DNA of 64,000 bases from a virus. The stretch lies in IMG/VR virus record IMGVR_UViG_3300042691_053605, positions 1 through 64,000 of that record. One strand, 5' to 3'. Positions 1 through 64,000 of this stretch are shown piece after piece (position 1 is the stretch's first letter; every line of letters begins with the position of its first letter). The position numbers and the translations under genes are program-made. The notes under the pieces were generated by a model. The model did no database searches, had not been told where the DNA came from, and saw only the letters and a list, made by a program, of their open reading frames with translations.

Positions 1-218
1 TTAACCAGGCTGTCTTCCAAATCCAATCCAGCTTCGCGTGTTACCACTTCCTTCATTACGGATCTGCCAACAAAGCTTTCCTCCAGTGTGCCTCTTTCTT
101 CAAGAACGGTTACGAGTTCATACAAAATGTCAATGGTCGACGGATAGCCATCGACCATTTTGTAAACTTCCAGCGCGTATTTCGCTGGAAGTTTGTTTCT
201 ATTAATCTTCAGATTCAT
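1..218 (-). CDS. hypothetical protein (partial, runs off left edge)
   Basis: Manually translated ORF MNLKINRNKLPAKYALEVYKMVDGYPSTIDILYEL...; ATG overlaps the uvsX 3' end; no stop before the edge. Confidence 0.65.
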   Translation of the reverse strand, partial: MNLKINRNKLPAKYALEVYKMVDGYPSTIDILYELVTVLEERGTLEESFVGRSVMKEVVTREAGLDLEDSLV

Positions 219-1437
219 CACCAATCATTTCGGTTATTTCATCGTTTTCAATTTCGCCAAGGGAAGCAACATTCGGAAGCTTAAACATACTTTGAATGTA
301 TTTCTCATCAAGTTCTCTTAGCATTTCCGTAGTAAATACCTTGGATGTAAAGAGTTCCTGCGGCTTAATCATTTCGCCAAGATGTCGAACCGCAATTGTA
401 CGAGCCGTTTCCTTTGCTTCAAAATACAGCTTTTCAATTTCACCGGTTGACTCATTAACTCGAGTAAATTCCGTAGCCTTTATTTTTGCAAATAACGGAT
501 TGTCCTCTTTGTAAAACTTTAAGAAGTCTTTCTCACTTAGTAATTTACCGCGCTGTACGCCACATGTTTCCCATGTAAGAAATTGTTCCAATCCAACATA
601 CGGATTCATACCTTTGTAGAAACTAATGTGGAACTTAATAGGAAGTGGACGAGCAAAACGATTTTTAGCCGGTTTGGATGTTACAATAATACCGGTTTTG
701 TTTGCGCCGTCTTCTTTTAGGCCTGCCTTGGAAAGCTGTAGGATAACTGATGCGTTATAGATTGCACCGCCACCACCGGATATTGTTTGGCCAGGTACAT
801 ATGAACCAATGGTTGCATAGGTATGGTTAGTGAATACAAATGGAATTTTAAGTTCTGCCAAATCCGCGGTAATAACACGGAACAAGGAACGCAATTCCTG
901 TTGCTTGGTCATATCGCGTTTATCAGATCCACTGATAGCGTCAGCGCGTTCTTTGGTAGTTGCCAGGTTACCTAATGAATCCAACACCAACATAATTTTT
1001 GGAAGAGCCTTTCCGCCGTCCTTTGCCTTTTTCAATTGATCACAGAGGTGAGCAACAAATTGACGTACTTCCAATGGAGTACTTACCGGTTGGTAACGAA
1101 ACTTGTTAGGATCAACACCAAAGTTTTGAATTACATCCTGGTCTACTGCTGCTTCAGAATCGCAATAGATTATGTTGTACCCCATATCTTGCGCTTCTCG
1201 ACAGATGTTCAAAGCCAAGAAAGTTTTACCGGTACCGGATTCGCCAGCCAAACATATAGATCTGCTATTTGGTATTCCGCCAAACATAGATCCACTTAAC
1301 TGTGCATTTAAGAGGTAATTCCCAGTGCTAATCCATTCATCAATTTTTGAATAGGAGTTGTTTGAAATTACCGAACCTTTAGGACTAATCTTGGTTAGTT
1401 GTTCATCAAGGTCATTAAAAGAGAATTCTTTTGCCAT
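202..1437 (-). CDS. uvsX: RecA-like recombinase UvsX
   Basis: ISTGNYLLNAQLSG, Walker A GESGTGKT, DSEAA, LDSLGNL, FTNHTY, SGGGG motifs of the T4 UvsX family. Confidence 0.93.
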   Translation of the reverse strand: MAKEFSFNDLDEQLTKISPKGSVISNNSYSKIDEWISTGNYLLNAQLSGSMFGGIPNSRSICLAGESGTGKTFLALNICREAQDMGYNIIYCDSEAAVDQDVIQNFGVDPNKFRYQPVSTPLEVRQFVAHLCDQLKKAKDGGKALPKIMLVLDSLGNLATTKERADAISGSDKRDMTKQQELRSLFRVITADLAELKIPFVFTNHTYATIGSYVPGQTISGGGGAIYNASVILQLSKAGLKEDGANKTGIIVTSKPAKNRFARPLPIKFHISFYKGMNPYVGLEQFLTWETCGVQRGKLLSEKDFLKFYKEDNPLFAKIKATEFTRVNESTGEIEKLYFEAKETARTIAVRHLGEMIKPQELFTSKVFTTEMLRELDEKYIQSMFKLPNVASLGEIENDEITEMIGDESED

Positions 1438-1451
1438 ATACTTTACTTATT

Positions 1452-2639
1452 TTAGAATAGTTGAGTTCTTACAATAATCTCAGGAGAGATTGGTGGAAGA
1501 CCGATTGCTGAAATGAAACGATTTAGCGGTTCAATTAAGCCTTTTGAAAATTGTGTATCATAATCTACAGGAGGAGCAAGTTCTACCGGGAAATTACCTG
1601 GAAGAAACGCAAATACGTTTTCCTCACCGCGTTCCGCTTTTGCATAGTAATACCGAACCTTATCGCCACTTTTGATTAGCTGATACTTGTTTTTCCATTT
1701 GGAATTATTCAGCATAAAATTGTGATAACCTGCTGCTCTTACGTGAATAGGACAATGGGAATTGATTTCAAACTTTTTACGGTCGTCAGCAATACCTTTT
1801 TCATAATCGCTGATGGAAGATGAAAATGCAACGTTTTCAATGTTTTCCACTGTAAATGCTTGCTTTTCTTTTTTCAGAATTTCAGCAAATTCACGAAGAT
1901 TCAATTTGTTCTTTTCTCGGAAAATGTATTCCAATAAGGTTTTCATTCGAGCCCGTACAAAAGATGGGGTAGAACCCTGGGCAATTTCAACGCCTTTAGC
2001 CTTAATTTTCTTTTGTGGTTCATAGAAAACTCCAGGATCTTTCCATCGCAAATCCAATACATATTTTTTCTTACGAAGGAAAATAGCAGAATATGAGATG
2101 GTTTCCATTTCCAAGTCCTGGATATTTTGTGTACCCCAAGAATCGCCGTACTTATCAAAAGCCTTTTTCAAATAGTCTTTCAAACGATGGTTGTAAACTC
2201 CAAGTACAAATTCAGTGGGATCCTCGCCAGACCAATCAGAACCAAATAGTGGTTCCTGGAAAGTTACATACGCAGAGTCGGTATCGCCATAGATAGTAAC
2301 ATCATTTTTTACCTTTTCGACTTTAGTGATACCGAGCTTTGTATGTAGCTCGGTATCACGGTGCCAAAATTCGTAAAAGTAACGGTTAACTGTTTTTGAA
2401 ACAAATTTGATGATGTCCTGGCCTTGTAAAGTTATCGCCTCCGCCACTCGTACATTGTAACCTACAAAGTAAGGAGAGGCTGTAGCTCCATAAATGGAGT
2501 TAATGAAGATTTTGATTGCCTGTTCCTCGTTCCCCTTTTCATTCATCAAATGATTAAGCCTATTGATTTCGGCTATAATCTCATCACGAGATGCTGTAGT
2601 TGGATCTATTGAACAGTGTTTTAACCCTGTCAATTCCAT
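1452..2639 (-). CDS. family B DNA polymerase, C-terminal subunit (fingers helix, palm, thumb) of a split gp43-like enzyme
   Basis: Region III KIFINSIYG, region I YGDTDS, KKKY, KGVE; exonuclease and region II are absent. Confidence 0.92.
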   Translation of the reverse strand: MELTGLKHCSIDPTTASRDEIIAEINRLNHLMNEKGNEEQAIKIFINSIYGATASPYFVGYNVRVAEAITLQGQDIIKFVSKTVNRYFYEFWHRDTELHTKLGITKVEKVKNDVTIYGDTDSAYVTFQEPLFGSDWSGEDPTEFVLGVYNHRLKDYLKKAFDKYGDSWGTQNIQDLEMETISYSAIFLRKKKYVLDLRWKDPGVFYEPQKKIKAKGVEIAQGSTPSFVRARMKTLLEYIFREKNKLNLREFAEILKKEKQAFTVENIENVAFSSSISDYEKGIADDRKKFEINSHCPIHVRAAGYHNFMLNNSKWKNKYQLIKSGDKVRYYYAKAERGEENVFAFLPGNFPVELAPPVDYDTQFSKGLIEPLNRFISAIGLPPISPEIIVRTQLF

Positions 2640-2640
2640 C

Positions 2641-3387
2641 TTATTCAGCTTTTCCTATGATTGTTTTTGTTTCAGTTTCAATTGATGAGAATACAATACG
2701 GTCTCCAGAAAGATACGCTACTGCATCCTCACGATCCAAGAATCCAAATTGATTTTTGTAAATTGAAATGGTAACATCCTCGTTAGTTCCGTCCAACGCC
2801 AATAATGACATATCATAACTACGGCCTGTTACATTTACATTTCCATCTTTTACATTCATCGTTAACAACTTATGGTCGCTATCAATTGTAGAAATTGAGG
2901 AAATGCGTTTTTGATGTTCCTTAGTAAGAACAAAATTTACTTGTGAAGCCTCAGTATTACTGATACGATCCATCATTTCATCAGTGATATGAGTGAACAA
3001 ACGTAAACTTGCACATTGGAAGTTGATTTTCAAGCTTGAACTTGACAAAGTAACCTCAGTACCAATCATACCGTCAGCGGTATTTTCATAGCTAATACTG
3101 AATTTAACTTCTGAATCTGTGAAGTGCTTAAACGCTTCAGTCAATTTATCCACGCTAAAGATACCGAAAAGAATGTTTTGACCTGTAGTCATTACTCCTT
3201 CCATATCAAAAATTAGACTCATGTCAATTTTTGAGGATTTTACAACGCTACGTTCGGGCGTGTGTGTTTTGGCTTTCAAATAGCCGTTTTCAATTTCCAA
3301 CAAAAGAGTACTTTCAATTGAGGAAAAACGCTTCAAGAAGTTAGTAAACTCCGAAGCTGACTTTACTGATAATGTAATTTGTTCCAT
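2641..3387 (-). CDS. putative DNA polymerase sliding clamp (gp45-like)
   Basis: 248 aa; N-terminal FLKRFSSIESTLLL resembles gp45 LKNFATINSGIML; adjacent to the polymerase gene. Confidence 0.65.
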   Translation of the reverse strand: MEQITLSVKSASEFTNFLKRFSSIESTLLLEIENGYLKAKTHTPERSVVKSSKIDMSLIFDMEGVMTTGQNILFGIFSVDKLTEAFKHFTDSEVKFSISYENTADGMIGTEVTLSSSSLKINFQCASLRLFTHITDEMMDRISNTEASQVNFVLTKEHQKRISSISTIDSDHKLLTMNVKDGNVNVTGRSYDMSLLALDGTNEDVTISIYKNQFGFLDREDAVAYLSGDRIVFSSIETETKTIIGKAE

Positions 3388-3437
3388 TTTAAGAATTTTG
3401 ATTTGATTTTATATTCACTTTTTGATTAAAGTTTCCG

Positions 3438-4070
3438 TTAGATAATATCATCCACAAGACCGTATTTAGTTTTGCAAATTTTTGAGTTCCACCATCTGTC
3501 ATGCTTTAAGATTTCTTCAAGTTCGGCTGGCTTAATTTTAGTACGTTCAGAATACCATTCTTTCATGGTCTTCATAATATCTTTATTACTATTGACATGA
3601 TCCATCATATCTGAGTGTCTGCCCCAAGCAGCGTCACTTAATTCATGGATAAGCATATACGCGCTTTTTCTCATAAGCCTACGGGTTCCTGCTGTAGAAA
3701 TAATGGTAGCGGCTGAAGCAGCGCATCCTTCAATAATGGTTACCACAGGTACTACAGTTTTAATACGTTCAATCGTATCAGCGATTGCAAACGCGGAAAA
3801 AACCTCGCCACCATAGGAATTAATATGCAACCAAATTGGTGGTGGAGAATTGACTTCATACATACTATTAAAAATGCCTCCCAAGTTATACATTGATGCC
3901 TGGTGCAATTTTTGATTAAGTATCAATGCAGATTCAGGATTGACATCGGCATAAAAATAAATGTGATCACCTTGCGATGTTACCAGTGTATCTGGAAACG
4001 CATCGTTATTATTGCGTTTATCATCAGTTGGATCACTGTAATTGTTCATTCTCTTCGTTTGTGGTTTCAT
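3438..4070 (-). CDS. clpP: ClpP-like serine protease (start possibly 4049)
   Basis: LHINSYGG, GCAASAA (catalytic Ser), MLIHE (His), HDRWW. Confidence 0.88.
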   Translation of the reverse strand: MKPQTKRMNNYSDPTDDKRNNNDAFPDTLVTSQGDHIYFYADVNPESALILNQKLHQASMYNLGGIFNSMYEVNSPPPIWLHINSYGGEVFSAFAIADTIERIKTVVPVVTIIEGCAASAATIISTAGTRRLMRKSAYMLIHELSDAAWGRHSDMMDHVNSNKDIMKTMKEWYSERTKIKPAELEEILKHDRWWNSKICKTKYGLVDDII

Positions 4071-4410
4071 ATCTTTCTTTATAGAATTTGTCTACCGCGG
4101 TTTCTAAATCGAGGTATTGAGGGTACGTTTCAATAGGCTTCCATACTGTTGGTTTTCCTTTAGGGTCAGAAGCCATAAAACTAACAAACTCGCCTCGTGC
4201 AAAATACTGGGTTACCAAAAAATGGTCCTCATTCATTTTGACAATCCAGGCAACATTTCGAGTAGTTGATTTTGGTATTCTAACCAGCTGCCATGGTTTT
4301 TCCTTTCGATTAAATGTAGGAGCAATATTAATAGCTCTAACTGCTTTAATGTGGCCGTCTTTTAATATCCCTCCTGGGACATCTTTGCATGTGATGTATT
4401 GTTTTTCCAT
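4033..4410 (-). CDS. hypothetical protein
   Basis: ORF; likely start MEKQYITC at 4410, just after the stop of the gp52-like gene. Confidence 0.65.
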   Translation of the reverse strand: MEKQYITCKDVPGGILKDGHIKAVRAINIAPTFNRKEKPWQLVRIPKSTTRNVAWIVKMNEDHFLVTQYFARGEFVSFMASDPKGKPTVWKPIETYPQYLDLETAVDKFYKERYETTNEENEQLQ

Positions 4411-4411
4411 A

Positions 4412-5812
4412 TTAGTTTGTTTCCTCTTCAATTTCGTCTTCTTCTTTGTCTTTACCGTCCCATACCTCGATACCATCATATTCGTCTTCATCTAAGAAAA
4501 GATTGGAGGCCGATGATGTTTTACTGCTGGTTCCGCGGTTTGTTGCGGTATCAACCATAAGTGCAAGTTCTGCCTGCGAGTTATGAAGTTCCTTTGTTTG
4601 CTCAGATTGTACGCCTTCCAGCCTTGCAATTTCTTTACGAGTTCTTTCCAACTCTTGAGCATTTAATGACTTGAGATAAATTGATTCCAAACGACGGCGT
4701 ACTCGTGAATTTGCAGTTACCGTATCAAGGAACTTTTCAACCTCAGTTTCTTTACGTTGTTTTTCCAACATGTACATCAGATACTTTTCTTTACAGCGTG
4801 CAAATTCCAATTCGTCATTGGCCTCTTGCAAAAAGTATTCCGCGCGCTTTACTCTGAGTTCTGCTTTACGATAACGGAAGTCATCAATATAATCTTCAAT
4901 ACGATCGTATTCCAATACAAGTCCATCCTTTACAAACACCGGAGTTTCGGTAACCAACATTTTGGTAGATTTCAAAACCGCTTCAGAAAAAGCAGCCCAT
5001 CCATCCGCGTCGCCACTGTATCGCAAATGTACATCTACATTAGTGGAAGAGTTATTGGTAATTTTTACATTCGGATGATAGTTCAGAATAGAATCCAGCT
5101 TCTTCAAAAAGCTACCGTACTTCATTAACGGAGGCAATTCCGTAACCCGCATCCATCTTTCAGAATCGCTGGTTTCAATTACGCCTTCAATTAACCAAGA
5201 CTTATCCAGGCCTCGATAACGTGTAACCTTACCTTTGAAGTCCTTGAAAACTGGCTTTACCTCTTTGATCTTTCCGTCCAAGTACTTTTGAATATCCGAA
5301 AGACTTCTTGGTAAAATTGTAGTTTTGTAACCAACTGCAATACCTACAATAGTTGTAGATAAACCAATTGGCAAATCAATCCAAAGCGGATCCCAGCCAG
5401 TTTCATCATTACGAGTATTAAGGAAAGAGTTTTTGCGAATCATTTCCGAAATGCTTGGAGCAATTTTAACCGAGGTATAACGAGCCGCCGACGGTTCTTG
5501 CTGAACCGGAGTTCCAAAGAAACCATCACCAAGAAGTAACTGTTCGGAACATCCAAAAGGACGGGCCAACTTATTGACCGCGCCAGTTAAAGACTTATCT
5601 CCATGATGATAACCATCAGAAATACAAGACCCTACTACGGATATTGTTTTGTTATAGTTATTAGGAGAATTTACTAAAATGAATCTCTGTACATTTGTAA
5701 GACCATCATAAAAAGATGGAATCCCGCGGTTTTCTAATACATACAAAGCATAATTGCGGAAGTTGGTATTGATTTGCTTTGAGATTGGTAGGTTATAGAT
5801 TTTCTTAGCCAT
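4412..5812 (-). CDS. type II DNA topoisomerase, breakage-reunion subunit (T4 gp52/GyrA-like)
   Basis: RGIPSFYDGLTNVQR, YHHGD, GDGFFG, catalytic SAARYT, GIAVGY. Confidence 0.93.
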   Translation of the reverse strand: MAKKIYNLPISKQINTNFRNYALYVLENRGIPSFYDGLTNVQRFILVNSPNNYNKTISVVGSCISDGYHHGDKSLTGAVNKLARPFGCSEQLLLGDGFFGTPVQQEPSAARYTSVKIAPSISEMIRKNSFLNTRNDETGWDPLWIDLPIGLSTTIVGIAVGYKTTILPRSLSDIQKYLDGKIKEVKPVFKDFKGKVTRYRGLDKSWLIEGVIETSDSERWMRVTELPPLMKYGSFLKKLDSILNYHPNVKITNNSSTNVDVHLRYSGDADGWAAFSEAVLKSTKMLVTETPVFVKDGLVLEYDRIEDYIDDFRYRKAELRVKRAEYFLQEANDELEFARCKEKYLMYMLEKQRKETEVEKFLDTVTANSRVRRRLESIYLKSLNAQELERTRKEIARLEGVQSEQTKELHNSQAELALMVDTATNRGTSSKTSSASNLFLDEDEYDGIEVWDGKDKEEDEIEEETN

Positions 5813-5864
5813 TCAGTATATTTATAGCATTTATAGTTATATTCATAAAAGTTAAATTAGTTTC

Positions 5865-5892
5865 AAAAAGAAAGGAGACCAGAGGTCTCCTT
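5865..5892 (-). terminator. Rho-independent terminator
   Basis: 9-bp stem AAGGAGACC-aga-GGTCTCCTT with a U-tract on the minus strand, downstream of 5918..6169. Confidence 0.75.
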
Positions 5893-5917
5893 GTTAACAA
5901 TAAGTATGTAGAGGGTT

Positions 5918-6169
5918 TTAGTCTTCTAAAAGTTCAGCGTGCTTTTTAATTTTATCTTCAATCTTTGACTTATTGGGTTCATCCAAGGCTACATTAATAA
6001 CTACTTCATCTTTGGTTTTACCTTGTGAGTTGTCCAAAATCTCAGCACCTACTTCTTTAAGATCTGATAACAAATCAAAAATGTTGAATTTCTTATCGAC
6101 CTTTAATCTATAAGTATGATGACTTTTGCCTTCATACATATAGTCGAAATAGTTAGAGACATGTTTCAT
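5918..6169 (-). CDS. hypothetical protein with CTS-like N-terminus
   Basis: Starts MKHVSNYFDYMYEG. Confidence 0.75.
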   Translation of the reverse strand: MKHVSNYFDYMYEGKSHHTYRLKVDKKFNIFDLLSDLKEVGAEILDNSQGKTKDEVVINVALDEPNKSKIEDKIKKHAELLED

Positions 6170-6528
6170 TACTTTAGAGTCAATAAGTATTTAAGTTTGT
6201 CAAGCTCACCGGTGATTTCTTGGCAAATGTTATCCAGCTCTTTATCGGTGTCAGCCATAAATACGCTCTCAAAAAATTGGTGTAGGCCGTCAATAAAAGC
6301 ATCAACTTTAACATTTTCATAATCGGCAACCGCAAGTTGCTTCATTCCACCAAATTTAGGACGTCCGTATTTTCCGCTATATGCTTCAATCAATTTATCA
6401 AACAAATCATCAAGAGAATCATACGCTCCGCCGAATGCGTTGTGTTCAGCAAAACTTTCAGTTTGCCAGTGTAATACTCTTAGCTGCGCTTGAATTTGTA
6501 GCACATTGCTTATTAGTTCTTTTTCCAT
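6169..6528 (-). CDS. ferritin/Dps-like four-helix protein
   Basis: LHWQTESFAEHNAF, DKLIEAY, KLKYLLTLK pattern of phage ferritin-like proteins. Confidence 0.75.
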   Translation of the reverse strand: MEKELISNVLQIQAQLRVLHWQTESFAEHNAFGGAYDSLDDLFDKLIEAYSGKYGRPKFGGMKQLAVADYENVKVDAFIDGLHQFFESVFMADTDKELDNICQEITGELDKLKYLLTLK

Positions 6529-6558
6529 CTATATCTTTTTTGTTTTTTGCGAAAGATC

Positions 6559-6837
6559 TTACTTCTCATCTAGGCTTACAATATCGTCCTGCAAGAAAAT
6601 GCCATAATCATTAACGAATGCCTGGATATCTTCTTGCGAACCTACAACATCAAATCCATCGCCATCTCTATCACGAACCTCTAGATCATAATCTTTTTTA
6701 ATTTCCTCATCAGAGCCACCGGGTTCTCTGGAATCATCAATATGAGCAATGAATAGTTCTTTTTTTGATTCATTTGCAGATTCGTTTACAAAGCTTTCAA
6801 ATGTTTTTACGTGTTTCATTTCTTGCATGTGTTTCAT
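6559..6837 (-). CDS. hypothetical acidic protein with CTS-like N-terminus
   Basis: MKHMQEMKHVKTFESFVNES. Confidence 0.8.
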   Translation of the reverse strand: MKHMQEMKHVKTFESFVNESANESKKELFIAHIDDSREPGGSDEEIKKDYDLEVRDRDGDGFDVVGSQEDIQAFVNDYGIFLQDDIVSLDEK

Positions 6838-6857
6838 TTTTTATGTTATTTTACCTT

Positions 6858-6866
6858 CTATATATC
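6858..6866 (-). promoter_or_regulatory. putative late promoter GATATATAG
   Basis: Motif recurs upstream of structural and CTS-tagged genes; resembles T4 late TATAAATA. Confidence 0.55.
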
Positions 6867-6871
6867 ATGGC

Positions 6872-8686
6872 TTACAACTGTCCTTCAAGCCATTTTTTAC
6901 GCTTTCCAGAATTCATACCAAAAGCAATATCTATGTACTTGCCAGATGAGCGGTCATTCTTTATTTTGAACATTGCTCGTTCGGACATTACCACTTCCCA
7001 GTCCTGAATACTTAATGATCCTAAACCTTTAAGGTATCGAACATTGCTCATTTTGTTTCCGCCTTTTTCATAATTACCAAAGTCTTCCAACGAATAGAAG
7101 TATTGACGTTTGCCACTAACATCAATGGAGGCAAGTGGTGTAATGAGAATATTGAGTTTTCCTGAGTCAATAACTTGTGGAAACCATTTGTAGAATAGGT
7201 TGATTACCAGAGATGCAATGTGACCGATACCATCAGGGTCCCAGTCAGTTGCGATAGCCACATTTGCAAAGGTGCAGCCTTTACCGTTTCCCGGCTCCAA
7301 GTCCAGGATGTTCATTAGATCAATGATTTCTGCATTGGTACTTAAGTCCCGAACGGTTCGCGCATTTTTGATTTTTCCTTTTAGCGAATAGACACCGTCA
7401 GTTCGCGGATCCCTCTTCTGTAAGATTGAACCCATAGCGGAAGAACCCTCTACAATAAACAGGGTGCCTTTGGCTTGTGATGGCGGAAAATACTTATCGC
7501 TAATCTTTTTGGAAGCTGCCTTCTTCTTAGACTTAAGAGTATTTAAGTCTTGCTTTAGGTTTCGCTCCTCAATTTTCTTTTTGATGATCTGGTAGATTTC
7601 TGAACCTAACAATTGTCGTTTTAGCTTTCCGTAAAACTTCTTTTCCAAGAGCGGCTGAATTTCCCATCGGCCGCCAGCGTATTTGGTTTTATTTTGATCA
7701 CCAAATTTTACTAACTTGGGAGGCAGATTCAGAACAAACATAGTTCCGTAAAACATATGTGCCTCATTATAGCCAAACATTTCATTTACCCAGTCGTACA
7801 TAATACGCTGATGTATACCGGTACAGTTGGCTCCATTAATAAACGATATTGAGGTACCGTTTGCGTATCCTTCCCATAAGAAGAAAGTTCCCAGATCCGT
7901 ATGAATTTCCAAATAGGTTTCAGGTAGGAACGGAAGATCTAAATTTAGTTCCTGCCCATCAAACACAAATTCCAGTTTCATATTCTGTAGCATGGGATCG
8001 CGCTTCAACAAAAATTGACGGAACGCAAACATGGTATGCAAATACTCCTTATCCCAAGTACAGCCTTTGAAGGTATCTTTTCTTGGAGTATATGTAATAG
8101 TAGTGCCTTTTGTAGATTTGCCAACTGGAGAACAGGTTTCTGTGTCCTTTACAAATCGCTTCCAACTAATTTTATAGTCCACTTCAGAATTAACTGTGTG
8201 AACTTCAAATTCGTCGGATAACATATTTACCAAGGCAGCACCTACTCCATTGGTTCCAATAAGACTATCAGTAGAGCTTTCGTTATAGAAGTTTGATCCT
8301 GCTCTCAGCATTGAAAGCGCGGTTTCTACGTTACTCATACCAGTTTTACTGTTAGCCTTTTCCGCATTTAGGAATCCGCCACCAGTATCGGTTACCTTTA
8401 CCTGATTGGTTTTTGAATTGATTTCTACCCGAATTTTTGGCATTGCTCCTTTTAGACGTTTTGCTTCGTCAAAGGAGTTATCCACAATTTCATTCAGCAT
8501 TTTATAGAAGCCTACTGATAGTACCTTTGTCTTTGCTACGATTCTTCCAGTCTTGCCGCCTTCATCAACTTCAATAATTTGAACTTTCTCGTCAGATCTT
8601 TCAACAGATCCAATGTACATTGTAGGACGGTGTAAAACGTGTTCAAAATCGCTTAACGCTACAATTTCTTTGTTACTTTTAGCCAT
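6872..8686 (-). CDS. type II DNA topoisomerase ATPase/TOPRIM subunit (gp39+gp60/GyrB-like)
   Basis: HVLHRPTMYIGS, EIVDNSFDE, GTNGVG (GHKL); EGSSA, LKGK, TDWDPDG, YLKGLGS (TOPRIM). Confidence 0.94.
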   Translation of the reverse strand: MAKSNKEIVALSDFEHVLHRPTMYIGSVERSDEKVQIIEVDEGGKTGRIVAKTKVLSVGFYKMLNEIVDNSFDEAKRLKGAMPKIRVEINSKTNQVKVTDTGGGFLNAEKANSKTGMSNVETALSMLRAGSNFYNESSTDSLIGTNGVGAALVNMLSDEFEVHTVNSEVDYKISWKRFVKDTETCSPVGKSTKGTTITYTPRKDTFKGCTWDKEYLHTMFAFRQFLLKRDPMLQNMKLEFVFDGQELNLDLPFLPETYLEIHTDLGTFFLWEGYANGTSISFINGANCTGIHQRIMYDWVNEMFGYNEAHMFYGTMFVLNLPPKLVKFGDQNKTKYAGGRWEIQPLLEKKFYGKLKRQLLGSEIYQIIKKKIEERNLKQDLNTLKSKKKAASKKISDKYFPPSQAKGTLFIVEGSSAMGSILQKRDPRTDGVYSLKGKIKNARTVRDLSTNAEIIDLMNILDLEPGNGKGCTFANVAIATDWDPDGIGHIASLVINLFYKWFPQVIDSGKLNILITPLASIDVSGKRQYFYSLEDFGNYEKGGNKMSNVRYLKGLGSLSIQDWEVVMSERAMFKIKNDRSSGKYIDIAFGMNSGKRKKWLEGQL

Positions 8687-8778
8687 TAGTGTTTATTAGG
8701 TTACTTTAGATTATTTGACAATATTTATATTAACTACATTCATAAAGTTTTACAGTGGTCACTAGATGATACCATGTA

Positions 8779-10608
8779 TTACCCAAGTAATGCATTATAG
8801 GATAAAATTTTAATACCTCTTTTTCGGGCTTCTGCCATTTTACTGCTGGTAGAAGATTCGTCATCGGTAAAGAGAACCTTTGCATCCTTTAACCCGGTAT
8901 GATGATAGCCTTTTAATTTTGCGGCATCAATAAATTCCTGCTTGGTTTTGAAACCTGCCGCTTTAGGAGACCCGGTCATTTCAAAAGAAATGCTTTCTGC
9001 CGATACAACCTCGGGAAGAACCACCTTTATGTACTGACTGATTTCTGCCACCGCGTTTTCGTACGCAATACGTTTTGGTTCTCCAGGACCGAATCCTGAA
9101 ACCACGGATTTTTCCAAACCATGAAAAGAATACTCCACACCAGAAATGTAATTACCAATTTGTTTGGCAGTGGTTCCTCCCATATTACGGAAAGCCATAA
9201 TCATTAAGATTTCCTTTGGAGTAATTTCCGTAATCCGTGAAACCTGTTGCAACATATTGGCAAGTATCTTTCCGTCCTTAAAGCCTTTTTGCAGTAGGGC
9301 TTCCTTATTGAATTTTGTAGGATTAAGAATTTCCAAACCGCTACGGAAACCTACCGCAAATAATTGCTTAATCATTGCGCCACCTACGCCATCCAAATCC
9401 AACCAGGAAATTCCTTGGTGGAATTTATGCCATTCCGCTAGATAGCAGGATTCGCTTTCGCACATTAAATGAACTCCAGATTTTACCAATTCTGAACCGC
9501 ATTTACAGTGTGTTGGATGTTCAAAGGCAGATTCATTACCAGGAGTAATAACCTTTAAGATTTGTGGAATGATATCGCCAGATTTCGCAATTGCTACCTG
9601 AGCACCAGGATACGCACCCATATTCTTTAGATACGTATAATTAAACAGTGCAGCTCGTGATACCGTAGAACCATCGAGATCCACCGGCTCCATTACTGCT
9701 ACTGGAGTTACCGCGCCAGATTTACCGTACTGCCAAGAGATTGATTTGATAGTAGTAATGGCTTCCTTTGGAGGAAACTTAATTGCTACTGCCCAGTTTG
9801 GATCATGGCTGTTTTCTCCCCAGATTGGTCGTAAACCTTCGGGAGCCTTGATAACAAAACCATCCAACTGATACTCGGATGTTTTGCGGTATTCCACCAT
9901 ATCATGGTAAGCCGCCTCAAAAGATTCTGGACCGCCGTAAAAGATGTGAGCGGTATGTTTGAATCCAGGAACTCTTGGAGCAATATAAAGGATTTTACCA
10001 TCAGTATGATGTCTTACCTCAAGCGGAACAAAGTCCAAGTCAGCAATTACTTCGGTAGGATTTTCATCCCGGTTAAGTACGCCTGCCACATAATTACGAG
10101 GATTCTTAAAGGAGGCGTACTTCCGATTAAATTTTGAAATTTCAATTACCACCTCGCCACGTACTTCTACGGTACCGTTTATACTAATTGTTTCAGGCAG
10201 ATTATGCTTGACCTTATCAGTAATATCACGGCCTTTTGATCCGTTACCACGAGTAAGTACTTGAGAAAGCTTTCCGTTTACGTAAATTGCATTAGCAGCG
10301 TTACCATCGTATTTGGGTGTAATTTCAAATGAAGTTGCTCCAAATTTTTTCATCCAATTTACCGCAGATTCTGTTGGCGGATTACCATTAATAGTTGCCT
10401 GGTATTTTGCCAGGGATAACATTTTAGATGGGTGTGAGTATTTAGCCTTACGGTCATCGGAACCTACAATATACGGTACGTCAGAACCAAGGGAAAGCAA
10501 ATCAGCTTCCAGTCTATCAAATTCATCATCCGTAAGAATAGGGCTTCCAGCGTAATAGGCTTCCTTTGCCGCGATATAGTGTTGTTCTAATGTAAAACGG
10601 TTACTCAT
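8779..10608 (-). CDS. ligA: NAD-dependent DNA ligase
   Basis: MLSLAK, KYDG adenylation motif, TRGNG, EVRGE, DGFVIK, AIKFP, OB fold, Cys4 Zn finger, C-terminal BRCT. Confidence 0.93.
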   Translation of the reverse strand: MSNRFTLEQHYIAAKEAYYAGSPILTDDEFDRLEADLLSLGSDVPYIVGSDDRKAKYSHPSKMLSLAKYQATINGNPPTESAVNWMKKFGATSFEITPKYDGNAANAIYVNGKLSQVLTRGNGSKGRDITDKVKHNLPETISINGTVEVRGEVVIEISKFNRKYASFKNPRNYVAGVLNRDENPTEVIADLDFVPLEVRHHTDGKILYIAPRVPGFKHTAHIFYGGPESFEAAYHDMVEYRKTSEYQLDGFVIKAPEGLRPIWGENSHDPNWAVAIKFPPKEAITTIKSISWQYGKSGAVTPVAVMEPVDLDGSTVSRAALFNYTYLKNMGAYPGAQVAIAKSGDIIPQILKVITPGNESAFEHPTHCKCGSELVKSGVHLMCESESCYLAEWHKFHQGISWLDLDGVGGAMIKQLFAVGFRSGLEILNPTKFNKEALLQKGFKDGKILANMLQQVSRITEITPKEILMIMAFRNMGGTTAKQIGNYISGVEYSFHGLEKSVVSGFGPGEPKRIAYENAVAEISQYIKVVLPEVVSAESISFEMTGSPKAAGFKTKQEFIDAAKLKGYHHTGLKDAKVLFTDDESSTSSKMAEARKRGIKILSYNALLG

Positions 10609-10623
10609 TTGGTTTTAATTTGA

Positions 10624-10685
10624 TAGTATAAAAATAAAACAAAAAACCCAAAGAAAAAAATCTTTGGGTTAAAAGTTATTAACAA
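10624..10685 (-). promoter_or_regulatory. putative early/host-type promoter (TTGTTAATAA-N43-TTTATACTA)
   Basis: The same two boxes at identical spacing occur at 28029..28090; contains TATTTTTA, resembling the Bacteroidota -7 element TAnnTTTG. Confidence 0.45.
10641..10670 (-). terminator. Rho-independent terminator
   Basis: 10-bp stem AACCCAAAGA-N6-TCTTTGGGTT followed by a T-run on the minus strand. Confidence 0.65.
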
Positions 10686-10686
10686 T

Positions 10687-11364
10687 TTATATGGCTTCTT
10701 CAAGCGACTTTATTACTGCGCATTTTTCATATTCCTCGGTTTCAATATAGATGTCAGTCATCATTTTCAGAACCTTTTTGAGTTTTGTTTGCTCAGCTCT
10801 GATAATTATTTCTGGGCCATCTAGCAATATGCCTTTTCTGAACTGCGCAGGAGATTTACTGATGTAGCCGTAAACCTGTTCCAGGAAGTCCCGTGTATTT
10901 TCATCGGTTTCTTCTGGCGGATCATAAGTGTATTCCTCCTTTGGACGTACATTAAACTTGGAGGAGAAGAATTCGGCGGGATCTACCACAAATCCGGAAT
11001 TAAAATCTTTCATTTTTTCTAAGAGTATTGAGTTTTGTAAAGAGAGTAAAAATGCATTATCAATCATATCAGCCGTATAGTTTTCATCGCCTTCTTCCAT
11101 TGCTCCCCAGTCGGCTGGCATTTGCTGAGGTGGAACCACGAGTACTTCACCATGTAAATTAACATCAAAAAAATGTGATGCCAAAAAGTTAAACGGCATT
11201 CCTTTTTTCTCGCCTTTTTCCGCGTACATTACCCAGATAGGTCCTATACGAAAAGGCTCAATCCAACCGCCAACTTCAGAATTCAGTTCATCAATAGTAA
11301 AAGTACTTCCGTTTTTTGGACGGAAGACCTTTACCATTTTATCAAGTGTTATCTTTAGTGCCAT
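10687..11364 (-). CDS. hypothetical protein (DUF3846-like N-terminus, UVR-like C-terminal motif)
   Basis: FTIDELNSEVGGWIE...N.LAS...LHGEVLV; EEYEKCAVIK; likely start MALKIT at 11364. Confidence 0.6.
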   Translation of the reverse strand: MALKITLDKMVKVFRPKNGSTFTIDELNSEVGGWIEPFRIGPIWVMYAEKGEKKGMPFNFLASHFFDVNLHGEVLVVPPQQMPADWGAMEEGDENYTADMIDNAFLLSLQNSILLEKMKDFNSGFVVDPAEFFSSKFNVRPKEEYTYDPPEETDENTRDFLEQVYGYISKSPAQFRKGILLDGPEIIIRAEQTKLKKVLKMMTDIYIETEEYEKCAVIKSLEEAI

Positions 11365-11368
11365 AGTA

Positions 11369-13150
11369 TTATCCTTCGCATGAAACGCAATCGGGATCCA
11401 TTGCACGAGCAGCAATATCGCCACGAAGAACGCTTTCAGTTCGCATATAATAAATTGTCTTAACTCCTTGTTTCCAGGCTTCCATATGTACCTGGTTAAT
11501 CCATTTAGGCTCCGCGGTTGACGGGAAAGCTAGATTCAACGAGCAGGACTGGTCAATATACTGTTGACGAACACCGGCCTGTTTTACCAAATCCAATTGA
11601 TTGATTTCCTTAAATGACTTGAATACGTCCTTTACAGAAAACATACGGGAAACAGCAATTTCATCGGTAACCGTTGAGCGTTCTATTAATTTACCATCAA
11701 AATAAGCCCATTCATCAAGAAAATCAAGTCCTTGAACCGAACCGCCATCTTCTAAAATACGGTCCCATACCTCTTTATTATTCTTACCTATTTTACGAAG
11801 AGCCTTTTCCAACTCAGGATTCTTTCGAATAAAAGTTCCTTTTGAAGTTTGCTCAGTAAAAACGTTTGCTGCCCAGGGTTCAATACCTGAACTTACGTTT
11901 CCACTCAGTTTTGAATTGGAAACCGTGGGTGCAATTGCACGTAAATGCGTATTACGGAAGCCGGTATCACGGCACCATAGCGGTTCGCCAAATTCGCTTG
12001 CCAAATCACGGCTTGCTCTCTCGCTTTCAATTTTCATTTGCGAAAAGATCTTGCGGGTTTCAAACTGTGCAGGTAAACCTTCAAACGGAATTCCTTTTTG
12101 TTGCAAATACGTATGCCATCCAAGAACTCCTAAACCCAAGGCTCTTCCTTTTTCAGCAGAACGAATTGCGTTATCAAATCCTTTAAGACCTTTGGCTCTC
12201 TGAATAAACTCCTCGAGTACTCCGTCCAAAAACCAGGTAGCAGTGTAGATCAAATCCGTATCACGCCATTCGTCATATTTTGCAAGATTAAGAGAACTTA
12301 AACAACAAACAAAAGAATGTGATTCATCAGTATGCAAAACAATTTCAGAACAGATGTTAGTCATAAATACCTTTAAGCCGTTTTTGCTATAGGCATCTGG
12401 ATTTTGTTTGTTTACATTTCCTTTGAACATTACATACGGTTCACCGGTTGCTTTACGTTTTTGTAACAGCTTACCCCATTTACGACGTGCTTCAGGATCT
12501 CCATCTTGCAGCTTACGCATAAATTTATCGCCAACCACTGCGCACTGATGCAAATTAAGAGATTGGCGGTTAACGTCACCTTTAGGCTCGCGAATCTCTA
12601 GCCACTCCTCAAAATCTTTATGTTCAATATTGATATTAACAGAGGCCGCACCGCGTCTTACAGATCCTTGGCTTGTTGCCAGAATTGTAGAATCATAAAT
12701 TTTACAGAAAGGAACTACGCCATCGGATGTTCCGTTTTGCGAAATGCGTGAACCTGCAGGACGAATCATATTGATTCCAATACCAACGCCACCACCGTGT
12801 TTTGCAAGGAGCATTAACTCCAAATTCTTATTACCAATTTCATAGACGCTGTCGCCAACATCAATACCAAAACATGAAATAGGTAGTCCACGATCGGTAC
12901 CGGTATTTGATAACACAGGCGTGGCTAAACATAACCAGCCTTTCCAAATATAGTCAAAAAACTTGGAAGCCATTTGCGGCTTACCTAATCTTTGAGCTAT
13001 TTTTGTAGAAACTCTCCAGTACGCGTCCTTTGGTTTTTCGCCAGGAAGCAAATACCCTTTACTAATTGTTTTGACATACACCTCAGTGTTTGCCCATTCC
13101 GGGAAATCTACGCCGACTTCCCAACCTTGTTCTTCTCCAAAATTTTTCAT
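11369..13150 (-). CDS. nrdA: class I ribonucleotide reductase alpha subunit (short, no ATP cone)
   Basis: ATPVLSN, PISCF, GGGVG, TNICSEI, CCLSSLNL, IAPTVSNS, KTIYY, C-terminal CVSCEG. Confidence 0.95.
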   Translation of the reverse strand: MKNFGEEQGWEVGVDFPEWANTEVYVKTISKGYLLPGEKPKDAYWRVSTKIAQRLGKPQMASKFFDYIWKGWLCLATPVLSNTGTDRGLPISCFGIDVGDSVYEIGNKNLELMLLAKHGGGVGIGINMIRPAGSRISQNGTSDGVVPFCKIYDSTILATSQGSVRRGAASVNINIEHKDFEEWLEIREPKGDVNRQSLNLHQCAVVGDKFMRKLQDGDPEARRKWGKLLQKRKATGEPYVMFKGNVNKQNPDAYSKNGLKVFMTNICSEIVLHTDESHSFVCCLSSLNLAKYDEWRDTDLIYTATWFLDGVLEEFIQRAKGLKGFDNAIRSAEKGRALGLGVLGWHTYLQQKGIPFEGLPAQFETRKIFSQMKIESERASRDLASEFGEPLWCRDTGFRNTHLRAIAPTVSNSKLSGNVSSGIEPWAANVFTEQTSKGTFIRKNPELEKALRKIGKNNKEVWDRILEDGGSVQGLDFLDEWAYFDGKLIERSTVTDEIAVSRMFSVKDVFKSFKEINQLDLVKQAGVRQQYIDQSCSLNLAFPSTAEPKWINQVHMEAWKQGVKTIYYMRTESVLRGDIAARAMDPDCVSCEG

Positions 13151-13159
13151 GTTGCTCTA

Positions 13160-14155
13160 TTAAAAAATGTCTCCCCAGTCTTCACCTTCATTGGCTTTAC
13201 TGTAGTCGGTTGGACGGATTGCAAAGAAATCTGTGTGAGTTAAACCACCAGTAAGATGGTAGAACCATTCCAAATTTGCAGCCGATTCCTCGTCTACTTC
13301 CATGATAGGATCATAACCAAGTTCATTTAATTTTTCGTTTATTCTTTGATTAATAAATTGTTTTAAGTCAGTTGCTCTTAGGTTTTCCAAATCTCCCATT
13401 TCAAACATTTTATCAATGAATGAATGTTCCAGTTTTTGAATAAGTCGAGCGGCTTCAATAATGGTATCGTAAGCATCACCTCGAAGTTCGGGATATTCTT
13501 CGCACATGTGATTAAACAATCGGCAACCCATACGCGAATGCAGTGATTCGTCACGAACGCTCCATTTCATTTGTTGACCAATACCTTTTAGCAGGTTTCT
13601 CATTTGAAAGGAATATAGGACTGCAAAAGAGGAATACAAGGAAACCCCTTCAGCAAAGGCCGAGAAGATCGCCAAACTGCGTGCTACTTCCACCCGGGCT
13701 TGTGGGTTTTCCGCAAGATCATTATGTGTCCAATCATTTGAGGTTGCAGTAAGCAATTCAAATTTTTCTTTAATTGCAGGCTCCTGTAGGAAGGCATCAA
13801 AATTTTCCAGTCCTAGAGTTTCATTTAGATAAGAATATGCCGTGGCATGTATTGTTTCCTGAGAACCAAAAAGCATAGCCATTTGACGAATCTCATGTTT
13901 AGGAAACCACTTTGTCACCATTCCTGTCCAGTAATCGCTAACTGCACATTCGGTCTGTGCAAAACCTAGCAATATATTTCCTACTAAATTTTTCTCAGCT
14001 GAACTCAAATGCTCATTCCAATCCTTAACGTCGCCTTGCATTGGTATTTCAGTGTGTAGCCAAAAAGCTTGCGCTTGTTTTAGCCATCCTTCATTATAGT
14101 AGACAGGGTACTCAAAGGGTTTGAAAGGAACCCTCTCGGTGAAAAGTTTACTCAT
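13160..14155 (-). CDS. nrdB: class I ribonucleotide reductase beta subunit
   Basis: FWLHTE, AQTE, ETIHATAY, EGVSLYSSF, RDESLH, DFFAIRPTDY. Confidence 0.95.
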   Translation of the reverse strand: MSKLFTERVPFKPFEYPVYYNEGWLKQAQAFWLHTEIPMQGDVKDWNEHLSSAEKNLVGNILLGFAQTECAVSDYWTGMVTKWFPKHEIRQMAMLFGSQETIHATAYSYLNETLGLENFDAFLQEPAIKEKFELLTATSNDWTHNDLAENPQARVEVARSLAIFSAFAEGVSLYSSFAVLYSFQMRNLLKGIGQQMKWSVRDESLHSRMGCRLFNHMCEEYPELRGDAYDTIIEAARLIQKLEHSFIDKMFEMGDLENLRATDLKQFINQRINEKLNELGYDPIMEVDEESAANLEWFYHLTGGLTHTDFFAIRPTDYSKANEGEDWGDIF

Positions 14156-14186
14156 AGTTGATTTATTATTTTTAGAAAGAAACGCA

Positions 14187-15563
14187 TCATATATATTTTT
14201 GCAATTCTGCTATTTCCCTCTCTACCTCTTGCGCAATTTTCTTTGCGGCTTTTCTTTTTCCATAGTATTCAACCAGGATACTCTTAAATACGGATTCCTC
14301 CTCACGAGAGAAGATTGCTCCGGATGCAGTTTTAATGTATTTTTCCAAATCCACTTCCTCACCAGGCGCGATATTCTTTACATAACTCTCGGGTGAGATA
14401 TTCCATTGACGCATTACCGTAGGATATAGAGATGCAAAGTCAAAGGAGGTTACCCATTCGTATAAACCGGTTCTTGGTTCATGCACAAATGCGCCTTCAT
14501 ATTCTTCGCGTTTCTTTTTGGATGTATCTGCCTTTGGAAATACACGGTTTCTTTTACAGTTTTCACGTGCCATAGCTGCTTCCGCCATCCATATCGGAGA
14601 ATACGCTCGAGTTGCTTCCACATGGGAAATGTTTCCAAGTTTTAAGAATGCCATCATGGTATTCAGTTTACGGTCAATCATTTGTACCAACTTGGAATCC
14701 ACCGCGTTATAGAAAACATATTGGTCATAATCCGATTCGTACAATTCCTGGAGAGTTCCAGGATATTTTACCTTTTGAATTCCTAAAGCAGCCTTGGCCA
14801 CAAAATCCAAAGTATTGTTTTCCTTGATATCAATTACGCGGTCCCACTTTTTATAGACATCCAAATAATCCACTACCATTCTGTGTTGTGGAAGTTCATC
14901 CTTTCCAACAAGTTTTCTGGACGGTGATGATACTGCGGGATCAATATTTAGACGTTTACAACGATTAATAAGATAAGTCCAGTCAAAACCGATAAAGTTC
15001 CAACCAGTGATTACCGGCATTTTTTGAACCGCCTTATGGAAAAAGGTATACAGCATATCATACTCCGATTTGAAGTACATATAACTAAAATCCACTTCCT
15101 CTTTTAAGTACTCATTAATACGAGTGCCAATACTCTTAATTTCCGTTTCATTTAACGGCTTAGTTCCCATAACAACTACACGGTTATCACGGCAAAAAGA
15201 TAAGGTTGTAACCGGAAACTTTGCGGTATCAGGTCTTGGCCATTCGTCTTTTACTTCCACCTCGATATCCACAAAAAACTTCTTGGGAAGATTGAATTCA
15301 TAGATATCTCGTGTTTCCTCTTCAGGAAGACTAAAGAGATACTCCTCAATTCTCCACTTACTTAAGAACTTGGATTTTCTTTTCTTTACGTGTTTTCCGT
15401 CCCAGCTCATAATTCCTGGTTCCGCGTGTCGATCCCGGGCATCGCAATATTCCCATTCAAACATTTGGTTGGCGGGTATCAAAAACTTTTTGATAGAGAT
15501 ATCGCCTTCCTTGTTAAAATAGGAAATTTGCAAAGTGGAATCCCTCTGCTCAATGTCAATCAT
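14187..15563 (-). CDS. family B DNA polymerase, N-terminal subunit (3'-5' exonuclease, region II, first fingers helix)
   Basis: ExoI DIE, ExoII GWNFIGFD, ExoIII YNAVD, YEGAFV, FDFASLYP, NISPE; ends after the KRKAAKK helix. Confidence 0.92.
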   Translation of the reverse strand: MIDIEQRDSTLQISYFNKEGDISIKKFLIPANQMFEWEYCDARDRHAEPGIMSWDGKHVKKRKSKFLSKWRIEEYLFSLPEEETRDIYEFNLPKKFFVDIEVEVKDEWPRPDTAKFPVTTLSFCRDNRVVVMGTKPLNETEIKSIGTRINEYLKEEVDFSYMYFKSEYDMLYTFFHKAVQKMPVITGWNFIGFDWTYLINRCKRLNIDPAVSSPSRKLVGKDELPQHRMVVDYLDVYKKWDRVIDIKENNTLDFVAKAALGIQKVKYPGTLQELYESDYDQYVFYNAVDSKLVQMIDRKLNTMMAFLKLGNISHVEATRAYSPIWMAEAAMARENCKRNRVFPKADTSKKKREEYEGAFVHEPRTGLYEWVTSFDFASLYPTVMRQWNISPESYVKNIAPGEEVDLEKYIKTASGAIFSREEESVFKSILVEYYGKRKAAKKIAQEVEREIAELQKYI

Positions 15564-15582
15564 TTATGTATGTTTAATTTGT

Positions 15583-16062
15583 TTAGTAACCTCTGCGCTG
15601 ACGGGCGCGGTTTTCTTCGTTTTTGCTCATGTACATATTGTACATTTCAGCTGGAGTCATTCCAATGGAAGCAGCGTAATTCATAAAGAAATGCAGCATA
15701 TCAATAATTTCAAACTTACATTCTATTTGATCATCCGCTGGAAGATCTGAAAATTTCATTTCCGCATATTTAGGATAGTCTTTTTTCCAACGCTTCCAAA
15801 TTGCAGAGCCACCAGAAGAAATTCCTCCAAGAGCATCAGTAGCCTCGTGAATTTCATCAATCATTGCATGGGTATTCATAGCCCAGAAATCCATGATTTG
15901 GCGAAGAGTCATATTCTCAAAGTCATATCCGTAAACATTCTTTTGAGTCTCTGCTTGCAGATTTAAGATATCACCTAAAGTATCGGTAGAATCCTGCTGT
16001 AACTTTTCTGTCCAGAGATCTTTAATTTCAAGTTTAGCGCAAGAATTATCAGTATTTGCCAT
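15583..16062 (-). CDS. all-alpha dNTP pyrophosphatase (dimeric dUTPase / T4 gp56-like)
   Basis: DEIHEA, WKRWK, FEIIDMLHF, YMSKNEENRARQRRGY. Confidence 0.8.
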   Translation of the reverse strand: MANTDNSCAKLEIKDLWTEKLQQDSTDTLGDILNLQAETQKNVYGYDFENMTLRQIMDFWAMNTHAMIDEIHEATDALGGISSGGSAIWKRWKKDYPKYAEMKFSDLPADDQIECKFEIIDMLHFFMNYAASIGMTPAEMYNMYMSKNEENRARQRRGY

Positions 16063-16085
16063 ATTCTATTTGTTTATTTAGATCT

Positions 16086-16160
16086 TATATTCAATATTGA
16101 TTAATAGGTTTCATAGGAGTTAACAATATATGCCAAAACTTTTTTCCGTAGGTGTATAAA
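16086..16160. promoter_or_regulatory. divergent pair of AAAC-N14/15-GWATAWA promoter-like motifs
   Basis: Minus-strand copy 16086..16111 upstream of the dUTPase-like gene; plus-strand copy 16136..16160 upstream of hsp20. Confidence 0.55.
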
Positions 16161-16310
16161 ATAGTTATCAGAACGGTTGGAGGAAAAGACTTATTAGCTA
16201 GCATCAATGTCATACTAGTTGTCAAATAGTCATCACGGCTTTGACAAAGAGTCTTCATTTGAGCACTGGCACGGTATTGATAGAATACCAAAAAACAAAT
16301 ATAAAAAACT

Positions 16311-16679
16311 ATGTTACACTACACAACAACACCAACAGACGGCATCCTAAAAACAATGGAAGCCTTTTTTGAAAACACTAACAGCACCAATCGCTCAAGA
16401 GCGGAAATTAAGAACACTGACACTGGATACCAGGTTTGTATCCTACTTCCAGGTTTTACAAAAGAGGAAGTGGAAGTAAAGTCCGAAGGCTCTAATCTTA
16501 TTATCTTTGCTGAAACTGAAAGGGAACTACCACATTTTGCAAGTAGCCGCGTAAAGAAAACCTACGAGGTAAAAGATCTGGATCCGGATTCAATAACCGC
16601 AAAACTGGAAGCAGGGATCCTTACAGTTGAATTTTCAAATTCCGCTAAAAAGAATTCCAAAAAAATAGAAATTCTTTAA
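16311..16679 (+). CDS. small heat shock protein (Hsp20/alpha-crystallin)
   Basis: LPGFTKEEVEV, AKLEAGILTV, C-terminal IEI motif. Confidence 0.88.
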   Translation: MLHYTTTPTDGILKTMEAFFENTNSTNRSRAEIKNTDTGYQVCILLPGFTKEEVEVKSEGSNLIIFAETERELPHFASSRVKKTYEVKDLDPDSITAKLEAGILTVEFSNSAKKNSKKIEIL

Positions 16680-16680
16680 G

Positions 16681-16708
16681 AAAAAAGGCAGCTTAATTGC
16701 TGCCTTTT
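16681..16708. terminator. bidirectional terminator
   Basis: AAAAGGCAGC-ttaatt-GCTGCCTTTT between convergent genes. Confidence 0.8.
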
Positions 16709-17111
16709 ATTTTTCTCCGTAAAGCTCGTGATAGCTTTTAGTATGTTTAGAAGTTTTTAAGAGCTTCTTTCCTTTTTTATCTCCAGGCAATTCTTTATAT
16801 GCTTCAGGATCATCATCATCCGCTGCAGCCTGGTCAGCCATTTGAGCTTTTTTCTTGTCCTCGGTACTCTTACTAATTCCTTTGTAATACGGATGCTCGC
16901 CTTCTTCTACAATAAATGTAAGCTGTGCGGCATCGTATGTTTTTAAGGAGCCATCGGCAAATTTGATGTTAAATTTTTTGCCATAAGAACTCATAACAAT
17001 TCCAGTGCGGTTTTCGGCTTTTACATTAGCAGAATCGCCAACCTGAACATCTTGCCATCTGACATCTTCATTTAAGAAGTTTTCAAATGTGTGTATGTGT
17101 TTCATATTCAT
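16707..17111 (-). CDS. hypothetical protein with CTS-like N-terminus (SH3/KOW-like core)
   Basis: Likely start MNMKHIHTFENFLNED, inside the ORF-track call. Confidence 0.75.
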   Translation of the reverse strand: MNMKHIHTFENFLNEDVRWQDVQVGDSANVKAENRTGIVMSSYGKKFNIKFADGSLKTYDAAQLTFIVEEGEHPYYKGISKSTEDKKKAQMADQAAADDDDPEAYKELPGDKKGKKLLKTSKHTKSYHELYGEK

Positions 17112-17112
17112 A

Positions 17113-17457
17113 TTACTTTTTTGGTTTGAATCCGGCATCTCTAGCTTCTTTTGCAAGATCTGAATCCGCCTTACCCCAAGTTCCCTTTCCACCAGTCAAA
17201 AATGAGTTTACGCGAGCGTAACCCCATTGTTCTTGGCCAGCTCCTGGGCGATGTCCACTTTTCCATGCAGCCATTCCACGACGCATAACAGCACGAATAA
17301 TTCCAATCGGGCAACCAGATTCTTTAGCCTTATTTTTTAGGCCAGTCTCGAGTTCTTCACTATCAAGTGGAGAACGGTCAGTTGACTGCTTATCCTCATC
17401 TTCGGCTTCCCAAATTTGGTCCCAAAGGAATTCTTCATACAGTTTTACGTGGCTCAT
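17113..17457 (-). CDS. conserved viral hypothetical protein with CTS-like N-terminus
   Basis: MSHVKLYEEFL; RRGMAAWKSGHRPGA..QWGYARVNSF motif recalled from large DNA viruses. Confidence 0.75.
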   Translation of the reverse strand: MSHVKLYEEFLWDQIWEAEDEDKQSTDRSPLDSEELETGLKNKAKESGCPIGIIRAVMRRGMAAWKSGHRPGAGQEQWGYARVNSFLTGGKGTWGKADSDLAKEARDAGFKPKK

Positions 17458-17666
17458 ATAAATAGAGGTGTTTCATTATCATCGGCAAAATCTATAACCC
17501 GAATCCCTTCATGTAATTCCGTTAGCGGATGGTTAACAGTTTGGCCTTTGTAATTTTTTATTTTTGCATACACTGTGTTGTTTTCGGACAGCCAAAAACC
17601 TACAATTTTTCCGCGGGAGCCTTTAGCTTCCACGCTTAAGTTTTTAATTTCTTTTGCGCCTCTCAT
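17454..17666 (-). CDS. hypothetical protein
   Basis: 70-aa ORF with ATGA overlaps on both sides. Confidence 0.65.
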   Translation of the reverse strand: MRGAKEIKNLSVEAKGSRGKIVGFWLSENNTVYAKIKNYKGQTVNHPLTELHEGIRVIDFADDNETPLFI

Positions 17667-18265
17667 GCTAAATAACCTGAAATGAATTTTGAATCTTCGA
17701 CCAGTGGAACAAACTTATTTCGTATATGCTCATCCACATCGGAAATGTTATATCCTACAATAAAGCCAATTAAGGCTCCTTTTATGCAGAAAATAGGAAC
17801 AGTAACAAATTGCTGTATTCCCATACTCTCTAATTCATGTCGATCCTTTGGATCCATTTCATCGGTCAAACTTGCAAAACATTTTTTCTTCATCATAGTA
17901 CTTATCCACTTGGGATATTCTGATGTAAGTATATTTTGCTGAGACCGCTTTATTTTTTCATAGCCAGGCGCCACTGCTTCATAGGTCATAGAAAACTTTT
18001 TCATGCTTTTTCCTTGAAAAAACTTTCCTCCGTTATGAAATTGAAATATTGATACTCGGTCAAACCCGTGACGATCTCTGAAGTCTTCCAGCCACTCTTG
18101 GACTAGCACCATTTCTTCTAGATCGCTTTCCTTTATTACCTCTTCTCTCTCTTTGGCAACTATTGCCTTTCGGCTATCCAAATGGCTTTTTACCACTACG
18201 GTAATAATGGCCACCACAATTGACCCAAGAGTTGTAATGATTGATTGAAGTACTACTGGTTCCAT
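17663..18265 (-). CDS. single-TM + GAF-like domain protein, putative holin (T4 T-like)
   Basis: N-terminal TM (IITTLGSIVVAIITVVV), DRVSIFQFHNG, VTVPIF..GALIGFI. Confidence 0.55.
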   Translation of the reverse strand: MEPVVLQSIITTLGSIVVAIITVVVKSHLDSRKAIVAKEREEVIKESDLEEMVLVQEWLEDFRDRHGFDRVSIFQFHNGGKFFQGKSMKKFSMTYEAVAPGYEKIKRSQQNILTSEYPKWISTMMKKKCFASLTDEMDPKDRHELESMGIQQFVTVPIFCIKGALIGFIVGYNISDVDEHIRNKFVPLVEDSKFISGYLA

Positions 18266-18403
18266 TTATCTTCCCTGTCCTGCGTAAGGCTTTTTATAGT
18301 TTTTAGAGCTCTTATTTTTAGAAGTGCTCTTGGAGTGTCTTCCTATTTTTCTTTTTGGCTTTTTAACGTAAGTACGTGCTGAGTCTGATTTTTGTTTGGC
18401 CAT
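18266..18403 (-). CDS. small basic protein (45 aa), missing from the ORF track
   Basis: MAKQKSDSARTYVKKPKRKIGRHSKSTSKNKSSKNYKKPYAGQGR; fills the intergenic gap and abuts the next gene. Confidence 0.7.
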   Translation of the reverse strand: MAKQKSDSARTYVKKPKRKIGRHSKSTSKNKSSKNYKKPYAGQGR

Positions 18404-18424
18404 CTCATAGGACAGTTATTTTAG

Positions 18425-19102
18425 TTACAAGAGTTCTAATTCTTGCATTATTTCCATTATGTCTTCGTAGCTTAAATCTAAAATGTCTTTTTCTAATCGG
18501 GATCTATCCGTATGCGGCCTGCCGGAAATAACATCGGTAATTTGTTCTTTTCTCTTCTTATCGCCGCTATCAAATTCCGCTAAAATTTTTTGAGAGTTGA
18601 CATCGGCAAGCGCCATTTCCTCAATGTACTCCTCAAAAACTTTTACTTTCTTTTTCTTCTTTTTCTTTTTTCCGGATCCGGAAAAAATGTCTCCGCTGCC
18701 AGTACTGCCAACGTTAGCAGGTACCACATTACCCATACCAGGGGTGTTAGTAACTGAAGCCGCGGGTGCAGAAAAATCTTCATCAACTTTAACCTTTTTA
18801 TTCTTTTTGCCGTCAATAAAGTCCATAAAACTTTGAATTAGCGGATCAGTTTGATCTTTACGAACCGCGGCGCCTTGAGCTGCCATCATCTGTGCTTGCG
18901 TGTCCCACCAGTAAAAATACTCTTTAACGTGATCGGGTAAACCTTTATGAGGCGTTTCTGCAAAATCTTTTAACTGCTGAAGAGTCATAGAATCTGCAAG
19001 ATCTTTTACCTCTTGTGATGCATCCGCGGGATCCATATCACCTTTCTTTAAGGCGTATGCCATTCCCATTAACTTTTGCTGCGCTTTAGATACTGATGGC
19101 AT
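18425..19102 (-). CDS. hypothetical protein (DUF3008-like N-terminus, poly-Lys tract)
   Basis: MPSVSKAQQKLMG...QLKDFAET.HKGLP; K8 tract; internal KVFEEYIEE. Confidence 0.75.
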   Translation of the reverse strand: MPSVSKAQQKLMGMAYALKKGDMDPADASQEVKDLADSMTLQQLKDFAETPHKGLPDHVKEYFYWWDTQAQMMAAQGAAVRKDQTDPLIQSFMDFIDGKKNKKVKVDEDFSAPAASVTNTPGMGNVVPANVGSTGSGDIFSGSGKKKKKKKKVKVFEEYIEEMALADVNSQKILAEFDSGDKKRKEQITDVISGRPHTDRSRLEKDILDLSYEDIMEIMQELELL

Positions 19103-19284
19103 TATTTACCTTCTAATTTAATGATCTCTTGACGTGCATTTTCAATAACATCAAGCGTTTTAATCATATCTAATTTATCGGCAATTTCCGATGCCTTATC
19201 AAAATGTGAAAGCAGCTCCTTTAATTCGGGAACCAGCCTTTCATGTATGACAGCAATTTCACGGTATTCTCCAAAAGTCTTCAT
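19102..19284 (-). CDS. hypothetical protein with CTS-like N-terminus
   Basis: MKTFGEYRE; coupled to neighbours by TAATG overlaps. Confidence 0.7.
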   Translation of the reverse strand: MKTFGEYREIAVIHERLVPELKELLSHFDKASEIADKLDMIKTLDVIENARQEIIKLEGK

Positions 19285-19616
19285 TATGCTCCAGTTATTT
19301 TGTGATGAACGCGGTGTCCTTCTTTTGAAAGCGAATAGGTTTTAGAACCATTGCTCTCTTTTACCTTAAACAAATGAGGATTGGCTTTTACCCAGCCTAT
19401 ATTTGTTTTTCTACCAGTTTCCTCATTCATTAGTTTGAAGAACTCGGAAAGCTCTTCTTCGCTGACCGAACCCTTTTCTTTTACAAAAGATAACACTTTT
19501 TCTCTTACGGGTGCGTAATCAGAAATGCGTTTTTCCGGATGAGCCTCTGTGTATTTACGTTTTAGCGTAACTAAGGCTTCATTTAAGAATTGATCGTATG
19601 AAAGTACTCTGTTCAT
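19284..19616 (-). CDS. putative winged-helix protein with CTS-like N-terminus
   Basis: MNRVLSYDQFLNEA; KVLSFVKEKGSVSEEEL...YSLSKEG. Confidence 0.6.
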   Translation of the reverse strand: MNRVLSYDQFLNEALVTLKRKYTEAHPEKRISDYAPVREKVLSFVKEKGSVSEEELSEFFKLMNEETGRKTNIGWVKANPHLFKVKESNGSKTYSLSKEGHRVHHKITGA

Positions 19617-19622
19617 TATGTA

Positions 19623-19631
19623 CTATATATT
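19623..19631 (-). promoter_or_regulatory. putative late promoter AATATATAG
   Basis: Variant of the recurring GATATATAG motif. Confidence 0.4.
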
Positions 19632-19632
19632 T

Positions 19633-21324
19633 TTACAAATATGCTTTAGAATTCCAATTTGTCATCATATTTGGCCAATAATTAACACAAATTTCTGGAA
19701 AAATCTTTTTGAATTTTGGGAGATCCGCCTTTTCCATGCATTCCTCAATATCACGTGACTCTCCAGTTTTGAACGGGGCAATTGTTACGCCAGCATCTCT
19801 TCCAAGTGATTTAAGAGTTTCCTTTTCTAGAACCAGACGGTTTCCACCACGAGCTACATAAATGTTTTTTACCTCTCGGGGTTTAGCTGCTTTAACTATT
19901 TTACCTACACTGCTGTGAATCATAGACTCACTACATTCAAAGATATGTGGATATTCTTCAACTAGTCGATTTGCAAGTGCTCGGCCTTCTGCCTTTTCAA
20001 GTCCCCATTTACAGTGTGAGCCTGCGGACTCATCATGCACCAACATCATACCGCGTCCGTTTAATTTCATTAAACGCTCGCATTCGTTAATTACTTTTTT
20101 AGTAACCTCTCCAGCATTAATAAGCAGCACATCGCAAGTATGAACCGGTTCTTTGTCATCGCCGTCTTCTTCATTCGTATTTGCAAACGGCAGAGCAAAG
20201 TAAGATTGTAACATACCAACAGCTTTCATATGCTGGTCTGATGAAAAGCCGTCTTCCGCGCCAATATTAGCCTGCTTATAGTCGCTATCTAAACTGGGTT
20301 CCTCCTTTTCTAATATAGAAGTAAATTCTGGAAAACCTGCCTCTTCAGGATTTCTAACACAGTCATCAATATCCGCAATTTTTTGGTTATACTGTGATAC
20401 AAAACTCTCAGACAGCAGACCAATTGCTTTTTTCGGCTTTCTTAAATTTGCAATAAAAATACTGAGCAAATACTCATAACTGCGGTTCTCAATAAGTTCT
20501 CGCGTTTTTGGATTGCGTATCCATTTGTTATTGAATTTCCCGGATTTTTGCAAGAAATGCGGTTTTTCAATTCCCATCTCTAAAAACTCAGGTCCTCTCT
20601 CATTTACAAAAGAGTTAAAACATTCGCAAACAATTTCCAAATACCGCTCATCAGGACGAGGGGATTTGAATACAAATTTATCAAAATTCAGCGTTTGTAA
20701 ATGCTCAAACATCTGCATTAATAACAGATCAAATGTATGACTTTTTTGTGACTTTTCTTTAATTTGGGTATCACCTATTTTTATGACGCCATCGCCATTT
20801 TTTAAGATATAGGTTTTTTGCGGATCCCAAATTTCATATAGAGGCTGACCGCCTTTTAGAGAACTGATAGTCTGCTCGACAATACGGCCATCAATAGTTC
20901 CAGGCTTTTCAGATTTTACATGCAATAGTCCTGCCCATTTTTCAATTAGTGCAGGCTCTTGAATTTCTTTAATAACCTTGCCTTTACTCCGAATAGTAAT
21001 ATCCGTAAGAGTTAGACCTTCGGAAATACTCCAACTAAAACCGAAACGGTGGTTTTTAGGAAGATTAATTGTTATTGCCTCGGGAAGTTTTTCAATTTTT
21101 GAAATTGCGTTTTCGTACAAATCACTAACCGTACGATCAATACGATTTAGCGGTTCTTCAGAATTCTTTCCAAAAAATCTGAGTCTTCCAGTTCGTGAAA
21201 GCTCAAATGAAAAACGATAGGCATCAGATTTTTCTGTTACCGTTACGTCTTTTGTAAAAAAGTCTCTTACCCAAGACTCTCCGCGTTTTGCAAACGCTTC
21301 TTGTATTGTATTAATTCCTGCCAT
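19633..21324 (-). CDS. degenerate RNA-ligase-like plus HIGH-nucleotidyltransferase-like fusion protein
   Basis: VTEKSDA (KxDG-like) near the N-terminus; C-terminus resembles that of the 28093..28674 protein but lacks HxGH. Confidence 0.45.
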   Translation of the reverse strand: MAGINTIQEAFAKRGESWVRDFFTKDVTVTEKSDAYRFSFELSRTGRLRFFGKNSEEPLNRIDRTVSDLYENAISKIEKLPEAITINLPKNHRFGFSWSISEGLTLTDITIRSKGKVIKEIQEPALIEKWAGLLHVKSEKPGTIDGRIVEQTISSLKGGQPLYEIWDPQKTYILKNGDGVIKIGDTQIKEKSQKSHTFDLLLMQMFEHLQTLNFDKFVFKSPRPDERYLEIVCECFNSFVNERGPEFLEMGIEKPHFLQKSGKFNNKWIRNPKTRELIENRSYEYLLSIFIANLRKPKKAIGLLSESFVSQYNQKIADIDDCVRNPEEAGFPEFTSILEKEEPSLDSDYKQANIGAEDGFSSDQHMKAVGMLQSYFALPFANTNEEDGDDKEPVHTCDVLLINAGEVTKKVINECERLMKLNGRGMMLVHDESAGSHCKWGLEKAEGRALANRLVEEYPHIFECSESMIHSSVGKIVKAAKPREVKNIYVARGGNRLVLEKETLKSLGRDAGVTIAPFKTGESRDIEECMEKADLPKFKKIFPEICVNYWPNMMTNWNSKAYL

Positions 21325-21385
21325 TGTTTTTTCGGCTTTAAAGGTTTTTGTTTTTTAACCTATTGTTTGTTTTGTGGTTATTCCG

Positions 21386-22270
21386 TTACGCTAAATTTGA
21401 TGGAAGCGGAAGTTTGGCTTCCTCCAATTTTTTCTTAAAATCATTTAGGATTTCTCCTACTTTATCGTGAAACTTAAAATCGCCTCCAGTAATTAGGTTG
21501 TACAGACTTTCGTATGTCATAATGTCTGATACCTTATGGCCTCCATTAAACAGCAAGTTTACAATATCTGACGGTACTTTTGTAATGAGTTTATCAAATT
21601 CTTTTAGAAGGGTTGCATTTTTAAGCAAGCCTTTTTTACCTTCAAAACTCTTTCGTACCTGAACAATTCCTTGGTTTAACCTAACTACATATGCTTGGTA
21701 TTCTGCAGTTTCTCCTTTATCGGTTTCTTTCGTAATTTCAAAGAAAGACTTTCCGATTGCGGCCATGAGTAGCAGGTTACGATATGCACCTTTATACTCA
21801 GATTCGGCTTTAGTAAAGTCAGGCGAATGATACATAAAACGACTCCAGTCCAAATCATTGGTTAACATAAAGTCGAGCTGTCCTACTCCTTTTTTGTCAT
21901 CTCCTGCAATAGGAACTCCGATACTTACCTGATTAAACCCGACTGCAAGTTTGGTAGAATAACCAAGGCTCTTAAGTTTTTTGTCTAATTCAAATAGAGC
22001 ATTTTGTAATGACGTTCCTAAATGGCCTGCAATTTTATCCGCAGATACTGCTACATCAATATCTCCACTAGTGGCGCCTTGAACTTTTTTACCAGCGCTT
22101 CCTATAACCGCGGCATCATCATCAATACCAACCAGACCAATTTGCGGAAAGATATTCTTTACTACCCAGTCAATAGTTGGCTTTACTTCGTCTTGCTGAA
22201 ACGGAACTGCGTTATCAATGGAGTTTCCGCTCTCTAGCAAGAATTGTTCAAAAAGCTTAACGTACTTCAT
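21386..22270 (-). CDS. pol-beta superfamily nucleotidyltransferase with CTS-like N-terminus
   Basis: MKYVKLFEQFLLESG; IGSAGKK...SGDIDVAV...QLDFM. Confidence 0.75.
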   Translation of the reverse strand: MKYVKLFEQFLLESGNSIDNAVPFQQDEVKPTIDWVVKNIFPQIGLVGIDDDAAVIGSAGKKVQGATSGDIDVAVSADKIAGHLGTSLQNALFELDKKLKSLGYSTKLAVGFNQVSIGVPIAGDDKKGVGQLDFMLTNDLDWSRFMYHSPDFTKAESEYKGAYRNLLLMAAIGKSFFEITKETDKGETAEYQAYVVRLNQGIVQVRKSFEGKKGLLKNATLLKEFDKLITKVPSDIVNLLFNGGHKVSDIMTYESLYNLITGGDFKFHDKVGEILNDFKKKLEEAKLPLPSNLA

Positions 22271-22271
22271 C

Positions 22272-22799
22272 TTATTTCCAATCAGAACGTTTTGCAGCTT
22301 CGGAAGAGGTTAGCCATTTTCCAGCAATTACGTCATAGTAAATGTCATCGCGTTGCTCACCTGAAAAGATCAAAGAACAACCATTAGATCCACCGTTTGT
22401 ATGCTTATATGAGTAGTTCAAAGTTGCCCAAATATACGGAGCAAATTCAAATTTTTCGCTTGCTGCTTTATTAATTTCAGGAAAGCTTCCGCCACTAAAA
22501 ATACCAATGTAGACTTCAGCAAAACCGTATTGCATAAACCCTAATTCTTTTCCAGTAAACGGCTTACTGTCAAAATCAATTCTTCTTCCTTTATCTTTTG
22601 CAGTTAGCGGATTGTATTTAATTCCTTGACGGCTTAGCAAATCATTAAGAGCAGGACCGGCATTTTTAAGAATATCAGCTTTCAAAGAAGCCTCATCCTT
22701 GAATTTATCGTCACTTACAAATTGCATGACACCCTCATTTAGAGCTGGCTCAGAAAAGCCTTCTTTCAAATAGTTTTCGTAATTGTTTACATGTTTCAT
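22272..22799 (-). CDS. hypothetical protein with CTS-like N-terminus
   Basis: MKHVNNYENYLKEG...ALNEG. Confidence 0.8.
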   Translation of the reverse strand: MKHVNNYENYLKEGFSEPALNEGVMQFVSDDKFKDEASLKADILKNAGPALNDLLSRQGIKYNPLTAKDKGRRIDFDSKPFTGKELGFMQYGFAEVYIGIFSGGSFPEINKAASEKFEFAPYIWATLNYSYKHTNGGSNGCSLIFSGEQRDDIYYDVIAGKWLTSSEAAKRSDWK

Positions 22800-23080
22800 T
22801 TTATTTGACTTATATTAGTTATTTTGTTTCCCTTCTCAATAGGATTGCTTTTATCAGCGGAGTACAATAAGCCATCTTTAATTAAACGGTTAAGTACTTC
22901 GTCCTTTACAGGGTCAATTGGACCAAAATCTGCTACATCATCCCATGCCTCTTCCACATTTTCAGGATCAATCCATCCCGCGCCTTGCTTAATTGATTTG
23001 ACCAATTGCTTATAGTCGTACTCAAATTGCTTAACTGCGCCTTCATTTACATAGCTTTCAAAAGTGTGCAAGTGTTTCAT
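22796..23080 (-). CDS. hypothetical protein with CTS-like N-terminus
   Basis: MKHLHTFESYVNEG. Confidence 0.8.
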   Translation of the reverse strand: MKHLHTFESYVNEGAVKQFEYDYKQLVKSIKQGAGWIDPENVEEAWDDVADFGPIDPVKDEVLNRLIKDGLLYSADKSNPIEKGNKITNISQIK

Positions 23081-23100
23081 ATTACAAGTATTTTTACAGT

Positions 23101-23685
23101 CTATTTATTCACCACCGAATACTCGGTATATGACTTTTTGGTAGGCTTGGTGTTTGGAAAGTAGTACTTCTCAGTTTTCTTGCCTGCTATAATAGTCTTG
23201 GTAAATCCATCAGGAACCGTAGCGCCACTTGCTAATTTAATTGACTTAGCAGAAAAATGCAAATCAATTATGACTTTTACTTCACCAGTTTTTGCAAGTT
23301 CTCTCTCGTGTACTTCTAAAAATCTCCATACTCCGCGATTCAAATTCTCTTGTTGCAGAGCACAGTTCAAATATGAAAATGTCATTTTAAGATACTCCTG
23401 ATTACACGCAAAATCTGCGGCAGGTGCCATGTGTCCTTTATCCCATTCATTTCCTGCATAATCATTATGATCCGATGTTTTAATTCCACTCACTGGAAAG
23501 AAATCCAGTCCCGCTCTTGAAAAAACAGTTTCGGTACATGCAATGGTGTATTTCACCTGTAGCGGCTGTTCTAATTCTTCGGAATACTTTACCCAGAAAA
23601 CAGCGTTTCTAGTTTCCACAATACGATTCTGCGCAACAGAGATTAACGTAAAGAGTAAGAAGACAATTGTAAGTAGTCTTTTCAT
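23101..23685 (-). CDS. secreted DNA/RNA non-specific endonuclease (NucA/EndoG family)
   Basis: Signal peptide MKRLLTIVFLLFTLISVA-Q; WDKGHMAPAAD, LNCALQ, LNRGVWRFLE, VPDGFTK. Confidence 0.88.
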   Translation of the reverse strand: MKRLLTIVFLLFTLISVAQNRIVETRNAVFWVKYSEELEQPLQVKYTIACTETVFSRAGLDFFPVSGIKTSDHNDYAGNEWDKGHMAPAADFACNQEYLKMTFSYLNCALQQENLNRGVWRFLEVHERELAKTGEVKVIIDLHFSAKSIKLASGATVPDGFTKTIIAGKKTEKYYFPNTKPTKKSYTEYSVVNK

Positions 23686-23945
23686 TTTTTCTTTTCTATT
23701 TTTACAATAAGATCCGTGGATCCTTTAATAACCCGATGAATGACTCCAGCAGGTATGAATAACTCTTTATTTATCCGTTGTGGTAATTCATTATCAAATT
23801 GAAACTGCCAGTCATTTTCTGATAGCGGAGTCACAATACGGTCCTCTTCATCCCAATGCCACTGTAGTTCTTCCTCGGGTATATCAGAAAAAAAAGTCCG
23901 TATGAAAACGGACTCCTCTATTTTTTGCTCGGTATACGGCTTCAT
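23682..23945 (-). CDS. cupin-like phage protein
   Basis: LQWHWDEEDR, WQFQFDNELP, FIPAGVIHRVIKG. Confidence 0.65.
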   Translation of the reverse strand: MKPYTEQKIEESVFIRTFFSDIPEEELQWHWDEEDRIVTPLSENDWQFQFDNELPQRINKELFIPAGVIHRVIKGSTDLIVKIEKKK

Positions 23946-23964
23946 TGATCTTATATACTTGGAA

Positions 23965-24492
23965 TTACCAAGGTTCTGTAGAACTTAAACCTAATTGTTT
24001 TCCAAATAGGCTTGGCGCGTAACATGCCCAAAAACCTGGCGTGCTTGGATCCATTTTCTTTTTAAGATCACACTGTTGGCGGGACCAAAAAGATGCCGCT
24101 GCTGCCGGATCATCATTTTTAATACTCAAGCCAGAGGTATCACCCCATGTAATTTCATTTGCAATGATATTCCCATCATCATCTTTTTTTCCACTGTTAT
24201 GGTAAACCACAAATTTCTTATCGCCGCCTCTTTTAGGAGTGTCAAGTTCTACTTTGCGGCCATCTTTATTAACCGCGGCTTTTCCAACTTCCAGGTTAGC
24301 AGCCATCCAGGCAGCTTTATCTTTTAGGATGATGTTTCCTTCATCCCAATACTTTTTTGTCTCTTCAAAGAGTTGTTTGTAAGCATCGCTGCCAATGCGG
24401 TAGACGCTATTGGTAATATCCAACCCATTTTCCATGTGGTAACGAAATCCTTCGGAAACCTCAAATTGTTCAAATGTCTTTACGTATTTCAT
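23965..24492 (-). CDS. conserved phage protein with CTS-like N-terminus
   Basis: MKYVKTFEQFEVSEG; PKRGGDKKFVVY...SFWSRQQCD...PGFWAC. Confidence 0.78.
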   Translation of the reverse strand: MKYVKTFEQFEVSEGFRYHMENGLDITNSVYRIGSDAYKQLFEETKKYWDEGNIILKDKAAWMAANLEVGKAAVNKDGRKVELDTPKRGGDKKFVVYHNSGKKDDDGNIIANEITWGDTSGLSIKNDDPAAAASFWSRQQCDLKKKMDPSTPGFWACYAPSLFGKQLGLSSTEPW

Positions 24493-25196
24493 ATCTTTAT
24501 GCCAAAATGTTCTTTAACCGCTTCTTCGATGCCTAACGCATAAGACCAAATGTCTTCGGATATCTTTTTTTCATCAGCTCTAACAAACGTAATGAGTGGC
24601 CAGTAAATGATGTTTTTAGTTATGGTTTCACTGGGAAAAGTCATTTCATAATACTTACCATTCTTTTCACCAAATGCATGAACTATTAGGCTTTCTGCAT
24701 AGTACTTGCCAATGTCATCTTTTTTCATACAGATTCCACCAATTGCTTTACCGCCTGTTTCTTCAAACCACTTTGATGCGTTACCAAAACATTGGTTTCT
24801 TGCGCCGCCACCCCCAATCCATTCTGCTTCAACGCTTTTTGTTATTTCATCCAAAACAGCAGCAATTACTGCTGTCTTACTAATAAAATTAACAGCTTCT
24901 AGCTTACCTTCTTTATCAACTGTGTAATCTTTGAACCATCCAGGTCTTTTTTCAGCAGGATCTTTATCGTTCCAGCGTTTTGCAATCTCATCTGCTTGCT
25001 CTAATGCAAATTTTCCAGCTGGTGTATTTTTCCACTTGCCAGACTTAAGTATTGAAAGCGTTTTTGACTTTGCCGATGAAGATCCGCCAGAAGCATACTT
25101 TAAGTTTCCACCTAAGCCTGTGCTGTAGACAGTTTCATTTAGTTGCTGAAATCCTTCAGAGACCTGGAAGTCTTCAAATGTCTTTACGTACTTCAT
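24489..25196 (-). CDS. putative papain/transglutaminase-like Cys-His protein with CTS-like N-terminus
   Basis: MKYVKTFEDFQVSEG; NQCFGNA...IVHAF...YYEMT. Confidence 0.55.
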   Translation of the reverse strand: MKYVKTFEDFQVSEGFQQLNETVYSTGLGGNLKYASGGSSSAKSKTLSILKSGKWKNTPAGKFALEQADEIAKRWNDKDPAEKRPGWFKDYTVDKEGKLEAVNFISKTAVIAAVLDEITKSVEAEWIGGGGARNQCFGNASKWFEETGGKAIGGICMKKDDIGKYYAESLIVHAFGEKNGKYYEMTFPSETITKNIIYWPLITFVRADEKKISEDIWSYALGIEEAVKEHFGIKI

Positions 25197-25723
25197 ATTA
25201 CTTTAGTGTCTTTTACGTGTCTTTTGACAAAGTCAACTATGTCTTTTTGGATAATTTCATCAGACGGTTTGTCAATGATCTTGCTTGCTTCTAATGTAAA
25301 GTCTTCATCAAAAGGAAGCGGATCCAATTCAAGTTCAAACAGTTCAATCTTTTGGATGTAATTGGTGATTCCTGTAATGTAACCTTGCACTTCTTCTTCC
25401 ATCTGGTCCTCGATTTCTCCACCTTTAGTAGCTGCCTTTCCGCTAAAATGGGAGGCGTTCCATTGATACGGTTGAACTTTATAGCGGTTAGAGAGTTTAT
25501 CACCGTCAATCATAATTCTGCACTCGGCAGGTATAATACGGGTTCTTTTTTGAAAGTTTTTATCTCGAGTTAATGATACTCTTGCGTACTTACCTAAAGA
25601 CTTGTCACCTAATACATCATCATCAAGAATCTTAAGAAGCGCCAGTATCGTAGTGTAGTGATAAACAGTACCTACTTGCTTGGCTTCATACAAAAAACTC
25701 TCAAATGTCTTTACGTATTTCAC
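25193..25723 (-). CDS. putative ADP-ribosyltransferase-fold protein with CTS-like N-terminus
   Basis: GTG start, MKYVKTFESFLYEA; VYHYT, VSLTRD, QMEEEV. Confidence 0.55.
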   Translation of the reverse strand: MKYVKTFESFLYEAKQVGTVYHYTTILALLKILDDDVLGDKSLGKYARVSLTRDKNFQKRTRIIPAECRIMIDGDKLSNRYKVQPYQWNASHFSGKAATKGGEIEDQMEEEVQGYITGITNYIQKIELFELELDPLPFDEDFTLEASKIIDKPSDEIIQKDIVDFVKRHVKDTKVI

Positions 25724-26391
25724 AGAGGTATGTAGTTTTGCGGATGCGTTGAAGATGATACTTTACCATTATGTAAAACATATGCATCTTTCCGAATTTC
25801 CGCAGTCCAAGTGCCTTTTAATTTGCCACCTTGTTTCTTAATGTATTCCAAATAGAGCCGGCCTCTTTTTGTTTGCGGAATTGGAGTAAGCTCCTCACCC
25901 AGTTCAGTCTTTGGCATAATCCAAATCTCATCAACTTTAATCCATTGGATCTGCTGAAGTTCTTTCATTAATTCTTGCATAATATCGGAAACTGTTGATA
26001 TTACGCGAAACTGTTCACCGAAATTAGTAATGGCTTCACTGTTTGGATTATTTCCTTTTTCTACACCAAATGACACTGCAAAAGAAACATTGTAATCTTG
26101 CGGTTTAGTTGCAGAAGCTTTTATTTGTCCAAAATTGATGTAATGATGTTCATTAAACCAGCCCAGTATCTTAACTGTGTAGGTTGCATTATCACTCTTA
26201 AACTCATAAGACAAATCTGGAAGACGATTGTTCTGTGAAGAACTTCCTCTCTCCCACTTTGACATATCAGCCATCCAGGTACCAACTTTATTACTGCCGG
26301 TACGTTTCCAAGAAAACGGAGAAACGCCTTCTCCTATTTCATTTAGAGTCTGTTCATTTAGAAAGCTGTCAAACGTATGAATATGTTTCAC
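25720..26391 (-). CDS. hypothetical protein with CTS-like N-terminus
   Basis: Likely GTG start at 26391: (M)KHIHTFDSFLNEQTLNE. Confidence 0.78.
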   Translation of the reverse strand: MKHIHTFDSFLNEQTLNEIGEGVSPFSWKRTGSNKVGTWMADMSKWERGSSSQNNRLPDLSYEFKSDNATYTVKILGWFNEHHYINFGQIKASATKPQDYNVSFAVSFGVEKGNNPNSEAITNFGEQFRVISTVSDIMQELMKELQQIQWIKVDEIWIMPKTELGEELTPIPQTKRGRLYLEYIKKQGGKLKGTWTAEIRKDAYVLHNGKVSSSTHPQNYIPL

Positions 26392-26392
26392 C

Positions 26393-26890
26393 CTATTTGA
26401 TATTTTTAAGAGCAAATTCAATTAGCTCTAGTGCAGGTTTTTCAACATCCTTTTCAACCTTAAAGATTGCACGGTTACCGTAAGGCTGAAAATTTGTATC
26501 AAAGGCTTTCTTATTAGAAATAAACATATCGGCAACTTTCTTTGCCATTCCTTTTGGATCGGCTTTAAGCTCTTCTAGATTTGTAACTATATTATTGCCA
26601 GGTGAACCAATGTATCTCTTATCTCCTCTGTCGTCTTCAGATCCGTACCCGGATCTGATAAACAGATTTCCATTATGTGGTTCAATGGCAATAAGAACAA
26701 TATTTGGTCTGTCCAAAAAGTTTACAGTTTTGTCATTACCAAATACTTCTCCAGAATAGAAGACGTAAATATCTCTATTTGAATCTTTTTTTACTTCAGG
26801 CTTTTGGCCGTTCCAAAGACTTGCACTGATAGTTGCCTTTTCAGCAGCAGCCTCATTTAAGAAACTTTCAAATGTACTTATGTGTTTCAT
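26393..26890 (-). CDS. hypothetical protein with CTS-like N-terminus
   Basis: MKHISTFESFLNEA. Confidence 0.8.
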   Translation of the reverse strand: MKHISTFESFLNEAAAEKATISASLWNGQKPEVKKDSNRDIYVFYSGEVFGNDKTVNFLDRPNIVLIAIEPHNGNLFIRSGYGSEDDRGDKRYIGSPGNNIVTNLEELKADPKGMAKKVADMFISNKKAFDTNFQPYGNRAIFKVEKDVEKPALELIEFALKNIK

Positions 26891-27411
26891 AGGTCACCGA
26901 CTCTTTTAATTTTTACTTCTTTCTTATTGTTGGATCCAACCGCTTTTACCGCGGTTCCTTTTTGTAACTTAAACATATCAGAATTCTTTACAATGATTGA
27001 TCCTAAAGTATCACGAAGAGGATCACCGTCCATAAAGTACAGCGAATCGCTGTCGTCGTTTTGTCTTTCAAACCCAGCAATTTTTGTATTAACTACACCA
27101 GAATCAGTGGTAATTTCATACTGACCTGCAATTTTTACGTTATATGGAATTGGCTTATACGCTTCCACCAATTCGCTTTCTTTTACTATTATTGCGCGAG
27201 TTCCAAAACGTTCTTTTACCAAACGAATAGCCGTACGAGCTTTACCACTATTTTCTACTTCAAATACGGTAGGCTTAACTTTTGTGTACTTAACACCGTT
27301 AGCTTTTAAGTCTCTTTCCATTGAATCTGCTGCAGACTTTGTAAGAGTAACCGTTATCGTGTCAGAAGTATTTTCGCTTAAAAAGCTTTCAAATGTATGT
27401 ACGTGTTTCAT
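26887..27411 (-). CDS. hypothetical protein with CTS-like N-terminus
   Basis: MKHVHTFESFLSEN. Confidence 0.8.
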   Translation of the reverse strand: MKHVHTFESFLSENTSDTITVTLTKSAADSMERDLKANGVKYTKVKPTVFEVENSGKARTAIRLVKERFGTRAIIVKESELVEAYKPIPYNVKIAGQYEITTDSGVVNTKIAGFERQNDDSDSLYFMDGDPLRDTLGSIIVKNSDMFKLQKGTAVKAVGSNNKKEVKIKRVGDL

Positions 27412-27791
27412 TAGTATGACAATTTTATTTCAATTTCTTGACGTTTCTTAATTAACGATTCAATTTCACTATCAACTATATTAAGCCGACTTCCATAACG
27501 ATTTGCATCATCATCGGTCCAAGAAGTGCCTTTTTGTCCGGCTTCAGCTTCCATATCGTCATAAATGTTTCTACGCTCAGCATACGCATCTTTTAGATCT
27601 TGCGCAATGTCCCAAAGCTGATTTTCTAAAGCTTCTCTCTTTTTACCGTAAACTCTTTTTTTCATTCTTTCAGCTTGGTCGGCGGCTTTCTTTTCTCGGT
27701 CCATTCTAGAAGCTCGGATTGCCACTAATACCGGGTCATTTTGATCTAGACCTTCATTTAGGAATCCTCCAAATGTGTGTAAATGTTTCAT
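27411..27791 (-). CDS. coiled-coil protein with CTS-like N-terminus
   Basis: Likely start MKHLHTFGGFLNEG. Confidence 0.78.
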   Translation of the reverse strand: MKHLHTFGGFLNEGLDQNDPVLVAIRASRMDREKKAADQAERMKKRVYGKKREALENQLWDIAQDLKDAYAERRNIYDDMEAEAGQKGTSWTDDDANRYGSRLNIVDSEIESLIKKRQEIEIKLSY

Positions 27792-27793
27792 TC

Positions 27794-28015
27794 TTATCTC
27801 CATTTTTTATCAAGCGTATCTATTACCTGATTGATAAGTGTACTTAACTCATCAGGATTGATATCATTCTTCTTCATATAGGCATCAAACAGATTTTGAC
27901 GTGAACCTAATTTCAAAACATCCGAAATAAAGTTACCCGCGTCAAACTGATCTACTTTTCGAAGTTCTTTTTCATTGACTTTATTGAAGTCGTTAAACGA
28001 TTGAATGTTTTTCAT
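27794..28015 (-). CDS. hypothetical protein with CTS-like N-terminus
   Basis: MKNIQSFNDFNKVNE. Confidence 0.72.
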   Translation of the reverse strand: MKNIQSFNDFNKVNEKELRKVDQFDAGNFISDVLKLGSRQNLFDAYMKKNDINPDELSTLINQVIDTLDKKWR

Positions 28016-28028
28016 ACTTTTAATTTAA

Positions 28029-28090
28029 TAGTATAAAGGTAATACAATTTTTTCAAATAAAAAAATGTTTTGACCTAAACTTATTAACAA
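28029..28090 (-). promoter_or_regulatory. putative early/host-type promoter (TTGTTAATAA-N43-TTTATACTA)
   Basis: Second copy of the 10624..10685 element; contains TACCTTTA. Confidence 0.45.
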
Positions 28091-28092
28091 AT

Positions 28093-28674
28093 TTATTTTA
28101 TGTATTTACGCATTTCTTCGTAATACTTCCAGAGCTCTTTTGGCATCAGACTTTCAAAAGCCTTTTTATCATCATCACGTAGCGCTTGACGAACTTTTGT
28201 GCCGCTCGGTCCATCGCCTTCGCGAGTATCTACAAGTTTCAATGAAAAAGCTGGATCTACCGGTGTATCGGTTTTAGGACCTTTAATGTATTCCACTTGA
28301 CGCTCGTAATCTTTCATACGATCTGCACCGGCGCCAAGTCCCATAGGCTCGTACGCGTTATCTCTTAAAAAACGTACAAACCAAGGAATAACGGTCTTTC
28401 CGTAATTTTGTGGATAAATGAAATAGTCTGCAATAAAGGAATGACCTTTAACTATGTCATTTCCCATTTTCTGCAAAAGAGAATCTGGGAACGGCGATTC
28501 CTCATTTTTTGAAAGAATTTGTAACGGAATTACTGGCAATCCAAACAACTCAGAGGTTTTCTTCATTGCGGCCAAATGCCCGTTATGAAAAGGCTGAAAT
28601 CTTCCTGGGAAGAAAACTACCTTTCTGCTGCCAGCTTCAAAAACAAAGCTTTCAAATGTTTTGACGTATTTCAT
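28093..28674 (-). CDS. HIGH-family nucleotidyltransferase (cytidylyltransferase/NMNAT-like) with CTS-like N-terminus
   Basis: MKYVKTFESFVFEAG; FPGRFQPFHNGH, GAGADR, SGTKVR. Confidence 0.85.
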   Translation of the reverse strand: MKYVKTFESFVFEAGSRKVVFFPGRFQPFHNGHLAAMKKTSELFGLPVIPLQILSKNEESPFPDSLLQKMGNDIVKGHSFIADYFIYPQNYGKTVIPWFVRFLRDNAYEPMGLGAGADRMKDYERQVEYIKGPKTDTPVDPAFSLKLVDTREGDGPSGTKVRQALRDDDKKAFESLMPKELWKYYEEMRKYIK

Positions 28675-28675
28675 A

Positions 28676-29998
28676 TTACTTTTTGTAAGCAAGAATGCTT
28701 CTTATTTGATGTAACGGAGCAAAGATTCCGGTGTACTTGTACAGGTTTCCTTTGAATACAAAGGTTATACCTTCGGTTGGCACAATAGATTCTAAACCAC
28801 CAGCCGCGGCAACCCGTGTTAATTCATGCTCTAATTTTTCCACATCCTTTTCATCACCGTTTGTACGAACTTTTGCAATGGTATCATCAATTTCCTTTCG
28901 CATAGCTTGTGTAGCTTGAGTTGGATTTGCTGATAGGAAGGCGCTGATGTTTTTCATCATTTCAGTACCTATCTCTAAAAACAGACTTTCAAGTGGAGCA
29001 TAGATTTTTCTTTTTAGAGCCTTTCCTTTGTCCTTTTCTAATGTGATAAACCAATCAGCGGCAGGGCCTAAATCTTTCTTAAGTGTAGCAACGGTATATG
29101 ACTTATCAATATCAGCCAATCGACGGGCTAAACCATCAACCGCAATTTCTGGAATTTCCACTTTAGCCGCCTTTGCCTCTTCAAGAAGAATACGCTTTCC
29201 CATACCCAATGCATAATCACCAACAGTACTGCTGGGATTACATCCGCTTTCTGACATTACATCAGAAAGCTTCTTTTCATAATAGGCAGCGCGAGCTTTT
29301 GTATTTGGAAATGGAGTAGAAGCAATATCTTGCGGACCGCGAACATAAAATTTCTTTTGGGCGGCAGCATTTGCATCTGCAATTAATTTTCCTAAATCTC
29401 GGCCGGCTTGCTTATCTTCGCCAATTGCGTTTCCAGCGTCATCGTGTTCAACCACTCCGTGAAGAACTAACATGTCCTTTCCGTACGGAACTGTATTTTG
29501 AGTAATCGGGGTAATCACTTCTACGGAAGCAAACTTTTTACCTTCATCAAAATACTTCTTCTTATCGGCATCTGATAGTTTTCCGATTGCTCCTTCTAAA
29601 TCCGCCATTGCAGCATTATACGCAGTTTCAATATCTCCACGACCAGCAAATAAGCTGGCAATCCCACTTCTGTCCAACGCAGCTTCTCCCGCATTTTTTA
29701 GATGGGACTTGTTTCGAGCGGCAATTAGCTTCCCGCCTTTCCAAGAGATCATGATATTTTGGCCATCCGTCTTCTCTTGCACAAAGTTTTCTGGACCAAA
29801 TGCTCCATTTACGGTAGAGCTGATCATATCTTTTAGGTCTTGCATAGTTAGACCAACATCCTCAAAAGGATGACTGATATGACCGTATGCTCCACCTTCA
29901 AAAAGCTGTTCTTCATAGAGACCAGCCGATTCATCCATTTTCATCAGCTCAATAAGAGCAGATTCTCGGAGAAACTGGGTATAACTTTTAAGACTCAT
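28676..29998 (-). CDS. RNA-ligase-like covalent nucleotidyltransferase with CTS-like N-terminus
   Basis: MSLKSYTQFLRES; GHISHPFE, motif I EKTDGQN, ARNK, EGITF, YKYTG. Confidence 0.65.
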   Translation of the reverse strand: MSLKSYTQFLRESALIELMKMDESAGLYEEQLFEGGAYGHISHPFEDVGLTMQDLKDMISSTVNGAFGPENFVQEKTDGQNIMISWKGGKLIAARNKSHLKNAGEAALDRSGIASLFAGRGDIETAYNAAMADLEGAIGKLSDADKKKYFDEGKKFASVEVITPITQNTVPYGKDMLVLHGVVEHDDAGNAIGEDKQAGRDLGKLIADANAAAQKKFYVRGPQDIASTPFPNTKARAAYYEKKLSDVMSESGCNPSSTVGDYALGMGKRILLEEAKAAKVEIPEIAVDGLARRLADIDKSYTVATLKKDLGPAADWFITLEKDKGKALKRKIYAPLESLFLEIGTEMMKNISAFLSANPTQATQAMRKEIDDTIAKVRTNGDEKDVEKLEHELTRVAAAGGLESIVPTEGITFVFKGNLYKYTGIFAPLHQIRSILAYKK

Positions 29999-30047
29999 AT
30001 TACTGTGCTTATGTGATCCTGAAGTTTTTATTGAAACTTCTTTTCAC

Positions 30048-30467
30048 TTACTTTTTTTCTGTGTCGATCTCGCCTTCTGCATTAACCTCAGTACCTTGTT
30101 CTTCCTCTTTCTTTGGCTCAGCAGCTTTTACCTCTCCACCTTTTGGAGTTTCTTCAGCAGCAGGAACTTCTTCGGTTTCTTCAGTAGGTTTTGCAGCAGG
30201 GATTTCACCTTCTTTAACACCAGCTTCTTCTTTCTCTTTTTCTACCTTTTCTTTTGCAGAATCTTTTACCCCTTTTCCGGCTTCCCAGTCAGCAGCAATT
30301 TCATTAAAGAATTCTTTTTTCTTCTCTTCATCAAGATCTGCAGGTGAATCTACTCCGTACTTTGAAAGTTTTGCTTGGAAGTAATCTTGGTAAGATTTTT
30401 GTAAGTCAGATTTTTTTGCTTCTTCAGCTTCGCGGATTGAACCGATCCATTCACTAAATTTTTTCAT
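30048..30467 (-). CDS. acidic low-complexity protein, possible head core/scaffold
   Basis: MKKFSEW; YQDYFQAKLSKYGVDSPADLDEEKKKEFF; E/K/P-rich tail. Confidence 0.6.
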   Translation of the reverse strand: MKKFSEWIGSIREAEEAKKSDLQKSYQDYFQAKLSKYGVDSPADLDEEKKKEFFNEIAADWEAGKGVKDSAKEKVEKEKEEAGVKEGEIPAAKPTEETEEVPAAEETPKGGEVKAAEPKKEEEQGTEVNAEGEIDTEKK

Positions 30468-30484
30468 TGTTATGATTTTTATTT

Positions 30485-30871
30485 TTATGACATTCCTATC
30501 ATGTTTTGGAATTTTGAGTAGTATTTATCCGTTTCCTCGCTAAGAATTTTTGTGACCTCTCCTTGATCCATCCCTACAAGTTCTGCTAACATAATGATAA
30601 TATCCTCATCAATTCTTAACTTTCGGTCTAACGCATGGACGTACGTGGTAATACACTGATTAATTTTTGTCTCTTTTGCCTTATCACCTTTTGCCTTTGG
30701 CCAAAAAATATCAAGCAGCACAGAACGCATTCCATCCAGCGTGGGATCGGAATGATTTTTACCCATAGAAACCGGGTTATTGGTAGTTCTTAATGAATGT
30801 GAGCTGGAATCTTTCATATTTCCAGCGCCTGCCGCGTAACCTTCAGAAAGAAACTCTAAAAAAGACTGCAT
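30485..30871 (-). CDS. hypothetical protein with CTS-like N-terminus
   Basis: MQSFLEFLSEG. Confidence 0.75.
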   Translation of the reverse strand: MQSFLEFLSEGYAAGAGNMKDSSSHSLRTTNNPVSMGKNHSDPTLDGMRSVLLDIFWPKAKGDKAKETKINQCITTYVHALDRKLRIDEDIIIMLAELVGMDQGEVTKILSEETDKYYSKFQNMIGMS

Positions 30872-30886
30872 TCTTTGACATTTTTT

Positions 30887-30895
30887 CTATATATC
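30887..30895 (-). promoter_or_regulatory. putative late promoter GATATATAG heading the CTS-tagged array
   Basis: Recurring motif, 15 nt upstream of the start at 30871. Confidence 0.6.
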
Positions 30896-30896
30896 T

Positions 30897-32426
30897 CTAG
30901 AATTGTACTTTATATAGCTTATAGGGGAATCCCTGTTCCTTATAGATCTTCATGCGGTCTTCACCGTGTTTCATTAAATAGTTTTTGTTTCTTGGAGAAA
31001 GCGAAAAGTCATCAACAAAATCAATGATATTTACCTTCTCTTTGCCTTCATATAAACGCATGCCTCGACCAATTGACTGGCGTACAATCTTTTCGCTCTT
31101 ATAGGATTCTACAAAGAAAACATTATGTATATTATTGATAGAAATACCGGTGGAAAAAGTTCCAAAAGAGGCAATCATAACTTTGTTGGTTCCTTCCTCC
31201 ATTCTCTTAATATAATCCTCGCGCAAATCCGGCGGGGTGCTGCCGTCCACATAAAATACCTCTTTGTCAACTGTATTTTCTCGAATGTAGTCATAAATTC
31301 TACGCCCGTATGCGTCTTTTACATTTTGAAAGAGCACCAGTGAATTTTTGGTAGTTTTACAAATAAAGTTACAAACATAGAGAAAACGCGGACGGTTTTC
31401 TACCACCATTCTCTTTTCAATTTCAAGGAGTTTAGCCCCATCAATATCGCCACTATTTTTCTGGTCGCGTAAGGCTTCCAGTTTTTCCCGTACGTCATGC
31501 GACATATAGTCCATCTGTACAATCTTTACCTGTATAGGTGTGGCGTATTTGTTTTCTGTTAAGAAAGATGCACTGATGTTATTTACCTGTGGACCCAGAT
31601 ATGCCTGAATGGTTAGAGCCTCTGTACTGCCATTTTGTAACATGGTTCCAGACAGACCTACCGCATAGGTAGCGTCCATACAGTTTACCAGGATTTTCTT
31701 AATGGAACTTGCATTTGTATGATGAGCCTCATCTACAAGTACTGCATCAATTCCTTCAAAGAAGTGGAGTTCTCTTTTTACCAAGGACTGATAAGTACCA
31801 ATAATTAGTTCTACCTCTTTCTTGGTTTTATCTGTACCACCGTGTATTAATTGGGTGATAAAGTCCATTTTCTTGTTATTGTAGAGCTCAAAGTCCTCAT
31901 TTGTTTGTAATATCAAATTGGTATTTGGAACTACAATCATCAAACGGTTTGCCTTTTTTCGGTCAATCATATAGGCAAACAGCATAAACATAATCAGAGT
32001 TTTACCTGCTGATGTTGCAATTTCACTGATGTTTCGGCGGTACTTTAAGATTGGTATGCACGCATCAATTTGATAATCGCGAGGCTTAATTTTTGGATGA
32101 TCACTAAAGAAATCAGAGACCCATCCGCGAAAGTCGGCTTCATCAAATTCATGATCTATAACTTCATTGAATCCAGCAACTTCTAATTTGAAATGATATT
32201 TATCACAGACCTGGTTGAGTTCATTCCATAGTCCTACGGGTATACGATTGTATCGGTCAATAAAAGATATGTAACCATCCCATACGCGTTTTTTCACTAG
32301 CGGATGGAACCTCCAGTTACTGATGCGTTTTTTGAATGAATGACGGATTTGATCCATCTCCAACTCATTAGCATCAGTGATCTGAATAAACCTCTTATCC
32401 GGCGTTATTTCAGCTTTCACTTGCAT
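30897..32426 (-). CDS. uvsW: SF2 DNA helicase UvsW
   Basis: PRDYQ, ATSAGKT, TYQSL, VDEAH, GLSGT, FSTGISI, QSIGRGMR. Confidence 0.92.
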   Translation of the reverse strand: MQVKAEITPDKRFIQITDANELEMDQIRHSFKKRISNWRFHPLVKKRVWDGYISFIDRYNRIPVGLWNELNQVCDKYHFKLEVAGFNEVIDHEFDEADFRGWVSDFFSDHPKIKPRDYQIDACIPILKYRRNISEIATSAGKTLIMFMLFAYMIDRKKANRLMIVVPNTNLILQTNEDFELYNNKKMDFITQLIHGGTDKTKKEVELIIGTYQSLVKRELHFFEGIDAVLVDEAHHTNASSIKKILVNCMDATYAVGLSGTMLQNGSTEALTIQAYLGPQVNNISASFLTENKYATPIQVKIVQMDYMSHDVREKLEALRDQKNSGDIDGAKLLEIEKRMVVENRPRFLYVCNFICKTTKNSLVLFQNVKDAYGRRIYDYIRENTVDKEVFYVDGSTPPDLREDYIKRMEEGTNKVMIASFGTFSTGISINNIHNVFFVESYKSEKIVRQSIGRGMRLYEGKEKVNIIDFVDDFSLSPRNKNYLMKHGEDRMKIYKEQGFPYKLYKVQF

Positions 32427-33204
32427 TAGAGTTATTTTTAAGAGTTTTAAGGTACTCGATTATTGGTTTTTTATTCCAATTTTTATGATAGTTTTCGCAA
32501 AGTTCCGAAAATTGTTTCTTTGCTATTTCTAAGTCTTCATCTTCTAAAATAATTGCCTGAATTCCACCTGGGTGAGCAATCCAGACCTCGGCGCGCTTTA
32601 CGTGTCTACCAGTTCTCTCCTCGTAGGCAATAGAATACGCGCCTAATTGTTTTTTGTACTTGGAAATTTGATCCTCTCCGCGAGGTGAACTTGCGCTCTT
32701 AAAATCTCCAAGAATATCTCCAGTTGGAGTTTCCTCTGCATCAATATAACCAAAATCCGCAGTTCCTGCAAACCCAAACTGGTGAGACCATAAGAACTTT
32801 TCAGAAAAGATTGGTTTTTTCATCTGTTCAAACAAGGAGGATTCCAACATATTGTAAAAGAGATCTCGCCCTTTTGCAATAGTTGCATCATCAAATTTTC
32901 CTGCCAAATCTTTTGCAGTTTTTTTCTGTGCATAAAGCAAACACTCGTCAGACTTTCCTCGATAGCCTATACACACCAAATAGTTTTCCAAAAAAGTGTG
33001 CATAACAGTACCGCGGTCCGCGGCTTTTCTTGATATTTTTGCCAGTTCCTCTTCACCAATATCTGAGGCTAATTTTTCTAACCAAGGCGCGGGCTCGAAA
33101 GAGAGCACGGTTGTTACTGATGGATAGATGTTAATCTCATCTCCGGACTTTACCATGTAAACTCGACCGTGTGGAGTATCTACTCTTTTTATTTGTTGGT
33201 TCAT
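32410..33204 (-). CDS. PD-(D/E)XK exonuclease
   Basis: YPSVTTVL, RGTVMH, AGTAD, DFKSA, QLGAY. Confidence 0.85.
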   Translation of the reverse strand: MNQQIKRVDTPHGRVYMVKSGDEINIYPSVTTVLSFEPAPWLEKLASDIGEEELAKISRKAADRGTVMHTFLENYLVCIGYRGKSDECLLYAQKKTAKDLAGKFDDATIAKGRDLFYNMLESSLFEQMKKPIFSEKFLWSHQFGFAGTADFGYIDAEETPTGDILGDFKSASSPRGEDQISKYKKQLGAYSIAYEERTGRHVKRAEVWIAHPGGIQAIILEDEDLEIAKKQFSELCENYHKNWNKKPIIEYLKTLKNNSNASES

Positions 33205-33668
33205 CCTCTTCTGTATTCTTCCAGGGCTATTCGGTGTTTAACACCATAGGATATAGTATCAATGCTTCTAAGAGTTTCTCTCATAAATTCAAGGTGGTTC
33301 TGCAAGATTTCTCTTCGTTCCACTAAATCTGCAAGATCCACATCAATAAACAGCATTTTAGGATCCTTATCTAGCCGTAGATCGTAATTTTGAGTGTAGT
33401 GTAAAAATCGCTCGCGTTTCCGTTCCCGGTAAATTCGATTGACTTTTGAAGAATGAGCTACAAGTTCATGTACATATTCACCAGCGATTTGTCTCTGTGA
33501 ATAGAGGTCAGTTAGCATTTCTGCTACATCATATATGTTTCTCAGTCTTTCTGATAGAGACTGTACAACTTCTGACCACTTTTCTCGCTCTTTTGAAAAA
33601 CGTACGTATAACGCATCATTTTTAGAAGAGGTTTCCATTTCCTGTGTCCTTTCTTCTGACATACACAT
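33201..33668 (-). CDS. uvsY: recombination mediator UvsY-like
   Basis: Helical 155-aa protein; RFLHY, FIDVD, LEFMRETLRSI..ISYGVKHRI pattern; gene context. Confidence 0.6.
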   Translation of the reverse strand: MCMSEERTQEMETSSKNDALYVRFSKEREKWSEVVQSLSERLRNIYDVAEMLTDLYSQRQIAGEYVHELVAHSSKVNRIYRERKRERFLHYTQNYDLRLDKDPKMLFIDVDLADLVERREILQNHLEFMRETLRSIDTISYGVKHRIALEEYRRG

Positions 33669-33876
33669 TTATTTTAGTGTCTGACTTCTTCTTCGGGGCT
33701 GTCGCCTCAAATTGAGTCAGAGTATTTATTTCAGGCAAATCTGTGTTGAAACTAGCTATGCCTTTGAGTTTTTCTGGTACTTCTAACCATAAATCATCAG
33801 ATCCAATATGCGTCGTATCCGTTGGTTGAGAAGTAATCTCCGAATCTTGGTAGTTCAATTCCTTTTCTTTTTGCAT
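33622..33876 (-). CDS. hypothetical protein (start uncertain)
   Basis: Fills the gap between primase and uvsY and overlaps both. Confidence 0.35.
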   Translation of the reverse strand: MQKEKELNYQDSEITSQPTDTTHIGSDDLWLEVPEKLKGIASFNTDLPEINTLTQFEATAPKKKSDTKINVYVRRKDTGNGNLF

Positions 33877-34882
33877 ATATTAATAGGTCAGATAGGTCCA
33901 ATTTCTTATTAGGAGACTGTTCAATACCCGCGGCTTGCAGGTACTTTTTCCATAAGAAAACAGGATATCCTTCCTCAATTTTTTTCATAGCGGCCTCGCG
34001 ACCAGCAATATCATAATCATACATATACCGAAGCTTACCCATTTCCAGTGGAAAGTCATTTTTAGAGGAACATGTTGCAACCGCGTTCTTAAATAGGAAA
34101 CTATCAAGAGGTCCTTCGAACACCGTTATGGGCATCTTAAAGTCCAGATTAAGTATACCAAATGAAATTGATATCTTGTCAATCTCGATCACCTCTGCGG
34201 TTGGTTGTACACCTAAATCTTCATAGATACGGGAAAGTTTCCAGGTCATATATTTTGGCTTTGACTTGAAATTTCTAATTTGAAAGCCAAGAACCTTTTC
34301 TGTACCAGGAATGATATGATATATGTAGAGTTTTTCAGATTCTGCATCCCAAGAAAACTTGGTAAATTCCGGTTGTAGCCTTTTCTTTAGGTAACTGAAA
34401 ATACGGCTGTGATCAATTGGAGATGCGCCATAAAATTCATCCAGTTTTTGACGATCAAACGATACCCGTTCCAGGACACCGCGATCTAAAAAAACAAAAG
34501 GATCAATCTTTTTGGTAGTAAAAGAAGTTTCGGTTTGCTGACTGTTTACATATACAATTTCATCGGTATCAAGTCTTTTTGAAAAGTCTTTTAATATACC
34601 GTTAATTGTACGATGTTTTCCACAGTTATAGCAGTGATAACCGTAATTTTGTAAGTAGAGATTTCCGCGCTTTTTGTGAAGGTCACTATAAGAATCTCCG
34701 CAATACGGGCAGGCAAAATTAAACCTACCTATTTTTTCCGATATTCTCCTCTTCTCCTGCTCAGGAAAGCGCGAGTCCAGTATTTCTTGTAGAAGATTCT
34801 TAATCTTTTCATTCAGTTCCGCTGGAACGACTTCCTTTGATTCAAAAGAAAAGGAGAATGAGTCAAACCCATTCTCCTTCAT
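33797..34882 (-). CDS. DNA primase (T4 gp61-like)
   Basis: Zn finger FACPYCGDS...HCYNC; TOPRIM FEGPLDSF, YDYD. Confidence 0.9.
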   Translation of the reverse strand: MKENGFDSFSFSFESKEVVPAELNEKIKNLLQEILDSRFPEQEKRRISEKIGRFNFACPYCGDSYSDLHKKRGNLYLQNYGYHCYNCGKHRTINGILKDFSKRLDTDEIVYVNSQQTETSFTTKKIDPFVFLDRGVLERVSFDRQKLDEFYGASPIDHSRIFSYLKKRLQPEFTKFSWDAESEKLYIYHIIPGTEKVLGFQIRNFKSKPKYMTWKLSRIYEDLGVQPTAEVIEIDKISISFGILNLDFKMPITVFEGPLDSFLFKNAVATCSSKNDFPLEMGKLRYMYDYDIAGREAAMKKIEEGYPVFLWKKYLQAAGIEQSPNKKLDLSDLLIYAKRKGIELPRFGDYFSTNGYDAYWI

Positions 34883-34894
34883 ATGTAGAAACGA

Positions 34895-35836
34895 TTAGAT
34901 TGAATCGAACAATTCGTCATCGAATGATTTAGAATCAAATTCATCAAGATTCAAATCATCCAATCCACCGCCAGATACTGTAGGTAGAGGATCATGCGAT
35001 ACCGCGGGTTTAGAAGCGGCTGGCGCAGGTGTAGAAGCAGGAGCAGCAGAAACCTGCTCGCGATTAGACTTTTCAGCAGAAGCCACCATTCTTCCACCAG
35101 GTACTGTGTTACGAATTACTTCGTTTACAAAATCCTCGGTGTTGTTATCCCACTCTTGGTAATCATACATTCCCAAATCAGGAGATTCTTCCAAGAAGGC
35201 CTTGATTTTACCCATGTCTTCTTGAGACTTTTGCATTTCAGTACCATTAATAGAGATTGGAACTCTTTCATCCAAGAAACGACAGTTGTCATAGTTATTG
35301 TAACCAGCAACTTTTGTAATGTGTACAAGGAATGGTTTTCCTTCAAACAAATCGAATGGAATGTGTGGTTTTCCAAACTCGGGCTTCATTTCAGCCTGCA
35401 ATTTGTTGAAGATTTTAATACCGTAAGGCCATACCATAATTTTGCCTACGTTCTCAGGAGCGTTATCATCCTTGATGATTTGTACAAGTGATGCGAAACG
35501 CTGACGGCGAGAGAAGTTTTCCGCCATTTTTTGTTCTGCCACTGAGTCGGATTTTTTGAACTTCCAGAACATGTCCTGAAGAACCGATTTTTTTCCAACA
35601 GTGGAAGGACAGTCGACCATTTTGGCCTCATCATTAGCAGGATTAACTAACCAGCAAGACCATTTTTTCATAATGGATTTCTTGGGATCTTTGTGATACG
35701 GTAAAAAGCGTACTACTGCTTTGTAAACACCGTCTCTACCGGAATTTGCATCAGGCTTAAAGATTGAGGTTGGTTTCCTTTCTTCTGCTTTGAAGTCGTC
35801 GACTGAAAGATTGAAGATGTCATTTAGATTTTCCAT
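34895..35836 (-). CDS. single-stranded DNA-binding protein (T4 gp32-like)
   Basis: AVVRFLP, CPSTVG, GIKIFNK, FDLFEG, GYNNYD, acidic C-terminal tail. Confidence 0.88.
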   Translation of the reverse strand: MENLNDIFNLSVDDFKAEERKPTSIFKPDANSGRDGVYKAVVRFLPYHKDPKKSIMKKWSCWLVNPANDEAKMVDCPSTVGKKSVLQDMFWKFKKSDSVAEQKMAENFSRRQRFASLVQIIKDDNAPENVGKIMVWPYGIKIFNKLQAEMKPEFGKPHIPFDLFEGKPFLVHITKVAGYNNYDNCRFLDERVPISINGTEMQKSQEDMGKIKAFLEESPDLGMYDYQEWDNNTEDFVNEVIRNTVPGGRMVASAEKSNREQVSAAPASTPAPAASKPAVSHDPLPTVSGGGLDDLNLDEFDSKSFDDELFDSI

Positions 35837-35906
35837 AAACTTTTAGATTTTTTAGGTTGTTTTTAGGGTTTATTTTTAGGGACTTAATTACAGCTTATAT
35901 ACTCTT

Positions 35907-36182
35907 TTAGGAAATAGTTTTCTGAGATGTTACATCAGATGCATAGGACGTGGCGGCTCTTTTTAGATCAATAATGGATTCGCCGGTTTCCTCCGCTAGT
36001 TTTTCAAAAAATTGATTCTCTTTTTCACGAAGGCTGGTTAGCATTTCACTAAACATGCCTTGTCTTTTTAACATAGACTGAATTTCATTTTCTAGTTTTG
36101 AAACTTCAGCATACGCAAAATCGTACTTCTCCATGAAGTCACGAATTTTTTCTTTATCGATTGCTCTTAATTGGTAGCTCAT
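35907..36182 (-). CDS. hypothetical coiled-coil protein
   Basis: Likely start MSYQLRAIDKEK at 36182. Confidence 0.55.
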   Translation of the reverse strand: MSYQLRAIDKEKIRDFMEKYDFAYAEVSKLENEIQSMLKRQGMFSEMLTSLREKENQFFEKLAEETGESIIDLKRAATSYASDVTSQKTIS

Positions 36183-36333
36183 TGATTTCGTATATTTCGT
36201 TAAATTGTTCTGGTTCCAGATTTTTTTGCGTAATAAACAGCTTAAAAGCTTCATCATAGGAATGAGCTTTAAGTTTTCCAATAGGCTCCTTGATAGGATC
36301 TGACTTTGAATAAAAAAAGTAGGTTTTTTCCAT
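36154..36333 (-). CDS. hypothetical protein (59 aa), missing from the ORF track
   Basis: MEKTYFFYSKSDPIKEPIGK...; directly downstream of a promoter-like motif at 36341..36365. Confidence 0.55.
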   Translation of the reverse strand: MEKTYFFYSKSDPIKEPIGKLKAHSYDEAFKLFITQKNLEPEQFNEIYEINELPIKSNR

Positions 36334-36345
36334 TTGATTTTATAT

Positions 36346-36987
36346 TCACGGTTTTATTAAAGTTTTCTCTAGAGTTTTTGCAATCCAATAAGAATCCACA
36401 ATATCGTCAACGGGTTTTAGCCAGGCTCCGCGTTTTGTTTGAAATTCTGCTGGATGGTTTCTTAAAGAAGTTGCAAATTCAGAGTCACAGTCAGAATCAA
36501 TAAACGCCTGAATCATTTGTTCCTTTTTGAAATTTCCTTTTCCCGCAGTTGCTTTAATAGTCATAGGCGAGAAGAACCATAATTGTTCTACACCTATTTC
36601 GCAGTCTTCTAATAAAAAAGATCTCAGCAACCATTGGTAGCCACTAATCTGTGCTAATCGGTTTCCACTAGATCCAAATGAAAAGCCTTCGATTGCAATA
36701 CGATCCTCTTCAGAAAAAGAGTATTCACTTAACATTTTTGAAACGCTACGTGTTTGCATTAAGGCATCGGTAATTGATGATCTCTCACGTTCGGTAAGCA
36801 GCGCTGTTTTTTTCAACGCGGGCTCATCGGGCAAGGCAATCACATTTACACCGTTATCTTTTAGTGTAAGAAAAAAGTCTTCTTTTGCAACGCTATTTCT
36901 GGCAAATGTATAAAAGCGCCATTCACCGGAATTGGTAAGTAGAGTAACCGCAGGAGACTTTATGCTAAAGTCAATTCCTACCGTCAT
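36346..36987 (-). CDS. RuvC-like Holliday junction resolvase
   Basis: VGIDFS, IAIEGFS, PMTIKATAGKGN, DDIVDSY. Confidence 0.82.
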   Translation of the reverse strand: MTVGIDFSIKSPAVTLLTNSGEWRFYTFARNSVAKEDFFLTLKDNGVNVIALPDEPALKKTALLTERERSSITDALMQTRSVSKMLSEYSFSEEDRIAIEGFSFGSSGNRLAQISGYQWLLRSFLLEDCEIGVEQLWFFSPMTIKATAGKGNFKKEQMIQAFIDSDCDSEFATSLRNHPAEFQTKRGAWLKPVDDIVDSYWIAKTLEKTLIKP

Positions 36988-37310
36988 TTTGTTATACTTT
37001 TAGCGACAGCGGCGCCTAATGCAGTAGATACAAGACGTGATGTAAACATATCATATAATATGCCTTTTTCCACACCCAGTGCATTGGCGATAATTTTTCC
37101 AATAGTAGGGCCGATAATAAAACCAGCAGCTCCACCAATAATAGAGGCAAGAATGCCTTCGTTAATTCCTTCAATACCGTGAATTTCCACAGCCTCTTTT
37201 AGTTCTCTGTAAATTCTTTCGGCTTCACTTTTTTCTGACTCGGTTAGGAATGTAAGATCTACGCTTTCTTCTAGTAGTTGTACGTTTTTTGCTTCGTTGA
37301 AAGTTTTCAT
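36984..37310 (-). CDS. hypothetical protein with CTS-like N-terminus and Gly-rich hydrophobic segments
   Basis: MKTFNEA..LLEE...INEGILASIIGGAAGFIIGP. Confidence 0.7.
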   Translation of the reverse strand: MKTFNEAKNVQLLEESVDLTFLTESEKSEAERIYRELKEAVEIHGIEGINEGILASIIGGAAGFIIGPTIGKIIANALGVEKGILYDMFTSRLVSTALGAAVAKSITK

Positions 37311-37331
37311 AGTTTCAATTTGTTTTCTAAT

Positions 37332-37340
37332 CTATATATC
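37332..37340 (-). promoter_or_regulatory. putative late promoter GATATATAG
   Basis: Recurring motif. Confidence 0.55.
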
Positions 37341-37341
37341 T

Positions 37342-37887
37342 TTATTGTAATCTCTTCATTATACGGATGTAGTTGTACTTTAGATTAACTGAGAAATTTC
37401 TGAACTCAGCAGTATTTGAAGCGTAATTTAATTCCAATTCGGAAATTCCGGTCATGGTAATTTGTTGGAAATTAATAGCCACAAATTCAAACCCAGTTTG
37501 ATCTAAAAAAGAAACTGTAAGTTCTGGCAAATACTTCTCTTTGTTATCCAAGTCCCAATACGCAAACATCTGATCAAAGAAAATCCAGTAGTTAATCCAG
37601 CCTTCATATGATTTTAGACTAAGCGTAATTGAACGATCTAAATACCTCTCAATTCTTTTACCGCCTTTTGCAGTTACGGGTTCTTCATATAGTACCTGTT
37701 CTACCGTTTCTGCGTTTAGCGATGGAAAGGTTACCGCTTGAATACTTGCACTCATATAATCCGCTACACTTTCATAAGGCTGTGGCAAACGCTTCAAATA
37801 CGTGGTATACTTATCTACAATTGATGGATAAAAAAAGTTTTGCGGAAAGCGTATAACAAAATTGTTATTTTTACTATTGAGTATCAT
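37342..37887 (-). CDS. putative tail-tube-fold structural protein
   Basis: NNFVIRF, IQAVTFPS, NYWIFF, ISELELNY, FSVNLKY pattern typical of gp19/gp3-like tube proteins. Confidence 0.55.
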   Translation of the reverse strand: MILNSKNNNFVIRFPQNFFYPSIVDKYTTYLKRLPQPYESVADYMSASIQAVTFPSLNAETVEQVLYEEPVTAKGGKRIERYLDRSITLSLKSYEGWINYWIFFDQMFAYWDLDNKEKYLPELTVSFLDQTGFEFVAINFQQITMTGISELELNYASNTAEFRNFSVNLKYNYIRIMKRLQ

Positions 37888-37890
37888 GTA

Positions 37891-40134
37891 TTAAAGCATT
37901 TTTGTAAATCCTTGATTTGCTGGATTCTTATTTGAGGAATCCAGAGTAGAAGACGGGTTAACCACCGAGTTAGGCAATAAATTAGCCAAAAAGTTGCTTG
38001 GCATACTAAAGTTTGCAACTCCTGGAATTTCTACAATATTTACTACGGGTGTACCACCAGCCTGACCGGCTTGAGCCTGCGCTGCTTGCTGTATTGCTGC
38101 CTGTTGTGCAGCTTGGGCTTGCGTTAACACAGATTGTTGTGCCTGTATTTGTTCAGCCTGAGCCTGCAGTGAAGCCAACAGAGCCGCGTTTGCTGATGAC
38201 TGGTTGCTGATAGCCGCTACCGCTTGCGAGGCGGTTTGTTGAGCCTGCGAAATCTGTGCAGCTGCTATAGCGGAAGCATCAGCAGCGGCGGCTTTTGCCT
38301 GCTCTAATTGAGCATTTGCCTCATTAATTTTTTGGTTGATGCCGGCTAAAATTTCGTTTTTCCCGGTAATTTGTGAATCTATAGAACTAATAATTGAACT
38401 GCCTTCAGCAACAGTACCGGTACCTTTATTTTCAATACTGTCAAACTTTCCAACATAGAGAACAGTCTCAGGATCTGTTTTGTTTACCAGGTAATAGTTT
38501 TTATCAGCAGACGCAAGAATTTTGGTAGCAGTGTCTGGGTCAATTCGATATACAACTTCTCCCATTGATGGATCCGCTAAATTAATGTCAATATAGGGGT
38601 TTACATAGAGACGATTATTATCCGTGGTATTAAATGCAAGTGCAACATTTCCAATAAAGGAAGACATATCAAAAGAAACATTAGTTGTTTTGTCTGTTGA
38701 TAGCGTAAACACCTTAAATTTAATCATATTGTCAAACTTACCCAGATAAATTATGTTAAATCCTTGTGGCCATATAGTAGATCCAAGAGGCGTATTAATA
38801 TCTGCGGTACTAGAGAGACTAATCATATTGGTATCATAAAAAGTAGGTACTACCACTTTTTGTGTGATTACTTCTCTGGGAGTATTTAGACCAAGAACAC
38901 TTTCAGTATCGGAAGGCTCCATTTGAGTAATTTTATTAAACACTTTTACCGGTGTAAATCCTTGAAGCAGATTAATTTTCTCTAATTGCTTTCCGTATTT
39001 TTTTGCATCTGTTGAAGTGTATGAAGATTTTCTAACAACCTCGGTATTATCTACACGGTTAAAGAATCTCATGGTATAATCAACGGTATATGAATACGCT
39101 ATAGAGGCATTTAGAATTACCGGTCTAAAAATTGCAGGTTGATCAAAGTTATTGTCCTGTAACATTGTCATATTGGAAGTTCTCAGAGAAGAGGTTCCAA
39201 CCTGCTCGTACACATCAATTTGATTAATTACTACCCAGTCTCCACCAATTGAATTTAGATCGTTAATGTAGTTTTCAATAAACGCTCCGTTCCATGTAGG
39301 ATAAAATTCAATGTAATCATTTACCGCATTTTCTTGAATAACTACCGCTAGCTGTGAATAGTTATCCGCGGTATTAAATGCTGCGGTGTAGTCATTACCA
39401 GTATTAAGGTAGAGATTTCCATTTAGAACTTCCGACGAATCAATTTCATGTAGTACCGCATATATTTGCGAATTTTGCAAGAACCCTACATTGTTAAACG
39501 TGTAGTTATACCCGATAGTATTTGTAGCAGTCGGGCTGTTCCAAAAGTCTTGATTCACATCATATAGTGATGGAACTTTTACCTCAATATATCGGTCATA
39601 CATACGATCTCCTAAAAATAGAGGAGTCGAATTAAAATTGATCTGATCCTGGCCGCGCAAATATACATGATTGCATGCATCAAACCACTGAACCGAGGTA
39701 GATCCGGTTTGCTGCCATTGTTTCCAACGAAGCTGCAATATCAAACCGTCCAATCCAGGGAAATCAAACCCAGACAATATGTGTAAGCGAACCGTATCAT
39801 ATTTTCCTGCAATAGAAACCAGATTTGCTGTTTGATTTGTTACCTCAAAATTGGAATCAATATCGTAAATAGGCATTGGCGAATCAATATCAAAATACGC
39901 CCATCGGTTACTAATGGTTCCTGTTAATCCCGCACTTCTGTCTAAAACATTGCCTGTTAAATTTACAGATTGATTGGTATTCAAAAACTGATAAGACCCA
40001 ATATATTTGTTATAGAGGCGAAGAGCCCCGGCCGCTCCTGAAATAGAGGAGGACAGAGGAATACTTTCGCTGTTATATTGGTACTCAATTAATGCGTACC
40101 GGCTAATCTGAATATAGGCTGATGTTCCTGGCAT
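37891..40134 (-). CDS. putative virion structural protein with Q/A-rich C-terminal coiled coil
   Basis: 747 aa, beta-rich, within the structural block. Confidence 0.6.
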   Translation of the reverse strand: MPGTSAYIQISRYALIEYQYNSESIPLSSSISGAAGALRLYNKYIGSYQFLNTNQSVNLTGNVLDRSAGLTGTISNRWAYFDIDSPMPIYDIDSNFEVTNQTANLVSIAGKYDTVRLHILSGFDFPGLDGLILQLRWKQWQQTGSTSVQWFDACNHVYLRGQDQINFNSTPLFLGDRMYDRYIEVKVPSLYDVNQDFWNSPTATNTIGYNYTFNNVGFLQNSQIYAVLHEIDSSEVLNGNLYLNTGNDYTAAFNTADNYSQLAVVIQENAVNDYIEFYPTWNGAFIENYINDLNSIGGDWVVINQIDVYEQVGTSSLRTSNMTMLQDNNFDQPAIFRPVILNASIAYSYTVDYTMRFFNRVDNTEVVRKSSYTSTDAKKYGKQLEKINLLQGFTPVKVFNKITQMEPSDTESVLGLNTPREVITQKVVVPTFYDTNMISLSSTADINTPLGSTIWPQGFNIIYLGKFDNMIKFKVFTLSTDKTTNVSFDMSSFIGNVALAFNTTDNNRLYVNPYIDINLADPSMGEVVYRIDPDTATKILASADKNYYLVNKTDPETVLYVGKFDSIENKGTGTVAEGSSIISSIDSQITGKNEILAGINQKINEANAQLEQAKAAAADASAIAAAQISQAQQTASQAVAAISNQSSANAALLASLQAQAEQIQAQQSVLTQAQAAQQAAIQQAAQAQAGQAGGTPVVNIVEIPGVANFSMPSNFLANLLPNSVVNPSSTLDSSNKNPANQGFTKML

Positions 40135-40136
40135 TC

Positions 40137-40937
40137 TTAGAACTTAATAATGTTATATGTAAGACCAAAAGTTACACCAAGTCCTACATAAATAGCAGGA
40201 CCCTGTAAGCCACGGCCAACACTGATATTAGGGCCAACGCTAAAACCCACGCCCCATTTTTGTGGTTTTCCTTGAAACAGTGGATTATTCTTTCCGGGAA
40301 TAACTGCACCTTGAATGTCGGTAACCGTAAACCCAGGATAATCGCTTTTTACAAAAATCTTATAGTCATCTCCTTCTTTTGTTAAGCCGGTTATGAGTTT
40401 GATTCCCATTGCGTCCTTTGTAATATCCGTAAGTCCTGGATAGAAAGTACTGTCATTTGTAAATCTTAAACGGGTAAACCCAGAAAGTTTGCGGTAATTT
40501 CCATCGCTAAACGTAGTATCATAATTCCATGAAAGCTTAAAGTTTTTAGGATAAGATCCTGCGGCTAAATCGCCTGCCGCCTCGATATCGCCTTCATCCT
40601 CAGATAATGCAGTTTCTAAACCAGCAATTTGCGAACTTAGTTCTGCATTAGCAGATGAAAGCATCATTACCTTACCTTTTTGTTTTTGAACCTCATCATA
40701 CAGATCTTTATTAAGCTCTTTTAATTGTTTTTCTGAAGCAATTAGTGTACTCTTTTGAAACTGTAGTTCTCCTGCTCGATTTTTTACCGCGGTAACCGTA
40801 TCAAGTAGCGCGCGCTGATTTTGGCCAGCCAGCGCAATTTCCTGTTTTAGCTCCGCAGTACTACTGCACTGTTTTAAGAAGAGCAACAGAAAAATTACCG
40901 TTGCCAAGAGTAGACCTATTATTAGTTTGTTTTTCAT
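40137..40937 (-). CDS. membrane-anchored coiled-coil protein, spanin-like
   Basis: N-terminal TM followed by Cys, coiled coil, and an amphipathic beta-hairpin ending in Phe. Confidence 0.55.
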   Translation of the reverse strand: MKNKLIIGLLLATVIFLLLFLKQCSSTAELKQEIALAGQNQRALLDTVTAVKNRAGELQFQKSTLIASEKQLKELNKDLYDEVQKQKGKVMMLSSANAELSSQIAGLETALSEDEGDIEAAGDLAAGSYPKNFKLSWNYDTTFSDGNYRKLSGFTRLRFTNDSTFYPGLTDITKDAMGIKLITGLTKEGDDYKIFVKSDYPGFTVTDIQGAVIPGKNNPLFQGKPQKWGVGFSVGPNISVGRGLQGPAIYVGLGVTFGLTYNIIKF

Positions 40938-40947
40938 ACTGTATTTA

Positions 40948-43900
40948 TTAAGTTCTTGGAGTTCCGTATACTTTTTGGTATTTTAGCATGGCTTGTCCAC
41001 GAAGTGTAATGTTACCAAACGGCTTAAATGTGGCGGGTCCAAATTCGCCTTTAACAGAATTTCCTGTATAAAAATTATTTTGCCCAGAAGAATGATCTGC
41101 AACTTCAGTAGGGGAGAGTGGTAAAATTTCACCGCCTGGTAAAGCTGGTTCAATTGAAAAATCATATATTGGTGTGCCCGGAGTTGTGTCATACGACGGT
41201 CGGTAATACAGATTTTGTATACTTACTGGCTCATAAAAGCCAGTTGTTGAAACATTTCTATGAGCCACTCTTCTTGCTCCTGAAACATAAATTGGTTGGT
41301 CAAACATAATTTCAATTACAAAAGAATTTATCAAGCCTTGCGGTTCTGCTACGGTATCACCTCCGTAATAATACGGGGTTGCTCTCCACTGAAAAGACGC
41401 GTTTCGATTCCATGCGTTTTCTCCAAATGTTCTCCACACTGCTGCATCATAGTAATCAGGTACTTCAATTTTTGTATAGATAAAATCTCCTCCGCTTATC
41501 CCTGCGGCACCTGCGCCATCTGGCGACCAAAGAGCCTGATACCACCCTTTTTGAAGATTTTTATATCCAATAGCATTGATATTTGATTTTCTAAATAAGC
41601 CTCGATCTATGGAAGCTTCCATCACATCTGGATCTGTAAAAATCCATGGATGGTTTCTTACATCAGCGGTAGTCAAACTTCCTAAAAGGCTATCATTTGT
41701 ATACGGTAAAAAATTACTTACGGTATTTGTATGTGTACTCCAGTACCAATCCTTAAAAGCTCCGTTCCAGCTTTTATTAAGGAATGAATTAGTAGAAGGA
41801 TCTGACGTGGCGGACGGTGTTGAAAATTTGGTGGATCCATCGATTGGAAACCTTGTGTATGGGGATCCATCTGTAGAAGCAATCCATCCTGGTGTATACG
41901 TAGTATCTATAAAGTTAGTCATATCATCTGTGGAATCGCCTACAACAGCAGTTCCAGGATACCAGGCTCTATAATCGTTCCAGTTGCCAAAGTTTGCTCC
42001 GCCTCCATATTGATATTCATAATAGTTTTCATCATTATCTTCATCGCCGGCAAATAAAACATCCTCTCCAATATCATATATAAATCTTACGTATTGAATC
42101 CATCGCCCGTCAATACCAAGCCAGGTATTTCCGCAAATGGAGCCTTTATTTATTAGTGAGTTCGCGTAAATTCCGGCAGAATACGGATTATGAACATAGT
42201 AATCAAGATCCTCATTTCCAGCTTCTCCCCAGTTTTCACCAAAATAACGGTCGCCCGGTGAATTCCATGGGCTTCCATCATTCATTTGCATATAATCAAG
42301 AGCCTCCAAATCAATATTAAAATCAAACAGTAGATAATTGCTGTTTAGCCTTCTGTATCTTACATCTGTTCTAGAATAGGTAATTGGATCTCCATTTTCA
42401 TCGTTCCATCGGCTACTGTATGTGCCAGTATTTAGTTCCCAATAAGCAGAAAGTTTTCTTCTCATTTCTACTGATGCTTGAGACCCTGTTGCTTCTGATG
42501 AAGTATTTGGATAATACAAAGATTCTACACCGTTGCCTGGATATTTAGGATCTGCTGGAGACAACCCATCATAATAATGAATTCCTACTAATTCATAGCC
42601 AAAACTTGCGGTGGTTATAGGAGTAAACGTTCCGCCACCAGCAGCACCCGGTGCTGTTCTTTGAACTTCGTATGCAATAATTCGGTCAACTTTTATTCGA
42701 CTTTTTGCAGTATTCTGGGGTACCGATGCCAACCCGGGATTATCCTGTTCACGATCACCCATGTGGTCAGTTACTACCAAGAATGTACCACCAGTATTAT
42801 CTGCCTTTGGAATAGTATAGGTTCTTAAAGAAGAATCCGTTTGCGCTGAATCAATAGCAGTAGTTACCTTCATTAACGGGGCTTTTCCCGTTGCTACGAG
42901 AGAGTTAATCTGTGTACTGCTAAGAAACATTGAATTCTCCATATTAAAATAATCCGGAGCTCCAAATGTTAACAATAATTTAGGTGAAGTTACTCGCGCA
43001 TCATAAATTGCTTTAGTTGCGGTTTCCGTTACATCTGTAATGTTTTGCCAAGCCAGTACATCATTTGTACTACGAATAAATTCATATCCATCGCCAAGAA
43101 CAAAGTTATTAAGACGAACATTTGCAGGAACCAAGTCTTCGGTAGCAAAAGTAGCGGTAGCGGTTGCTCCAATGTAGCCAGAAGGGATAGCAATTAGACT
43201 TCCTAATTTACCCGCAGCAGATCCGAGAGGCACAAGCACTTGTCCGCCCGTCCAAGAAGTTCCATTAAATGTTCTGGAAATAGTTAGATCCGCTATCCAT
43301 GGATGCGTAGTTGATGTTGCTCCTGGAGCAAATGGCCCACCTTCCCCAAATTCTGATGGATGCGGAAGGATTGCTTCAGGATAACTCTCTAACAAGTCTC
43401 CTGTCATTGTACCTAAACCGGTTATGACGTAGGAAACAAGTCTTCCAAGATTATCAAAAGTAAATGTATGAGTTGCAGTATTCCATCCGGAGGTTCCTGT
43501 AGGAACTCCAATATATCGATTAGCAAATTTTGCGTTGCTATCTGTAATTACTACAGTTGCACCCGATCCAGTAGGAAGACCCGTGGAGGCTACTGCCCAT
43601 CCAGGATATCCAAAACCTCGTGCCTCTATATGATGTCCTACTCTTGACTGCGCCTTTTCTCCTGCAACTTCTAAACGAATGTATTCTGGAGATGTAGCCC
43701 ATTTATTTACATCTTGTGGCGCCAATGCACTACCGTATGTATATGAATTTGGAAGAAATAACCCGTAATAATCTGATGTGCCTGGCGACCATGGGCCTGC
43801 TTTTACCTGGCCAGGCCCGGAAGAATATGAAGCTGGCGGATTTTCTGATGGATTTGGATTAGATCCTGCCGCATTTGGCAAATAATTAATTTCGCCAGTT

Positions 43901-46900
43901 GCAGAATTCCATTTTTGTGAAGCATACGCATTTTGATCGTATCCTGCCGCATTTCCAATACCAACGTTACCAGTTTCATCAAATACCACTTTAATGTTGT
44001 TAGTAACATCGCGAGTACCAAGACCGGTTTGTTCCCATTGTCCGTAATACGCTCCGCCATCTCTCCATTTTGGAATCATTGCAAAACCAATTCGACCATC
44101 AGTATCTGTTAAGATTGCAGATCCTCCGTTAGCGGCTTGTAATTCGTTAGCAGAATTGCTGTTATCGCGAGCCACGCTTTCAGTACCTAATCTCCATGCA
44201 GAAGCATCCACTGATTGCGAATACCCGGTCGTATCATTAATATAATCCCCATCATCAGATCCTCTATTATCTCCTATTCCTAAAAGATCGCGGAAAAGAT
44301 TAAAACCAACGTATCGAGAAGAAGTCCAAATTCCGTTGTTATATCCACCGTGCCATGAAGATTTTCCAAATTGGCCGGTTGTGCCTCTTTCAGAATTAAG
44401 TGATCCAACATTAAGTGTAGAATTTGATGTGTACAAAGTGTCGCCTACAATTAATGTAGTGGCATTGCTTCTGGCTGCTTCTTTATACGGATAGTTTACA
44501 CTATTAGGTGTAACTTTTGTAGTCCATGTAATAGAGGCAGAAGCTGGAGTAGTAAGTAAATCATATGAGTAATCAAAGATTGCCGCATTGTATGTATATG
44601 TGCTAAGTATTTGATCAATTACAATTTGGCCATCGCTAGGTAGAGCAGGCCAAGTACCGCGTGTAACATTTCCGATTGTATCTATTTCAACAGTACCAGG
44701 TGTACGTGCCTCATCAAATCTAAATTCCTGGTAAGAATTTTTACCGTACATATGAAAACGCGCTCTCGGATAGAGGTTATGAATACCAATACCAGAAACA
44801 GCAGAAATTCCTGCGTCAGCATCACGAGCACCTATATTAGCATATGGGCCAAACGATAACGGCACTAAATTAAATTGATAATCTACGTTTTGTAATGCAG
44901 CGTTGTCACCAATTGTATATGTGTCGCCTGAAGTTGCACTAGATCCGCCGCCATAAATTGGAGAAGCACCCAGCCTCAAGGCTCCTTTAAAGCCCCAGCC
45001 GCCGGATCTGTTATCCATAGAATACGGCCTACTTGGAGTTTGCGTATAATTAAATGATTCGTAACGAATACCGGTTGAAGGGGCAATCCTACTTAATTGA
45101 AATTGATCATCCGCGTTTTCTTTGTAATCAACATCAACCGCACCAAATAAAACGTCATTAAATACTCCACGATCATACCAATCAACCCACGCAGCATCAG
45201 GTGATCCAAATGGCGATTGATTCCAGGGGGCAAACCCACTGGTTGTGCCATAAATAAGTTCGGGAGAACTTCTTTCAATAGTAAACGCCGCAGTCTTCAT
45301 TCGGCGTTTTGGAATGTAATCTGTGTATGTTAACCAAGACTTGTCAATACCTGTATAAAAATTAATTCCAGTGGTTATCTCTTCTGTAAATGTTGTATTT
45401 GTATCCCATGTTTCAATTGCAGGTCTCCAGTCATTGTGGACTTGTAATTTTGCAAGAGGCTGGAATATACCAACTTTATCCATTGTAACTGTGCCAATAC
45501 CAAAGTTTCTTGATCCGTACACCGCAGAAACCGGAAGACTCCGCAAACCATTTGCGGCAGGATCATTTCCACTAGCATAATTAGTAGCGCCTCTCTGATT
45601 TGCGGAGTAAAATAAGACGTTATCTACCGAAATTGTTAATCCAGCAGTACCAGTTGAGGTACCACGAACCATCATACCCGCAGAACGTACAAGTTCTTTT
45701 GTGCCACCGCTATTTGCAAGAACAACTTCTTCTTCATATATAGAAGTACCATACCAAGATTGCCTTTTATCGTAAATCCAATCGGAAATACTTGTAATAT
45801 CTACCTGTGATCCTGAAGCAGATTGGTCAATAATTTTTTGACCGGTAAATAGTGAATGATAACCTTGAAATGCTAAATACTGATTGCTTGAACCTAATTC
45901 ATCATATACGTTTCCAGGATTTGTTGTATTAAATGGTGATGTATTGCCGCCTGGCGTAAGAGTTTGCAAAGAAGTAAACGCAGGCGTATCCTGCGGTAAC
46001 ATATTCAAATACTGATTAGAAGTAATAAATCTTCTAACATCAAACAGCATTTCTCCATAGTTTTCGGATGAAGTTACGCCGCCTTCAGAGGTAAAGAAAT
46101 CATCTATACCTTCTCGAGTTGAAAAGTTGTGTATTTTAATACTGTTATTTCCACTTGACCATTGGTAATAACCTAAAGAACCTGTAGTACCGCCTTCAGA
46201 TTCTAAGTCCCGATTTGATAAAAAGAGAAGAGGCGAATACGCATCAATTGAAATATCATATATTGGGCGTGCAAAATAATCGGAATTGCCTCCAACCGTT
46301 CCGGGAAAAGTGGAATAAGGTAGGCCTGTTGGTACATCAGTAGTACCTCCGTTTACCGTGTAAGGTGGGCCAACAATATCACCAGTATCAGTATTTCTCC
46401 AGCCTCTTGCTTTTAACCCATTGTAATAGGTGACGCCATCGATGCTCATCTTAAACAAAGATCTGTCAATACCTGAGTTAAGGCGTGTATTATTTACGTA
46501 ATCCCAGTAGTGAATTAAGCTGGTATCATTTGAAGATGTGTCTCCACCTGGGCCAGGCTGTCCTGTTGCTTTATCACCAGACGTTATCCATACATTACCA
46601 AATTTAGAACTCATACGTGCATTTGGTATACCGTATGGCGCGTAACTTGTTAAATTAGGGCTTGCTGACGGAGAGCCGTATGCTGCACCAATTAATCCCA
46701 AGTAATTGGTAGGATCAGAAGCCCATGTTGATTGTAAAGAACCTATAATACTTGAAAAATTCATGGGATAAAAATACCAGCCTGGACCAGTATATCCTCC
46801 TGATGAATACGGACCAGTTTCTAAAAAGTTTCCAACATTAGGATCACTAGTCGATGGGTCCGCTTGCATTAAATACTTCCACCACCCAAGCTGATTATTG

Positions 46901-47238
46901 TCAAACCATATTTGACCATCAAGTGGGTTATCAGGAGCCCAGCTGCTAGCGGTAGTTAGAAAATCGTATGAATCTTGTGGCTGGTCAATTCCGCCAACAG
47001 ATGATACCGATTGTATTAAATTGCTAAAAGGGATTAAACCCGGTCCAGGGCCAGTTTCTCCTATTGGACCAGATGGACCAGAAGGTCCCTGCTTCCCCGG
47101 AAGACCTGGAATACCTTGTTCACCGCGAATACCTTGTGGCCCGCCATTTGCTAATGCTATAGCCTGAAAATTCGCGTTCATCTTTGCAACTACCGTGGCA
47201 ATGCTGTCTGATTCTAAAATGTTTTGAAGTGTCAACAT
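40948..47238 (-). CDS. giant tail-fibre/baseplate-associated structural protein (2096 aa)
   Basis: N-terminal DSIATVVAKMNANF, collagen Gly-X-Y run, GNVGIG/NFGIGT motifs, G/S/T/N-rich. Confidence 0.7.
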   Translation of the reverse strand: MLTLQNILESDSIATVVAKMNANFQAIALANGGPQGIRGEQGIPGLPGKQGPSGPSGPIGETGPGPGLIPFSNLIQSVSSVGGIDQPQDSYDFLTTASSWAPDNPLDGQIWFDNNQLGWWKYLMQADPSTSDPNVGNFLETGPYSSGGYTGPGWYFYPMNFSSIIGSLQSTWASDPTNYLGLIGAAYGSPSASPNLTSYAPYGIPNARMSSKFGNVWITSGDKATGQPGPGGDTSSNDTSLIHYWDYVNNTRLNSGIDRSLFKMSIDGVTYYNGLKARGWRNTDTGDIVGPPYTVNGGTTDVPTGLPYSTFPGTVGGNSDYFARPIYDISIDAYSPLLFLSNRDLESEGGTTGSLGYYQWSSGNNSIKIHNFSTREGIDDFFTSEGGVTSSENYGEMLFDVRRFITSNQYLNMLPQDTPAFTSLQTLTPGGNTSPFNTTNPGNVYDELGSSNQYLAFQGYHSLFTGQKIIDQSASGSQVDITSISDWIYDKRQSWYGTSIYEEEVVLANSGGTKELVRSAGMMVRGTSTGTAGLTISVDNVLFYSANQRGATNYASGNDPAANGLRSLPVSAVYGSRNFGIGTVTMDKVGIFQPLAKLQVHNDWRPAIETWDTNTTFTEEITTGINFYTGIDKSWLTYTDYIPKRRMKTAAFTIERSSPELIYGTTSGFAPWNQSPFGSPDAAWVDWYDRGVFNDVLFGAVDVDYKENADDQFQLSRIAPSTGIRYESFNYTQTPSRPYSMDNRSGGWGFKGALRLGASPIYGGGSSATSGDTYTIGDNAALQNVDYQFNLVPLSFGPYANIGARDADAGISAVSGIGIHNLYPRARFHMYGKNSYQEFRFDEARTPGTVEIDTIGNVTRGTWPALPSDGQIVIDQILSTYTYNAAIFDYSYDLLTTPASASITWTTKVTPNSVNYPYKEAARSNATTLIVGDTLYTSNSTLNVGSLNSERGTTGQFGKSSWHGGYNNGIWTSSRYVGFNLFRDLLGIGDNRGSDDGDYINDTTGYSQSVDASAWRLGTESVARDNSNSANELQAANGGSAILTDTDGRIGFAMIPKWRDGGAYYGQWEQTGLGTRDVTNNIKVVFDETGNVGIGNAAGYDQNAYASQKWNSATGEINYLPNAAGSNPNPSENPPASYSSGPGQVKAGPWSPGTSDYYGLFLPNSYTYGSALAPQDVNKWATSPEYIRLEVAGEKAQSRVGHHIEARGFGYPGWAVASTGLPTGSGATVVITDSNAKFANRYIGVPTGTSGWNTATHTFTFDNLGRLVSYVITGLGTMTGDLLESYPEAILPHPSEFGEGGPFAPGATSTTHPWIADLTISRTFNGTSWTGGQVLVPLGSAAGKLGSLIAIPSGYIGATATATFATEDLVPANVRLNNFVLGDGYEFIRSTNDVLAWQNITDVTETATKAIYDARVTSPKLLLTFGAPDYFNMENSMFLSSTQINSLVATGKAPLMKVTTAIDSAQTDSSLRTYTIPKADNTGGTFLVVTDHMGDREQDNPGLASVPQNTAKSRIKVDRIIAYEVQRTAPGAAGGGTFTPITTASFGYELVGIHYYDGLSPADPKYPGNGVESLYYPNTSSEATGSQASVEMRRKLSAYWELNTGTYSSRWNDENGDPITYSRTDVRYRRLNSNYLLFDFNIDLEALDYMQMNDGSPWNSPGDRYFGENWGEAGNEDLDYYVHNPYSAGIYANSLINKGSICGNTWLGIDGRWIQYVRFIYDIGEDVLFAGDEDNDENYYEYQYGGGANFGNWNDYRAWYPGTAVVGDSTDDMTNFIDTTYTPGWIASTDGSPYTRFPIDGSTKFSTPSATSDPSTNSFLNKSWNGAFKDWYWSTHTNTVSNFLPYTNDSLLGSLTTADVRNHPWIFTDPDVMEASIDRGLFRKSNINAIGYKNLQKGWYQALWSPDGAGAAGISGGDFIYTKIEVPDYYDAAVWRTFGENAWNRNASFQWRATPYYYGGDTVAEPQGLINSFVIEIMFDQPIYVSGARRVAHRNVSTTGFYEPVSIQNLYYRPSYDTTPGTPIYDFSIEPALPGGEILPLSPTEVADHSSGQNNFYTGNSVKGEFGPATFKPFGNITLRGQAMLKYQKVYGTPRT
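47038..47142 (-). repeat. collagen-like Gly-X-Y repeat
   Basis: GPQGIRGEQGIPGLPGKQGPSGPSGPIGETGPGPG. Confidence 0.8.
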
Positions 47239-47262
47239 CTATTATTAGTTCTTTACTTTTTT

Positions 47263-47271
47263 CTATATATT
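47263..47271 (-). promoter_or_regulatory. putative late promoter AATATATAG
   Basis: Motif variant upstream of the 2096-aa gene. Confidence 0.5.
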
Positions 47272-50200
47272 TAGATCCGTTTTAGAACTGCGCTTATGGA
47301 ATAAGAATTTGGCGCCTTTGTATCTAACACTTTTTCCAAAACATAGGTATAATCATTAATGGATGTATTTTTTACACCTTTATCTTCACGGTAACCTGCA
47401 GAAAGTTTTTCTGCTTCATCTAATACAATATCTAAAACAGGAAGCCCTTCATTATTATTTGCGTATAGCGTAATTGCTGAAACCTCGTATAACGGAATGA
47501 TATTTTTTTCCAAGTATTCAATTTTTAGAACTTCCAGCTCAGAAGGAGTATACGTAATAGCAGGGATCCCTAAAGAATTAAACCATGCAAAATCATCAAA
47601 ACTAGTAGATTCTAAAATTCCTTCAAGCAAGCCTCTTTTTAGACGTGTTTTAAGATCTAATGTAATTTTTAGAATAGGTTTGCTCTCAAGAGACGAATTT
47701 TCAACTGTTTTAACCTCATCTAAACTTGAAACCCCAATTGATTTTTTAGGCTCAATTATTTCATAAGAGACTTCCGTTTCTAGGAAAGTTTGAAAGTCAA
47801 ATGTGTTAGGAACAATCATAGCCTTTCCTGCTAAAAATACCTTGGTTTCTTGCATTTCTTCAGTTCCTGGAACCGCAAAATAATTTGTGGTAGAGGTGTA
47901 CTTTCTGTAAAAATCTGCATCCCATGTGCTATCAAGCGCATGTACATTCTTTTTGTCAATTGCAATTTCTCCAATTAAAGGATATAGACTTTTGTATGCG
48001 GAGGTCCTCGATATTTCTAAGACTTCTTGATCTGAAACTTTATTGTAAAAATAATTTCGCAATAAACCTGCAACCGCTGAGTTGCCATTAATATGAGTAT
48101 TGCGTAAAACATAATCCTTTTCAAAATGTCGTGTAAAACTTTCGTCCTCCCGAGCCCAAAAACTTACGATTTCTAGAGTTTTAGGCTCATAAAAACCACG
48201 ATGCCTAAATTCATATTCTTGTTCATTGGTAGTTACTAAATCATATCCAATAAATTCGGTATTTTCATACTCAAGAGGTTTATCCGTGTCATCTTTGTAG
48301 TAGTATTTGCTTAGCTTTTTAATTTTATCAAATGGCACAAATTCTAGTTCAAAATCAGGTGTTTCTTGTATAACAATTCCGGTTTGCGTAATTTTTTTGT
48401 GCAAAATGTATGCAGATTTTTCATTAAACATTTTGAAAATGCTGGCATAAGAAATAAAGTTTTTACGACTTTGATAAAATTGAGTTCCGCCTCGCAGATT
48501 AAATGTTTGCGTAACATCATAACTAGAAAATGGCATCATATTTTTTTGCGAACTCACATAATAGTATGGAGGATATGGAGAAAGAGTTCCTAGTACATCA
48601 AATGATGTATATTTATTTGCAATTGCACGAGATTTTTGATTTGTGGACGGATTTTGATAGCGAATGTAGGAAGAAACGCTACCAAAAGTTAGATAATCTA
48701 ATTTAATGTCCTCCAGTATATTACGGGAGTCGTACACAAAATATGTATACGGCAATGTTTGATTCAATCTTGAAGAGCTGCTTAATTCAGATAAAACTCC
48801 ATCCACTGTTAAAGTATTCTTTGGTAACGGTACGCCAGGAACAGAAGGCGCAGACGTAAATTTCGGAATACCGGTTAAATTTGATCCAATACGGCCTCCC
48901 ATGTAATAATCAATAAAGCCTTTATACAAATCAATAGTAGGAAAAACTTCCTTGTAAATTGGGAAATAATCAATGCTATTATTTGTATTAGGATATGCAA
49001 GAGTTGAGTCTGCCAAATTTTCTAAAGGCTGAAACAAAATTTTAATCTCATCATTAACAAAATTTGTATTTCCTACTAGCCAGGTCTTTCCTCCTAATTT
49101 AGTATCATCTAATTCAACCCGAGTAGACCCTAAAAATAATTGACGATACCTTGAAATTTTCAAGGCTTGCGGAATGTCTGCTGCATATTTACTATATGGC
49201 GCGGAGGACGCATTAAAATAATCCGCGGTTGTTAGGAAATTTTCATACGAACTAATTGAAGCCGTATAAGGCATTTCCATAGGATATTTTACGTCAGGCG
49301 TATTAAAACCATAGCCATTTGGTTTAGTCGTAAAAAACTTTGAATATGCGCCGTATCCGCCTGGCCATTGTGTTGACATGCTGGCTCTTAATTGATCAAT
49401 GGCGTAATAGAAAAATGAATAATCACCAAGACCCGCAGACAATCGATAATCCTGCACATATATTGTAATTATCATCAATATTGTTTTGAACTTTTCGTTA
49501 TCAATAAGTTCAATTTGTATAGGCTTTTCTTCTGCAAAATTATTATGAGTTACAAATCTAGCGATTGCAGCAAATCGGTATTGGTTAAATCTTTCAGATT
49601 CATTAATAGGAACTCGAGGTGTTACCGTTGTATCGTAATCAATTACATTAATTTTGGCGCCTCTAAATAGAGTTTGCGATTTTCCAAGTCCTGCTATGTA
49701 ATTAAAAAATGTGTATCTTTCTTCTCTTGATTTTGGTACTAGAATATTTGATGGCGATATTTCATTAGGATATCCAACAACAAAGTATTTTCCAAACCAA
49801 TCAAACGTATTATCAGTTGAAAGTAATTCATACCAGCTTTTTCCATTATATGCAATGTCACTTAACTTTTGGAAAAAATATGATCTAGATCCTTCTAAAG
49901 ATTCTTCAGGATAATCTTTTGGAACATTATCAAGGTACGGAAATTCATGTGTTAACAATAGTGGCTCAGTAAAGTCTACCTCAGAATCTGGCGAAAAATT
50001 TGTAATACCAAATGCTGAAGAGTTATTAAGCCTATAATAGTTATCACGTGCATCCGTTCCTTCCTGCACCCATTTCATAATGCTGGGTACAACTTTTGAT
50101 ACGACCGCCAAATCCTTTTGGCCATTTTCTCGTAAACGGTCATACTCAGAAAGCAGCATTTGATATGTAAATTTATCAAATGACTGTTCCTGCGTATATT

Positions 50201-53200
50201 GCTGGATCTGCTGCATATCGTTTTCCGTTAAGAAATCAGTTAATGAAGAAAACCCAGCAAAACTTTTGATGTTTTGGTCGTTATAGTAGGTAGAGCTCTG
50301 CAGTCTAAATTTGAAATCAAAATCGTAAGTCGGCGGATTAGTTGTCAGAACACTGTCAAATAATGTAATTTCTGAAATTCTTGCTTTTGTAAATCGCGCT
50401 TCTGTGTCCGCCTTTGTGTATAATTTTTTTCTTACATAATTTCGTGTACCTACAGCAGTATACTGTGGTCCAAAATTGGATTGATCGGTTGTGCCGGATC
50501 CTGGCTGTGGGTTAACATAATTGTAAGGGCCGGGATCCAAAACGGATCCGCGATCTTCTTGGTAATCATTCGGTACTTCCATTGTATCGTAAAAGTACAG
50601 AGGATAAAACGTATTTAGAAGAATACTTTGCAAACCTTTATGCTGCTGTGGATTTTCGGTAGGAAACGCGCTTGCTGCATCTAAATATGTTTTGTATACT
50701 ATGGTGTCAGCAAGTTTCCACTCCTTAACATTATTATCGTAAAGTTCAATTTTTATTTGAACATCACAAGTTTCAGTAGAAGGTCCTGCATAATTTTCTG
50801 TAGAAAAAGTTAATTCATAGTTTTCTCCCATATTCAAAAGAACGGGTTCGGAAACTACATTTGAATTTGCAACGCTAATTCTGTGTTCACCCAAAACATC
50901 CTCTCGATTGTAATAACGCAAAAGCTCTACCGCTGGTGAATATGAATACTCGGAAAAATACGTGTCAACATCAAAGTTTTTAATTGGATATACGGAAAAT
51001 ACTCCTAGAGTTGGACGGTATACTTGGTACGCGATAATTTTTTTGTCAAATGTTAAAAAGAACTCGCTGCGTTCTCTATCAATTTGAACAACTGAATACG
51101 CATCGTAACCTTGTATATTTGACTCATCCATAAACGGAAGTGAGTAAACATATTTTCCTTGAACATTCCAACCTTTTAATCGTGAATAATTTCCTTTTTG
51201 CACCTGAAACCATTGTTGGTATATGACGCTTGAATTAAGAATTGAAATTTCACCAATGCCAATTGCCTCGCCAACAAAATCTCCAGTAACTGGTTTGTCT
51301 ATTGTAATTTCATTAAAGGCAGCATTAATTTGTGTTACTCGTGAATTCGCAGCAATAAATTTTCCAGTAATAGGAGCTCCTACATATACATTTGTAACAT
51401 TTGAAAGATTTGTTAGCGTATACGAACCATTTAGAGCATCTCCTGTTACCTCTATTTTTCGGTCGGAATAATACCTTTTACCGTCCTGTAAACTTATCTT
51501 AGCCCGTGCTCTGTTCCTCTGGACGCCTCCTATAAAATACTGTGAACTTGATATATTTCCATAGGTAAATTCATAAAGGCGGGATTGCTCGACTACTACA
51601 TTTGCCAAATCCATTTCAAAATTAGGAGTTTGCAAAACTGTCGTGTTTGGCCCTACACCGTAATAGTTAACAGTTCCACTTGTGGTAGGACTTAGAGGAT
51701 CCGGATTTTCTCTTACCTCAACAGTCCATATATTTGTTCCGCTGAGATTGGCCTTAATATAATAGAGATCAGTTCTATAGTACGGAGAATTATTGTACAC
51801 GGTAATCGGCATATCAATAGATGAACTGCCAGTTATTACAATAAAGGTGGAAGAGGTTTCGCCAATTTCTACATTTGATTTTTCATAATATCCTAAATTG
51901 TGAGGGACGCTATAATCTTCTACGTAGTGGCGTGAAAACTCAATTTTGTTACCGTCTTCCCACCGCTCTTTTGACTTAAGATATATCGAGCTGCCTTTTA
52001 CGTATGCAGTAACTATTGAATTTTTGAAAGAATTTATACATGTACCAATTGCATTAGCAACTTGTTCAGGAGTTCCAACATTGCAAAAAGTATTTAGATT
52101 ATCTCTTCCTTGTGGATCGTAAACCGGATAATCCCAGGATTCTCCTGGGGCAAGCCCTACAGGATTTGCTTCCATTTTCCAACGGTAGGAACTGTAATTA
52201 GGCTGTCCAAAGAAATTAAGTTCACCCGCAGTACTTGTTGTAGTTACGTCAGTAACATTTCCGTCAAACACAGTAACGTCCCAAACATTGCCAGCAAAAA
52301 ATGTATTTGGTAAAGAATATCTTTCAAAAGCCAAATATGAATCAACATACAGAGTTTGAGGATTTGACAAATCCATTTCAACCTGCGTATAAAAAAGTGA
52401 AGGCGTGGTAGAAACTGTATAATCAGGAACTGTAACCTCAAATGTTACAATTTGGCCTACAATCGAAATAATTTCTAATTTGTAATAGTAGTCTCTTCTT
52501 TCGGTATTTAATTTCTTAAGTGCAATTTCCAAAACTTCGCCTTCTGCAATAGGAATTCCTGAATTTAATATGTCAGAAACCTCTAAAACTAATTGAGCGT
52601 TACCGCCATCCAGCAGATCGGCGTTAGACTGCGAAGATATTTGTGTAATTCCTCCGTAATCACTGATATTTTCGGAAGTATCAAAAAGACCTATTTGCGT
52701 AACTCTTCTAAAAGCGTCAGTTCCAGGATTTCCGTAATTTACTTCGGATAATGAGTTTGCTCTCTTAAACACCTCATTTCTATCCTTTACATAAAAAATT
52801 CGAAGAGGATCATCTACCATTGCAGATAGAGGAAACTTACCATTAACTAACCCTTGATAACCTGGTGTTGAAGACGTATTAATGGTTCCATTAGGATTAT
52901 TATGATAGTAGTGAACGGGAAGTTTAACACCATTTGGATTTGTTTGTATAAAAGGCTGTAAGTTAAAAGGCTCCCCATCTACTCCGGATTTAGGAGTAGG
53001 TGTTTGGCCTGAAATTGCGCCTAAAATTGTTGGCTCAATTTCAAATTCCGCTAATTGATTTTCAGAAACATACAGACCAAAATACCTATTTATGGAATAC
53101 GGTGTTGCCTCGGTATCGTCAAACAAAAATTCTAAATTGATTAGATTTGCAGAAATAATTTTGTTTCTTTCAAATCCTTGAGTAACGAAATTTTCAAAAT

Positions 53201-54941
53201 CAAGTATACGGTTATCGGACTTCCAAAAATCGTACAAAAATTCCCCTCGGCCTGTAATAGTGCCACTTGTATAATCTATTCCGTTCCAGGTGGTTTGCAC
53301 GTCAGAATCAAAAGACACCTCAAGAGGTCTTTCTAAAAATCTGCCGTCATTTACAGTCTTTCTTAAATACGTTCCAAGAGGCGAAGATTCACGCATATCA
53401 AATGTTTTGATAATTTGTGCATCTCTAAAAAATTCCTGGAACTTTCCTAAATTACTAGTGCCTGTATATGTTTCCGGATTGATTGGATGAGCCAATCTAA
53501 AAATTACAAAAAAATCTGGCAGCGTTTTTCGCATCCATAATGGAGCGAAAAAACTTAAACTTTCATCATAAAAACGGCTTTTAAGCTGTTCTACACCGTA
53601 ATTGTAAAAGTTGTCATACTGTTCGGAAAACTCTCGTTTGGTATTAAGATACTGATCATCTTTTTGGTATAATTGATAAACAGTGCTTGCAGGAGTTTTT
53701 CCTTGATCAAAAAAGTAAAACAAATCTCTTTGATACGATGTATTAGCACTAACCGGATACTTTTTGTATTTTGCATCTGACAGTTCTTCCGATGCATCAA
53801 TACTGTTTAGCCATAGAGATCCGTTTGAATCAACGGTAAGCTTAACATTGCCTGTTAATTTTGGATTTGTTTTAAGAAGAGAATACGAAGTTTTATCATC
53901 AAAAATTTCGGTAACTGTAGGAAATTCATTTTGATAGGTTGTTCTTGTAGTTTTAATATCAGTCTCTGGATATCCAAATAAATGAACCTCTTGGTAATCA
54001 ATATATCCGGTGCCCGTAGTAAGCGGAAGTACTTGTCCATAAACTTTTTCCGTTTCATCCAAATATCCTACAATAGTAGAGTTATATTCCCAGTTTTCTG
54101 GAGAAGGCCCATTATTTTTAATTATCGCAATTAAGAAATTAATTTTGAGATGAGAGTTAGAGACCCCATCATAATCAATTCTCCAAGTTAATCTTGGGTT
54201 TGCTCCAGAAGCTCCTTGGTATTTTGACCAAGGATTTGTAATACCCGATGATATTCGAGTATAATAGTTGGAAGCAGTTGGCCAATCATCTGCTAAATCC
54301 ATTCCGTTAAATTGGTTTGCCGCCAAAGGTGTGTTATCGTAATAAATTGGTGGCGTAGATTTAAGAGATGCTGTTGCAACTTCAGAAGTGCTTGTTTGGT
54401 TAATATACCAGTTATTGTCAACTGACCATTTTCCAATTTGAATTAAAAATTCCTGGCCACTTATTTGTATTGAGCCAGGATTTGAAATTGTAATGTAATA
54501 AACAAGTTCTCTGCCTGCACCAATTTGAACCAGTTTTGTTCCTTTATCTATAACGGTTGATCCAAATCTAACATTATCAATAGGGCCTGCACTACTTGTT
54601 GAAGTAGATTCGCCTTCAAGGGTTCTTCTGAACATGGTAACAGCTTTTACGTCGTCGCCAAGCTGTATTGATTCCCAAGAAGCCAGCGAAAAATCCCCGT
54701 TTGATAATGCAAAATCGCTTTCTCTAAACCAAAATTCTCCGGCAGGAGGAACCGTTGAGGGTATATATGTCCAACCTTCAAATTTTGATTCAAATGTTTG
54801 TGGCTGAATATAAGGAGCAACCCAAAGAGTATCCGTTGCCGGTAAATTTTCAGTAGGTTCTATACTTAGAAAAAGAGTGGTTCTGCCTTGAACCACTATC
54901 TCTTTTTCAAAATTTACTCTGTAAAAATCTGTGTTTGCCAT
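47271..54941 (-). CDS. giant putative virion structural protein (2556 aa)
   Basis: Long ORF in the structural block, translationally coupled to the upstream gene; no enzymatic motif recognised. Confidence 0.65.
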   Translation of the reverse strand: MANTDFYRVNFEKEIVVQGRTTLFLSIEPTENLPATDTLWVAPYIQPQTFESKFEGWTYIPSTVPPAGEFWFRESDFALSNGDFSLASWESIQLGDDVKAVTMFRRTLEGESTSTSSAGPIDNVRFGSTVIDKGTKLVQIGAGRELVYYITISNPGSIQISGQEFLIQIGKWSVDNNWYINQTSTSEVATASLKSTPPIYYDNTPLAANQFNGMDLADDWPTASNYYTRISSGITNPWSKYQGASGANPRLTWRIDYDGVSNSHLKINFLIAIIKNNGPSPENWEYNSTIVGYLDETEKVYGQVLPLTTGTGYIDYQEVHLFGYPETDIKTTRTTYQNEFPTVTEIFDDKTSYSLLKTNPKLTGNVKLTVDSNGSLWLNSIDASEELSDAKYKKYPVSANTSYQRDLFYFFDQGKTPASTVYQLYQKDDQYLNTKREFSEQYDNFYNYGVEQLKSRFYDESLSFFAPLWMRKTLPDFFVIFRLAHPINPETYTGTSNLGKFQEFFRDAQIIKTFDMRESSPLGTYLRKTVNDGRFLERPLEVSFDSDVQTTWNGIDYTSGTITGRGEFLYDFWKSDNRILDFENFVTQGFERNKIISANLINLEFLFDDTEATPYSINRYFGLYVSENQLAEFEIEPTILGAISGQTPTPKSGVDGEPFNLQPFIQTNPNGVKLPVHYYHNNPNGTINTSSTPGYQGLVNGKFPLSAMVDDPLRIFYVKDRNEVFKRANSLSEVNYGNPGTDAFRRVTQIGLFDTSENISDYGGITQISSQSNADLLDGGNAQLVLEVSDILNSGIPIAEGEVLEIALKKLNTERRDYYYKLEIISIVGQIVTFEVTVPDYTVSTTPSLFYTQVEMDLSNPQTLYVDSYLAFERYSLPNTFFAGNVWDVTVFDGNVTDVTTTSTAGELNFFGQPNYSSYRWKMEANPVGLAPGESWDYPVYDPQGRDNLNTFCNVGTPEQVANAIGTCINSFKNSIVTAYVKGSSIYLKSKERWEDGNKIEFSRHYVEDYSVPHNLGYYEKSNVEIGETSSTFIVITGSSSIDMPITVYNNSPYYRTDLYYIKANLSGTNIWTVEVRENPDPLSPTTSGTVNYYGVGPNTTVLQTPNFEMDLANVVVEQSRLYEFTYGNISSSQYFIGGVQRNRARAKISLQDGKRYYSDRKIEVTGDALNGSYTLTNLSNVTNVYVGAPITGKFIAANSRVTQINAAFNEITIDKPVTGDFVGEAIGIGEISILNSSVIYQQWFQVQKGNYSRLKGWNVQGKYVYSLPFMDESNIQGYDAYSVVQIDRERSEFFLTFDKKIIAYQVYRPTLGVFSVYPIKNFDVDTYFSEYSYSPAVELLRYYNREDVLGEHRISVANSNVVSEPVLLNMGENYELTFSTENYAGPSTETCDVQIKIELYDNNVKEWKLADTIVYKTYLDAASAFPTENPQQHKGLQSILLNTFYPLYFYDTMEVPNDYQEDRGSVLDPGPYNYVNPQPGSGTTDQSNFGPQYTAVGTRNYVRKKLYTKADTEARFTKARISEITLFDSVLTTNPPTYDFDFKFRLQSSTYYNDQNIKSFAGFSSLTDFLTENDMQQIQQYTQEQSFDKFTYQMLLSEYDRLRENGQKDLAVVSKVVPSIMKWVQEGTDARDNYYRLNNSSAFGITNFSPDSEVDFTEPLLLTHEFPYLDNVPKDYPEESLEGSRSYFFQKLSDIAYNGKSWYELLSTDNTFDWFGKYFVVGYPNEISPSNILVPKSREERYTFFNYIAGLGKSQTLFRGAKINVIDYDTTVTPRVPINESERFNQYRFAAIARFVTHNNFAEEKPIQIELIDNEKFKTILMIITIYVQDYRLSAGLGDYSFFYYAIDQLRASMSTQWPGGYGAYSKFFTTKPNGYGFNTPDVKYPMEMPYTASISSYENFLTTADYFNASSAPYSKYAADIPQALKISRYRQLFLGSTRVELDDTKLGGKTWLVGNTNFVNDEIKILFQPLENLADSTLAYPNTNNSIDYFPIYKEVFPTIDLYKGFIDYYMGGRIGSNLTGIPKFTSAPSVPGVPLPKNTLTVDGVLSELSSSSRLNQTLPYTYFVYDSRNILEDIKLDYLTFGSVSSYIRYQNPSTNQKSRAIANKYTSFDVLGTLSPYPPYYYVSSQKNMMPFSSYDVTQTFNLRGGTQFYQSRKNFISYASIFKMFNEKSAYILHKKITQTGIVIQETPDFELEFVPFDKIKKLSKYYYKDDTDKPLEYENTEFIGYDLVTTNEQEYEFRHRGFYEPKTLEIVSFWAREDESFTRHFEKDYVLRNTHINGNSAVAGLLRNYFYNKVSDQEVLEISRTSAYKSLYPLIGEIAIDKKNVHALDSTWDADFYRKYTSTTNYFAVPGTEEMQETKVFLAGKAMIVPNTFDFQTFLETEVSYEIIEPKKSIGVSSLDEVKTVENSSLESKPILKITLDLKTRLKRGLLEGILESTSFDDFAWFNSLGIPAITYTPSELEVLKIEYLEKNIIPLYEVSAITLYANNNEGLPVLDIVLDEAEKLSAGYREDKGVKNTSINDYTYVLEKVLDTKAPNSYSISAVLKRI

Positions 54942-57900
54942 TAGCTAGTTAGAGACTTTATTGTATTTTTGCTGTAGGTAATGTTTTCTCGGGTTTTAAC
55001 TAGAGATGTTTGTATTTCATCTACTCGTTGTGCCAAAGATTCGCGTTTGTAAGTTGCTTTTACTGCTACATCAAAAGAAAATACAGTGGTGTCTTTTACA
55101 TAGATATCTATCCCGATCTTTTTTGAGTAATTCAATTGTGAAGGCGGTGTCCAACCAGGAGTTGAATCGTATCCACCAACATATCCGGTACCAGTTCCTG
55201 TGTTATCACCGGCAAAATCGGTCATTCTGAATTGGTAAATGATAGGCACCTGAATAGCATTTGATTCACCGGTACCTACATCCTTAACGGCTCGATAATC
55301 GGTTCCATCAACCAATAATTGGTCAAACGTTGCAGGCGCTACAAAAAGATATGATCCACAAGTGTTTTTTCCTATCAAATACCTGTCATTATCGGTAAAT
55401 CCAAATTTATCTGGCATCTCATTAATAAGAGGAGTATACGGAGCAACCATTGGGAACGGCCCGTTTACTGACCAGTTATTTTGGTATCTTAATTGTTGAT
55501 AGCCTTTTTCTCCTGCGTTAAAATTGTAGGAATGCCTAAATGCACTAACAGATTCCGGCGCCTCAGGATAACCTTCTGCATTTACCGTTGTGATGGTAGG
55601 CTGCTGAAGAGATGCCAAGGTAGGTGAACCTGATGAAATTGCAGGATGAGCAACGTGAATACAAAAATTAGAAAGAGTACCATTTCCATTAGGAACCCCC
55701 GCAGTATATCCTCCGCTCCATACGTAATTGGTAGTTCCAGCAGAAGGAGTATTTGGAGTTAAATGACGTGTATTTCCTGATGGAGGATCCATATACAGAG
55801 GATTTGCTAAACCAATATCTGTATAGCGGCTGTATAAAAATTGCGATTTTAATTGTCCACTTTGATAAAAAGCGGATGCAATTTTATTTGCATTATTAGT
55901 ATCAGCGTTTGCAACCGAGGTGTTTACTATTGGAACAATATCGTATCTTCTGCTGGTTTGATAATCGGTATCAGTAGAAGATAAACTCACTGGCAAATTA
56001 TCGCCAAGTCCACCCGGGAATCTTGAAACAAGTTCCAGCGTTGCAACAATTGGGTTTTCAATAGAGAGAGTATAAATCTTATTAATAACTGCGCCTCTTT
56101 GAGCGGATGCAGGTAGCAGGGCTACATAATCCACATAATATCCAGCAAAAAGGTTAATGGTAGAACCGGTTTGTATCTCAGTTTTTGATGATGTATCATT
56201 ATCAATCAAATAAACTTTTAGTTCGCCTTTAGCACTTGCGATAGCATTCTGTATCTCTTGAATAGCAGAATCCATAGCTTTTAATTTGTCATATAGAGAT
56301 ATGATCTGCCCGGCCGCATCATAAAAAGACGATGAAATAACATCTGCGCTATGAGCGTAATATTGTTCGCCAGCATTAAATGAGGAACTTAAATGTATGT
56401 CTAATCCTTTTGCATTTAAGTCTTCTTCTAATTGAACTTTTGTAATTTCCTGAGAAGCCTGGTTTAGAGCAATTACTGCTTCATCCTCACCAGTTAGCTC
56501 TTGTGGAAAATCAATAGTTACGATATTAGAGGGTACTGACGTAAGCGGTGATACCGGCCAGCCTGCTTCGGAAACTGATATTACATAAAATTCAACCTTT
56601 TCGCCTTTGCTGATAGGAATATCTACCTGATTGATATTAATAACATCCGGGTTTTCAATGTCTTCAGCGTCCCAAATGTATTTTCCAGTAGAAACATCAT
56701 AACTCTTTCTGCGAATTTCTGATTTGACTTGTACTAGATTTGAAAAACTTGCTCTACGAGTTTCTCCCGTATTTGAAGTGAAATCATACTGTTTGGTATC
56801 AGAAGCGTTTCCAGCTGGATTCACATATCGGTAATACACATAAAATTGTACAACTTCCTGGAACCCGGTCTTTTCCGTAAATTTAGGTGTAGGTATGTTA
56901 AAGAATCCACGAACTCTATACTTAGGACTATCAAGGGCAGCAGGCTTATCAGTGGTTGCAGTATTTAATTCTTTTACAATACTTGCATACAGTGAAGACT
57001 GGCTGGCTTTTTCACGGATAAGAGATTGCAACTCGTTTTGTACACCGCGTCTTTCAGTTGTTGATGAAAAATTGGTAGTGTTTAGCTGCTCTTTTTTCTT
57101 ATCAATAGATTCGGTTAACTTATTTATAGTGGACTCAATTCTAACTTTATCAGAAGCCTTTTTTCGAATTGATTCAATCTCTGCTTGATCTAATTTATGT
57201 TGATTAATTTGTACTACCTTAAAATTTGCAGGATCCAAAACGGGAGCATCCGGAGTTAAACCATCAAGTGCAGAAATTACTCCATTTTTTGTTGACGATA
57301 TAAGCTGATTGCCAAAATCCATAACACGAGTTCTATAAAACTCGCCAAGATTTAGTGAGCCTTCTGCCAAATCAATGGTTAAATTGTTCGAATAAAAAGC
57401 AGTTCCAGGCGACCATTTTGTAGAAATAAGATTTGCTTCGTCATTTACATTCTTAAAGAAAACAATCTGTCTTTCGTCAAATCCGACACCTACATTTGCA
57501 AGTTTAGGTGAAAACACTTCGGAATACACTGATACGGTTTCACCTGCTACAAATGGTTCATAGCCTCTTAATCTTTTAACACCTACATATTTTGTAGTAG
57601 GATCAACCTCGGTTACTTCATAAATACTTTCGCCTTTAATTAGTTGATCTCCAATTTTAAGTGTCATGGTATTTGCCTGTACAGACAAATTGTCATTATA
57701 TTGAATAGTGTTAAACAGGTATCTTCTTTTTGTAACCTCGGTTCCGTCCTGAAGAGTTACTTTTTGATCACGGTAGGAAACTACAATAAAATCGCCACTG
57801 TATCTAACAACTGATAGAGGTAAATCCATTATCTCTTCATCTACAAAATACGCATAATTTTTTCTTTGTAGATCAACCAACAAATTAACGTAATCAATAT

Positions 57901-58426
57901 CATTACGGCCAGACAAAGAGGTATCAAAGTAATCAATTATTTCTTGGGTAGAAGCATTTAAGATTAAACGCTTAACTCCAATTTTTGATTCGTTTTGAGC
58001 AATATACTTTGTAACATCAAAACTTACCTTCATGGCAGGTGACATTAGGTTTTCAAAAAACCAATTGTTTTCGGCGGTAAATTTAGATGGCACCGTAACC
58101 GTTCCAATTCGTGGAGGGTCTACCGGTGTTTTAGTCTGAATGATTCTCTTAAAAGTTCCGTCAGGCATTCTGATGTACGCATCAGAATCAAAACCCATTA
58201 AGCTTGTAAGAGTATTATCAATTCTTTGAATTGAACTTTTAATTCCAGAAAAAGAAGGAATTGTATAAGTGCTAGTAGTACCATCGGTATTTTGCGTGGT
58301 GACGGTTATTACGTCAGCGTCCGTGGTTACTGCTTGAGATTGCTTTGCAATAATCTCAAGCGCATTGTTTTGTAGGCGAATAAACTCCGCTAAAACTGTA
58401 GAAAAACTGTTGCTGGTCCCTGCCAT
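54941..58426 (-). CDS. putative virion structural protein (1161 aa, internal coiled coil)
   Basis: ORF in the structural block; GATAAATAA upstream at 58442..58450. Confidence 0.65.
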   Translation of the reverse strand: MAGTSNSFSTVLAEFIRLQNNALEIIAKQSQAVTTDADVITVTTQNTDGTTSTYTIPSFSGIKSSIQRIDNTLTSLMGFDSDAYIRMPDGTFKRIIQTKTPVDPPRIGTVTVPSKFTAENNWFFENLMSPAMKVSFDVTKYIAQNESKIGVKRLILNASTQEIIDYFDTSLSGRNDIDYVNLLVDLQRKNYAYFVDEEIMDLPLSVVRYSGDFIVVSYRDQKVTLQDGTEVTKRRYLFNTIQYNDNLSVQANTMTLKIGDQLIKGESIYEVTEVDPTTKYVGVKRLRGYEPFVAGETVSVYSEVFSPKLANVGVGFDERQIVFFKNVNDEANLISTKWSPGTAFYSNNLTIDLAEGSLNLGEFYRTRVMDFGNQLISSTKNGVISALDGLTPDAPVLDPANFKVVQINQHKLDQAEIESIRKKASDKVRIESTINKLTESIDKKKEQLNTTNFSSTTERRGVQNELQSLIREKASQSSLYASIVKELNTATTDKPAALDSPKYRVRGFFNIPTPKFTEKTGFQEVVQFYVYYRYVNPAGNASDTKQYDFTSNTGETRRASFSNLVQVKSEIRRKSYDVSTGKYIWDAEDIENPDVININQVDIPISKGEKVEFYVISVSEAGWPVSPLTSVPSNIVTIDFPQELTGEDEAVIALNQASQEITKVQLEEDLNAKGLDIHLSSSFNAGEQYYAHSADVISSSFYDAAGQIISLYDKLKAMDSAIQEIQNAIASAKGELKVYLIDNDTSSKTEIQTGSTINLFAGYYVDYVALLPASAQRGAVINKIYTLSIENPIVATLELVSRFPGGLGDNLPVSLSSTDTDYQTSRRYDIVPIVNTSVANADTNNANKIASAFYQSGQLKSQFLYSRYTDIGLANPLYMDPPSGNTRHLTPNTPSAGTTNYVWSGGYTAGVPNGNGTLSNFCIHVAHPAISSGSPTLASLQQPTITTVNAEGYPEAPESVSAFRHSYNFNAGEKGYQQLRYQNNWSVNGPFPMVAPYTPLINEMPDKFGFTDNDRYLIGKNTCGSYLFVAPATFDQLLVDGTDYRAVKDVGTGESNAIQVPIIYQFRMTDFAGDNTGTGTGYVGGYDSTPGWTPPSQLNYSKKIGIDIYVKDTTVFSFDVAVKATYKRESLAQRVDEIQTSLVKTRENITYSKNTIKSLTS

Positions 58427-58470
58427 TTTGACCTTTTTGTTTTATTTATCCAAGTCAATGCAGAAATACC

Positions 58471-60639
58471 TTAGAAGATATCTACTGCAAACTGATAAGT
58501 TGCGGGGTCTAGACAGATGAGCTCGATGATAGGGTTATCTCCTTTTGCCGCAAATTGTGTGTAAGTAATAAATCCAATTTCTGCGGAGTACGGGAATCCT
58601 GTGTTAAGCGAGTCAAGAGCATCTGAATATATGATGAAATTGAAATTGCCGTTTGTATTTGACATATCGATTCCATTTTCAAAGGCTATTCTGAAAACCT
58701 GACCCTTTTGCCACTTATTGACTGTGTCGTTAACGTATAATATGATATCTCTATCGGTTGAAGGAGGGGCAGATGCCGTTCCGCCTTCGATCTTCAAATA
58801 ATTATTGTAGTCCAATAAGTTTCTTAAGAAGCTGTAACTTGTAGGATTAACCACAAAACTTGAAGGGAATGTAATAAGAGAGGTATCAGTAGTAGATGAC
58901 AATGTACCAATATTGTACATTTGTCGTGTATTAATTACCTTTGCACTTCCAGGACTGGATTTGTCAATGTTTATTCCCGCGCCTGGTTGTAAAAGATCTA
59001 AATTGTAAGAAACCTGAATGCTAGTAGTACCAGCATATATGTTGTTAATTTCCTGGTAAACATTTTCAATCATGTTTACCAAGTTTTGGTTATTTACAAA
59101 TACTTGTTGTGACTGCTCAATTAAGAGTTGCAAAGAATCCAAGCGTTGATTAATTTCAGCCGCGGATTGCGAATTAATGATTTGGTTATTGAGATCGTTT
59201 ACCTGGTTTTGTAGTGCTACCAATTGATTTTGATTTGCCTCAAGCAAATCTGAAGAATTCATCAACTGATTAAGAGCCTCCATAAACTGCTGTAATGAAT
59301 ACGGATTGTAGTCATTAATGCTGGTTTCAATTGAGGTATCTTGGCTGTTTACATCAAATTTGATATTTACACGGAAAGCGTAAGAGTTTCCGTTATCGCC
59401 GGTTAAAGAATTTGGTTTGTACTTGGTATACTGTGGAATAAACCCACCGCCGCCTGCCTGTGGATCTACGTTATCTAAAAATAGTATTCCAAATAGGTTT
59501 GTAGTAAAATTGGTAGAATCATTTGGATCATACAAATCATAATACAACATTACTGTATTGAAACTAAATGACTGCGAAACCGCTAATTCATTGTATTTAC
59601 CAAATTCCGTAATAGCGTTATTGACCATACCTGCATATGCAGTTTGATCATAAACAAGACTAATTCCGTCTAATCGGTTTCGTACAAATTCCGTTGTATA
59701 GTTTACACTTTCTATTTTTAGACGATCATTTGAAACGTCGCCAAACGAGGCATCCGTAAGATATGAATCCTGGTATGCATTAGTAAACCACCAATCATTT
59801 GCTACCCAGTTGCCTGCTACAATATCGTATTTGTAAAAAGTTCCATTTGCGCCTGACGGATCATTTACATCCAGAGTATTTAGAACCGAATCATAATATG
59901 CTTCTAAACTTAGTCCTGCAGGAGAAACTGTGTTTACATCTCTTCCAAAAAGATACGGAGCGTTTAACGGATTTGCTGGCGCATTCTGATATACTGTATT
60001 AGCCGCGTAATTGGCATCCGAAATAGAATCAAATAAGACTACCGGAGTATTACCGTGACTAGTAGGAACATAAATATAAACCTCAGAAAAAGCATTAAAA
60101 TTGTTTCTTACTGAATTGATAATGCTTACGTCACCAATGTACTTTATTACGCGGTTATAGAAAGAACTTGAATCTTCTTCAACATAAGCTTTTCCAGTTT
60201 GCCAGTTTTGAACTACTGAGGCAACGGCTTCTCCGCCATCCGCTTCACGGAAACGAATCGCTCCCATTTCCTTAAGCCACTTAAAGAAAACACGTTCAGA
60301 AACTGTGCGATTTAGATTAGGATCATAGCTGCTTTGACCAGTTAGTAGCGCTTCAAGATTTAAGCAATAGTTTTGAAAAGATTCACCAAAGTAATCGTTC
60401 CAAGATTTGCTACCATCAATTTGTTCATAGCCTCCTGGGATATTTTTTAAGCCAGTGGTATTACTTAAATCTGGTGAAGAATTTTGTAACGGAGGCAAGT
60501 CCAGCAAAGCAAATCGCGAAAAACGAAACTTTTTCTGTGAATCATTAAAAGTTAAGCCTAAATCTTCTGATGCAGAAGAAAAGGTATAAAAAGTTCCGCC
60601 TTGTAAGCGTATTGGTCTAATTAGTGGAGCTACTGCCAT
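58471..60639 (-). CDS. putative virion structural protein (722 aa, coiled coil)
   Basis: MAVAPLIRPIRLQGGTFYTFSSA start; Q/N-rich heptads. Confidence 0.65.
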   Translation of the reverse strand: MAVAPLIRPIRLQGGTFYTFSSASEDLGLTFNDSQKKFRFSRFALLDLPPLQNSSPDLSNTTGLKNIPGGYEQIDGSKSWNDYFGESFQNYCLNLEALLTGQSSYDPNLNRTVSERVFFKWLKEMGAIRFREADGGEAVASVVQNWQTGKAYVEEDSSSFYNRVIKYIGDVSIINSVRNNFNAFSEVYIYVPTSHGNTPVVLFDSISDANYAANTVYQNAPANPLNAPYLFGRDVNTVSPAGLSLEAYYDSVLNTLDVNDPSGANGTFYKYDIVAGNWVANDWWFTNAYQDSYLTDASFGDVSNDRLKIESVNYTTEFVRNRLDGISLVYDQTAYAGMVNNAITEFGKYNELAVSQSFSFNTVMLYYDLYDPNDSTNFTTNLFGILFLDNVDPQAGGGGFIPQYTKYKPNSLTGDNGNSYAFRVNIKFDVNSQDTSIETSINDYNPYSLQQFMEALNQLMNSSDLLEANQNQLVALQNQVNDLNNQIINSQSAAEINQRLDSLQLLIEQSQQVFVNNQNLVNMIENVYQEINNIYAGTTSIQVSYNLDLLQPGAGINIDKSSPGSAKVINTRQMYNIGTLSSTTDTSLITFPSSFVVNPTSYSFLRNLLDYNNYLKIEGGTASAPPSTDRDIILYVNDTVNKWQKGQVFRIAFENGIDMSNTNGNFNFIIYSDALDSLNTGFPYSAEIGFITYTQFAAKGDNPIIELICLDPATYQFAVDIF

Positions 60640-60654
60640 CCCAAGAATCTATTT

Positions 60655-61476
60655 TTAGAAGTAGGTTACGTCTCCGTGCGCTCCTATAACAATCCAGCCA
60701 TTTGAAGTTACCGCAAGATCAATCCAAATACCTCTAAATTTGGCGGTTGTACTGTTAATATTGTCGTTCAAAATAATGTTTGCTGCAAGAGTTGTATTGC
60801 TGAACGCAGGAGCAAATCCTGCACTGTTATTAATTTCAAATTGCAAGTTTGTAGGCGCTACGCTATCAAAAAGAAGAGTGATAATTTGCCCGTCATTTAA
60901 AGCGCTAGGCAGAGGTAAGACCAAGATATTATTAGGTGCAGTAACTGTACTTACATCCAAATGAACATATCTTGTATTTACATCAATATCATTTGATAAA
61001 ACACCCGTAAGAGTTTGTACATTTAGAAGCGGAGATTTTGTGGTAAATCCATAAAGTTGCTCATGCGCGTAAGAATCATTTTCAATATTTTGCAAATAAT
61101 TGGTAAGTACGTTTGTACCTGCGGTGCCTGCGGTATTATTAAAAGTTACATCGCCATCCGCATCCAAATTAGCAGTAATATCAGCATTACCTGTTACTGT
61201 CAGGGTTGAACTATTGGTAGCGGTACCTAGCGAAAGATTACCATCAATCTGTGCAGATCCCTGATTAAGGAATGTCACAACGCTGGCCGCTCTGGTATAT
61301 TTCAAAACCTGAACATCGCCAACATTCAGTGCCCCGCCAGGAACGTATGAAGTGTTTAGGCGAGTTTCTAAGGTATTAACCGCGTTTTGTAAAAGTGTGA
61401 AATTGTTATTGATCACAACTCGTGAAGCTGCAATATTGTCTCCACCAAGAATTTCTGTGATTGTTATTGTTGCCAT
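60655..61476 (-). CDS. putative baseplate/fibre structural protein
   Basis: GDNIAASRVVINNNF, similar to T4 gp9/gp10-type N-terminal motif and to the start of the 2096-aa protein. Confidence 0.6.
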   Translation of the reverse strand: MATITITEILGGDNIAASRVVINNNFTLLQNAVNTLETRLNTSYVPGGALNVGDVQVLKYTRAASVVTFLNQGSAQIDGNLSLGTATNSSTLTVTGNADITANLDADGDVTFNNTAGTAGTNVLTNYLQNIENDSYAHEQLYGFTTKSPLLNVQTLTGVLSNDIDVNTRYVHLDVSTVTAPNNILVLPLPSALNDGQIITLLFDSVAPTNLQFEINNSAGFAPAFSNTTLAANIILNDNINSTTAKFRGIWIDLAVTSNGWIVIGAHGDVTYF

Positions 61477-61504
61477 TTTCTAATGTTTTTTGAACTTTTC
61501 TAAA

Positions 61505-61513
61505 CTATATATC
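61505..61513 (-). promoter_or_regulatory. putative late promoter GATATATAG heading the structural block
   Basis: Recurring motif; overlaps the glycosylase stop codon. Confidence 0.55.
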
Positions 61514-62371
61514 TTCGCCTTCTGTGTTAGGCTTTGATTCTCTATATGATTCTGGAACAAATTCTTCCCATTGTGGATCATACCAAAATCTTCTACCAGT
61601 TTTATCAATAACCGAATGGCCTTTTTGATATGTTTTCATCCAATCATTAAAACCATGTGCAGGAACGCCATTAGGGTTTATCCAATCTTTTAATTGGCCG
61701 CCCCCTAATGTATAGGCATCTCGTACACATAAGTGTGTGGTTTTAAGCAGCAGTTCCAATTGATCAACTGTTAGCTCGTTTGCTATAGTAAACGGCATAA
61801 TACCGGTTCTGTGCAATATTTCCGCGCGAAGGTAATTACCTACCCCGTTAAAGTAGCCTTGATTCATTAAGACTTCATTAATAGGAAATCTAAATGCTTT
61901 GGAAGTCTTAAAATTAGCACGGATATTTTGAGTAAATTCATTGTATTCCGTAAGAGGACAGGGACCACGATTATTTGCCCAGTTCCCCCATTTCCATTTT
62001 GCAAAACGACGGATATCATGTAAAACCAGCAAGTCTCCACGAGTAGTAATCAGCCGCAAATGAGAATGCTTAAGAACTCGGTCCCTTTCCGGACTGTCAT
62101 GCCGAACCATAGCCCAGGATCCACTCATACCTAAGGTCACCATTAAATTTCGAATGTCTTCTCCTGCAGGTCCACCTCCAATCAGCTCTAAAATAAGTTT
62201 TAACTCCTTTCCACGGCTTTCGGCTTTTACCGTAAAAACGGCTCCACCGAAAGGATCCAGCTCTGTCTTTACTTTTGACACTGTTGATTTTTCAATTTGT
62301 TCAAAAAACTGATTGGCGGCAACTGCATTAATAAAGTCGCCCATGATTTTAACCTCGGCTAATTCTGGCAT
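61505..62371 (-). CDS. Fpg/Nei family DNA glycosylase/AP lyase, NEIL1-like
   Basis: MPELAEV, RGKEL, GMSGS, DIRRF, H2TH NGVGNYLRAEIL, zincless finger DKTGRRFWY. Confidence 0.9.
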   Translation of the reverse strand: MPELAEVKIMGDFINAVAANQFFEQIEKSTVSKVKTELDPFGGAVFTVKAESRGKELKLILELIGGGPAGEDIRNLMVTLGMSGSWAMVRHDSPERDRVLKHSHLRLITTRGDLLVLHDIRRFAKWKWGNWANNRGPCPLTEYNEFTQNIRANFKTSKAFRFPINEVLMNQGYFNGVGNYLRAEILHRTGIMPFTIANELTVDQLELLLKTTHLCVRDAYTLGGGQLKDWINPNGVPAHGFNDWMKTYQKGHSVIDKTGRRFWYDPQWEEFVPESYRESKPNTEGEDI

Positions 62372-63090
62372 TACAAAATGTTTTCTTGAATTGTTTGTGG
62401 ATGATAAATGTAAAAAATCTTTTCGGCAAGTTGTATCATGGCCTTAACGTCCTTTTCACAGTAGGCGACAACTCGATCAACTTGGCCGTCCCAATATACT
62501 CCATGTACCACGCTGCCATCAATATCATCTTTAGGAGTAGGAATTCCCATGCCAAAACAGGCTTCCTCAAATGTTACATCAAGAGAAGAACCGCTTTTCC
62601 ACATTTCTTTCATATCAAAAATGTTCATTTCCCACGGCTTCTTCTCATAAGAACTTAAGCAATTAGGAACCTGAATTCCGTTCATTAAGAGACGACGAAC
62701 AATCCATGGAACGTCAAAGTTTTTAATGTTCCAACCGGTTGGTATTAGGCCAGCAGAATCTGCTTTATGAAAAAGATTTGCAACTTTTTTCAAGAGCACC
62801 GTTTCATTTTCATCAGCAATGCTTTGGATTTGAAAGTCGCCATCTTTCCAGATTCCATAAGAAACGCAAGCAATTCTACCAAATTCTGGAAAAAGCGCTA
62901 CATTTTCTAAGAAGTCATGGTCAGGATCTCCTTTCCAGCTTTTTCCGTTTTGAAGTCGGTTACTCTTTTTTGCGAAGATTTCTCGTGCAATTTCTCCGCG
63001 GTCTTCAACCAGCTGCGACATATGCTTGCGTTGACCGCATGTTTCGATATCGAAGAACAAGAATTTCTTAAATTTTTCCCGTGAATACAT
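62371..63090 (-). CDS. PolB-exonuclease-like 3'-5' exonuclease (DEDDy)
   Basis: FFDIET, GWNIKNFDVP, YCEKDV. Confidence 0.85.
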   Translation of the reverse strand: MYSREKFKKFLFFDIETCGQRKHMSQLVEDRGEIAREIFAKKSNRLQNGKSWKGDPDHDFLENVALFPEFGRIACVSYGIWKDGDFQIQSIADENETVLLKKVANLFHKADSAGLIPTGWNIKNFDVPWIVRRLLMNGIQVPNCLSSYEKKPWEMNIFDMKEMWKSGSSLDVTFEEACFGMGIPTPKDDIDGSVVHGVYWDGQVDRVVAYCEKDVKAMIQLAEKIFYIYHPQTIQENIL

Positions 63091-63114
63091 ATTATGAATT
63101 TATTATTTAGTTCT

Positions 63115-63168
63115 TTTATACTGGGATTGTATAAAGTTTTCCAAAACCTTTTTCCAGATGTGTATAAA
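63115..63168. promoter_or_regulatory. divergent pair of AAAC-N14-GWATAWA promoter-like motifs
   Basis: Minus-strand copy 63115..63139 and plus-strand copy 63144..63168. Confidence 0.55.
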
Positions 63169-63226
63169 ATAGATATCGGAAGAAGGTAGGAATGAACTAT
63201 ATTCTAAGCACTAACAACCAACTAAT

Positions 63227-63496
63227 ATGAACGATAAAGACTTAAGAGCTATGGCTCAAGCACAAAGCAGACTTGATTTGTCTGACGCCCCTTGGCACGC
63301 ATGTGAAAAAGGCAATCTATTATATGATTACTCTACTATGTTTAAGAGAGTATCTCCACTTATTTCGCCCACCGGTAATGAAGAATTTGCTGCCGCTGAA
63401 GTTATTCTTTGCAAAACTTGCGGAAAGATTCCTCCATTCTTTGCAGAAAAAATGGGTGAAGTTCCTGCCGAATTAAAGTCAGATTGCACAAAATAA
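63227..63496 (+). CDS. hypothetical Zn-ribbon-like protein
   Basis: HACEKG...ISPTG...CKTCG. Confidence 0.7.
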   Translation: MNDKDLRAMAQAQSRLDLSDAPWHACEKGNLLYDYSTMFKRVSPLISPTGNEEFAAAEVILCKTCGKIPPFFAEKMGEVPAELKSDCTK

Positions 63497-63500
63497 TTAA

Positions 63501-64000
63501 ATGGCGCAGACAAAAATTCTAGCCATATCTTTTGCCTTCAATGAAATTAATTTCATTAAGTTAAAAAAACAATGGTGCAAAAATGAAAATATTGATCTCT
63601 ATATTATAGACAATATTTCTAATGATGGCACATGGGAATGCTTATTGGAGCAAGGCATTTCATGCCATCAATTTGATACAAATGGCGAGTTTCACCTAAA
63701 TAAGCTCCAGGATGAACTCATTAAAACTGTTCATGCTATTAAGCCTGATTGGATAATTTATATGGGCGCTGATGAATTTCTTTTTTCTCCAAATGGAATT
63801 AGAAAAGATATAGAAGAAGCGGATCGGCAAGGCTATACTGTCATAAATAATAAAACTTTAAACTTTCACAATACCGGTGAAAACTCAGACTTACATATGT
63901 TTGAAAAGTTTTTTTATTATAGCGATTACGGAACTCAGGTCAGAATAAAAAAGTACTCACCTAACATATCTTTGTGGGCTGACTATTTTGTAGGCGATAC
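63501..64000 (+). CDS. glycosyltransferase family 2-like protein (partial, runs off right edge)
   Basis: Manual translation MAQTKILAISFAFNE...IIDNISNDGT...DWIIYMGADEF. Confidence 0.72.
   Translation, partial: MAQTKILAISFAFNEINFIKLKKQWCKNENIDLYIIDNISNDGTWECLLEQGISCHQFDTNGEFHLNKLQDELIKTVHAIKPDWIIYMGADEFLFSPNGIRKDIEEADRQGYTVINNKTLNFHNTGENSDLHMFEKFFYYSDYGTQVRIKKYSPNISLWADYFVGD

What the first reader, a model, noticed from the sequence alone, without database searches (positions are those of the whole stretch)
16707..30871. About 20-gene array of unrelated proteins sharing a T4 capsid-targeting-like N-terminal tag: candidate virion-packaged effector system
Seen: about 20 genes in this 14-kb block, plus outliers at 5918, 6559 and 36984, start with variants of MK[HY][VIL]x[TLS][FY]ExF[LV]xE and then diverge completely. 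Examples are MKHIHTFENFLNE, MKYVKLFEQFLLE, MKHLHTFESYVNE, MKYVKTFESFLYE, MKHISTFESFLNE, MKHVHTFESFLSE, MKHLHTFGGFLNE, MNRVLSYDQFLNE, MSLKSYTQFLRE and MQSFLEFLSE. Several carry a second L-N-E just downstream. Known: T4 internal proteins carry a short capsid-targeting sequence (IPII/IPIII MKTYQEFIAE) that prohead protease gp21 removes at (I/L)-x-E, and IPI* is an injected anti-defence protein. Inference: this phage uses a portable packaging tag to load a much larger, enzyme-rich payload into the head for injection with the DNA. Internal support: the array sits behind the same GATATATAG motif as the structural genes, replication genes lack the tag, and the untagged cupin/nuclease pair inside the array has a different promoter motif.
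Basis: partly seen in the sequence, partly recalled or inferred. Interest (0 to 1): 0.92.

Follow-up and report, generated by a model that had tools for sequence, protein, structure and literature searches.

The report
Capsid-targeting tags on phage cargo genes
A large uncultured phage related to the Lak megaphages puts the same 13-residue, T4-style "send me into the capsid, then cut me off" leader on at least 27 otherwise unrelated genes, so its packaged and probably injected proteins can be read straight from the sequence.

Summary
A profile of the 13-residue leader finds 18 top hits in the 143-kb record, and all of them lie at ORF starts on the coding strand. With looser variants, 27 genes carry it, 17-19 of them in the 16.7-30.9 kb block. 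The proteins behind the leader are unrelated to each other.

Conservation is codon-periodic, and the flanking DNA is not conserved, so selection acts on the peptide.

The same genome encodes a T4 gp21-family (S77) prohead protease with its catalytic His and Ser intact. It is fused to a scaffold-like domain carrying about 10 tandem repeats of the same aromatic-x-x-aromatic-Leu/Ile-x-Glu core. It also encodes a gp23-like capsid protein with a conserved Leu-x-Glu in its propeptide.

The four most conserved tag positions match, in spacing, the four residues of the T4 capsid-targeting sequence shown to control targeting and cleavage.

The tag occurs in about 35 IMG/VR contigs and in a published 462-kb huge phage. 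It is absent from 596 Gb of prokaryotic genomes and from phage PTm1.

Verdict: a T4-type capsid-targeting system, greatly expanded. Packaging, cleavage and injection remain inferred. The scan had noted similar leaders in another window of this genome.

The parts
30887..30895 (-). Late-type promoter-like motif GATATATAG, 16 nt upstream of the first array gene
   Evidence: The motif occurs 14 times on the coding strand and 2 times on the other. Most copies are intergenic (3 overlap a called ORF), and most lie 6-42 nt (two 104 and 216 nt) before a start codon. One precedes the protease-scaffold/capsid operon and one variant copy (AATATATAG) precedes the gene upstream of the baseplate-injector gene.
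30485..30871 (-). Tagged gene, short variant leader (10 residues, ends Leu-Ser-Glu), 128 aa, no family
30048..30467 (-). Doubtful variant leader (Phe-x-x-Trp-Ile ... Ile-Arg-Glu), 139 aa, phrog_28651 of unknown function
28676..29998 (-). Tagged gene (variant leader, then two further hydrophobic-x-Glu sites before the conserved domain), 440 aa. Ligase-like nucleotidyltransferase with an invariant Lys-x-Asp-Gly. Core gene of the clade.
   Evidence: 559 homologues were found. In 112 of 114, [LIVMF]-x-Glu sits immediately before the invariant domain start, and the propeptide varies from 14 to 46 aa. AF2 model: helix 6-24, disordered 26-40. Best fold matches are RNA/DNA ligase adenylyltransferase domains, Z 4-5.8.
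28093..28674 (-). Tagged gene, 193 aa, cytidylyltransferase/NMN-adenylyltransferase-like
   Evidence: Pfam CTP_transf_like 1.7e-6. The Rossmann H-x-G-H core starts at residue 17, against residues 2-6 in solved cellular enzymes, so the leader is an add-on. HMM 24.0 bits.
27794..28015 (-). Loose variant leader, 73 aa
25193..27791 (-). Five consecutive strongly tagged genes (starts 27791, 27411, 26890, 26391 GTG, 25723 GTG), 126-223 aa, no families
   Evidence: HMM 21-28 bits, each at an ORF start. No Pfam family over its curated cut-off and no PHROG. Mature parts unrelated.
23965..25196 (-). Two tagged genes with a 14-residue variant leader (… Phe-Glu/Gln-Val-Ser-Glu), 175 and 235 aa
   Evidence: HMM 18.9 and 14.7 bits
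23101..23945 (-). Untagged pair inside the array: an 87-aa ORF and a DNA/RNA non-specific endonuclease with a hydrophobic signal-peptide-like N-terminus
   Evidence: Endonuclease_NS 3.2e-22. The N-terminus is read. A protein with a different destination lacks the tag.
21386..23080 (-). Three tagged genes (starts 23080, 22799, 22270). The 294-aa product has a Gly-Ser…Asp-x-Asp signature, a lead for a Pol-beta-type nucleotidyltransferase.
   Evidence: HMM 21-27 bits. In the atlas, one neighbouring cluster has NTP_transf_2 in 33% of members, which is a lead only.
19633..21324 (-). Untagged 563-aa gene, no family
19284..19631 (-). Tagged gene (110 aa) with a variant late-type motif AATATATAG 7 nt upstream
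   Evidence: HMM 22.4 bits; motif
17454..19284 (-). Untagged stretch: 60-aa ORF (doubtful leader), DUF3008 protein, 45-aa very basic ORF (18266-18403), 200-aa membrane/GAF-like protein, 70-aa ORF
16707..17457 (-). Two tagged genes (starts 17457 variant, 17105 strong). Both match C-terminal segments of phrog_3041, a 678-position 'cytidyltransferase' family. The first is DUF5824.
16683..16708 (.). 10-bp G+C-rich hairpin flanked by A and T runs: a bidirectional terminator closing the array
5918..6837 (-). Outlier tagged genes 5918-6169 (variant) and 6559-6819 (strong, 30.0 bits), with an untagged gene between them. GATATATAG at 6858-6866.
36984..37310 (-). Doubtful outlier: starts Met-Lys-Thr-Phe and has Leu-Leu-Glu at 12-14, but no second aromatic. 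Preceded by GATATATAG.

Best explanation
The leader Met-Lys-His/Tyr-(Val/Ile/Leu)-x-Thr-Phe-Glu-x-Phe-Leu-Asn-Glu is a capsid-targeting propeptide of the T4 kind.

The proposed mechanism has five steps:
1. The tagged genes are transcribed late, together with the head genes.
2. The leader forms a short amphipathic helix. Its two aromatic residues and the Leu lie on one face (i, i+3, i+4), and it docks the protein onto the scaffolding core of the assembling prohead.
3. That core is built by a 631-aa protein in which the gp21-family protease is fused to a scaffold-like domain made of 14-residue repeats with the same aromatic-x-x-aromatic-Leu/Ile-Ala-Glu core. The tag therefore probably works by imitating a scaffold repeat.
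4. Once the gp23-like shell closes, the protease cuts after the Glu of Leu/Ile/Val-x-Glu. This removes the leader from each cargo protein, the propeptide from the capsid protein, and chops the scaffold.
5. The mature cargo stays in the head with the DNA and is delivered to the next host on infection.

At least 27 unrelated cargo proteins are encoded in this half-genome. They include cytidylyltransferase-like, ligase-like, PAP2 and LicD enzymes.

Shown here: the tag, its position at gene starts, selection at the peptide level, the protease and capsid gene families, shared motifs, clade distribution and virus specificity.

Inferred: docking to the scaffold, cleavage, retention in the head, injection, and any anti-defence role.
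For: 1. The tag sits only at ORF starts on the coding strand. There are 18 top HMM hits and 27 genes with variants, and the core is enriched 11-fold at N-termini.
2. Selection acts on the peptide. Codon-position entropy within the tag is 0.66/0.48/1.16 bits against 1.6-1.7 in the flanks. Ser and Leu switch between codon families, and upstream DNA is unconserved.
3. Cargo proteins are mutually unrelated. In the cytidylyltransferase the tag is an extension ahead of the fold as seen in solved cellular enzymes.
4. A Peptidase_S77 protease is present (48.9 bits, over the cut-off). It aligns to T4 gp21 (5JBL) and keeps the catalytic His and Ser. A gp23-family capsid protein is also present.
5. The literature gives the gp21 cleavage site as after Leu/Ile-x-Glu. 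In the 10-residue T4 CTS, residues 4 and 7 direct targeting and 8 and 10 direct processing (PMC9026906; the CTS is quoted). The tag has Phe/Tyr, Phe/Tyr/Trp, Leu/Ile/Val and Glu at exactly that spacing. One tagged gene outside the window (start 93609) has a 10-residue leader differing from the T4 CTS at only 3 positions.
6. The same core recurs about 10 times at a 14-residue period in the scaffold-like domain, and once more at a conserved site. This is conserved in three related contigs and partly in LR756500. The capsid protein and its relatives keep Leu-x-Glu at one propeptide position.
7. The residue after the Glu is Ala, Ser or Gly in 68% of 117 related tags. A duplicated Leu-Asn-Glu is enriched just downstream.
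8. The motif GATATATAG precedes the protease/capsid operon and the array; a variant copy (AATATATAG) precedes the gene upstream of the baseplate-injector gene. A terminator closes the array.
9. Distribution: 44 stretches in about 35 IMG/VR contigs with 144 tagged starts in arrays of up to 11. There are 9 starts in the 462-kb phage LR756500 against 0 for the control pattern. There are no hits in 596 Gb of prokaryotic genomes and no enrichment in phage PTm1.
10. A two-domain enzyme that is a single untagged protein in Microcystis phage Mel-JY01 is split here into two genes, each with its own tag.
Against: - No virion proteomics, N-terminal sequencing or cultured isolate exists for this clade. 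Packaging, cleavage and injection are therefore analogies.
- The alignment to T4 gp23 does not place the capsid protein's Leu-Asn-Glu-45 opposite the T4 cleavage site at Glu-65. The alignment is of low confidence there.
- The near-universal hydrophobic-x-Glu before the conserved start of the ligase-like domain (112 of 114) also occurs at the internal domain junction of the fused Mel-JY01 homologue. It may therefore belong to the fold rather than mark a cleavage site.
- The late class of the promoter-like motif rests on association with two structural operons only. Most other genes behind it have no recognisable family.
- Several cargo proteins are large (up to 46 kDa mature) and would have to pass through the tail channel.
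- The scaffold role of the repeat domain is inferred from its position and composition, not from homology to gp22.
Confidence: 0.72

Rival explanations
1. The tag does send proteins into the prohead and is cleaved. However, most tagged proteins are assembly or core components (like T4 gp67, gp68 or scaffold accessories), or DNA-condensing proteins that stay in the capsid. They would not be effectors that act in the next host.
For: In T4, all core proteins, not only the injected ones, associate with the core through such propeptides and are cut by gp21 (PMC5694885; PMC9026906). Most tagged proteins here are small and match no family.
Against: The cargo is extremely diverse, unrelated and variable between related contigs. 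That pattern is typical of accessory or conflict genes, not of assembly parts. Four tagged products are enzymes with no obvious structural role. Mature pI values range from 4.1 to 9.6 and are not uniformly basic.
Confidence: 0.14
2. The leader acts in the cytoplasm of the infected cell and has nothing to do with the capsid. It could be a shared docking helix that assembles the tagged enzymes into a complex, a tag for timed proteolysis, or a translation-start-region adaptation for a host without Shine-Dalgarno sites.
For: Three separately tagged proteins match different segments of one 678-position phage family (phrog_3041). Two tagged neighbours are fused in Mel-JY01, so the tag could serve to reassemble split enzymes. 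The tag codons are A/T-rich, which favours an unstructured start region.
Against: Third codon positions vary freely and Ser and Leu change codon family, so an RNA-level signal is unlikely. Highly expressed structural genes lack the leader. The match to the T4 CTS residues and to the protease motif, and its repetition in the protease-fused scaffold and the capsid propeptide, would then all be coincidence.
Confidence: 0.08
3. The shared N-termini have no function of their own. They would be a by-product of gene-cassette shuffling, for example recombination at a conserved 5' box that spreads new genes through the array.
For: Tagged genes sit in tandem arrays that differ between related contigs, which suggests frequent cassette turnover.
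Against: A recombination box should be conserved as DNA and extend upstream of the start codon. Here the upstream 39 nt are as variable as random flanks. Conservation is codon-periodic and stops exactly at the Glu. The tag is maintained across contigs whose orthologous cargo is only 65-90% identical.
Confidence: 0.03

Closest known systems
T4 capsid-targeting sequence (CTS) of internal proteins IPI/IPII/IPIII and Alt, removed by prohead protease gp21 (Mullaney and Black 1996; reviewed in PMC9026906, PMC3012670)
   Same: - A short N-terminal leader (10-14 residues) on otherwise unrelated proteins.
- Aromatic residues at i and i+3, Leu/Ile at i+4 and Glu at i+6.
- A gp21-family protease and a gp23-family shell in the same genome.
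- The idea that only the CTS is conserved among diverse injected defence-countering proteins.
   Different: - Scale: at least 27 tagged genes in half a genome, against a handful in T4, arranged in long tandem arrays.
- The consensus has three extra residues after Met-Lys.
- The cargo includes recognisable enzymes.
- The protease is fused to a repeat scaffold that carries the tag core about 10 times.
- The lineage is an uncultured jumbo-phage clade nearest to the Lak megaphages (40-43% capsid-protein identity), not Straboviridae.
- Nothing has been shown experimentally.
Ejection and inner-body proteins of giant phages phiKZ, 201phi2-1 and SPN3US, processed by gp175/gp245 proteases (PMC5694885, PMC10052503, PMC9026906)
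   Same: Jumbo phages with dozens of head-internal proteins. These are cleaved after Glu by a distant gp21 homologue and ejected into the host.
   Different: Their propeptides are mostly over 100 residues long and share no portable consensus. The cleavage motif is Ser/Ala-x-Glu. Here the leaders are short, uniform and end in Leu/Ile-x-Glu.
Phage P1 Dar anti-restriction proteins packaged in the head (PMC9024508, PMC12810830; details from my own knowledge)
   Same: Anti-defence proteins are loaded into the capsid during morphogenesis and delivered with the DNA.
   Different: Loading in P1 is hierarchical, through partner proteins. It does not use one short cleavable tag shared by many genes, and no S77-type processing motif is involved.
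Polyvalent proteins injected by some phages (Iyer et al., cited in PMC7824862)
   Same: Many conflict-related enzymatic activities are delivered with the DNA.
   Different: In that case the domains are strung into one giant polypeptide. Here each domain is a separate gene with its own tag, and one pair fused in Mel-JY01 is split here.

Membership tests
T4-type CTS / internal-protein system | gp21-family (Peptidase_S77) prohead protease encoded by the same phage | tested here: met
   PF03420 48.9 bits, over the cut-off, at genome 137092-138987. It aligns to T4 gp21 (5JBL) with the catalytic His and Ser conserved.
T4-type CTS / internal-protein system | gp23-family major capsid protein with an N-terminal propeptide bearing Leu/Ile-x-Glu | tested here: met
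   PF07068 hits sum to 131.7 bits. Leu-Asn-Glu at residues 43-45 is conserved as Leu-x-Glu in three relatives. Its exact equivalence to the T4 site is unresolved.
T4-type CTS / internal-protein system | Short N-terminal leader ending in Leu/Ile-x-Glu, with aromatic residues at the positions equivalent to T4 CTS 4 and 7 | tested here: met
   Position counts in 117 related tags: Phe/Tyr 116, Phe/Tyr 117, Leu/Ile/Val 110, Glu 108. The residue roles in T4 come from PMC9026906.
T4-type CTS / internal-protein system | The tag is the only similarity among the proteins that carry it | tested here: met
   All-against-all BLAST of the 27 mature parts gives one weak pair, E 2e-4.
T4-type CTS / internal-protein system | Scaffolding core (gp22-like) to which the CTS has affinity | tested here: inconclusive
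   A repeat-rich domain fused to the protease carries the tag core about 10 times. Homology to gp22 was not tested.
T4-type CTS / internal-protein system | Late expression together with the head genes | tested here: inconclusive
   The same 9-nt motif lies upstream of the protease/capsid operon and the array, and a variant copy (AATATATAG) lies upstream of the gene that precedes the baseplate-injector gene. No transcript data were examined.
T4-type CTS / internal-protein system | Mature proteins present in virions with the leader removed, and delivered into the host | not testable with these tools
   The clade is uncultured and no proteomic data are held.
phiKZ-like inner-body / ejection-protein system | Long (over 100 aa) propeptides cleaved at Ser/Ala-x-Glu | tested here: not met
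   Leaders here are 10-14 residues (14-46 for the ligase-like family) and end in Leu/Ile/Val-x-Glu.

The most novel reading that the evidence does not exclude
A whole clade of Lak-related freshwater jumbo phages uses repeat mimicry as a general loading mechanism. Any protein that acquires one copy of the scaffold's own 7-residue repeat core at its N-terminus co-assembles into the core and is freed by the scaffold-fused protease. Each phage could then ship some 30-60 interchangeable proteins into the next host. These would include split RNA-repair and nucleotide-metabolism enzymes that act before any phage gene is expressed. The tag would then be a sequence key that lists the complete injected proteome of uncultured megaphages.
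Probability: 0.4. Interest if true: 0.82.

Novelty: new variant of a known kind. Interest (0 to 1): 0.68.

Why it matters
What jumbo phages and megaphages carry inside their heads is known only for a few cultured phages, from laborious virion proteomics. For Lak-like phages nothing is known.

If this leader is a true capsid-targeting sequence, the packaged proteome of an uncultured clade can be listed from sequence alone. There are already hundreds of tagged ORFs in public contigs, which gives a ready catalogue of candidate first-strike proteins, such as anti-defence factors, RNA repair enzymes and nucleotide enzymes.

The finding also points to a mechanism that is still unresolved in T4, namely what the CTS binds. 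The scaffold here is built of repeats of the tag core, which suggests docking by mimicry.

A 13-residue portable tag paired with its own protease could also serve as a tool for loading foreign proteins into large capsids.

Tried and rejected
- Megablast of the block against 50,697 phage records gave no match.
- tblastn with a 22-residue tagged N-terminus against the phage records gave no match. The query is too short.
- No paper in the library contains the tag core strings.
- PHROGs for ten genes behind the promoter-like motif returned nothing. Pfam identified only a baseplate-injector OB domain and an S1 domain. The 'structural' class of the motif therefore rests on the head operon directly, and on the baseplate-injector gene only through a variant copy upstream of its neighbouring gene.
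- Foldseek on the 440-aa model gave only weak ligase matches (E 0.05 or worse). VIA-align gave Z 4-5.8. I call the protein ligase-like on the strength of the fold together with the invariant Lys-x-Asp-Gly, not as a member of a named ligase family.
- The alignment to T4 gp23 could not fix the capsid cleavage site.
- A DNA-level recombination box or regulatory site was considered and rejected on the codon-periodic conservation.
- I first read the hydrophobic-x-Glu before the conserved domain start in 112 of 114 homologues as proof of a second cleavage site. The fused Mel-JY01 homologue has the same tripeptide at an internal junction, so I downgraded this to 'consistent'.
- PTm1 was scanned whole as a negative control. 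It has no N-terminal enrichment.

Full report
**What the DNA is.** The window is the first 64 kb of a 142,917-bp IMG/VR virus record that CheckV rates about 50% complete. Almost all genes lie on the minus strand. The record carries a T4 gp23-family major capsid gene and a Peptidase_S77 (T4 gp21-family) prohead protease gene, and a UvsW-like helicase directly upstream of the block. Its capsid protein is closest to an uncultured 462-kb huge phage (LR756500, 43%) and to the Lak megaphages of Prevotella (40%). The Tenacibaculum jumbo phages follow at 31%. It is therefore a fragment of an uncultured jumbo phage of the Lak-related group. Homologous cargo genes sit on contigs of up to 318 kb.

A strict regular expression for the second half of the leader finds 13 matches in the six-frame translation of the whole record. 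Every one lies seven residues after an ORF-opening ATG or GTG on the coding strand. A profile built from them gives 18 top hits with the same property, and then falls to noise. With shorter and looser variants, 27 genes in the record carry the leader. Of these, 13 strong, 4 variant and 2 doubtful cases lie among the 25-26 genes between 16707 and 30871.

The core aromatic-x-x-aromatic-[LIVM]-x-Glu is 11 times denser in the first 20 residues of genes than elsewhere. After the leader is removed, the 27 proteins share a single weak BLAST pair.

**Selection is on the peptide.** Upstream DNA is not conserved. Within the tag, first and second codon positions have 0.66 and 0.48 bits of entropy and third positions 1.16 bits. 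The flanks on both sides have 1.6-1.7 bits. Ser is encoded by AGC, AGT and TCC, and Leu by five codons. This rules out a promoter, a recombination box or an RNA operator as the conserved object.

**Why it is a capsid-targeting propeptide.** Published work on T4 shows three things. gp21 cuts after Leu/Ile-x-Glu. The first 10 residues of IPIII suffice for encapsidation. Within them, residues 4 and 7 (Tyr, Phe) govern targeting and residues 8 and 10 (Ile, Glu) govern processing (PMC9026906; CTS quoted; PMC3012670).

The four best-conserved positions of the tag here are Phe/Tyr, Phe/Tyr/Trp, Leu/Ile/Val and Glu, at the same spacing i, i+3, i+4, i+6. One tagged PAP2 phosphatase outside the window (start 93609) has a 10-residue leader that differs from the T4 CTS at only three positions.

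The protease aligns to the T4 gp21 structure and keeps the catalytic His and Ser. It is the N-terminal third of a 631-aa protein. The remainder of that protein contains about ten 14-residue repeats, each with Tyr-x-x-Tyr/His-Leu/Ile/Val-Ala-Glu, plus a further conserved Phe-x-x-Phe-Leu-x-Glu site. The same architecture is found next to the portal gene in two of three related contigs and is also seen in LR756500.

The capsid protein has Leu-Asn-Glu at residues 43-45, conserved as Leu-x-Glu in three relatives. The protease's presumed obligatory substrates, scaffold and capsid propeptide, therefore carry the same motif as the leaders. The residue after the Glu is Ala, Ser or Gly in 68% of 117 related tags. 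A second Leu-Asn-Glu follows within 12 residues in 12 of them, against 0-2 in control windows. This recalls the redundant sites described for giant-phage propeptides.

**The tag is an add-on.** In the tagged cytidylyltransferase-like protein, the H-x-G-H Rossmann core starts at residue 17. In solved cellular enzymes it starts at residues 2-6.

The neighbouring 440-aa protein belongs to a family of at least 559 metagenomic proteins with an invariant Lys-x-Asp-Gly. Their N-terminal 14-46 residues vary in length and sequence but begin with the tag. The AF2 model has a helix at 6-24 and a disordered linker at 26-40. Its best structural neighbours are RNA/DNA ligase adenylyltransferase domains at Z 4-5.8.

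In 112 of 114 homologues, a hydrophobic-x-Glu tripeptide immediately precedes the invariant domain start. I treat this only as consistent with a second cleavage site. The distant homologue in Microcystis phage Mel-JY01 has the same tripeptide at an internal junction, and there the cytidylyltransferase and the ligase-like domain form one untagged 639-aa protein. That comparison does show that an enzyme which is one polypeptide elsewhere is split here into two genes, each with its own leader.

**Regulation.** GATATATAG occurs 14 times on the coding strand and twice on the other. Most copies are intergenic, and most lie 6-42 nt before a start codon. One lies 6 nt before the protease-scaffold gene, which is followed after 29 nt by the capsid gene. 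A variant copy (AATATATAG) precedes the gene just upstream of a baseplate-injector gene. Others precede tagged genes at 30871, 6837 and 102211, with a variant (AATATATAG) at 19616.

The block has no convincing internal terminator on its strand. It ends in a 10-bp G+C-rich hairpin at 16683-16708. The array therefore looks like one or two late transcription units. This fits proteins made late in order to be used early in the next cell. The timing itself is inferred.

**Distribution and controls.** A degenerate DNA pattern for the strict tag finds 44 stretches on about 35 IMG/VR contigs of 4-200 kb. Profile scanning of those stretches gives 144 tagged ORF starts, in arrays of up to 11, with unrelated downstream sequences. 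Three of five large contigs carry the S77 protease. LR756500 has nine tagged starts, against none for the reversed control pattern.

The same pattern has no match in 596 Gb of prokaryotic genomes. The complete genome of Tenacibaculum phage PTm1 has a protease-scaffold fusion with different repeats. It shows no N-terminal enrichment, with 2 of 302 ORFs. No paper in the library contains the tag.

**What the cargo is.** Recognisable tagged products are:
- cytidylyltransferase/NMNAT-like;
- the ligase-like nucleotidyltransferase;
- a PAP2 phosphatase and a LicD-family protein, both outside the window;
- two fragments matching the C-terminal part of phrog_3041;
- a possible Pol-beta-type nucleotidyltransferase, a lead only.

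The rest match no Pfam or PHROG family. An untagged non-specific endonuclease with a signal-peptide-like N-terminus sits inside the array. It serves as an internal control: a protein with another destination lacks the tag.

**Verdict.** The principle is the known T4 CTS. What is new is its scale, its lineage, the enzyme cargo and the scaffold built from tag-like repeats. Physical packaging, cleavage and injection remain to be shown.

Noticed in passing
genome 137092-138987 (outside the window; L008:13092-14987): The prohead protease is fused to a scaffold-like domain of about 440 aa. This domain has about ten 14-residue repeats, each carrying a Leu/Ile-Ala-Glu site. The same architecture occurs in related contigs, in LR756500 and, with different repeats, in Tenacibaculum phage PTm1.
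   Followed up: partly
window 18266-18403 (-): A 45-codon ORF in the 159-bp 'gap' of the array encodes a very basic, Lys/Ser-rich peptide without the tag. It could be a DNA-binding or condensing protein, or it may not be a gene.
   Followed up: no
window 28093-29998 (-) versus L070:5314-7233: The tagged ligase-like and cytidylyltransferase-like genes are separate and in reversed order here. In Microcystis phage Mel-JY01 they are fused into one 639-aa protein that lies next to the terminase and head genes.
   Followed up: partly
window 18425-19102 (-): The untagged DUF3008 protein has an internal tag-like stretch (Val-Lys-Val-Phe-Glu-Glu-Tyr-Ile-Glu-Glu) at residue 156. This may be a relic of a fused tagged gene or an internal processing site. 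The tagged gene with start 102211 has a similar internal copy at residue 141.
   Followed up: no
window 23101-23685 (-): A DNA/RNA non-specific endonuclease with a hydrophobic, signal-peptide-like N-terminus is embedded in the array and is apparently exported rather than packaged.
   Followed up: no
window 40948-54941 (-) and genome 65946-74339: Three giant ORFs of 2096, 2556 and 2797 aa. The one scanned (2096 aa) has no PHROG match, and the first is preceded by the late-type motif. They are presumably fibre or tail proteins.
   Followed up: no
genome 129258-130052 and 130091-130867 (outside the window): Tandem paralogues whose first 30 residues are identical. They lie among several genes that share a Met-Ala/Ser-Thr-Leu/Ile-Thr/Lys-Thr/Ser... 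N-terminus (starts 125606, 128371, 132153, 132569, 132992, 61476). This is a second, different family of shared N-termini.
   Followed up: no
window 16683-16708: A perfect 10-bp hairpin flanked by A4 and T4 runs. It is a bidirectional terminator between the array and the plus-strand ORF at 16311-16679.
   Followed up: no
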